Assembly: GCA_003650865.1 (NCBI GenBank)
Contig: QMSN01000001.1
Span: 1 to 28,338 of the forward strand
DNA length: 28,338 bases
Direction of reading: 5' to 3'
Origin: Thermoprotei archaeon
Lineage (GTDB): Archaea > Thermoproteota > Methanomethylicia > Nezhaarchaeales > WYZ-LMO8
In this document: piece after piece, positions 1 to 28,338 of the stretch
Layout: each line of letters begins with the position of its first letter
Position numbering within the stretch: the first letter of the stretch is position 1
The notes under the pieces: generated by a model
Seen by the model: the letters and a program-made list of their open reading frames with translations, nothing else
Told to the model about the DNA's origin: nothing
The model's database searches: none
Translations under genes and position numbers: made by a program

Positions 1-1352
1 GCCACTAAATCATTGGTCTCTAAGGTTTGCTGAATCATTTGAGGAACAGCCTTTAGCGACGACTCAACTTCACGCGCTAAGTCGAGGTTAACTCCCTTGA
101 GCATTGACGTGCGCGCAGCAATTCGAGATAACATTACCAGTTGAGCTATGTAGGTCTTTGTAGCTGCAACACCTATTTCAGGTCCAGCGTATAGACCAAC
201 GTAAGAGCTTACAAGGCGAGTTATGGAGGAGCCCATGACGTTAGTTAGGGCTAAGAGCTTAATTCGTGAGCTTTGTAGCGAGCGAAGTATATGGAGGACA
301 TCTGCTGTCTCTCCGGACTGTGATATCGCTAATACGGCATCGCCATCACTTAGTAGCTCAGCATGCGACTCCTGGAACTCTGAGGCTATAGCTGAGTAAG
401 CTTCTACTCTAGCTAAGAGCCTTAGCAGGTGAGATCCATACATGCACGCGTGGTATGAAGTCCCACAACCCACTAAGAAAACTCTGTTCGACGATGCGAT
501 GAGCCTAGACAGGTTGTCTATGTACTCTCGAGGGGCCTTTACGACGTTGAGCGCGACTTGAGGTTCCTCAAATATCTCCTTAATCATGTAGTGCGGGTGC
601 TTACCCTTTTCAGCAGCTTGGTAGAACACGTCTACAGGCGTGAACCTCGGTGTTAAGGCTGAGCCTGAGCTTAGAGAGATCAGCTTTATGAAGCCTGGCT
701 TTAACACTGCAATTTCTCCATCGTTTATCGGTACTATGCGCTCGACATCCCTAGGCAACGCTGGGATATCTGACGAGCAACAGGCATAGTTGGAGCTAAT
801 ACCCACTATGAGCGGGCTCTCCATCCTGGCACATATTATCGTGTCCTCGTAAAGAGGAGAGATAGCGGCGAAGGCGTAGGATCCTTTGAGCATTAACAGG
901 GCTCTTCGAGCTGCTTCTTCAAACGGCAACCCAAGCTTCATATGCTCTTCTATTAGGTGAGCAATAACCTCACTATCGGTCCTAGACCTAATCTTGTGCC
1001 CAGCAGACTCAAGCTTCTTGCGGAGCTCCAAGTAGTTCTCTATGACACCATTGTGCACTACCACGACTAGACCGTTACAGTCAGTTACTGGGTGCGCGTT
1101 TTCCTTTGATGGAGCACCATGAGTAGCCCATCGAGTATGACCTATACCGCACCTACCTGGTAGGGACTCTAGGTTTATTTTTTCAGCAACCTCCACGATC
1201 TTGCCTTGATCCTTCTTTAAGTATACAGTTCCTCCGCTTACGGTTGCTACACCGACGGAGTCATAACCTCTATACTCAAGCTTCTTGAGAGAGTCAAATA
1301 TTATGTTAGCAACTCCACTAAAAAGCGATGTCAAACCAAATATGCCGCACAA
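1..1352 (-). CDS. glmS: Glutamine-fructose-6-phosphate aminotransferase (isomerizing); 3'-truncated by the window edge and absent from the ORF track
   Basis: Manual translation from TTG at 1352 (SD GGAGGG just upstream) gives MCGIFG...LEYRGYDSVG...GHTRWATHG...HNGVIENY, the class II glutamine amidotransferase domain with N-terminal Cys. SIS-domain motifs such as SQSGETAD follow, and the frame at position 1 matches the start frame. Confidence 0.96.
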   Translation of the reverse strand, partial: MCGIFGLTSLFSGVANIIFDSLKKLEYRGYDSVGVATVSGGTVYLKKDQGKIVEVAEKINLESLPGRCGIGHTRWATHGAPSKENAHPVTDCNGLVVVVHNGVIENYLELRKKLESAGHKIRSRTDSEVIAHLIEEHMKLGLPFEEAARRALLMLKGSYAFAAISPLYEDTIICARMESPLIVGISSNYACCSSDIPALPRDVERIVPINDGEIAVLKPGFIKLISLSSGSALTPRFTPVDVFYQAAEKGKHPHYMIKEIFEEPQVALNVVKAPREYIDNLSRLIASSNRVFLVGCGTSYHACMYGSHLLRLLARVEAYSAIASEFQESHAELLSDGDAVLAISQSGETADVLHILRSLQSSRIKLLALTNVMGSSITRLVSSYVGLYAGPEIGVAATKTYIAQLVMLSRIAARTSMLKGVNLDLAREVESSLKAVPQMIQQTLETNDLV

Positions 1353-1400
1353 AGCCCTCCACCAAACTACACTTAGCTCTAAGCTATGCAGGAGAAGGGG

Positions 1401-1416
1401 GAAATAAGTTTTTAAT
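1401..1416 (+). promoter_or_regulatory. BRE/TATA-like box in the glmS / ORF1438 divergent spacer
   Basis: GAAATAAG-TTTTTAAT lies about 22-29 nt upstream of the GTG at 1438, consistent with a leaderless archaeal transcript. Confidence 0.5.
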
Positions 1417-1437
1417 GAAGGGGACGGCGTCTATAAT

Positions 1438-1692
1438 GTGGATAAGGTTACATACGTAGCTGAGCTTGAGAGGACCATAGAGGACTTCATGCGAAAAAGG
1501 GATAAGATGTTTAGCAAGGGTTTCCTGAACTCTGATGGCATGAAGGCACTCGTGAGAATACTTAAGATGGCTGTGAGAGCTGGTCTCATAGATAAGAGCT
1601 CTGGCATATCAAGGTACTTAAAGTCAAGAGAGGAGGGAGAAGTCTTAGCGATATTGTTAAGCCTAGAGGAGAGGCTTTGTGCTCGAAGTTGA
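1438..1692 (+). CDS. Hypothetical protein, 84 aa
   Basis: ORF track; fills the gap with genome-like codon use and overlaps the next gene by 14 nt; no family recognised. Confidence 0.7.
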   Translation: MDKVTYVAELERTIEDFMRKRDKMFSKGFLNSDGMKALVRILKMAVRAGLIDKSSGISRYLKSREEGEVLAILLSLEERLCARS

Positions 1693-2209
1693 AGTCAAAG
1701 TTCCAATAACAGCCGAGGAGAGAGAAGTCCTCAAAGCCAAGCTGAAGGAGCTTAAAGCAGATTTCTTGGGGAAAGCAATAGAAGTTGACGTGTTCTTAAG
1801 TCATCCCTGCTACGACCTCGGAGATAAGGGACATACGCTTAAACTGCGTGTGAGGAATGGAGAGGGCAAGATCATACTTAAGGAAAGGGTTGAGAGACAA
1901 GATGTTAAGGCAAATATAGAGCTAGAAACTGAAGTTACAAGTCCACGATTGTTCCTCGAAATCCTAAAGAAGCTGGGGTTCAAGGAGACCTTAACCGTGA
2001 AGAAGTTAAGGGAAACATACTTGTTAAGTGACGTATACATCCACTTCGATGAGGTGGATGGCTTAGGGCTCTTTGTTGAAGTAGAGCTCTTAAACCATAA
2101 GGTCGAGAAGAGAGCTATAGAGAGAGCTTTGGCGACTTTGGGACTTGAGGGTAAGATGTTGATAACAGCTGGATATGCTGACCTGCTTAGTAGGGGCGGC
2201 GTTACGTAA
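1679..2209 (+). CDS. CYTH-domain protein (class IV adenylate cyclase CyaB-like / triphosphate tunnel metalloenzyme)
   Basis: N-terminal EVEVK (ExExK) motif, KKxRxxY, and D.VDGLGLFVEVE. Confidence 0.85.
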   Translation: MLEVEVKVPITAEEREVLKAKLKELKADFLGKAIEVDVFLSHPCYDLGDKGHTLKLRVRNGEGKIILKERVERQDVKANIELETEVTSPRLFLEILKKLGFKETLTVKKLRETYLLSDVYIHFDEVDGLGLFVEVELLNHKVEKRAIERALATLGLEGKMLITAGYADLLSRGGVT

Positions 2210-3518
2210 TTCTACGTAAACCCTGCTTTTTGACTCCACTTTCTAGAAACCTCGAGAGTATCAGGTAGACACAGTAGTCACCGCATACAGAGCACGCACC
2301 ACTTTTAGAAGGAACTCTTTCATGAATATCTCTAGCCGTCTCTGGATCTAAAGCCAATTTGAACTGAGTCTCCCAGTCTAAGGCGGCCCTAGCCCTTGAA
2401 ATCTCGAGATCCCACTTCAAAGCCTTCTCTCCTAACCTAACAATATCACCTGCGTGTGCAGCTATCTTAGAAGCTATGATGCCCTGCTTTATGTCCTCAA
2501 GTAGAGGGATTCCTAGGTGCTCTGATGGGTAAACCGCACAGAGGAAGTCCACTCCCGCTGCTACAGCTAAGGCTCCACCTATTGCTAAGGTTATGTGATC
2601 ATAGCCAGGAGCCACGTCCGTAACTATGGGGCCTAGCGTATATAGAGGAGCATGGTCAACTATAATCTTAGCTTGCCTCACGTGGTGCTCTATTTGGTTT
2701 ATCGGCATGTGGCCAGGGCCTTCAACTATGACTTGCACACCATGGGCCCTACTCTGCTTCACCAGCTTGCCTACTGTCAAGAGCTCTGACATTTGAGCTA
2801 TGTCATTTGCATCTGCTTGGCATCCAGGCCTCAGCCCGTCGCCTAGGCTTATGGCGAAGTCGTATTCCCTGGCTAGGTCTAGTATGAGCTCGTAGTTCTC
2901 GAGGAGGGGGTTTTCACGCTCATTGTGTATGATCCAAGCTGCTATGAAAGCCCCACCTCTGCTAACTATGCCAGCAACTCTAGGATGCTTCTTTAAGAGC
3001 TCTACAGCGCTCTTCGTTACCCCTGCGTGAATTGTCATGAAGTCCACTCCATCCTTTGCGTGGAGCTCTATGGCGTTAAGTATGTCGTCAACATCCATGT
3101 GCACTATGGAGCCGTACTTACGAATGGCTCTATGAGCAGCTTCATATATCGGAACAGTGCCTACAGGGACCGTCAAGCTCTCGATTATAGCCCTCCTTAT
3201 CTCGTCCATCTGGTCAGAGGTCGAAAGATCCATAACGGTGTCGGCGCCATACCTTACGGCGAGCTTCGCCTTCTCGACTTCAATCCCTATATCTGAGAAG
3301 TCGACGGAGGACCCCACGTTGGCGTTTACCTTAGCCTTCAATCCCTCACCTATCCCAATAGGGTCTACGTTATCTCGCACGACGTTCTTCGGCACAACTA
3401 TTCTGCCAGCTGCAACCCCTCTCAACACGAAGTGGGGGTCTACATCTTCTCTTGCTGCTACAGCCCTAAACTCCTCTAGCATAACCCCACGTCTTGCAGA
3501 CTCTAATATCGTAGTCAA
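2202..3518 (-). CDS. thiC: Phosphomethylpyrimidine synthase ThiC family radical-SAM enzyme
   Basis: KVNANVGSS, GADTVMDLST, SRGG, GDGLRPG, EGPGH, APGYDH and a C-terminal CSVCGDYC Fe-S motif. Confidence 0.88.
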   Translation of the reverse strand: MTTILESARRGVMLEEFRAVAAREDVDPHFVLRGVAAGRIVVPKNVVRDNVDPIGIGEGLKAKVNANVGSSVDFSDIGIEVEKAKLAVRYGADTVMDLSTSDQMDEIRRAIIESLTVPVGTVPIYEAAHRAIRKYGSIVHMDVDDILNAIELHAKDGVDFMTIHAGVTKSAVELLKKHPRVAGIVSRGGAFIAAWIIHNERENPLLENYELILDLAREYDFAISLGDGLRPGCQADANDIAQMSELLTVGKLVKQSRAHGVQVIVEGPGHMPINQIEHHVRQAKIIVDHAPLYTLGPIVTDVAPGYDHITLAIGGALAVAAGVDFLCAVYPSEHLGIPLLEDIKQGIIASKIAAHAGDIVRLGEKALKWDLEISRARAALDWETQFKLALDPETARDIHERVPSKSGACSVCGDYCVYLILSRFLESGVKKQGLRRIT

Positions 3519-3644
3519 TGACTAGCACCTGCACTAAAGATAGGAATGCCCAACTAAAATCTTTCTCATGGAGAGTTAACGTAATAAAAGTTTTTTAGTA
3601 GAGATCTTACTTGGAAAAATGTGCATATCAAGAAGTGAGCGCCT

Positions 3645-3875
3645 ATGGTGAAGAGCGACCCCCTAAAGATGTTGATGAAAGCTGTCAACGGAGAGGTCGT
3701 CGTTAGACTTAAGGATGGTAGGAGCTGTCGTGGAATCCTTGAAAAGTGCGATCAATGCATGAACTTGTTGCTGAACGACGCTGAAGAGATAAACGAGAAC
3801 GAGGGGCCTATAGCAAAATATGGGAGAGTCCTGATTAGAGGGAGCAACATACTCTTCGTTAAGCTGAGAGAGTAA
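3645..3875 (+). CDS. Sm-like archaeal protein (SmAP/Lsm)
   Basis: Sm1 motif (V.V.LKDG...GIL...D..MNLLL.DAEE) and Sm2 motif (LIRGSNI). Confidence 0.93.
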   Translation: MVKSDPLKMLMKAVNGEVVVRLKDGRSCRGILEKCDQCMNLLLNDAEEINENEGPIAKYGRVLIRGSNILFVKLRE

Positions 3876-3900
3876 AAAGAGGAAGGCAGCGTGATAGACA

Positions 3901-5121
3901 TTGGCCAAGAAGATGGACTTCATCTCGATAGAGAGGTTATCGCAGAAAGCCGTTTACGAGCAGGAAGTCGAGATGGTTGAGAGAAAGGGGAAGGGGCATC
4001 CAGACACATTAGCTGACAACTTGTCTGAGGCTGTGTGTAGAGCTCTCTGCAACTACTACATGGACAAGTACGGTGCAATACTGCACCACAACGTCGACAA
4101 AGCCCTTGTAGTTGGAGGAAGATCCATACCGACGTTCGGCGGCGGCGTTGTATGTGAACCGATATATGTAGTTGTAGCTGGCAGAGCAGTGACTCACGTG
4201 GTTAAGGAGAACAACGTTGAGATGGTGCCCATAGGGAGCCTGGCCATAGAGGCTATGAGGGAAAGCATTAAGAAAACCTTTAGGCACCTAAACCCAGACG
4301 TCCACGTTATACTTGACTACAAGATAAAGCAAGGATCTGAGGACCTAGTCAAGGTATTTGAGCTTGGAAAAGGGATTCCGCTGGCCAATGACACCTCATT
4401 CGGAGTAGGGTACGCACCTCTCACTGAGACGGAGAAGTTAGTGCTTGAAGTAGAGGGCCTCTTGAACTCCGACGACTACAAGAAGAAGAACCCAGCTGTA
4501 GGAGAGGACATAAAGGTCTTAGCTGTTAGGAGAGGTAAAAAGGTGGACTTGACTGTTGCCTGCGCCATGATAAGCGCCTACATAAACAACTTAGATGATT
4601 ACCTCAAGGTCAAGGAGGACGTTAAGGGGGACGTCTTAAACTTAGCGTCTAAGTACCCAGACCTCGAGGTGGACGTGGAGGTCAACGCCGCCGACAAGCC
4701 GGATAGAGGAGTGATATATCTAACGGTCACGGGGACCTCGGCTGAGGCAGGAGATGACGGCAACACGGGGAGGGGTAATAGAGCTAATGGACTGATAACG
4801 CCTAACAGGTACATGTCGCTTGAAGCAGTAGCTGGCAAAAACCCCGTCAGCCACATAGGTAAGATATACAACATAATCTCGACTAACATAGCCAACAGGA
4901 TATACGAGGAGACGGGCAAGGTCAAGGAGGTCTACGTGCACATGCTTAGCCGCATAGGGAAGCCCATCAACGAGCCCCTCGTCGTCAGCGTGAAGGTAAT
5001 ACCTCACGACGGCATCACCGTAGAGAGCTTACGCTCTGACATAGATGGCATAGTGAGGAATGAACTGGAGAACATAGAGAACGTGAGGGACTACTTGCTC
5101 AAGGAACCATTAAGGCTTTAG
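3901..5121 (+). CDS. mat: Archaeal-type S-adenosylmethionine synthetase
   Basis: VERKGKGHPD, HHNVDK, ANDTSFGVGYAP, GRGNRANGLITP and AGKNPVSHIGK. Confidence 0.96.
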   Translation: MAKKMDFISIERLSQKAVYEQEVEMVERKGKGHPDTLADNLSEAVCRALCNYYMDKYGAILHHNVDKALVVGGRSIPTFGGGVVCEPIYVVVAGRAVTHVVKENNVEMVPIGSLAIEAMRESIKKTFRHLNPDVHVILDYKIKQGSEDLVKVFELGKGIPLANDTSFGVGYAPLTETEKLVLEVEGLLNSDDYKKKNPAVGEDIKVLAVRRGKKVDLTVACAMISAYINNLDDYLKVKEDVKGDVLNLASKYPDLEVDVEVNAADKPDRGVIYLTVTGTSAEAGDDGNTGRGNRANGLITPNRYMSLEAVAGKNPVSHIGKIYNIISTNIANRIYEETGKVKEVYVHMLSRIGKPINEPLVVSVKVIPHDGITVESLRSDIDGIVRNELENIENVRDYLLKEPLRL

Positions 5122-5132
5122 CCCGCCATGCG

Positions 5133-7226
5133 TTAAGCCGAAGTATTAGGAGACGTAAGATGCCTCAAGCGCTGTTCACGGTACTCCCTCAATATCCTTA
5201 AGAGCTTATCTGATGCTTCCTCGTCTATCTCCTTTTGAAGTTGCTCTCTACGTTCCTTAATGATGTCCTCCAGCTCGTGGGTGGTGTACAGGAAAGGCCC
5301 TGCTTTATCGATCTTTACCTCGTCGACATCTATGACAGGTATGCAGTGATCTCTAAGGAAAACGTACGCCTGTTCAGGTAGCTTACTTAGGCTTGTGATT
5401 ATGGCTTTGGGCTTTAAATCCACGAGGATTCTAAGCCCCTCTTCACTACAGCTCTCTGGGCTATGAATTAAAACCACATCTCCCTCCTTGAGTTTGCTGA
5501 ACTTTAGGGCTTCGTCTAGCGACCTCTTAGTTATGGACCTCGCCTCCTTGATTATCACTATCGCACCGTCAAGTAAGTTTTGCACAAGCTCCTCAAGGCG
5601 TTTAGCCACATACTCTACTTGTTCAACCCTCGTAGCTAGCTCCTGAGCATGTTTAAGTGCGCTCTCCAATCTACACCTAAGAACTGCTTCTTCCCTCTCT
5701 CTTTCACCTCTGGCTTCTCCAGATCTCCTCGACAGTCTTATTATGAGCTCCTCGAGCTCTTCAACCTTAGCCTCTTTCTGCCTTAAGGACTCTAGCAACA
5801 TGATCTTGGACTCTTCAAGCTCCTTAATTATTCTGCTCTGCTCCTCAACTTTCTCTCTCAGCTTTGAGAGCTCTTGCTTAAGCTTATGAACCTCAGGGTC
5901 AACCGCGTAAATAGTTCTTCTCCTAGCCGTCTCGGCTTTAGCCATGGCCTGCTCCACGGCCTCTCTTATAGTTAAGCCTTTAACCAGCAGAGCTTTAGCC
6001 TTCTCCAGTTGCGAGGGTAGGATCCCGAGCTCTCGAGCCTTGGCCTCCAACTGCGAGAACTTATTCTTGAAGCTAGAGAAGGCCTTTAAGGCAGCTGCTA
6101 GGGCATCTCTCTGATGAGAGTTTTTGACTATCTCCTTGTGGTTGGGAATGTAGTCGTATATTATCCTCCTCTTCTCCTCAATAGTCATGTCTTTAGGCGG
6201 CGTGTATATGGTGCAGCCAAGGGATGACGCTATCTTCTCGACTAAGTCCGATGGTGTCTTAACGTCTGATGCTACTAAGACTGGCTTGCCTATCTTCGTC
6301 ACAGCCCTTATTATCGTGACCTTGTCGAGGGCTAGGCCACTACTTACGAGGAGAGGTTTGCCTTGCAGGTCTACTACAGCGAGACCTGTCACTATGCCTG
6401 GGTCTAGTCCTACAATTAAAGGTCTGTCAGGTCTTGATGATTCTGGCAGTTGCTCGCTTAATGGTGGTAGCCTAGCCAGCAGCTTTAGATTAACGCCACT
6501 CTTCTTGATGAGCTCTGAGAGAGGCTTTATCCACCTCTTCACATCTGATGGTCTAGCCTCCACGACTAGTAGACTTCTCTCAAGTCCATGTTTAGAGAGC
6601 TTAGTGTAACACTCGATTGCATGGTGGTCTAGGTGTTTTTTAAGTTCGTCAAGCACCATGTTGGTAACCTGCTTTATGGCTGAGCGCATGGACCTCTTGT
6701 ACCTCTCTTGGCTCATGCCACCCGCGCCGTAACTTCTACCTCGAGAGATCACAATTAGAGTCCTCGCGCCAGTTGGCTCAATTACAGCAACACCTACGCC
6801 TCGTAGAGCTAGGAGAGCAGAAACCTCAGCTGCTTGCAGAGGGGAGAAGTGGGTTACTCTTTTGTCTATTAATCCATGCTCGAGGGCTAGGTCTACAAGC
6901 TTCACATAGCGCCCAGAGGGATCTCGCGTAACCTCAACAACTCTAACCTTATCTAGAAGGTTACTTACCCTCCTCTTGACCTCGAGGGATGAGCCTCCAA
7001 GCTCGTACAAGTTGTCTATGGCTATAGTCGACACCCTGTACTTGTCTATTAGCATGAGCACAGAGCCCCAATCTATGTCCTCCTTGCGCTCCACCACTCT
7101 GCCTTCACTCACCACGACAGCAGCATATCTTGACGCGTGGTGAGTTGATGGAACCATGTCTAGACCCATAACTACGCTATTCACGCTGACAGCAGCGTTA
7201 CGCAGGGCCAAGATATTACCCCGCAT
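5133..7226 (-). CDS. DUF460 / COG2433-type protein: RNase H-like domains plus long coiled coil; true start may be downstream of 7226
   Basis: VMGLD and IVGLDPGIVTG RNase H-fold strands, SGGMSQ-like GAGGMSQERY, HQRDALAAA and an extended heptad region. Confidence 0.82.
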   Translation of the reverse strand: MRGNILALRNAAVSVNSVVMGLDMVPSTHHASRYAAVVVSEGRVVERKEDIDWGSVLMLIDKYRVSTIAIDNLYELGGSSLEVKRRVSNLLDKVRVVEVTRDPSGRYVKLVDLALEHGLIDKRVTHFSPLQAAEVSALLALRGVGVAVIEPTGARTLIVISRGRSYGAGGMSQERYKRSMRSAIKQVTNMVLDELKKHLDHHAIECYTKLSKHGLERSLLVVEARPSDVKRWIKPLSELIKKSGVNLKLLARLPPLSEQLPESSRPDRPLIVGLDPGIVTGLAVVDLQGKPLLVSSGLALDKVTIIRAVTKIGKPVLVASDVKTPSDLVEKIASSLGCTIYTPPKDMTIEEKRRIIYDYIPNHKEIVKNSHQRDALAAALKAFSSFKNKFSQLEAKARELGILPSQLEKAKALLVKGLTIREAVEQAMAKAETARRRTIYAVDPEVHKLKQELSKLREKVEEQSRIIKELEESKIMLLESLRQKEAKVEELEELIIRLSRRSGEARGEREREEAVLRCRLESALKHAQELATRVEQVEYVAKRLEELVQNLLDGAIVIIKEARSITKRSLDEALKFSKLKEGDVVLIHSPESCSEEGLRILVDLKPKAIITSLSKLPEQAYVFLRDHCIPVIDVDEVKIDKAGPFLYTTHELEDIIKERREQLQKEIDEEASDKLLRILREYREQRLRHLTSPNTSA

Positions 7227-7255
7227 TAAGTAGGAAATCTCACTTACATAACTCC

Positions 7256-8122
7256 TTAGCCCCTAATATTCTTTAACTCCTCTTCGAGATCAACGGTTAA
7301 GCCAAATCTCCTATTGAAGAAGCGAGCTATATTCGCTAAGTCTCGCTTCAAGTACTCGAGGCTTCGTGGGTGCCTAGCTGAAACCCATTGCGGCCAATCT
7401 ATTATGAGCACATCGAAATCTTGGGTTACAACAACGTTGAACTCGCTTAAGTCAGCGTGCACTATGGAAGCCTCTCGATAAGCCTTCTTAACGTTCTCGA
7501 GTATCTCCCTCAGGGTCAAGGAAGGGTCTGGGAGGTCTGTGACTACGTATAGGGGGTCTCCTATTATTACCCCCATGATAACCACGTGCCTGTTATGGGC
7601 TATGGGCTTGGGAACCTTAACGCCCAGTGGGTATAGGGCTTCGAGAGCTTCAAACTCCCTTCGAGCTGCGATGCATGACTGCCTATACCACGAGCTTGCC
7701 TCGCCGTAAGACCTCAGACGCTTCGTCTGCTTAAAGCTTGAGCGCCCAACTCTATGGAACTTGACAGCGACCCTTAGACCCGACGGTGACAGACCGTCGT
7801 ATATGTCAGCCTCCTTGCCCACACCCAGCCTTATACCCACAGCGTCTAGCACTCCGTGATCGACGAAGTACTTAAGGGCTAAGGCGTCTCTGCCATATTG
7901 CCTCAAGGCGTAACCCAAGTACTCTTGCTTCCACCTAGATACGAGGCCGAGCTTGTGTAGCTTATCAAGGGACTCCATGAGGTCCTCGATGGACTTCCTC
8001 AACTGTCTAGCAAGAACTTCAACTGGTATGTACTCATACCTTAAGTGCAACCTCTCCATAGTTGTGAGAATCTTGAAGTCGTAGTCCTTGAGGGACCTCA
8101 TCATCGAAGCCACAACAGACAT
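7256..8122 (-). CDS. rio2: RIO2-type serine/threonine kinase (SSU maturation)
   Basis: N-terminal winged helix, GVGKEADIY, VKFHRVG, HADLSEFN and IIDWPQ. Confidence 0.93.
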   Translation of the reverse strand: MSVVASMMRSLKDYDFKILTTMERLHLRYEYIPVEVLARQLRKSIEDLMESLDKLHKLGLVSRWKQEYLGYALRQYGRDALALKYFVDHGVLDAVGIRLGVGKEADIYDGLSPSGLRVAVKFHRVGRSSFKQTKRLRSYGEASSWYRQSCIAARREFEALEALYPLGVKVPKPIAHNRHVVIMGVIIGDPLYVVTDLPDPSLTLREILENVKKAYREASIVHADLSEFNVVVTQDFDVLIIDWPQWVSARHPRSLEYLKRDLANIARFFNRRFGLTVDLEEELKNIRG

Positions 8123-8143
8123 GGATACTTAGCCTCCACTTAC

Positions 8144-8821
8144 TCACTTGTCTACTAGCTTAGCGTCCTTTATTACAAGCTCCCCCCAATTCCTCCTCCA
8201 CAAGACCTCGTAGTCGAGTATCTCCACTCTCTTCTTGAAGAAGGGAGTGTCAAGGACGAAGGTTTCGTACTCACCGCCTTCACCACAAGCGTGTATCTTC
8301 CACTTCTCCACGAGCTTCTTTAGGTCGTTTAGCATGTCGTAGTCTATGAGCCTACCAAGCCACTTGGCTGTTAAGCCCTCAGCGTAGACCCCTATAACTA
8401 TGGCTTTGAAGCCCTCCTTAATCACGGACTCTAAAATGCCTATTGGGTCGCGTCCCCAAAGCGGGGTTATGAGGTCAAGGCTTAGCTCCTCACACACTCT
8501 TCGCAAGAGGTCTCGCTGATACTTACTAGCCATGACGCCTGAAACCACGGTCTTCACTCCATAACGCTCCTTCAAATCCTCTAAGACGCGCCTCATCTGC
8601 TCCAGCTCTTCACCTTTAGGTGTGCTGACCAATATGTGAGGCAAGCCGAGGGCTTGTACTTGAAGCGAAGTCCACCTCACATTGGGCACGTGGAACAACA
8701 TGGATTCAGGGTCTTGCGGGTAAAAGGTGGTTATGCACGAGATCTTTACGCCAGACTTCATAGCTAAGTAGCAGGCGTAAGCGCTGTCTTTGCCTCCACT
8801 CCACAGACAAGTAGCGGTCAA
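8144..8821 (-). CDS. dph6: Diphthine-ammonia ligase / PP-loop ATPase
   Basis: SGGKDS PP-loop, SMLFH, PLWGRD and CGEGGEYETFVLD. Confidence 0.88.
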   Translation of the reverse strand: MTATCLWSGGKDSAYACYLAMKSGVKISCITTFYPQDPESMLFHVPNVRWTSLQVQALGLPHILVSTPKGEELEQMRRVLEDLKERYGVKTVVSGVMASKYQRDLLRRVCEELSLDLITPLWGRDPIGILESVIKEGFKAIVIGVYAEGLTAKWLGRLIDYDMLNDLKKLVEKWKIHACGEGGEYETFVLDTPFFKKRVEILDYEVLWRRNWGELVIKDAKLVDK

Positions 8822-10749
8822 GGCTTTTCTGACCTCCCAATCTCCTTGAGCAACTCCCCGACTTTCTCTCGGACTATTTGGTTCACAAGCTTTCCATCAA
8901 CTTTCCCTCTGAGGTGCGCCATGACCTTACCCATGATGGCTTGGACAGCCCTCTCACCTCTGCTCTTGACTATCTCCACATTCTCGCGTACAACCTTATC
9001 CACGAAGTCCTTGACATCCTCTAGGGTCATGGCTTTGAAGCCGAGCTTTTCTATGACCTCCATGACTGTACACTGGGGGTTCTCAGCCATACCTCTTAGT
9101 ACTTCAGGTATGGCCTCCTTCGCTATGATGCCCTTGCCCAACGCTCTAAACACGTCAATTATCTTGTGCTCGTCGATGTTGTCGAGTGGAACGCCTTCAC
9201 GCTTTAAGCTCTTCCACGTGTACTCTAAGGTAGTTGCAATTATCGTTGGTGAGACCTCAGGAACGCTTGAGACTATTCTTTCGAATAAGTCTAGTCTGTA
9301 GGAGTTCACCATGAGCAACGCCAGATCCTTGCTTAAACCGTATTCCTCTATGAAGCGCTTAAGCTTCTTCTCAGGCATTTCGGGTAGAGATCTCGATATC
9401 CCCTCAAGCCTTTCCTTCGTTATCACTATGGGCCTCACGTCGGTCTCTGGATACATTCTAGCGGCTCCGGGTCTAGGCCTCATGTACCTCGTCGTCCCAT
9501 CAGGGTTGGCAGCCCTAGTCTCGTCGGGGACCCCCTTAATGGCTTCTCTACACCTTCTAGCAACTGCCTCGAGAGCTCTTCTAGCCTTGTCCACTTCGTC
9601 CACTACGAAGACCACGGCGTCCATATCGCCGCACTTAAGGTGCTCTTTCAGCTCATCCACTTCCTGCTGAGAGATGCCGTAAGCGGGCATCTCATCCGTG
9701 TGGAATATCCCCTTAACCCCGCCCCATACAACAGCGTAGTCCTTCAGCTCTGTGCCAAACCTCCTGCCAGGCTGAACTTCTCGTCCAAGTAGACCAGCGA
9801 AGCCCGGTAGCTTAAGTGCCAGCACTCTGCCCCCTCTCTTAATGCCTTGAGATATCACCTTGCTCTGAGAGCCACGGAATATGTCGGTGACGTCCACCAC
9901 TTCGCATTCGACATCAGTGACCCCTCTGCTTTTAAGCTCCTCCGTTATCTGAAGAAGTTTGAGTTGCCTCTCGACCTCCAACTCAACAACCTTTGATAGG
10001 AGCTCTAAGTCCTGAACTCCCTTAATCTCAACCCTAGCGCCCTTCTCCAGCGATATGTTGAGATCCTGTCTTATAGTCCCCTTACCCCTCTTAACCTTCC
10101 CAGATATCCTGAAGAGCTGCCCCAACTTCAACGCTACCCTCTGAGCTTGCTCCGGACTCCTTATCTCAGGGGCTGTTGCAACCTCTATTAGAGGGATGCC
10201 GAGCCTATCAAGTCTATACACAACTTCTTTCTCGCTCTCAGAGATTTTCCTAGCAGCATCTTCTTCAAGACATATCGTCTGTATGTGGACGGGGCCTTCA
10301 GAATCCTCTATGACGCTATCCCTTGAGCCCAACGCCACTATCGCCGTCCTCTGAAAGCCCGTAGTGTTGGAGCCATCTATGACCACCTTCCTCATCACTT
10401 GAATTACGTCAGGGATGTTGGCCCTTAACATCAAGGCTATTCCAAGAGCTATGTCCAAGGCCTCGTCGTTGAGCTGGTGCGGAGGCTCTTCATCCATCTC
10501 GACGAGACACGTTGAGTCGTTGTAGGCCTGGTATATGAAAACCTTGCCCTTCTCGTGCTCTAATAGGGCGGCCTCGTCAACAGTCCCTAGCTCACTCCTC
10601 GTAGGGCGTAGGTACCTCATGAAGACCACGTCGGGTTCGTCATCTCTCAACGTCGTCGGGCAAGAGCAGAAGAGCTTGTGTTTCGTGTTGAGCTGCTGGT
10701 GAAGCTCTAAGCCAACTTTCAAGCCAAGCTCGGCATATTTACTACTCAA
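8818..10749 (-). CDS. gatE: Glutamyl-tRNA(Gln) amidotransferase subunit E
   Basis: GLKVGLELHQQL, KLFC, VIDGSNTTGFQRT, RLDRLGIPLIE and GAARMYPETD. Confidence 0.97.
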   Translation of the reverse strand: MSSKYAELGLKVGLELHQQLNTKHKLFCSCPTTLRDDEPDVVFMRYLRPTRSELGTVDEAALLEHEKGKVFIYQAYNDSTCLVEMDEEPPHQLNDEALDIALGIALMLRANIPDVIQVMRKVVIDGSNTTGFQRTAIVALGSRDSVIEDSEGPVHIQTICLEEDAARKISESEKEVVYRLDRLGIPLIEVATAPEIRSPEQAQRVALKLGQLFRISGKVKRGKGTIRQDLNISLEKGARVEIKGVQDLELLSKVVELEVERQLKLLQITEELKSRGVTDVECEVVDVTDIFRGSQSKVISQGIKRGGRVLALKLPGFAGLLGREVQPGRRFGTELKDYAVVWGGVKGIFHTDEMPAYGISQQEVDELKEHLKCGDMDAVVFVVDEVDKARRALEAVARRCREAIKGVPDETRAANPDGTTRYMRPRPGAARMYPETDVRPIVITKERLEGISRSLPEMPEKKLKRFIEEYGLSKDLALLMVNSYRLDLFERIVSSVPEVSPTIIATTLEYTWKSLKREGVPLDNIDEHKIIDVFRALGKGIIAKEAIPEVLRGMAENPQCTVMEVIEKLGFKAMTLEDVKDFVDKVVRENVEIVKSRGERAVQAIMGKVMAHLRGKVDGKLVNQIVREKVGELLKEIGRSEKP

Positions 10750-12130
10750 GACCCTTCACCTCCAGATACGCTTTGTACTCAGTCCTAGGCTTGATCTCCC
10801 CCGCTATGTTCGTGAGCATAAGCCTCTTTACCTCATCTATGCTGCTGGCGTTAGCTAAGCACCACATGAGCTTAACTAAAGCAGTCTCAGGCAACATGTC
10901 TTCACAAGGTATGACGCCCATCCTCAAGAGCTCGACGCCAGTCCTGTACACATTCATGTTGACCCTCCCCCACAGGCACTGAGACGTCATGGCCACTACG
11001 ATGCCTGCATCTACAAGCTTTCTTATGGAGGGAAATACGTAGCTGGGCGTGTGGCCAAGACCCGTGCCCTCTATGACAACTCCTCTAAAGCCAGACTCCA
11101 AGACCCACTCTAAAGCCTCAGCTGGTATGCCGGGATACACCTTGATGAGCGCGGCCCTACTATCAAACCTCGGCTTAACGACAAAGTCCTCTTTCGTACC
11201 GCGGGGTTTTAGGTTGCTGGCCAACACGACAACATCTCTACCCCCTATGACCTTCGCTATGGGCTTGTCGTTTACAGCTTTAAAGGCATCCCTTCTACTC
11301 GTATGGCATTTCCTAACTTTAGCTCCACGGTATACCGCTAACACGTCGTCGCTTATGTTCTCGTGCATGACAACTACGACTTCAGCAAAGGGAGCACGGG
11401 ATGCTACGGCTGTTGCCCCCATCATGTTTAGTGCTGCGTCGGACGAAGGTCTATCAGACGACCTCTGAGCACCCACCAAAGCCACTGGTATGGGCAAGCC
11501 TTGTAGAGCGAAACTCAAGGCTGCGGCGGTGTAACCCATCGTGTCGGTTCCGTGGGCTATTACAACACCATCAACTCCGCTCTCAACCTCTTTAGCCACA
11601 GCTTCAGCTATCTTGGTCCAGTATTCAGGCCTCATGTCCTCGCTGAAGATGTTAAATATGGTCTTGGTGTTTATGACAGCTATCTCGTTGAGCTCAGGAA
11701 TCGACTCGTAGAGGTCCTCAGTCGTCAGTGAGGGATAGACGGCTCCAGTCTTGTACTCCACTTTACTGGCTATCGTGCCGCCTGTACCAAGAACTGTGAC
11801 CCTAGGTAGACCTCCTCTCGAGATTTGTTGAAGAGCCCTCTCTACCACGCTTGGAGAAGCTTTAGACACAAGCTGAACCTCAACCTCCTTAAGTCTAAAA
11901 CCTATGTTGTAGCCGTTGTCGAGCTTTATTACTATGTAGTCATCTCCTAGTACCTCGGTCCTTGGCATGAGGAGGCCTTCGTAGACAGCGTCACCCTTCA
12001 CGACCTTAACCCTATCGTAAACCCCTATCCCCTTCACTTCGAGTGGTGCTGGGACTTCAGAGCCACCACTAGACGGCAAGCTACACACCACTCGTAGAAG
12101 AAGCCTAAAACTAGAAAAGCTTGCTGTCAC
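10742..12130 (-). CDS. gatD: Glutamyl-tRNA(Gln) amidotransferase subunit D; carries a candidate 60-nt BHB intron near the 5' end (alternative start TTG at 12079)
   Basis: KLDNGYNIG, GTGGTIAS, HGTDTM, QRSSDRPSSD and HTSRRDAF asparaginase-like motifs; adjacent to gatE. Confidence 0.96.
   Translation of the reverse strand: MTASFSSFRLLLRVVCSLPSSGGSEVPAPLEVKGIGVYDRVKVVKGDAVYEGLLMPRTEVLGDDYIVIKLDNGYNIGFRLKEVEVQLVSKASPSVVERALQQISRGGLPRVTVLGTGGTIASKVEYKTGAVYPSLTTEDLYESIPELNEIAVINTKTIFNIFSEDMRPEYWTKIAEAVAKEVESGVDGVVIAHGTDTMGYTAAALSFALQGLPIPVALVGAQRSSDRPSSDAALNMMGATAVASRAPFAEVVVVMHENISDDVLAVYRGAKVRKCHTSRRDAFKAVNDKPIAKVIGGRDVVVLASNLKPRGTKEDFVVKPRFDSRAALIKVYPGIPAEALEWVLESGFRGVVIEGTGLGHTPSYVFPSIRKLVDAGIVVAMTSQCLWGRVNMNVYRTGVELLRMGVIPCEDMLPETALVKLMWCLANASSIDEVKRLMLTNIAGEIKPRTEYKAYLEVKGLE
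12035..12094 (-). other. Candidate BHB mRNA intron in gatD (60 nt, in frame)
   Basis: Canonical geometry on the mRNA strand: outer helix CUU/AGG, central 4-bp helix CUUC/GAAG, 3-nt bulges UAC and UGA, inner 8-bp helix GAGUGGUG/CACCACUC. Canonical cuts fall on codon boundaries. Confidence 0.6.
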
Positions 12131-12179
12131 GTAGGCGTAGCTCTAGCTATCAGTAAAGGATTCTGGAGACTAGGAGGAG

Positions 12180-12329
12180 CTAAGCTCTCTGCTGCGCGTA
12201 CGCTACTCTCCTAATGTACTTCTTGTGGTTCTTAATTCGTGGTATGGGCGTCCTCTTGGGCTTAGGAGGTATCTTGGGCGTCTGCGTCCTAACCTTACCA
12301 GCCTTTGTCAGTGAGCCGTGGGACGGCAT
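12180..12329 (-). CDS. rps30e: 30S ribosomal protein S30e (49 aa; below ORF-track cut-off)
   Basis: Manual translation [49 protein letters not shown] carries the HGSL.KAGKVR.QTPK signature; SD GGAGG upstream. Confidence 0.96.
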
Positions 12330-12366
12330 GTAGACCGACCTCCATTCAAGGAGGAGCGGGAGCCTA

Positions 12367-12380
12367 CATATAAAGATATT
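12367..12380 (-). promoter_or_regulatory. BRE/TATA of rps30e
   Basis: Minus-strand AATATC-TTTATATG about 40 nt upstream of the ATG, followed by the SD. Confidence 0.6.
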
Positions 12381-12403
12381 GCGTCACGCCTACGAGCTAC
12401 GAG

Positions 12404-13222
12404 TTAAGGATTTATGGGGAGCCTCTCGCCTGAAGAGGTTCTGCTAAATGTTCCAAACTCCTTCATCCTCTTAAGCCTCGAAGAGCTGAAGACGGGTCCA
12501 TCACTACACAACCTGAAGCCATCTATGAGGCACGAGCCGCACACGCCTAAAGCACACTTAACATACCTCTCGAGAAGCATCTGATGAGGTATACCTAGCT
12601 TCAGAAGGAGCCTATGGAGTTTAAACAGCATGGGCTCTGGACCACAGGCATAGACGTAAGAGAACCTTATTTTCTCTAGGAGGAGGCGTGAGGCGTCAAC
12701 AGATGTACCCTTAACCCCTGCAGTACCGTCATCAGTTGCCACAGTCACCTTCTCTTCGCCAAGCAACCTTGACAACTCATCTGTATGCACCAAATCGCTG
12801 GACGACTTAGCTCCAACAACCACGTAGACGTCTCTACGAGACTCAGAGAGTTGCTTTACCAACGGTATTAAGGGTGCTGTGCCCACACCACCCCCTACAA
12901 TTAGGATAGGTGACTTTGAGGTGAACCTAAAGCCATTACCATAAGGGCCACGCATGAATATCATGTCACCAACAGCACGTGAAGCCAAAGCCCTAGTCCC
13001 ATCACCCCTTACCACAAAGGTGAGGCGTACCTCACCCTTAGACTCATCAATGCTTGAAGGGGATAGAGGGAACTCATCGATGCTCGGCAACCATACCATG
13101 AAGAACTGCCCCGGCTTAACCCTTGGAGCAAAGCCCAAGCACTTAAGCCTTAACGAGTATGTGTTCCTCGCCACGCACTCCTTCGATGCAACCTTAAACC
13201 TAACGTAGTACGACATGTCCAA
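12404..13222 (-). CDS. pyrK: Dihydroorotate dehydrogenase electron transfer subunit
   Basis: PGQFFMVW, RGPYGNGF, GGGVGTAP, ACGPEPM and C.LGVCGSC...C.DGPVF 2Fe-2S motif; adjacent to pyrD. Confidence 0.92.
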   Translation of the reverse strand: MDMSYYVRFKVASKECVARNTYSLRLKCLGFAPRVKPGQFFMVWLPSIDEFPLSPSSIDESKGEVRLTFVVRGDGTRALASRAVGDMIFMRGPYGNGFRFTSKSPILIVGGGVGTAPLIPLVKQLSESRRDVYVVVGAKSSSDLVHTDELSRLLGEEKVTVATDDGTAGVKGTSVDASRLLLEKIRFSYVYACGPEPMLFKLHRLLLKLGIPHQMLLERYVKCALGVCGSCLIDGFRLCSDGPVFSSSRLKRMKEFGTFSRTSSGERLPINP

Positions 13223-13225
13223 CCC

Positions 13226-14131
13226 TCAATGAGCTGCTCCCACTATCTCCTTCAGGTCTCTAATGCCCTCTTCCTCCATGAAATTCTCGATGCCCCTTAT
13301 GATCTCCTTAAATAGCTTCAACCCCCTCTTACGTATAGCTGTTCCTATCTGAACAGCGCGTGCACCTGCCAGCATGTACTCAATGACGTCCATCCAAGTG
13401 TTTACACCTCCAACACCTATGAGGGGTATCTCGAAGTTCTCGTAGAGGTCGTATATCACTCTCAAAGCTATGGGCTTCAAGGAGGGTCCAGAAAGCCCAC
13501 CATATATCGAGGATAGGACTGGCCTCTTGGCCCTTATGTCTATGGCCATGGACCTTATGGTGTTGATGGCTGTTATAGCCGAGGCGCCATGCTTAACAAC
13601 AGACTCAGCCACGCTCAACAAGTTGCTCTCAAACCCTAACTTAACAAAAACCGGTACTGGCGATATGTCGCACACCTCCTTGACGACTCGTCCAGCGAGC
13701 TTAGGATCCTCAGAGAAAGCTTTGGTCTCAGCTACATGTGGGCACGAGAGGTTCAGCTCAATGGCCTTTGCCAGACCTGACTCCACAATTATCTTAACGG
13801 CTCCAACATAGTCTTCAATCCTGAAGCCAGCTACGCTGAACACCACTGGGATATTGGATAACTCATCCCTAATAGAAGTGCACTCCTCAAGGAAACGATG
13901 AACCCCTGGATTAGCTAGCCCAATAGCGTTAATCAAGCCATAACCTAGGTCAACTATCACGGGGTTGACATTCCCCGCTCGAGGAGTTAACGTTAGAGAC
14001 TTTGTGACTACAGCACCTGCACCTGCTTTATAGGCCTTGAGGAGCATTGAGGGGGTTGTGCCGAGTACGCCAGAAGCAAGCATAAGAGGGTTTCTAATGG
14101 TTAGTGATGATATGTTAACAGCTAAGCTCAT
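13226..14131 (-). CDS. pyrD: Dihydroorotate dehydrogenase, family 1 catalytic subunit
   Basis: NPLMLASG, TKS, NAIGLANPG, ELNLSCPH, INT, GGLSG and GVGGV. Confidence 0.95.
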   Translation of the reverse strand: MSLAVNISSLTIRNPLMLASGVLGTTPSMLLKAYKAGAGAVVTKSLTLTPRAGNVNPVIVDLGYGLINAIGLANPGVHRFLEECTSIRDELSNIPVVFSVAGFRIEDYVGAVKIIVESGLAKAIELNLSCPHVAETKAFSEDPKLAGRVVKEVCDISPVPVFVKLGFESNLLSVAESVVKHGASAITAINTIRSMAIDIRAKRPVLSSIYGGLSGPSLKPIALRVIYDLYENFEIPLIGVGGVNTWMDVIEYMLAGARAVQIGTAIRKRGLKLFKEIIRGIENFMEEEGIRDLKEIVGAAH

Positions 14132-14151
14132 ACCTTCCCTCTAGTTATTAT

Positions 14152-14168
14152 GAAAACAGTTATATATT
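14152..14168. promoter_or_regulatory. Probable bidirectional TATA region between divergent pyrD and nop5
   Basis: GAAAACAG-TTATATATT sits about 30 nt from the pyrD ATG on the minus strand and is also oriented for nop5 transcription. Confidence 0.45.
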
Positions 14169-14238
14169 ATCATGGCTCAATCCATACTATGTAGTTAACC
14201 TAGCCTGTTAGTGTATTCATGTCGTGGGGAGGTAGTGC

Positions 14239-15456
14239 ATGAAGGGTTTCGTCGTGTGCACATTCATGGGCTTACTTGCATATGATGAGAAGGGCAACCT
14301 CTTGGAGAAGGCGCTATTTCCAGGAGACCCTCTACAGCAGGCGAATAGGCTTTACGCCTTGGGTAGAGGGGAGATCGTAGATGAAATTAAGGTGTTGAGC
14401 GATAAGCTCAGGGAGAGGGGGGTTGACGAGCTCGTCTTTGAGAGTGACGTCCTAGCAAAAGCCTTCATGGACATGGGGTTCAGAAATGTGAAGGTTGAAG
14501 CGCCTAACGAGATAGCTAAGCTCGCTAGAACACAGTTACTAAAGCTTGCTGTAGAGCTTGGAGTCGCTGGGAGCGAGGAAGAGGCCCTTAAAGCCCTCCA
14601 TAGGGTTGCCTACGACTTAAGCGCTAAGAAGATGGTTGAAGCAGTTGAGAAACGAGATCTCTTAGTAGCTCAAGCAGTGTCCTGTATAGATGAAGTTGAG
14701 AAGATGATCAATATTCTTGCCTCTAGGCTGAGAGAGTGGTATGGTGTTCACTTCCCAGAGCTTGGAACCATGATTAAGGACCATGAGGACTACATAAGGG
14801 CTCTGAGGTTGATAGGTCACCGTGATAATGTTGTGAAGAAGAACTTACTCGAGGCCCTAGGCCCCATTAAGGATAAAGTCTTGAAATTCGTGGAGAGCGG
14901 AGCCACGTCGCTTGGAGCTGATGTGCTGCCCAAGGACATAGACATAATAAGAGAAGTAGCATCTATAGCGCTGGATCTCTACAGGTTAAATGACAAGTTA
15001 AAGCAGTACGTCAATGAAGTAATGGGCGAGGTCGCTCCCAACCTAAAGGAACTCATAGGCCCCGTCTTAGGTGCAAGGCTTATAGCATTAGCCGGGGGAC
15101 TCGACAGGCTCGCCAAGTTGCCAGCTAGCACGATACAACTGTTAGGTGCCGAAAAGGCGCTATTCAGAGCCTTGAGAACTGGAAGCAAACCGCCCAAACA
15201 TGGAATAATATTTCAGCATCCCGAAATTCACAGGTCACCACGCTGGCAGAGAGGTAAAATCGCAAGAGCCCTAGCTGGAAAGATTGCTATAGCTGCACGA
15301 GTCGACTACTTCTCAGGCGAGTACATAGCCGACGAGCTCAAAGAGGACTTGAGAAGGAGGATTAAGGAAATCAAAGAGACGTATAAGACACCTCCCAAGA
15401 GGGTTATAGAGAAGAAGAGGAAGAAGGAGAAAAGGAGGAAGAGAGGGAAGAGGTGA
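14239..15456 (+). CDS. nop5: C/D box sRNP protein Nop5 (Nop56/58)
   Basis: RLREWYG.HFPEL, APNL..LIGP.LGARLIA, QLLGAEKALF, PKHGIIF, RGKIARALA and a basic tail. Confidence 0.96.
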   Translation: MKGFVVCTFMGLLAYDEKGNLLEKALFPGDPLQQANRLYALGRGEIVDEIKVLSDKLRERGVDELVFESDVLAKAFMDMGFRNVKVEAPNEIAKLARTQLLKLAVELGVAGSEEEALKALHRVAYDLSAKKMVEAVEKRDLLVAQAVSCIDEVEKMINILASRLREWYGVHFPELGTMIKDHEDYIRALRLIGHRDNVVKKNLLEALGPIKDKVLKFVESGATSLGADVLPKDIDIIREVASIALDLYRLNDKLKQYVNEVMGEVAPNLKELIGPVLGARLIALAGGLDRLAKLPASTIQLLGAEKALFRALRTGSKPPKHGIIFQHPEIHRSPRWQRGKIARALAGKIAIAARVDYFSGEYIADELKEDLRRRIKEIKETYKTPPKRVIEKKRKKEKRRKRGKR

Positions 15457-16151
15457 GAGGCTTGAGAGTTAAACCTCATGAGAAGTTTGAGGGGTTATAC
15501 GTAGTTGAGATGGACGACGGCACCGTCAAGCTCGCCACGAGGAACTTAGCGCCGGGCGTCAAGGTTTACGGCGAGATGCTCATAGAGCATGAGGGCATGG
15601 AACTCAGAGTGTGGGACGCCTACAGGTCTAAGCTAGCTGCAGCTCTCTTGAAGGGGCTTAAGACCTCCCCCCTGAAGAGTGGGTTGAAGGTGCTCTACTT
15701 GGGGGTAGCCTCGGGAACCACGTGCTCACACGTATCAGATATTGTCGGCGAGTCCGGTAGGGTCTATGGCGTTGAGTTCTCGCCTAGAGTTATGAGGGAG
15801 TTCCTAGAGAGAGTAGCTAGGTATCGACCTAACGTGATCCCAATACTTGCTGATGCCAGGTTCCCAGCTGAATACTCAAGCATAACAGAGGAGGTGGACG
15901 TGATATACCAAGACGTCGCGCAACCTTATCAGAGCAAGATACTCATAGACAACGCCGACTTTTACTTGAAGAAGGGTGGATGGGCCTTCTTAGCCATTAA
16001 AGCTAGGAGCATAGACGTCACGAAGGAGCCCTCAGAGGTCTACAGGAAGGAGATGGAGGCTCTGAAGGATGGAGGTTTTGAGATAATAAACGTAGTGCAT
16101 TTAGAGCCTTACGACGTGGATCACGCCATGATATTGGCGCGTAGGGTGTAG
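15453..16151 (+). CDS. flpA: Fibrillarin-like rRNA/tRNA 2'-O-methyltransferase
   Basis: GVKVYGE, RVWDAYRSKLAA, VLYLGVASGTT.SHVSD and YQDVAQP; overlaps the nop5 stop. Confidence 0.96.
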   Translation: MRGLRVKPHEKFEGLYVVEMDDGTVKLATRNLAPGVKVYGEMLIEHEGMELRVWDAYRSKLAAALLKGLKTSPLKSGLKVLYLGVASGTTCSHVSDIVGESGRVYGVEFSPRVMREFLERVARYRPNVIPILADARFPAEYSSITEEVDVIYQDVAQPYQSKILIDNADFYLKKGGWAFLAIKARSIDVTKEPSEVYRKEMEALKDGGFEIINVVHLEPYDVDHAMILARRV

Positions 16152-16160
16152 GCAATAACC

Positions 16161-16598
16161 ATGTTCTCTGACAGGTCATTTAATAGGTTCACCAGGATAC
16201 TTAGTAGGGAGATAGAGAGGATAAACGATCATCTACCGCGTGAGAGCAAGACGCTCCGTGAGCTACTATCTATGGATGAACCGAAGGTGATAACGAGGCG
16301 AGGAGACGAGCTCGTAATGGATAAGGACGAGCTAAGGCTGCTGGCTGAGCTGACCCCCCCTCATTACCACGATAAGCTGAGGTTGCCTATACTCATCCTC
16401 AGGAGGATCGACATGGGTGAAGGCGTATACGTGTTATGTGGAGGCGAGCTAGAAGCGCATGTGATAAGCAGAGTTTTGAGTGAAAGCAGTTTGCCCAGAG
16501 ATAAAGGCAAAATACTCTTGTATAGGCCTCACATAGCATTTCTCAGAAGTAAGCTTAGAACTACAACAGTTATAGGGTTCGTCGCTGATATAACTTAG
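16161..16598 (+). CDS. DUF61-family conserved archaeal protein
   Basis: IN.HLP...TL.ELL..D.P and LRLPI.I pattern; located directly after fibrillarin. Confidence 0.7.
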   Translation: MFSDRSFNRFTRILSREIERINDHLPRESKTLRELLSMDEPKVITRRGDELVMDKDELRLLAELTPPHYHDKLRLPILILRRIDMGEGVYVLCGGELEAHVISRVLSESSLPRDKGKILLYRPHIAFLRSKLRTTTVIGFVADIT

Positions 16599-16606
16599 CG
16601 AGAGGT

Positions 16607-17599
16607 GTGCTGGTATTGCCTCTCGAGAAGCTTCTGGCCGAGGCCATTGAGGCACTCTGGGAGAAAGGGTTTGAGGTCTCAAGGCCCTATATGAATGAGA
16701 GAAGCTCAATAAACGTCGTCGCAAGAGGAGGAGAGAAGCTCATTTTAGTTAGAGTGCTAGACGACCTCTGCGAGCTAAAGAGCACCTACGCCTTAGAGAT
16801 GAGGAAAGCTGGCTACGCGCTTCAAGCCTCCCCTCTCGTGGTCAGTGAGAAAGAAGATGCTGAGGAGATGGAGAGAGAAGCTGTTTATGAGAAGTTCGGC
16901 GTATACGCCGTTCATCCAGAGGCTTTAAAGAGCTACTTGGAGGGAAAGCCTCAGTACGTGTATTATAAGGGTGGCAGGTTTTACGTTAAGATCGACGGTA
17001 GAAAGCTCCGAATGATAAGGGAGAGAGCAGGCCTCTCTCTAGGCAGGCTAGCCTCACTCCTCAAGGTCTCTAGGAAAGCTGTCTACGAGTACGAGCGTAA
17101 CGGCATGGATGCAACAATAGACATAGCCATGAGGCTTTACGAAGTCCTAAGGAACATCGTCGGCGAGGAGGAAGCCATGGAGCCCTTCAAGCCCATAGAC
17201 ATAATGCCGAGAGAGTACAGCGGGGAGAACTTAGTGTCTGAGGATAGAGCTGAGACGTGGTCTAAGAGGTATAGGTTTCAAGAGGAGGTCGCGTTAAAGC
17301 TCACAAGGCTTGGTTTCTCGGTTTTCAAGTTCAAGGAGGCACCATTTAACTTAATAGCCAAGAAGAAGGACGGCAACGGCAGAAGCACTCTCTTGATACT
17401 GACCATAGAGGCTTTGACCAAGAGGGCCAAGGAGGAAGTCGAGATACTTAAAGAGGTGGCGGAGGTTGCTAAGGTTGGGGGGCTCATCATAACGCGTAGA
17501 GCGATAAGAGAGGAGAGCGATGGCATAATATCGACCAAGAAGCTCGAGCATATAGATAGCCCAGAAGAGCTCATTGAGGTCACTACGTCGACTGGCTAA
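16607..17599 (+). CDS. Archaeal HTH (XRE/HTH_3) putative transcriptional regulator, COG1395-like
   Basis: Central IDG.KLR.IRE..GLSLG.LA..L.VSRKAVYEYE HTH flanked by two alpha/beta domains. Confidence 0.8.
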   Translation: MLVLPLEKLLAEAIEALWEKGFEVSRPYMNERSSINVVARGGEKLILVRVLDDLCELKSTYALEMRKAGYALQASPLVVSEKEDAEEMEREAVYEKFGVYAVHPEALKSYLEGKPQYVYYKGGRFYVKIDGRKLRMIRERAGLSLGRLASLLKVSRKAVYEYERNGMDATIDIAMRLYEVLRNIVGEEEAMEPFKPIDIMPREYSGENLVSEDRAETWSKRYRFQEEVALKLTRLGFSVFKFKEAPFNLIAKKKDGNGRSTLLILTIEALTKRAKEEVEILKEVAEVAKVGGLIITRRAIREESDGIISTKKLEHIDSPEELIEVTTSTG

Positions 17600-18767
17600 T
17601 AGTCTGAATGGTTTTGCAAAGCTCCTCTAAGCGACCGTTAAACCTCACGGCCTTAGGGTTGAAGTGGGTAACCGTAGCCTCAAACCCTCTCGCCGAAAGT
17701 TCATCCACAAGGAGCCTCACCTTAGGCTGCTTGAGCTTAAAGCGGCTTGAGATGACATCTATGGTGAAGTAGGTTGGAGGTCCTTCACACTCCTCGAGTA
17801 TGAGGCTCAGCGTCTTGGCAAGTTGCCTCTTCGTCGGCAAATTCTTTCTATAGAGGATCTTAAGCATCTCAGCGCAGAACTCCTTGTTGAAAAGAGGGCC
17901 TATCCAAAGAGGGCCCGCTATGCTCATGCTCTTTCCACATATGGGACACGTGGTTCTACGCAGGTCTTTAAAGGCTAAGAGCTCTCTATGCAGACACTGG
18001 AAGCAATGAGCTATGAAGCCCATGTGTTCCGTGTGCAACCCCCTATAATGCTTATCTAGCTCTACGAAGACCCTTACGTAGTGCATTGTGCTGTGACATG
18101 TGAGAGGCTTAATCGTTAAGTCATACTTACCTGCCTCTCTACACAAGAGGCCTAGCACGAGCCTAACAGCAACTTCATGGCAGTACTCTGTTCTGATGGA
18201 GAGGCCACCATACTTTCTCAAAGCGACTTCAGGATATACCCCGCACAAAGGGGGCATGTCCGTTGCGGTTACTGCTATAAGCCCACCTATACGAGTAGCC
18301 CTTATCGCAGAGTCCACGTATGGAGCTGGAGAACCGAAGGGATCTATGTCGGTGACTGAGAACCTTAAGTCCTTAGAGCTGTGGCTCGAGAGAACTTTGT
18401 TGGCGTCGCCTAGTTGAACCACGACCTTGTTGTTCAACCCGTTCAACAACGTGTTGAGCTCAGCGAAGGATATGGCTATGGGGTTCACATCACATATCAA
18501 GACCTCATCAGAGCCTTCAACCTCCTTCGCATACCTCAATCCTCTAATGCCACTGGCCGTCAGGGGCTCAGCTATTCTAAGCCTCTGAGACTTCAACTTG
18601 CTGAAAGCTTCCAGAGCACATATAGAGAAGTCCCTTGAGAAGACCATGACGTCGTTGTAGAAGACGATCTTTCGAGCTACTTCATCGCCTAACACCTCTC
18701 GATCTGGGAGGACTAGTTTCACCATCCCCTCTCTGTGGAGCCTTAAGGGTATCTTAGGGGTTGGCAT
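17583..18767 (-). CDS. trm1: tRNA (guanine26-N2)-dimethyltransferase
   Basis: VFYN..M...RD, SGIRGLRY, DIDPFGSP, TATD..PLCG, Zn-ribbon CxxC...CxxC and GPLWIGPL. Confidence 0.95.
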   Translation of the reverse strand: MPTPKIPLRLHREGMVKLVLPDREVLGDEVARKIVFYNDVMVFSRDFSICALEAFSKLKSQRLRIAEPLTASGIRGLRYAKEVEGSDEVLICDVNPIAISFAELNTLLNGLNNKVVVQLGDANKVLSSHSSKDLRFSVTDIDPFGSPAPYVDSAIRATRIGGLIAVTATDMPPLCGVYPEVALRKYGGLSIRTEYCHEVAVRLVLGLLCREAGKYDLTIKPLTCHSTMHYVRVFVELDKHYRGLHTEHMGFIAHCFQCLHRELLAFKDLRRTTCPICGKSMSIAGPLWIGPLFNKEFCAEMLKILYRKNLPTKRQLAKTLSLILEECEGPPTYFTIDVISSRFKLKQPKVRLLVDELSARGFEATVTHFNPKAVRFNGRLEELCKTIQTISQST

Positions 18768-18782
18768 ACCGTTTACTCCAAG

Positions 18783-19400
18783 CTAAGCCTCAATGCCTTT
18801 AAAGTTTAGGCACACGATGTATATCTCTCTGCTAGCCTTCTTAGAGGCTTTAGGTCTGTAGAGCTTAACAACACTAAAAGATTTCCTTAAGAGCCTTAGC
18901 ACGTCGTCGAGGCCCTCGCCTTGGAATGCCTTCACGACCATGTTGCCTCCTACCCTCAAAGCCTTATGGGCCAATCGCAGAGAACACTCGATTAGGAGAG
19001 CTTGTCTAGCTAAATCTGTACTCCACACGCCAGAGAGCTTAGGTGCTGCATCGGATATTACGGCGTCCGCCTTACGAGGAAGGGTCCTAAGCACTTCGCC
19101 GTGGACTTCTTCATCACAGATGTCGCCCTTCAAGACTATGAGATTAGGGACGCCCAGAGACTTGATGTCCCTAACGTCCACAGCCACAACGAGCCCTCTC
19201 TCACCTACAACGTTGAGAGCTACTTGAGACCAGCCGCCTGGGTAAGCACCTAGATCTACAACCACACTTCCCTCTTTGAACAACTTGAACTTCTCATTCA
19301 TCTCAATTAACTTGAAGGCAGCTCTAGACCTGTACCCCCTGCTCTTAGCCATTCTATAAAAGAAGTCCTTCAGCCTCTCCTTACCCCACCTTTTAGGCAT
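18783..19400 (-). CDS. rlmE: 23S rRNA (uridine2552-2'-O)-methyltransferase RlmE/FtsJ
   Basis: YRSRAAFKL, VVDLGAYPGGWSQ, VISDAAP, VKAFQG and KPKASR-like RPKASKK..REIY (K-D-K-E tetrad). Confidence 0.93.
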   Translation of the reverse strand: MPKRWGKERLKDFFYRMAKSRGYRSRAAFKLIEMNEKFKLFKEGSVVVDLGAYPGGWSQVALNVVGERGLVVAVDVRDIKSLGVPNLIVLKGDICDEEVHGEVLRTLPRKADAVISDAAPKLSGVWSTDLARQALLIECSLRLAHKALRVGGNMVVKAFQGEGLDDVLRLLRKSFSVVKLYRPKASKKASREIYIVCLNFKGIEA

Positions 19401-19412
19401 TAGCCACCCCTT

Positions 19413-19778
19413 TTAGTCGTCCTTTAAGAGCCAAGCCGTGAGATCCTCGCAGTTCTCAGGGTTTATGTGTTGTCCACTTCCACACCTGCTTAAGTTCATG
19501 CAGGAGAAGCATGGACAACCCTCAACGGTCTCTAGGCTTACCTTGAGGTCGCTAGAAGTCGCCACCAACTTAAAGGTCTTCCATCGATCTTGAGCCACGG
19601 GCTCCCTTATGATCAAGCCCCTCTTCTCGAGGGTTAAGGCTATGCGTGAGCCCTCGCGACTACTAACCTTCAAGATCTTCCATAAATCCTTCTGTAAAAT
19701 GCCGTCTGGACCCGCCTTCCTTATGATGTCGAGCGCTTTTGCGTAGATGTCCTCAGCTGCCTTCGTCTTGCGCTTCAT
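19413..19778 (-). CDS. RPC34/RPC39-like winged-helix + Fe-S protein (TFE beta-type transcription factor)
   Basis: GILQKDLWK wHTH and C-terminal CPCFSC.....C..........C cluster; downstream of tfb as in the known crenarchaeal arrangement. Confidence 0.85.
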   Translation of the reverse strand: MKRKTKAAEDIYAKALDIIRKAGPDGILQKDLWKILKVSSREGSRIALTLEKRGLIIREPVAQDRWKTFKLVATSSDLKVSLETVEGCPCFSCMNLSRCGSGQHINPENCEDLTAWLLKDD

Positions 19779-19785
19779 AAAGAAA

Positions 19786-20715
19786 TTATATGGTTACTAT
19801 AAATTCAAGCTTTCGCATGAGCTCCTGATACCTGTTTCTTATTGTGACCTCTGTAACGTTCGCGGATGAGGCTATGTCCCTCTGAGTGCACTTTACATGT
19901 TGAAGTATGCTGGCGATGTATATCGAAGCGGCTGCTATGCCCATGGGGCCGCGCCCAGAGGTCAGGCCCATGTCCCTAGCTCTCTCAAGTATCGCTATAG
20001 CCAGCTTCTGAACCTCGTGAGGGAGGTTGAGCTTGTTTACGAGGCGAGGAATGAAGTTTATGGAAGCCATAGGCGTAACCTTAGCCACAAGGGTCTTCAA
20101 TAGGAGTCTATAGCTCCTCCCTATCTCCCTCTTCTTTATGTTAGATGCTTGAGATATCTCGTCTAGCGTTCTGGGAATCCTGTTCTGCCTACAAGCTGCG
20201 TATATGGCGGCGGCCACCATGCTCTCGATAGATCTACCCCTTATGAGCTTGGCCTCCACCATCCTTCTGTAAAATATGGCTGCGCTCTCCCTCACGTTCC
20301 TCGGCAAGCCCAGCTGAGAGGATATTCTATCGAGCTCTGAGAGAGCAAAGGTGAGGTTCCTCTCAAATGCGTTGGAAACCCTAGACCTCTGCTGCCACTT
20401 CTTCAGCTTATATATCTGTATCCTCCTAGCTGGGCTCATGGAGCGCGACGACTTATTGCTGCTATGCCAGTCTATTATCGTTGAGAGGCCCTTATCGTGT
20501 ATAGTTAGTGTGAGGGGGGCTCCAGCTCTAGCCCTTCTATCCTGTTGTTCTGAGTCGAAAGCTCTCCACTCTGGACCTAGATCTATAAGCCTCTCGCCTA
20601 TGACTAAGCCGCACCTAGCACAAGCCATCTCAGCTCGGTCATAGTCCCTAAAAAACTCTGTGCTTCCGCACTCAGGACATCTAAACTCGGGTTCATCGGT
20701 CGGAACTCCCTTCAT
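19786..20715 (-). CDS. tfb: Transcription initiation factor IIB
   Basis: CPECG...CARCG Zn ribbon, ID.GPEWRAF B-reader, two cyclin repeats, and TEVTIRNRY. Confidence 0.97.
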   Translation of the reverse strand: MKGVPTDEPEFRCPECGSTEFFRDYDRAEMACARCGLVIGERLIDLGPEWRAFDSEQQDRRARAGAPLTLTIHDKGLSTIIDWHSSNKSSRSMSPARRIQIYKLKKWQQRSRVSNAFERNLTFALSELDRISSQLGLPRNVRESAAIFYRRMVEAKLIRGRSIESMVAAAIYAACRQNRIPRTLDEISQASNIKKREIGRSYRLLLKTLVAKVTPMASINFIPRLVNKLNLPHEVQKLAIAILERARDMGLTSGRGPMGIAAASIYIASILQHVKCTQRDIASSANVTEVTIRNRYQELMRKLEFIVTI

Positions 20716-20990
20716 CTCCTCTGCCTCCTAGTTTTAACTCCAACCTTCACCTCTACGTAGAGTTTCTTCAGCTGGCGGAGGTCATGGGGGCTTAACCCCT
20801 TAGATGGCTTAACCACCACGTAGGGCGAGGAGGTGGGGCCTATTATATCGTAAACTGAGCCTACAACCCTGAACTTACCGTTATAAACAGGGTCGCCGAT
20901 TCGAGGTATGACCTTGCTGGCTTTAACTATTATGTTGTTGTTCCGTGAAATATGCTTGATCACGCCAAGCGACGTGAGGGGTTCCCCCAT
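20712..20990 (-). CDS. gar1: H/ACA RNP protein Gar1
   Basis: LG...H, V...G.V.DIIGP...PYVVVKP; directly upstream of tfb. Confidence 0.88.
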   Translation of the reverse strand: MGEPLTSLGVIKHISRNNNIIVKASKVIPRIGDPVYNGKFRVVGSVYDIIGPTSSPYVVVKPSKGLSPHDLRQLKKLYVEVKVGVKTRRQRR

Positions 20991-21016
20991 GACTGGGGAA
21001 ACCTTAAAGCAATCTA

Positions 21017-21032
21017 ATATAAAAATTTCTTA
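21017..21032 (-). promoter_or_regulatory. BRE/TATA for the gar1-tfb operon (near-leaderless)
   Basis: Minus-strand AAGAAAT-TTTTATAT about 27-33 nt upstream of the gar1 ATG. Confidence 0.6.
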
Positions 21033-21099
21033 AGGCTATTCCATAACCAGCGAAGTATTGCTAACGATTTTCTCGTAAGCTATAAAGGAATCCTACGTA

Positions 21100-21402
21100 T
21101 TACGAGCGTGCTCTTCTATTCTCTTGAATCTTCTTGGCTATGGCTATTAGCAAGCTCCTCTTGGACCCCACCTTCTTCACTAAAACTCTCGACGTCTCCT
21201 CCCACCACCAGGAGGGGTGCACCTTCTCCTCAACTTCCGGCTCTAGTCCTAGCTGAGAAGCTGCTTGCACTATCTCCTCGACCTTAGGTGAGGTTACGGC
21301 GTACTTCTTAGGTATCTTTCTACCCCTAGACTCCGACTTACTTGAGTCTAGGTAGCAGCAGTACACGATAACTCTATCCCTATCCCCTAAGATGAGGGTC
21401 AC
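21100..21402 (-). CDS. srp19: Signal recognition particle 19 kDa protein
   Basis: YLDS..S...GRKIPK..AV..P...EI..AA..LG, HP..WW and K..LL..IA. Confidence 0.92.
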   Translation of the reverse strand: MTLILGDRDRVIVYCCYLDSSKSESRGRKIPKKYAVTSPKVEEIVQAASQLGLEPEVEEKVHPSWWWEETSRVLVKKVGSKRSLLIAIAKKIQENRRARS

Positions 21403-21794
21403 GCCCCGCCTCCAGTTATGAGGACTGCGTTGACGACGCCGTCCTGTCCAGGTCTAGACGTAACCCTCGCAAGGCCCTTCTCAGTCTCTATGATGGCCCC
21501 TCTAGTGATCACGCCTCTACGTGAGTAGTCAACGCTAGCTGGGTTCTCCCTCACGCCTAGTATCCTCAGCTTGTAGGCCTTATGGGTCTCGGGGTCCATA
21601 ACGTTGGCGTACATGACGTACTTCAAGCCCACCTTGTAGTTGCCCCCGCGAACCCTCCTTATTATCCTAGTCTCCTTGTCTGAAGGCAAGGGCTCAAGGG
21701 GTTCTCTGCCAAGCTCATACTTCCTCTTCTTCCTGTGAGGCCTAAACTTGCCTCCAGTGGGCTTCCTAAGATCTCCACCATGGTATTGCGGCAC
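21399..21794 (-). CDS. rps8e: 30S ribosomal protein S8e
   Basis: RKPTGG...RKKRKYELGR, RVRGGN.K, ITRGAIIET, ARVTSRPGQDGVVNAVL. Confidence 0.97.
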   Translation of the reverse strand: MPQYHGGDLRKPTGGKFRPHRKKRKYELGREPLEPLPSDKETRIIRRVRGGNYKVGLKYVMYANVMDPETHKAYKLRILGVRENPASVDYSRRGVITRGAIIETEKGLARVTSRPGQDGVVNAVLITGGGA

Positions 21795-21887
21795 CTATCA
21801 GACACCTCTACCTTGACTATCGCTTCATGTGGTGAGGGAAAATTCAATAGGAGGGGATATAAGCTTTATGCACATGAGGGTCTACAT

Positions 21888-22913
21888 ATGGCGACAGGCG
21901 ATGTACTACTAGCTCACGGTGCCGGCGGAACCGTCATGGTGGACCTCATAAAGAGCTTGATAATCCAGAATATCAAGAGGAGGAGGGTCTACGACGGGCT
22001 TGGGCTTGACGAGATGGATGATGGAGCCTCCTTACCGCTAGGCGACTACGAGGTCGTGCTCACCATGGATGGACACACAGTGGATCCCATATTCTTCCCG
22101 GGAGGCGACATAGGGAAGCTGGCCGTGGCCGGAACCATAAACGACTTGGCTGTGATGGGTGCAAAGCCTCTGGCAATAATGGACTCAATAGTCGTTGAGG
22201 AGGGGTTCCCTCTACAGAAACTAGAGAGGATTGTGAGGTCCATGAACGACGTGGCCGAGGAGGTAGGGGTCGCCATAGTCCACGGCGACTTCAAGGTCAT
22301 GCCGCGCGGCAAGATAGATAAGATAGTCGTGAGCACAGCTGGCGTGGGACTTGCTAAGAGAGGGTGTTTGCTGAAGGACTCGAACTTGAAGGTTGGGGAT
22401 AAGGTCATAGTCTCTGGCTTCATAGGAGATCACGGCATAGCCCTAGCCTCAGTTAAGGAGGGTATCGAGTTTGAGGCTAAGCTTGAGTCCGACGTAGCCC
22501 CCATATGGGACGTCATGGAGGCCGCGCTGGGCATTGGAGGAGTCCACGCAGCCAAAGATCCCACTAGAGGTGGGCTCTCCATGGCTCTAAACGAAATGGC
22601 CTCTAAGTCCGGGTTGTGCATATGGATTAGGGAGATAGATGTCCCTGTGAGAGATGATGTTAAAGCTGCATCTGAAATGTTGGGCCTCAACCCCTTCGAG
22701 GTCACGTGTGAGGGTGTAGCGGTCATAGTTGTTGAGAGAGAAGTTGCTGAGGAGGTTCTCGAAGCCGTTAGGAAGACGAAGCATGGAGCCTACGCCTCGA
22801 TAATAGGTGAGGTGCGCGAAGAGCCTAAGGGGAAGGTGGTGCTCGAAACACTCGTTGGAGGGAGGAAGCTGTTAGAGCCCCCTCTAGGAGAGCCTACGCC
22901 GAGGGTGTGTTGA
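21888..22913 (+). CDS. hypE: Hydrogenase maturation carbamoyl dehydratase HypE (true start ATG 21888; the ORF-track start at 21735 runs into rps8e)
   Basis: LAHGAGG, DD.A, D.HTV.PIFFPGGDIG.LAV.GT.NDLAV.GA, KDPTRGG and C-terminal PRVC. Confidence 0.93.
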   Translation: MATGDVLLAHGAGGTVMVDLIKSLIIQNIKRRRVYDGLGLDEMDDGASLPLGDYEVVLTMDGHTVDPIFFPGGDIGKLAVAGTINDLAVMGAKPLAIMDSIVVEEGFPLQKLERIVRSMNDVAEEVGVAIVHGDFKVMPRGKIDKIVVSTAGVGLAKRGCLLKDSNLKVGDKVIVSGFIGDHGIALASVKEGIEFEAKLESDVAPIWDVMEAALGIGGVHAAKDPTRGGLSMALNEMASKSGLCIWIREIDVPVRDDVKAASEMLGLNPFEVTCEGVAVIVVEREVAEEVLEAVRKTKHGAYASIIGEVREEPKGKVVLETLVGGRKLLEPPLGEPTPRVC

Positions 22914-24022
22914 GCATGGAGAATGCTGTGCCAGAACGCGTTATTGAGGACAGGCTTAAGAGGATCTTGGATTTAGCGTCGAGAGAGGGCTTAGAGTACG
23001 TCCTGTTAGCGCAGCCGGAGAACGTTCAGTACGCAACGGGTTTTGACGTGGTCGGCAATCCCCCTAAGACAGCTTACGCGCTTGTAGCTGAGAGCCTTGA
23101 AGGGCCTATACTCATGGTTCCACCGCTTGAGTACAAGGAGGCAGTTGACACGGTTAGCCCGCTCGTGAAGGTGGTGTCATTCAAGCTCGGTGAGAAGCCT
23201 CTGAAAGCTCTGCTGAGGTTGTTGGTGGAATACCAAGTTAGGGGTTGCGTGGGGCTTGACCTTTGCACCCGCGAGATGGCTGATGGCTTAAGGGCCAAGC
23301 TTGAAGTGCGGGAAGTCAAAGACCTTAACGATGGGCTCTTAAAGCTGCGAGAGGTCAAGGACTCCTACGAGGTTGAGTGCATAAGGCAGGCTACGAGGGT
23401 CGTCGAGGCAGGTCTTCAGAGGGCTTATGAGGTTTTGAGGGAGGGAGTCAGGGAGGTTGACGTAGCAGCTGAAGTGGAGAGGGCCTTGAGGATCGAGGGG
23501 GCTGAGGGCATGGCCTTTGACACCATAGTCGCCTCAGGGCCACGGTCAGCCTATCCTCACGCTAAGCCCACCAAGAGGGTCATCAAGAGGGGGGAGGTGG
23601 TCGTCGTAGACCTAGGGGTTAGAGTGCACGGCTACTGCTCTGACATGACTAGGACCTTCATCGTCGGAGAGAATCGAGAGGCCTCGCAGGTGATAGCAGC
23701 CGTTAAAGGAGCTCAGGAGGCGGCGCTCAAAGTCATGAGGGATGGCGTCAAGGCCTCGACGCCGGACGCAGAAGCTAGGAGGGCTCTGAAGGAGAAGGCG
23801 CTCGACGAGTACTTTATTCACAGCCTCGGTCACGGGGTAGGGCTCTCAGTTCACGAAGGTCCTGCGCTGTCATCCTCTAGCAACGACGTGTTGAGAGAGG
23901 GCAACGTCGTAACCGTGGAGCCAGGGGTTTACATCCCGGGTAAGTTTGGGGTTAGGTTAGAGGACGTCGTCTTAATTAATAAAGGAGGGTGGAGTAGAAT
24001 ATCGAGGCTGGAGGGTTTATGA
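22907..24022 (+). CDS. pepQ: Xaa-Pro aminopeptidase/prolidase (M24B)
   Basis: Creatinase N-domain, then VDLG...GYCSDMTRT, HSLGHGVGL.VHE, TVEPGVY and RLEDVV. Confidence 0.9.
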   Translation: MLSMENAVPERVIEDRLKRILDLASREGLEYVLLAQPENVQYATGFDVVGNPPKTAYALVAESLEGPILMVPPLEYKEAVDTVSPLVKVVSFKLGEKPLKALLRLLVEYQVRGCVGLDLCTREMADGLRAKLEVREVKDLNDGLLKLREVKDSYEVECIRQATRVVEAGLQRAYEVLREGVREVDVAAEVERALRIEGAEGMAFDTIVASGPRSAYPHAKPTKRVIKRGEVVVVDLGVRVHGYCSDMTRTFIVGENREASQVIAAVKGAQEAALKVMRDGVKASTPDAEARRALKEKALDEYFIHSLGHGVGLSVHEGPALSSSSNDVLREGNVVTVEPGVYIPGKFGVRLEDVVLINKGGWSRISRLEGL

Positions 24023-25587
24023 TGGAGTTTAGCTTGAAGGGGTACTTCACCTTCAACAAGCCGCTTCAAGGAGTTGAGGAAACTCTCAAGGAGGTTATTG
24101 ATGAGGCCAATAGGAGCATCCTCGTGAAGGGCGTGCCGAAGGGAAAGGAGGGTGAGGGTGCTAAGGTAACTGCTTGGAGGATTGAGGACGGAAAACTCTA
24201 CGTGGAGATATCCTCTGGGAGGTACGTGAGGGCTCACGATGCCCTCTTCAGGCTTAGGAAGCTCATAGGTGCAGAGCTGGGTAAGAGGCATAGGATAGGC
24301 GTGAGAGGCTTTGAGGTCTTGAACTACGTCATCAAGGTCCCAGGCTTCAAGGGGGACTTGAGCGAGGTTGAAGACCTCTTAGGCGACCGTGGAGTAGCTG
24401 AACTCACAGGCGACCTATTGACCATAGAGCTCAGAGGCGTCGAGGAAAGCGACTTAGAGGCTAGGATAGTGGATAGGCTCGTGAAGGCCCTCGTCAAGCC
24501 CGAAGCTGAGGTAGAGGCTCCTAAAGCCCTCCTAGTACCCTTCGGCCACGTAATCGAGCAGTCAAGCCCCAAGCCTGTGAAGTTTAACCTCGAAGTCGCC
24601 AGCGAAGCAGAGAAAAGGAGCTGGATAAAGAGGTTCCCAGCTAGAGGACAGTGGATATTCACAGGGCCCATGGTAGGCCTCCTAAAGGTGATGCGTGACT
24701 TAATAGTAGAGAACGTGTGTAGACCCCTAGGGTTTGAGGAGTGGATGTTCCCTAGGCTCATACCTCTAACCGTCCTCGAGAAGCTCTCAAGCTACGTTGA
24801 ACACCTCCCCGAGGGAATGTTCTACGTCTGTGTACCCCCACGAGACCCCTCAGCATTCGATGAGTACAAGAGGGAGTACACTCTGAAGAGGGTTTTGAGG
24901 AAGGACTTATTGAAGGACATACTGGGCGAACCCGAGTACGTGCTAGACGCCGTGCAATGCCCACCATTCTACCAGTTCTTCAGCAGCGAAACCGTTAGGA
25001 TTGAGGAACTCCCCATAAAGGTGTACGAGTGCATGGGCGGCTGGACTTGGAGAAATGAGGCTGGAGGAGTGGAGGGCCTTGCCAGGACCAACGAGTTCTG
25101 GCGCATGGAGATGGTGTACCTAGGGGCACCCAGCGACGTGGTCAAGATAAGGGAGGAGGTGGTCTCGAAGACGTTGAACCTCGTGGACAAGGTCTTAGAG
25201 CTCGAGTGGAGAGTTGTAGTAGGCGCGCCGTTTTACCTGTCGAGCGAGGAAGCTAAGAAGAGGAAGATCGACATATCGTCTAGGGACAAGATACCGACCA
25301 TAGACATTGAGTGCTACTTGCCTTATCGAGGTAAGAGGGAAGAGGCGGAGTGGCTTGAGATAACGGCTGCCAGTGTCCACTACAAGCACTACGTCTCAGC
25401 CTTTAGGATAAAGGAAGTTAAGGGCAGGGAGATATGGACTGGCTGCACGGGGCATGGCCTCACAAGGTGGGCTACCGCCTTCCTAGCCCAACACGGCTTC
25501 GACCCATCCAACTGGCCTAGCGCTGTCAGAGATAGGTTTGAGAAGTATGGGCCATATAGGCAAGTCAAAACGCTTGAGTGGCCATAA
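24019..25587 (+). CDS. serS: Seryl-tRNA synthetase, methanogen (rare) type
   Basis: N-terminal alpha/beta domain with SGRYVRAHDA, GQW motif, and Zn-ligand candidates in QCPPFY, NEFWRMEMV and WTGCTGHG. Confidence 0.92.
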   Translation: MMEFSLKGYFTFNKPLQGVEETLKEVIDEANRSILVKGVPKGKEGEGAKVTAWRIEDGKLYVEISSGRYVRAHDALFRLRKLIGAELGKRHRIGVRGFEVLNYVIKVPGFKGDLSEVEDLLGDRGVAELTGDLLTIELRGVEESDLEARIVDRLVKALVKPEAEVEAPKALLVPFGHVIEQSSPKPVKFNLEVASEAEKRSWIKRFPARGQWIFTGPMVGLLKVMRDLIVENVCRPLGFEEWMFPRLIPLTVLEKLSSYVEHLPEGMFYVCVPPRDPSAFDEYKREYTLKRVLRKDLLKDILGEPEYVLDAVQCPPFYQFFSSETVRIEELPIKVYECMGGWTWRNEAGGVEGLARTNEFWRMEMVYLGAPSDVVKIREEVVSKTLNLVDKVLELEWRVVVGAPFYLSSEEAKKRKIDISSRDKIPTIDIECYLPYRGKREEAEWLEITAASVHYKHYVSAFRIKEVKGREIWTGCTGHGLTRWATAFLAQHGFDPSNWPSAVRDRFEKYGPYRQVKTLEWP

Positions 25588-25651
25588 TCAATCTCTGAAA
25601 TCAAATGATGAAATAAAGTTGTAATTTTCGAGGGTTTGAGGAGGCTACTAT

Positions 25652-25786
25652 TCATTTAGGAGTGAAGCTGTCGCAGCTGTCAGCTGGAGTGGTCCATATG
25701 GACCTAGTCTTGCAGTAATTCTTCTCTAAGTCGTAGTTCTTGCAGTTGTAGCAAGAGCCCTTAACGAAGCCTATAGTTGCTGACAT
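25652..25786 (-). CDS. Small four-cysteine protein, 44 aa (not in ORF track)
   Basis: MSATIGFVKGSCYNCKNYDLEKNYCKTRSIWTTPADSCDSFTPK* (CX2CX9CX12C); SD GGGTGA 5 nt before the ATG; TATA-like TTTTTAAA upstream. Confidence 0.75.
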   Translation of the reverse strand: MSATIGFVKGSCYNCKNYDLEKNYCKTRSIWTTPADSCDSFTPK

Positions 25787-25817
25787 TAAGGTCACCCAGA
25801 GAAAGTTCCAAGCGTTA

Positions 25818-25834
25818 GTTTAAAAATTTTAAAC
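25818..25834. promoter_or_regulatory. Perfect inverted repeat overlapping the TATA box of the small Cys protein gene
   Basis: GTTTAAAA-A-TTTTAAAC (8-bp arms, 1-nt spacer). Confidence 0.45.
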
Positions 25835-25852
25835 AGGGTGAACAGCCGTTGC

Positions 25853-25915
25853 GGCGTCAGTCCGCCCATCATATATCATCGCTTGGGCTCTTAGACCGTC
25901 ATCTCTTCATCCGCC
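25853..25915 (-). ncRNA. Box C/D guide sRNA, predicted to guide 16S rRNA Cm1402 (E. coli numbering)
   Basis: GGCG-G-AUGAAGA(C)-GAUGACGGU-CUAA(D')-...-AUGAUAU(C')-AUGAUGGGCGGA-CUGA(D)-CGCC. It has a terminal 4-bp stem and K-turn geometry, and the D guide pairs over 10 bp with the conserved 16S CCGCCCGUCA. Confidence 0.85.
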
Positions 25916-25918
25916 ACC

Positions 25919-25946
25919 TAATTAATTAAAGAGGGCAGTTATTAAT
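25919..25946. promoter_or_regulatory. AT-rich divergent promoter region between the C/D sRNA and the DHH gene
   Basis: TAATTAATTAAA and TTATTAAT boxes in an otherwise GC-richer context, about 25 nt from plausible starts on each strand. Confidence 0.45.
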
Positions 25947-25986
25947 GTTCTGCGTGGAGGGGGGAGGCATTAAGCTTAGAGAGTTC

Positions 25987-26982
25987 ATGGAAGCTGGGCC
26001 CCTAATGGTGCTTGCACACGGCGATAGGCCTTGAGCCCGCCAGTCTGACGGTGTGTGCTCAGCTTCAATTGTGAAGCGGGTATTCGGCGAAGTCGAGTTG
26101 AAGTTCACTCAGCCTTCTAGGCTTCACAGGGATCTCGAGGCGTTGGCTTCAAGCCAGAAGCTCCACGCGAGCTCTCTCCTAATAGTTGATTTAGCCATCA
26201 ACGTCGATGTTGCCGAGCGCTTCGCCTCAGCCGTAAGACACCTCATGCAGAGGGGTGTTAAAATGGTGTATGTAGACCACCACCCCCCACCGGCTGGCAT
26301 TGAAATCCTCGGCTTTGCTGATGAGGTCATCGTGAATACTCGTGCCTCATGTTCTGAGCTCATATACCACCTATTCGCTGAAGGCGACGGCCACTCAGCT
26401 CTTTTAGCTGCTTATGGGGCTATAGCCGACTCATTCGACGACACAGAGTTCGTCAAGAGCCAGATGCTCAAGTGGGGTAAGGGAATCCTATACTTCGAGT
26501 CTGAGATGCTTAGCCTGGCGTTATTAGGCATGAAGGCAGTTGAGCTCACATCAGTAGCTGATGAGCTAGCGAGAGGCTTAAGGGTTGGACGCATAGACTT
26601 GGTGGTCACCAGGGCTATTAGGAACTTGAGGCTCGACTACGAGGTTCAGCGATACGTCGAGGAGAACGCTGTAATCGAGGGGCCCATAGCTCTAATCGAG
26701 GAGGTCCCTCAAAGAGGGTTTGCGGGTAGAGCTGCCAGCTACGCCTTATCACTAATCACTGGAGACGTGGGTATAGGGATTGCCTCGAGGTTCAACCGCG
26801 AGTTCGTTGAGTGCTCTCTTAGAGCTAGAGGAGTGGACTTAACAAGGTTCATGCCCGAGATAATAAGGGAGGTCGGGGGATCAGGTGGAGGACACCCCTA
26901 CGCCTACGGCGTCAGGGTTTCGGCTCAAAAGTATAAAGAGTTCCTCGAACTCTTAAAGCTTAGAGCGATGACATATGCTTAA
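25987..26982 (+). CDS. DHH/DHHA1 phosphoesterase (NrnA/RecJ-like), split by an 18-nt intron; start uncertain (in-frame ATGs at 25945, 25987, 26005)
   Basis: Exon 1 ends ...VLAHGD and exon 2 begins SDGVCSA..., giving motif I HGDSDG. IVD, YVDHH and GGSGGGH motifs follow downstream. The ORF-track product (26053) lacks motif I. Confidence 0.88.
26026..26043 (+). other. BHB/BHL-type mRNA intron (18 nt) with in-frame TGA
   Basis: GGCG/CGCC 4-bp central helix, 3-nt bulges AUA and AGU, inner hairpin GGC-CUUGA-GCC, outer helix GCACAC/GUGUGC. Canonical cuts AU^A and AG^U remove exactly AGGCCUUGAGCCCGCCAG. Confidence 0.85.
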
Positions 26983-26997
26983 AGTGGTGCCCTAGAG

Positions 26998-27744
26998 ATG
27001 TTAGATGGAGTCCTCGTGGGAGCCGTCTCAGATGTCCACTCACCGAAGTTCTACGACGACTTCAAGAGAGTGCTCAACAACAGCCCCGACGTCGACCTCA
27101 TGCTTTTGGCTGGAGACATGATTTATAAGGGGAGGGTGGAGGAGTACGAGAAGGTCATAGACGCCATAGAGAGCAGGCTGAGCTGCAGAATAGTCGCGTG
27201 CTTCGGCAATGAGGAGTACGACGACAAGCTCGACGATATCATGGCCCGATACTCCAAAGTCCTCTGGCTCAACGACGAGCTGGCTGAGATAGAGCTCCCA
27301 AACCACAAGCTGGTAGTGGTGGGGACAAAGGGGTGCCTAGATAGACCGACATCGTGGCAGAGGAAGCACATACCCAACATAGCTCAGCTGTACGAGCAGA
27401 GGCTGAAGAGAATAGATGAGCTGCTGCAAGAGGCCTCCAAGAAGGGCTTCACGATACTCATATCGCACTACGCCATCACCTACAAGACGCTTGTAGGAGA
27501 ACCCAAGTGGGCTTGGCCGGAAATGGGCTCAGCTAAGCTGGAGGAAGTCATTAAGAGGAGGAAGCCGCCAGTAGCCATACACGGCCACGCACACAACGGA
27601 AAGCTATTCCACACAGTCATAGATGGAGTGCAGGTCTACAACGTCTCGTTTCCAGCCACGAGGAAGATAACCGTGATAAAGGTCCTCGAAGGAGAGATGG
27701 CGCCAACAAGGCAGGTGAGCCTAACCCACTTCCTAAAGAGGTAA
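26998..27744 (+). CDS. Calcineurin-like metallophosphoesterase (Icc-like)
   Basis: SDVH, AGD, GNEE, SHY and HGHAH motifs. Confidence 0.88.
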   Translation: MLDGVLVGAVSDVHSPKFYDDFKRVLNNSPDVDLMLLAGDMIYKGRVEEYEKVIDAIESRLSCRIVACFGNEEYDDKLDDIMARYSKVLWLNDELAEIELPNHKLVVVGTKGCLDRPTSWQRKHIPNIAQLYEQRLKRIDELLQEASKKGFTILISHYAITYKTLVGEPKWAWPEMGSAKLEEVIKRRKPPVAIHGHAHNGKLFHTVIDGVQVYNVSFPATRKITVIKVLEGEMAPTRQVSLTHFLKR

Positions 27745-27746
27745 GC

Positions 27747-27755
27747 TTAAATTAA
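27747..27755 (+). promoter_or_regulatory. TATA box of tRNA-Pro
   Basis: TTAAATTAA about 26-34 nt upstream of the mature 5' end. Confidence 0.5.
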
Positions 27756-27780
27756 CCCCTCCCTTCTCACCATCTAAGAA

Positions 27781-27856
27781 GGGGCCGTAGGCTAGCCTGG
27801 TAGACTGCGAGGCTTGGGCCCTCGTGACCCAGGTTCAAATCCTGGCGGCCCCACCA
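27781..27856 (+). tRNA. tRNA-Pro(TGG), intronless, CCA encoded
   Basis: Acceptor GGGGCCG/CGGCCCC, anticodon stem CGAGG/CCTCG with loop CT-TGG-GC, T arm CCAGG-TTCAAAT-CCTGG, ends A-CCA. Confidence 0.97.
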
Positions 27857-27953
27857 CACAATCTCGCCACTTAACTCGTGAAGTAGAGGTTTAAGTCGAC
27901 CTAGACCATCAAGAAGTAGGTTTAACAAAAAATGAGGTGGTTAGCCTCTTCAG

Positions 27954-28338
27954 CTACTTCTTCCTGAGCTTTATGGTTAGCTGGCAGTAAGGCTCAAACC
28001 TCGCTAGCCCAGGGTTAAACTCCACAAGCTCCAAGTTGGGGTTTATGGCTTCAGCAAGCCCCCTCTCAGTCTCCTTGAGTATCTCGCACATATCCTCAGG
28101 CTTCACAGTAGCGTAGGCCCACCCCTTAAGGAAAGCACAGTGAGTAAACCTGAATCTACAGGTATTCGGCGTAAGCTCCATCAGTTTAACCCCTAGAATC
28201 CTACCCTTAATGTACGGGTCTAGAAAGCGGCGCTCACACTCCCACCACGTAGTGGCATCCCTCCTCCAAGCAATCTGAGGATCAATCTCTGAAAGCAGCT
28301 GTTCACCCATCAGCTTACCCCTCTCCTTCATGAAGGCC
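27954..28338 (-). CDS. ATC-hydrolase-like / V4R-like small-ligand-binding protein; frame open to the window edge, probably 5'-truncated
   Basis: F.FT.CAF...W, MC.......G...AINP.L and YC.L.I pattern; no stop between the ATG at 28331 and the window end. Confidence 0.55.
   Translation of the reverse strand, partial: AFMKERGKLMGEQLLSEIDPQIAWRRDATTWWECERRFLDPYIKGRILGVKLMELTPNTCRFRFTHCAFLKGWAYATVKPEDMCEILKETERGLAEAINPNLELVEFNPGLARFEPYCQLTIKLRKK

Follow-up and report, generated by a model that had tools for sequence, protein, structure and literature searches.

The window, the whole stretch of 28,338 nucleotides that was analysed, carries a DHH/DHHA1 phosphoesterase gene and, on the opposite strand, gatD (Table 1). 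Its source is an uncultured hot-spring archaeon of the Thermoproteota, a relative of the Nezhaarchaeota. The initial annotation placed a BHB-type mRNA intron in each gene, and both elements are present in the sequence with exactly the ends given for them. The claim of two BHB introns within 14 kb, however, survives for the DHH gene, in which excision restores a conserved motif, and not for gatD, in which the element codes for a conserved VPxPL motif and the fold is absent in relatives. With gatD read as coding sequence, the two introns become one.

Table 1. Genes and BHB-like elements of the window
Feature	Position	Strand	Description
DHH/DHHA1 phosphoesterase gene, exon 1	25945..26025	+	27 codons, MFCVEGGGIKLREFMEAGPLMVLAHGD; ATG at 25945; last residues HGD, the first half of DHH motif I
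Predicted 18-nt BHB-type mini-intron of the DHH gene	26026..26043	+	AGGCCTTGAGCCCGCCAG; in-frame TGA; from fold and motif restoration
DHH/DHHA1 phosphoesterase gene, exon 2	26044..26982	+	312 codons and stop; Pfam DHH (model positions 13-104) and DHHA1
Folded region enclosing the DHH intron	26014..26058	+	MFE fold and direct reading; outer helix GCACAC/GUGUGC non-contiguous
gatD segment mimicking a canonical BHB intron, probably not an intron	12035..12094	-	Strict motif by scan; codes for SEVPAPLEV
gatD (Glu-tRNA(Gln) amidotransferase subunit D), uninterrupted	10742..12091	-	Pfam GatD_N, Asparaginase and Asparaginase_C; N-terminus aligned with relatives

The gatD element has the most canonical BHB fold of all. 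It is of the hBHBh' type, with a central helix (H) of four Watson-Crick pairs (CUUC/GAAG), two 3-nt bulges (UA|C and UG|A), an inner helix of nine pairs (one of them G-U) and an outer helix of 3 bp, and the predicted cuts would take out an in-frame segment of 60 nt that contains no stop. Strict motifs of this grade are also three times commoner in the genome (14) than in dinucleotide shuffles (4-5). These features would suit a real intron, constitutive or regulated, that EndA removes from a message starting at GTG 12130 to yield MTASFSSFRLLL-KGIGVYDRV... Against this, the excised piece codes for ..SEVPAPLEV, which aligns with the N-terminal VPxPL motif of the GatD proteins in nine of nine same-family genomes, with a constant spacing of seven residues between VPxPL and YDRV, and its removal would delete that motif and substitute a peptide that has no counterpart in the relatives. 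Their genes begin at the GTG that corresponds to 12091 and have in-frame stops immediately before it (the likely start here is GTG 12091-12089; alternatives are GTG 12088 and TTG 12079), and their GatD N-terminus reads V-I-K-L-S-E-E-L-D-V-P, with nothing matching the putative exon 1. No comparable fold was found at the site in the nine same-family loci, and about ten of the 14 strict matches fall in plain coding sequence or antisense strands. Splicing of gatD is thus quite improbable; judged from its letters and those of its relatives, the segment codes for protein and folds into a hairpin by accident, and chance plus coding constraint are enough to explain the BHB shape.

In the DHH gene, the junction reads in frame cac ggc gat | agg cct tga gcc cgc cag | tct gac ggt. 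In the central helix GGCG (26020-23) pairs with CGCC (26038-41), flanked by the bulges AU|A (26024-26) and AG|U (26042-44), and the intron closes on itself in an inner hairpin, GGC-cuuga-GCC (26027-37), with a helix of 3 bp. The BHB descriptor scan recovers the element at exactly its ends, with a central 4-bp helix and two 3-nt bulges on opposite strands. The strands of the outer helix lie at 26014-19 and 26053-58, with eight extra unpaired nucleotides between the 3' bulge and GUGUGC; the helix being non-contiguous, the motif is of the relaxed HBh' type, not strict hBHBh'. The same relaxed form is recognized in the aIF2-gamma, mtnA and cbf5 introns of this genome. Excision at the BHB-predicted cuts gives HGD|SDGVCSAS, which fits the HGDxDG[IV]CS motif, at exact spacing, of 18 homologues, all without an insert, and exon 2 shares about 30% identity with homologues of 318-333 aa that have no interruption. 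Because the identical 18 nt occur in six other independent assemblies from different samples, the insert is not an assembly error, and in all seven assemblies the frame downstream of it is intact over 312 codons. A population variant turns the second ATG (25986-88) into ATA, which points to the first as the likely start; the population differences (five synonymous and four non-synonymous) are too sparse for showing purifying selection.

Public gene calls break the DHH gene into ORFs of 29 and 303 aa, which bears out the expectation of the initial annotation that short introns are concealed in gene calls. The same calls would also fit a pseudogene or shortened gene, broken by an 18-bp insertion and making at most the 303-aa product, with a BHB-like fold by coincidence. 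The gene was not found in nine other same-family genomes searched, and is in that sense dispensable; no divergent orthologue carries the insert, and no covariation supports it. With an inner helix of no more than 3 bp, the element belongs to a class of weak motifs that is common (2,666 per genome). Judged by motif and ORF fusion alone, it stands at chance level, with 63 such matches genome-wide versus 63.8 expected; its support comes from homology and from likeness to validated introns. A pseudogene, however, would not be expected to have its catalytic motif restored to the residue by the predicted cuts or its remaining frame kept open, and the 303-aa product would be without the HGD half of motif I. 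Six more genes of the genome, essential single-copy ones included, have like inserts with covariation, all sharing the architecture of the DHH insert; that of purA (AGGCCTAGAGCC..) is also 18 nt long and similarly built. Our own hand estimate puts a chance fit of the DHH fold at roughly 1e-3 to 1e-4 (by assuming that no more than about four of the possible 18-nt excisions restore the motif, and about 6e-5 of positions with a 4-bp Watson-Crick H and a 3-bp inner helix). A decayed gene is therefore unlikely, and we consider it highly probable that the DHH insert is a real BHB mini-intron, one of at least seven that protein genes of this genome carry and that its lineage acquired step by step; the gatD element is not among them.

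The genome-wide evidence comes from the whole MAG, which is 72.7% complete, with the DNA of two relatives, covering the MAG in part, as the reference; for these reasons the seven interrupted genes are a lower bound of unknown tightness. Comparing BHB matches with controls, as the initial annotation had proposed, gave a divided answer. The loose descriptor (4-bp H with at most one G-U, inner helix of at least 3 bp) has 310,194 matches genome-wide, and those fusing ORFs (15,439 versus 14,837 expected from locally shifted controls) carry no signal at any motif strength, a noise due to operon junctions. Short matches with conserved coding flanks, by contrast, are enriched (18 versus 6.6 expected; 5 versus 1.2 for those with long inner helices). 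The enrichment is restricted to this class: long "introns" of 81-200 nt whose flanks are conserved are not clearly in excess (1,630 versus 1,623 expected overall; 47 versus 32 for the longest inner helices). Most introns escaped a search for in-alignment stops against a same-family genome, since they occur there too, and 800 kb of a more distant genome was then compared. Among the rejected candidates, C111 (46 nt; an HMGL-like gene, then a TPP enzyme) and C53 (62 nt; an FeS gene, then a DsrH gene) proved by Pfam to join two different genes; C30, C90 and C102 resemble gene starts, C85 is an antisense-frame artefact, and C29, C6, C9, C134, C48 and C31 were unconvincing.

Besides the DHH gene, the interrupted genes are cbf5 and those for ribosomal protein uS5, aIF2-gamma, an mtnA-like (eIF2B-family) protein, HypD and PurA. 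The seven introns have a common core fold and lie in codons of highly conserved motifs, and Pfam or motif continuity is found across every junction. In aIF2-gamma, exon 1 corresponds to Pfam GTP_EFTU positions 4-80 and exon 2 to 85-188; the mtnA-like gene matches IF-2B positions 2-114 and then 117-280; exon 2 of uS5 begins at Ribosomal_S5 position 17; the Adenylsucc_synt match of purA (1-142) spans a TAG; the hypD profile match begins at model position 28, directly after the insert; and excision of the 21-nt cbf5 intron restores GTL-D-PKVTG. Since uS5 and aIF2-gamma are single-copy, the interrupted copy is the sole copy. The initial annotation had taken the introns to be multiples of three cut at codon boundaries, a rule that does not hold, as they measure 18, 18, 21, 25, 29, 29 and 32 nt and occur in phases 0, 1 and 2. 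Its suggestion that the hosts are tied to RNA metabolism applies to four of the seven (cbf5, uS5, aIF2-gamma and mtnA) and not to hypD, purA or the uncharacterised DHH enzyme, so that the link is weak.

Six of the seven genes have introns at the same sites in relatives, and the sites are interrupted in a complete genome of the same family. Interrupted genomes number 20 for cbf5, 14 for uS5, 10 for aIF2-gamma and 9 for mtnA, whereas in 78 other archaea the PGHE-LMATML of aIF2-gamma is unbroken. Among the relatives the introns vary in length and differ in their loops, and the helices are retained, with compensatory changes seen in cbf5, aIF2-gamma, mtnA, hypD and purA and tested in uS5. In the uS5 alignment, 97.3% of the cells are paired and eight pairs have changed on both sides; none of 500 shuffles equals this pairing, and slid controls are 16-43% paired. 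The inserts, being short and hairpin-forming, resemble some recoding sites, and might be bypassed during translation by ribosome hopping, by frameshifting or by reading through the stop, instead of being cut from the RNA. But the uS5 insert ranges from 22 to 34 nt, with all three residues modulo 3, and yet keeps its 4-bp helix, its bulges and its exact junction; the junctions that were read show no matched take-off and landing codons; the geometry is precisely the one that EndA cleaves, as known for cbf5 (PMC2738675); and read-through of the TGA in the DHH gene would add six residues within the catalytic motif. Translational bypass thus seems very improbable.

Splicing of the RNA would have its enzymes at hand. 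The genome encodes RtcB and two EndA paralogues, one catalytic (188 aa) and one beta-like (182 aa), which are 30% identical to each other. The endonuclease, whose architecture the initial annotation had wished to see identified, is by this composition predicted to be of the broad-specificity (alpha-beta)2 type. In the proposed pathway, the DHH pre-mRNA would fold so that the four exon bases GGCG pair with the four intron bases CGCC, with a 3-nt bulge on each side; the heterotetrameric (alpha-beta)2 endonuclease would cleave after the second base of each bulge; and RtcB would ligate the exons into an mRNA coding for ..LAHGD-SDGVCS.., with the catalytic DHH motif whole. We infer such cutting and joining in the cell from the interruptions, the fold geometry, the restored motifs, conservation and covariation, and the presence of the enzymes. 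With seven genes interrupted by 18-32 nt, the prediction that this lineage uses its tRNA splicing endonuclease on many mRNAs gains support.

The nearest known case is the intron in the cbf5 pre-mRNA of Crenarchaeota (Watanabe 2002; Yoshinari 2006; Yokobori 2009, PMC2738675), which is likewise a short BHB insert in a coding sequence, goes with a hetero-oligomeric EndA, and restores a conserved catalytic motif on excision. The present situation is different in that six further genes are hosts and that the lineage is Nezhaarchaeota-related, not one of the Desulfurococcales or Sulfolobales. As far as PMC7714728 and the reference list of PMC12397907 indicate, papers up to 2020-2025 name only cbf5 as a coding-sequence case. 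The HVO_1309 mRNA of Haloferax volcanii has a 46-nt BHB intron in its 5' UTR, which was found via circular RNA and confirmed in vitro (PMC7714728). There too an mRNA is a substrate of the splicing endonuclease, and EndA acts beyond tRNA and rRNA, but the HVO_1309 frame is uninterrupted and the finding is RNA-based, whereas the introns described here interrupt coding sequences and are known from DNA.

The core fold is also that of certain tRNA introns. Marck and Grosjean in 2003 and Sugahara in 2008 are said to have described tRNA introns of a non-canonical kind, with relaxed HBh' motifs, from Thermoproteota. The core of such introns combines an inner helix with a 4-bp helix that has bulges of 3 nt, and they often lack the outer helix. 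Introns are abundant in the tRNA genes of the present genome as well (21 of 40), but the hosts considered here are mRNAs, and the 5' strand of the central helix consists of conserved codons instead of tRNA bases. Cutting of relaxed motifs requires an (alpha-beta)2 or epsilon2 enzyme (enzyme types: PMC5829648).

The introns show a nested distribution among the relatives: that of cbf5 is wide (most families of its class), that of uS5 is in two families, those of aIF2-gamma and mtnA, and probably that of hypD, are in one, and that of DHH is in this species only. Together with the sites in conserved motifs and the near-identical 18-nt hairpins of DHH and purA, this pattern would point to repeated, site-selective insertion rather than one frozen accident. 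Inteins and homing introns also sit in the most conserved motifs, and the insertion would proceed by reverse splicing or a homing-like route. A search for a mobile 18-nt family with the pattern AGGC-N5-GCC gave 370 matches, few with a pairing H, and apart from DHH and purA no family emerges. We put forward only tentatively, as somewhat less probable than its opposite, the wider proposal that an active process inserts BHB mini-introns into protein genes and that splicing by EndA and RtcB is routine for a dozen or more mRNAs, including those of the ribosome and initiation factors. The dated gains, with one very recent, allow the origin of mini-introns to be studied. At least seven predicted interrupted protein genes in one genome compare with a single archaeal gene, cbf5, a one-gene curiosity, in published work; if they are true introns, protein-only splicing of mRNAs can belong to the normal course of gene expression in archaea; uS5 and aIF2-gamma are both essential and single-copy. 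MAG annotations list interrupted genes of this kind as fragments or pseudogenes, and completeness estimates and metabolic reconstructions are skewed as a result.

Of the two BHB (bulge-helix-bulge) introns that the initial annotation had placed within 14 kb of each other in the window, the one in the DHH/DHHA1 phosphoesterase gene is probably real and the one in gatD probably is not. Read in frame, the DHH gene gives ..LAHGD-RP-stop-ARQS-DGVCSAS... All 18 same-class homologues, at about 30% identity, have HGDxDG[IV]CS, in which a single residue separates the aspartates and nothing is inserted, and removal of the candidate intron yields HGD-S-DGVCS. In the predicted fold, GGCG (26020-23) pairs with CGCC (26038-41), 3-nt bulges (AU/A and AG/U, the slash marking the cut) lie on either side, and the candidate intron contains the hairpin GGC-cuuga-GCC. 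The archaeal splicing endonuclease EndA cuts after the second bulge base, and the 18 nt predicted to be excised follow from this rule; an 8-nt displacement of the outer helix makes the element one of the relaxed HBh' form. Six further assemblies, made from different samples, carry the insert with identical sequence. One of them has ATA in place of the second ATG of exon 1, which puts the start at 25945. Public gene calls (loci L366-L371) split the gene into an ORF of 29 aa and another of 303 aa (or 309 aa), so that mini-introns of this kind are invisible to standard annotation and appear as truncations. The reading of the DHH insert as a probable BHB intron rests on homology, geometry and analogy with validated neighbours. 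A class II aminoacyl-tRNA synthetase gene is also found in the window; its N-terminal domain matches Pfam PF18490 (tRNA_bind_4), the domain known from the rare seryl-tRNA synthetase of methanogen type.

The gatD element folds as a textbook BHB (4-bp central helix CUUC/GAAG, bulges UA/C and UG/A, inner helix of 9 pairs and outer helix of 3 bp), and taking it out keeps the frame. Excision, however, would remove a VPxPL motif and substitute a peptide without counterpart. Nine same-family GatD genes (71-74% identical), with in-frame stops just upstream of the start, begin V-I-K-L-S-E-E-L-D-V-P-x-P-L-K-x-L-N-L-E-P-Y-D-R-V; the unspliced gene of the window, ..S-E-V-P-A-P-L-E-V-K-G-I-G-V-Y-D-R-V, matches them, and VPxPL and YDRV are spaced by seven residues in both. 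The fold was not found at the equivalent place in any same-family relative examined. Motifs of this grade number 14 in the genome versus 4-5 in dinucleotide shuffles, and about 10 of them fall within ordinary coding or antisense sequence; by these counts, roughly 0.2 are expected per window. From these comparisons we conclude that gatD is probably uninterrupted, with its start near GTG 12091. Regulated cleavage of the element seems improbable to us. The likely GUG start codons (12086-12094, minus strand) fall inside the 9-pair helix, in its 5' arm, and the hairpin could thereby restrain the initiation of translation.

Six further interrupted protein genes were found in the MAG (1.25 Mb, 217 contigs, 72.7% complete), making seven with DHH, and this census is a lower bound. 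The candidate introns are 18-32 nt long here and 17-35 nt in relatives, and occur in phases 0, 1 and 2; the proposed preference for multiples of three is thus not borne out, and the functions of the seven hosts are mixed. In a pattern that the initial annotation does not mention, each of the seven falls among the codons for a strongly conserved motif: the P-loop, the G3 motif, the catalytic Asp, DHH motif I, THCNAG, HVCGTHE or QKQTDAGE. Such a site preference is also seen in inteins and homing introns. The 18-nt introns of DHH and purA have AGGCCT[T/A]GAGCC in common and differ solely in the four bases that pair with their own exons; because in a relative the intron of purA forms another hairpin, this likeness may be due to chance.

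Features of the window (C1, forward-strand positions) and of other contigs of the same MAG (C numbers); slashes mark intron positions
Feature	Coordinates	Strand	Intron	Remarks
gatD	10742-12130 (as ORF)	-		one end of the finding
gatD element	12035-12094	-		rejected as intron
aminoacyl-tRNA synthetase, class II	24019-25587	+		
DHH/DHHA1 phosphoesterase	26053-26982 (as ORF); gene 25945-26982	+		other end of the finding
DHH candidate intron	26026-26043	+	18 nt	
aIF2-gamma	C12:9584-9615	-	32 nt	DCPGHE/MLMATML; GTP_EFTU 4-80 / 85-188
uS5	C37:2990-3018	-	29 nt	KQTD/AGETSRF; exon 2 begins at Ribosomal_S5 position 17
mtnA/eIF2B family (NCBIfam name)	C89:3824-3852	+	29 nt	LTHC/NAGALAT; IF-2B 2-114 / 117-280
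hypD	C52:1833-1857	+	25 nt	MHVCG/THEW; Pfam match from position 28
purA	C208:1169-1186	+	18 nt	GDEG/KGKV; model match 1-142 runs through TAG
cbf5	C125:2057-2077	-	21 nt	junction GTL-D-PKVTG
BHB motif	C79:4990-5024	-		inner helix 12 pairs
BHB motif	C25:3386-3437	-		inner helix 8 pairs

The genus of the MAG has no other member among species representatives; the nearest relative to carry a name is a MAG of 'Candidatus Nezhaarchaeota' (76% identity in aIF2-gamma exon 2). In a complete genome of the same family (G005), introns exist at the same six sites, all but DHH, with lengths and loops that vary and pairing that is retained. The uS5 intron is recognized in 10 of 10 family genomes and in four of a sister family; the other families sampled gave no such intron. 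In an alignment of uS5 from 14 genomes, 97.3% of the cells pair and both partners have changed in 8 of the 16 pairs, a result not reached in any of 500 shuffles; slid controls paired at 16-43%. Among sampled relatives, the aIF2-gamma and mtnA introns are confined to the family, and the aIF2-gamma motif is uninterrupted in 78 other archaea. The cbf5 intron is widespread across the class, two families excepted. Judged by open frames, hypD seems to carry its intron in the family and to lack it in the sister family. Because uS5 and aIF2-gamma exist in one copy per genome, the interrupted copy must make the protein in every such genome.

The MAG encodes RtcB and a pair of full-length EndA paralogues that share 30% identity. 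One of the pair matches the fused alpha'2 model in its catalytic half; the other matches the structural half and the beta-subunit models, and a pairwise alignment shows that it lacks the His of the catalytic position. The predicted architecture is (alpha-beta)2, a type that accepts relaxed motifs (PMC5829648). Introns were detected by ARAGORN in 21 of 40 tRNA genes. In the literature searched, cbf5 is the sole coding-sequence BHB intron named (PMC2738675, PMC7714728), an additional mRNA case being a 5' UTR intron in Haloferax (PMC7714728), and no paper links Nezhaarchaeota with introns.

A loose BHB descriptor gave 15,439 ORF-fusing matches in the whole MAG versus 14,837 expected. Because it failed against controls, G005 was brought in together with 800 kb from G016, a genome of the same class; the two served as a motif-free reference and also to mark out conserved coding frames. 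Short matches (14-40 nt) with both flanks in conserved frames numbered 18 versus 6.6 expected for an inner helix of ≥5, and 5 versus 1.2 for ≥7; two more cases came from a scan with the lineage's own bulge signature. The comparison with controls suggested by the initial annotation was thus negative for the loose descriptor and positive for these short matches. Its proposal of a genome-wide system of BHB introns in protein genes appears to hold, on grounds other than those it offered.

Two strict BHB motifs lie outside protein frames, on contigs C79 and C25; the DNA of the latter is conserved with the relative, all of its frames being closed. Both motifs may belong to introns, either of RNA genes that lack annotation or of tRNAs missed by ARAGORN.

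Follow-up and report, generated by a model that had tools for sequence, protein, structure and literature searches.

In the literature searched, the archaeal mRNAs accepted as being spliced by the tRNA endonuclease are those of cbf5, in which the intron lies in the coding sequence, and of HVO_1309 (PMC2738675, PMC10485636), and a 2023 review expects further such mRNAs (PMC10485636). The crenarchaeal cbf5 intron (Watanabe 2002; Yoshinari 2006; Yokobori 2009, PMC2738675) is a short insert in a coding region, 33–39 bp in length (PMC2738675), which is presented in a relaxed bulge-helix-bulge (BHB) motif and removed by an endonuclease (EndA) of the (alpha-beta)2 type; it interrupts or borders a catalytic Asp codon, an active product therefore depends on splicing of the mRNA, and gene callers misannotate the gene. 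The mRNA of HVO_1309 from Haloferax volcanii is cut by EndA at a BHB and re-ligated; this organism is a euryarchaeon, its enzyme is of the alpha2 type, and the gene is not a DHH gene (Schwarz 2020, PMC7714728; via PMC10485636).

The locus that we describe is a gene for a DHH/DHHA1 phosphoesterase in the window, by which we mean the whole stretch of 28,338 nt that was analysed, an entire contig (C1) of a metagenome-assembled genome (MAG) of 1.25 Mb that is 72.7% complete and comes from an uncultured archaeon, probably of the class Methanomethylicia. Its first catalytic motif is split by 18 nt (26026–26043), and we hold with good confidence, from the sequence, that these are a real intron of the tRNA (BHB) type, excised from the DHH mRNA. 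It would share with the cbf5 intron its shortness, its coding location, a relaxed BHB, the type of enzyme, its place beside a catalytic Asp codon and its effect on annotation; it differs in being only 18 nt long and in its predicted phase 0 position after the Asp codon, whereas the cbf5 intron is in phase 1, inside the codon. Nor is it a member of the cbf5 intron family, as its host is a DHH phosphoesterase and the cbf5 of this genome resides on another contig (C125). In HVO_1309, the excised segment reportedly belongs to the 5' portion of the transcript and not to a catalytic motif. A functional analogy, for which no homology is claimed, is the splicing of HAC1/XBP1, where IRE1 together with a tRNA ligase or RtcB removes a short mRNA intron independently of the spliceosome and thereby alters the protein made; that system is eukaryotic, relies on another endonuclease and on stem-loop signals, and is stress-regulated. 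No paper in the literature searched ties DHH genes or the coding genes of Bathyarchaeia to BHB introns, and within that literature a preliminary description of this locus was right to suggest that an intron in a DHH gene may be undescribed.

An 18-nt insert in motif I of a DHH gene

On the plus strand, the DHH/DHHA1 frame reads ATG GTG CTT GCA CAC GGC GAT [AGG CCT TGA GCC CGC CAG] TCT GAC GGT GTG TGC, the brackets enclosing the insert. From ATG 26005, it encodes M-V-L-A-H-G-D, then R-P-stop-A-R-Q and then S-D-G-V-C-S-A-S, and it remains open for 312 more codons, to 26982; the insert, with its in-frame TGA at 26032–26034, separates HGD from SDG. When 26026–26043 is deleted, the translation becomes M-V-L-A-H-G-D-S-D-G-V-C-S-A-S, and the N-terminus reads MVLAHGDSDGVCSAS.... 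In the resulting gene model, exon 1 (M-V-L-A-H-G-D; 26005–26025) is placed by translation and by the N-termini of orthologues, the predicted intron (A-GGC-CUUGA-GCC-CGCC-AG; 26026–26043) by the cut rule for BHB motifs and by homology, and exon 2 (S-D-G-V-C-S-A-S..., 312 codons and a stop; 26044–26982) retains DHH motifs II–IV and the DHHA1 GGGH motif intact. Translation probably starts at ATG 26005; an in-frame candidate further upstream, ATG 25987, is less likely because it is mutated to ATA (25987–25989) in one population (L025). The N-termini of orthologues extend 4–8 residues ahead of HGD.

The motif is uninterrupted at 94 of the 97 orthologous loci checked: an unbroken H[GA]DxDG was found at all 17 loci from 40 relatives and at 77 of the 80 that were taken from named genomes throughout Archaea. 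Orthologues align with the spliced N-terminus from residue 1–2 onward, and the sequence LAHGDSDGVCSAS(V/A) of the best homologues is all but identical to that of the spliced product, which has LAHGDSDGVCSAS[I]VK where the best homologue of all (P0002) has LAHGDSDGVCSAS[V]VK. In the orthologue alignment, the columns for DxD (as formed by splicing), DHH and GSGGGH show no variation, and all are present in the window gene. Among solved structures, the nearest to the window protein are RecJ2 and NrnA, at E values around 1e-3 only. In Pfam searches, the downstream ORF scores 34 bits for DHHA1 (cut-off 25.9), and the truncated downstream ORF scores 25.5 bits for DHH (cut-off 28.1), its match beginning at profile position 15 with the first motif missing. 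The catalytic motif split by an in-frame TGA is thus exactly as the preliminary description had it; its proposal that excision of the 18 nt drops the stop and restores HGDSDG is upheld by the translation and the orthologue match, and the alignment to orthologues that it advocated places the insert outside what 94 of 97 loci encode.

Two readings would leave the insert in the mature mRNA. Recoding, whether by read-through of the TGA or by ribosomes bypassing the 18 nt, would be compatible with an insert length that is a multiple of three, with nothing specific otherwise to recommend it. However, read-through would separate the two metal-binding Asp residues by six residues, and a translated 6-aa insert at the motif, which the preliminary description had named as an outcome contrary to an intron, occurs in none of the orthologues checked; for a bypass, the take-off and landing codons are mismatched (GAU vs CAG/UCU). 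We consider recoding of either kind highly improbable. Alternatively, initiation further downstream on the unspliced mRNA, at GTG 26053 or GTG 26071, might yield a DHH protein without motif I. Public gene calls do give products of 303–309 aa that begin 3' of the insert and are devoid of motif I, just the truncation by automated pipelines that had been foreseen. Such a product, however, would be without both Asp residues of motif I, while the family shows no variation at D2 and G3 of exon 2, and the seven codons upstream still encode a homologous MVLAHGD in frame, which would be unexpected of an untranslated leader. A downstream start therefore appears very unlikely to us.

Seven independent assemblies (produced by ENA, Logan, JGI and NCBI from at least six samples), which elsewhere diverge from the window by 0.1–0.64%, carry the 18 nt together with identical flanks; on the sequence comparison, the insert was present before these populations diverged. 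Because the window is a contig from a MAG, an assembly or sequencing artefact was to be considered, as it had been in the preliminary description, but an identical artefact in seven assemblies from different pipelines and samples can practically be dismissed. All seven copies belong to one species (at least 99.4% identity), the sole carrier of this 18-nt intron. A protein search returned no intermediate relatives, only a cluster of at least 99% identity followed by a next homologue at 35–36%; covariation is seen in the analogous introns only, those of aIF2-gamma and of the DHH genes of Bathyarchaeia (see below). Across the seven assemblies, exon 2 contains six synonymous and four conservative non-synonymous SNPs; non-synonymous changes make up 3 of 9 transitions, compared with 66% expected without selection (p = 0.044), so that the SNPs in the window gene lean synonymous, a weak sign of purifying selection. 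No further stop, frameshift or other lesion was detected across the 319 codons in any of these assemblies.

The DHH gene was not found in the nine other genomes of the family, and in one relative from the same family (G005) the gene for SerRS directly neighbours that for a metallophosphoesterase, the interval being free of a DHH gene. On this gene content, the window DHH gene is accessory and dispensable in relatives. It is mainly for this reason that we keep alive the reading of the locus as a pseudogene, in which an 18-bp, stop-bearing insertion has become fixed in an accessory gene, one that G005 lacks at the syntenic position, and in which the BHB pairing is coincidental. We judge this reading unlikely. 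The 319 codons have accumulated no second lesion, every catalytic motif has been retained, and the SNPs show a leaning to synonymous changes; furthermore, the insert does not repeat its flanks in tandem, and no other copy of it was found in the genome. A 16/18 match on another contig (C95) was rejected as a second copy of the intron, since it lies inside a ferredoxin-type gene, where it encodes GLEPAC, and represents a chance match. Searches against Rfam returned nothing that overlaps the intron.

Predicted fold and cut register

The intron would be presented to the endonuclease in the layout GCACAC - GGCG - [AU^A] - GGC - CUUGA - GCC - CGCC - [AG^U] - CUGACGGU - GUGUGC, in which, as elsewhere in this text, a caret marks a cut or the junction formed from it. 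All of its elements lie on the plus strand. An outer helix is formed by GCACAC (26014–26019) and GUGUGC (26053–26058), which pair with a probability of 0.95 at 37 °C; the central BHB helix pairs GGCG of exon 1 (26020–26023) with CGCC of the intron (26038–26041); the 5' bulge, AU^A, occupies 26024–26026, with a predicted cut after 26025; the inner hairpin h' (26027–26037) consists of GGC, the 5-nt loop CUUGA and GCC; and the 3' bulge, AG^U (26042–26044), with a predicted cut after 26043, runs into the single-stranded segment 26045–26052.

Four Watson-Crick pairs (GGCG/CGCC) between 3-nt bulges on opposite strands constitute a BHB core. The outer helix stands 8 nt (CUGACGGU) away from the 3' bulge, unlike in a strict hBHBh' motif, and on its sequence the motif is of the relaxed bulge-helix-loop (HBh'/BHL) form, not canonical. 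Of the fold proposed in the preliminary description, the GGCG/CGCC helix, the AUA and AGU bulges, the GGC/GCC hairpin and the GCACAC/GUGUGC helix all pair as drawn, but the loop that follows AGU has to be corrected from 6 to 8 nt: it is 8 nt long with GUGUGC at 26053–26058, and 6 nt only if GUGUGU at 26051–26056 pairs instead, with one G-U pair. The 3' bulge of the window intron has U as its last nucleotide, where the other mRNA introns seen here have A.

In the mechanism that we propose, pairing of exon GGCG with intron CGCC would present the AU^A and AG^U bulges beside the GGC/GCC hairpin, an (alpha-beta)2 endonuclease would cleave each bulge behind its second nucleotide, and RtcB would ligate the exons, giving the predicted junction ...CACGGCGAU^UCUGACGGU... 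across 26025/26044; this ligation would remove the TGA and rebuild the metal-binding motif H-G-D-S-D-G. That this transcript is cleaved and ligated, and with what efficiency, we infer from the sequence.

With each bulge cut behind its second nucleotide, the cleavage sites are 26025/26026 and 26043/26044, exactly the borders defined by homology. BHB-like motifs as such are frequent by chance, as would suit a pseudogene with coincidental pairing: about 8 loose hits occur in 90 nt. As loose motifs are so common, the presence of one means little, and the evidential weight lies in the exact register. When the 18-nt insert was permuted, a 4-bp helix and a hairpin of at least 3 bp arose in the needed register in 0.10–0.17% of trials, and random 18-mers with the composition of the window passed in 0.02–0.08%. 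Four excision registers would restore HGDxDG, which raises the corrected chance to at most about 0.7%. The claim that the cut rule removes precisely 26026–26043 accordingly stands, at a chance of 0.001–0.002, and the pseudogene reading has to accommodate a coincidence of register with p of about 0.001–0.007.

Single-sequence thermodynamics does not discriminate introns here. The BHB conformer of the window intron is at −16.1 kcal/mol, compared with −21.2 kcal/mol for the minimum free energy structure (isolated RNA, 37 °C), the probability of its central helix is 2–8%, and the z-score of the window folding is −0.38; yet the intron of aIF2-gamma in the same genome, which is proven by comparison (see below), scores lower still, with a central helix probability of 1–3%. 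A genome-wide scan for BHB motifs whose excision would repair an ORF gave 3139 hits, of which a codon-usage filter left 279, for the most part neighbouring genes fused to one another; it recovered cbf5 but was non-discriminating without homology.

Splicing machinery and other introns of the genome

The genome encodes two EndA paralogues, alpha of 188 aa and beta of 182 aa, which align to the catalytic and the structural half, respectively, of the fused enzyme, the second also matching beta-subunit models; an RtcB ligase is encoded as well (602 bits). To judge from these sequences, the host endonuclease is of the (alpha-beta)2 type, and (alpha-beta)2 and epsilon2 enzymes are reported to accept relaxed HBh'/BHL motifs (PMC5829648). 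Introns of 11–31 nt are present in 16 of 35 predicted tRNAs, several of them mini-introns of 11–16 nt, and these tRNA mini-introns have a 4-bp helix and 3-nt bulges, the layout seen in the DHH insert. Non-canonical mini-introns of pre-tRNAs would thus have enzymes, cut rule and size range in common with the DHH intron, whose substrate, unlike theirs, is an mRNA without a tRNA body, in which the reading frame must hold.

At least two other protein genes of this genome are interrupted in a comparable manner. In cbf5 (contig C125), a 21-nt insert that contains TAA lies in the site GGGGGG-A-CCCU-[AG^A]-GCCC-UAAGGU-GGGC-GGGG-[AC^A]-CCCC; its removal restores GGTL-D-PKV, with the codon of the catalytic Asp split as G^AC, which is the published position of cbf5 introns (PMC2738675). 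The second gene, aIF2-gamma, emerged from a homology-guided survey in which the ORFs of the 1.32-Mb main contig of the same-family relative G005 were compared with this genome. This survey yielded nine non-overlapping split matches, of which two were uninterrupted, about six were frameshifts of the 1–2-nt type without a BHB, and one was aIF2-gamma, the only conserved gene in the comparison with G005 to be broken by an insert of more than 10 nt; this insert obeys the BHB rule. The roughly six frameshift-like breaks are what a pseudogene reading of the DHH locus could draw on from the rest of the genome, but, being of the 1–2-nt type, they are unlike a clean 18-nt insert.

The single-copy aIF2-gamma gene is broken after DCPGHE by a frameshifting insert of 32 nt, arranged as CACG-[AG^A]-10-bp hairpin-CGUG-[AG^A]. 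Its exons match positions 2–92 and 93–407 of the NCBIfam model TIGR03680 and are thus contiguous at 92/93. The insert, of 31–35 nt, is present in 10 of 10 genomes of the family and was found in none of the other families sampled, and a canonical BHB that includes two compensatory pairs is recovered de novo by RNAalifold. Because the gene is essential and the frameshifting insert is kept across four genera, aIF2-gamma must, on this comparative evidence, be spliced, from which it follows that EndA-type mRNA splicing would operate in this lineage beyond cbf5. Both cbf5 and aIF2-gamma show 5' bulges of the AG^A type, the counterpart of the predicted 5' bulge (AU^A) at the DHH site.

A further intron claimed in the preliminary description, of 60 nt in gatD (12031–12103, minus strand), did not survive: its translation can be aligned with the N-terminal end of GatD from G005, which starts at GTG, and we therefore regard it as translated, not as an intron.

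Interrupted DHH genes in Bathyarchaeia

The three interrupted loci among the 80 from named genomes are all from Bathyarchaeia MAGs. In these, MFREPIVAVTHG is encoded in one frame and CDG(I/V)CSAA in another, with 22 nt between them. Within the Bathyarchaeia order concerned, 7 of 17 genomes have an interrupted gene, with inserts of 22, 27 or 30 nt (L118–L124), and the other 10 read HGD(C/G/S)DG without a break. In six of the seven, excision according to the cut rule gives back HGDCDG; in these, the Asp codon is split as G^AY, the bulges are AG^A and A(G/U)^A, and the helix has 3–4 bp. The 30-nt insert of L122, whose inner hairpin is shorter than 3 bp, failed the scanner and was placed by eye only. 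The 27-nt form, carried by L124, has a perfect AUGG/CCAU helix, and the 22-nt group has an outer helix of 9 bp and a compensatory change from T-A to G-C in the hairpin. Like the window genome, the interrupted Bathyarchaeia genomes encode two EndA paralogues.

The Bathyarchaeia genes also bear on whether an interrupted DHH gene need be a dead one. Their exon 2 has a dN/dS of 0.10–0.18 at a dS of 0.33–1.2, and exon 1 is conserved with synonymous changes, so that, as far as sequence evolution tells, these genes are under strong purifying selection despite inserts in the same codon, which argues against the pseudogene reading of the window locus as well. The two sets of introns agree in orthologous host gene, in the Asp codon of motif I and in the architecture of helix, bulges and inner hairpin. 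They differ in that the Bathyarchaeia cut lies 2 nt further upstream (G^AY, compared with GAU^UCU in the window), and the Bathyarchaeia introns offer covariation and dN/dS from multiple species whereas the window intron is confined to one. Because the cuts are 2 nt apart and the DHH proteins are only about 33% identical, the window and Bathyarchaeia introns are likely to be separate gains near one site. A candidate explanation for such repeated gain, that self-complementarity of the exons makes motif I a hot-spot for insertion, was unconvincing: 87 orthologues without an intron gave −6.3 kcal/mol, compared with −5.1 kcal/mol for the control, with a median rank of 0.32.

We prefer to read the window insert as an intron because the register, homology, the enzymes, and the other introns in this genome and in orthologues agree. 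The central proposal of the preliminary description, a real intron in a protein gene, has in this way gained support from orthologues, seven assemblies, the cut rule, EndA and RtcB, cbf5, aIF2-gamma and Bathyarchaeia. The DHH phosphoesterase is, on this largely comparative evidence, very probably a new gene, and from a new lineage, on the very short list of archaeal protein genes that need splicing. It is a more tentative thought, which we think possible but would not presume, that EndA-type mRNA splicing is a regular, overlooked feature of this lineage and of Bathyarchaeia, and that the first Asp codon of motif I is an intron site common to several classes, either recurrent or ancient and since slid.

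These results suggest that introns in archaeal protein genes are commoner than annotated and that gene callers truncate such genes or label them pseudogenes. Introns of 18–32 nt are simple substrates for the study of (alpha-beta)2 endonuclease specificity, and the gain of introns at codons of catalytic motifs is now open to comparative study. If our reading is true, at least three coding genes of one small genome (cbf5, aIF2-gamma and DHH) would be spliced, each in or beside a catalytic or switch motif, and the output of active enzyme could be coupled to the activity of EndA and RtcB.

Start codon and genomic setting of the DHH gene

The DHH phosphoesterase gene (plus strand) has two candidate start codons. 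In one population of the species (locus L025, SRR21024894), the upstream candidate, at 25987–25989, is changed from ATG to ATA, which argues that translation begins at the ATG at 26005 rather than at 25987. The gene is preceded by one for a seryl-tRNA synthetase of the methanogen type (24019–25587, plus strand), comprising a Pfam tRNA_bind_4 N-terminal domain and a class II core; this enzyme type is in agreement with placement of the organism in the class Methanomethylicia. The interval between the synthetase and metallophosphoesterase genes contains the DHH gene and spans 1.4 kb here (25588–26997), as against approximately 280 nt in G005, a relative of the same family (region compared: contig C1, 647305–649895). 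This comparison implies either a gain of the DHH gene in the present genome or its loss from G005. Just upstream of the DHH gene, on the minus strand (25855–25914), Rfam gives a weak hit to sR41, a C/D-box sRNA family, that stays below threshold (16 bits, where the gathering score is 54; E=0.27).

Frame disruptions and the gatD start

With G005 as reference, about six conserved genes of this genome carry frameshifts of the 1–2-nt type, located on contigs C75 (~1557–1566), C5 (~4547–4553), C213 (~516–520), C18, C205 and C2. A BHB structure is absent from all of these sites, and the frameshifts are probably assembly indels or pseudogenes. At the gatD start (12031–12103, minus strand), an intron reading of a 60-nt stretch is opposed by protein alignment, as its translation can be aligned to the N-terminal end of the G005 GatD, which begins at GTG; the stretch thus looks to be translated, not spliced.

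BHB introns in DHH orthologues, aIF2-gamma and cbf5

DHH orthologues in Bathyarchaeia MAGs contain BHB introns of 22, 27 or 30 nt (loci L118–L124, and also L034, L038 and L039 around 1470–1497), which in motif I interrupt the codon for the first Asp (G|AY); the intron is absent from the orthologue in 10 other genomes of the same Bathyarchaeia order.

In the present genome, the single-copy aIF2-gamma gene has a frameshifting 32-nt BHB intron directly after DCPGHE (C12, 9584–9615 in plus coordinates; L203, 1085–1116; minus strand). It is present in all ten family genomes, at lengths of 31–35 nt and with compensatory changes among the copies; in the other families sampled aIF2-gamma lacks this intron. 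We found no published report of it.

The cbf5 gene of the same genome carries a 21-nt BHB intron containing TAA (C125, ~2057–2077 in plus coordinates; L204; minus strand), and its site, G|AC in the Asp codon, is the one already published for cbf5. The host lineage here appears to be the class Methanomethylicia, which lies beyond the Desulfurococcales/Sulfolobales range given for the cbf5 intron (PMC2738675).
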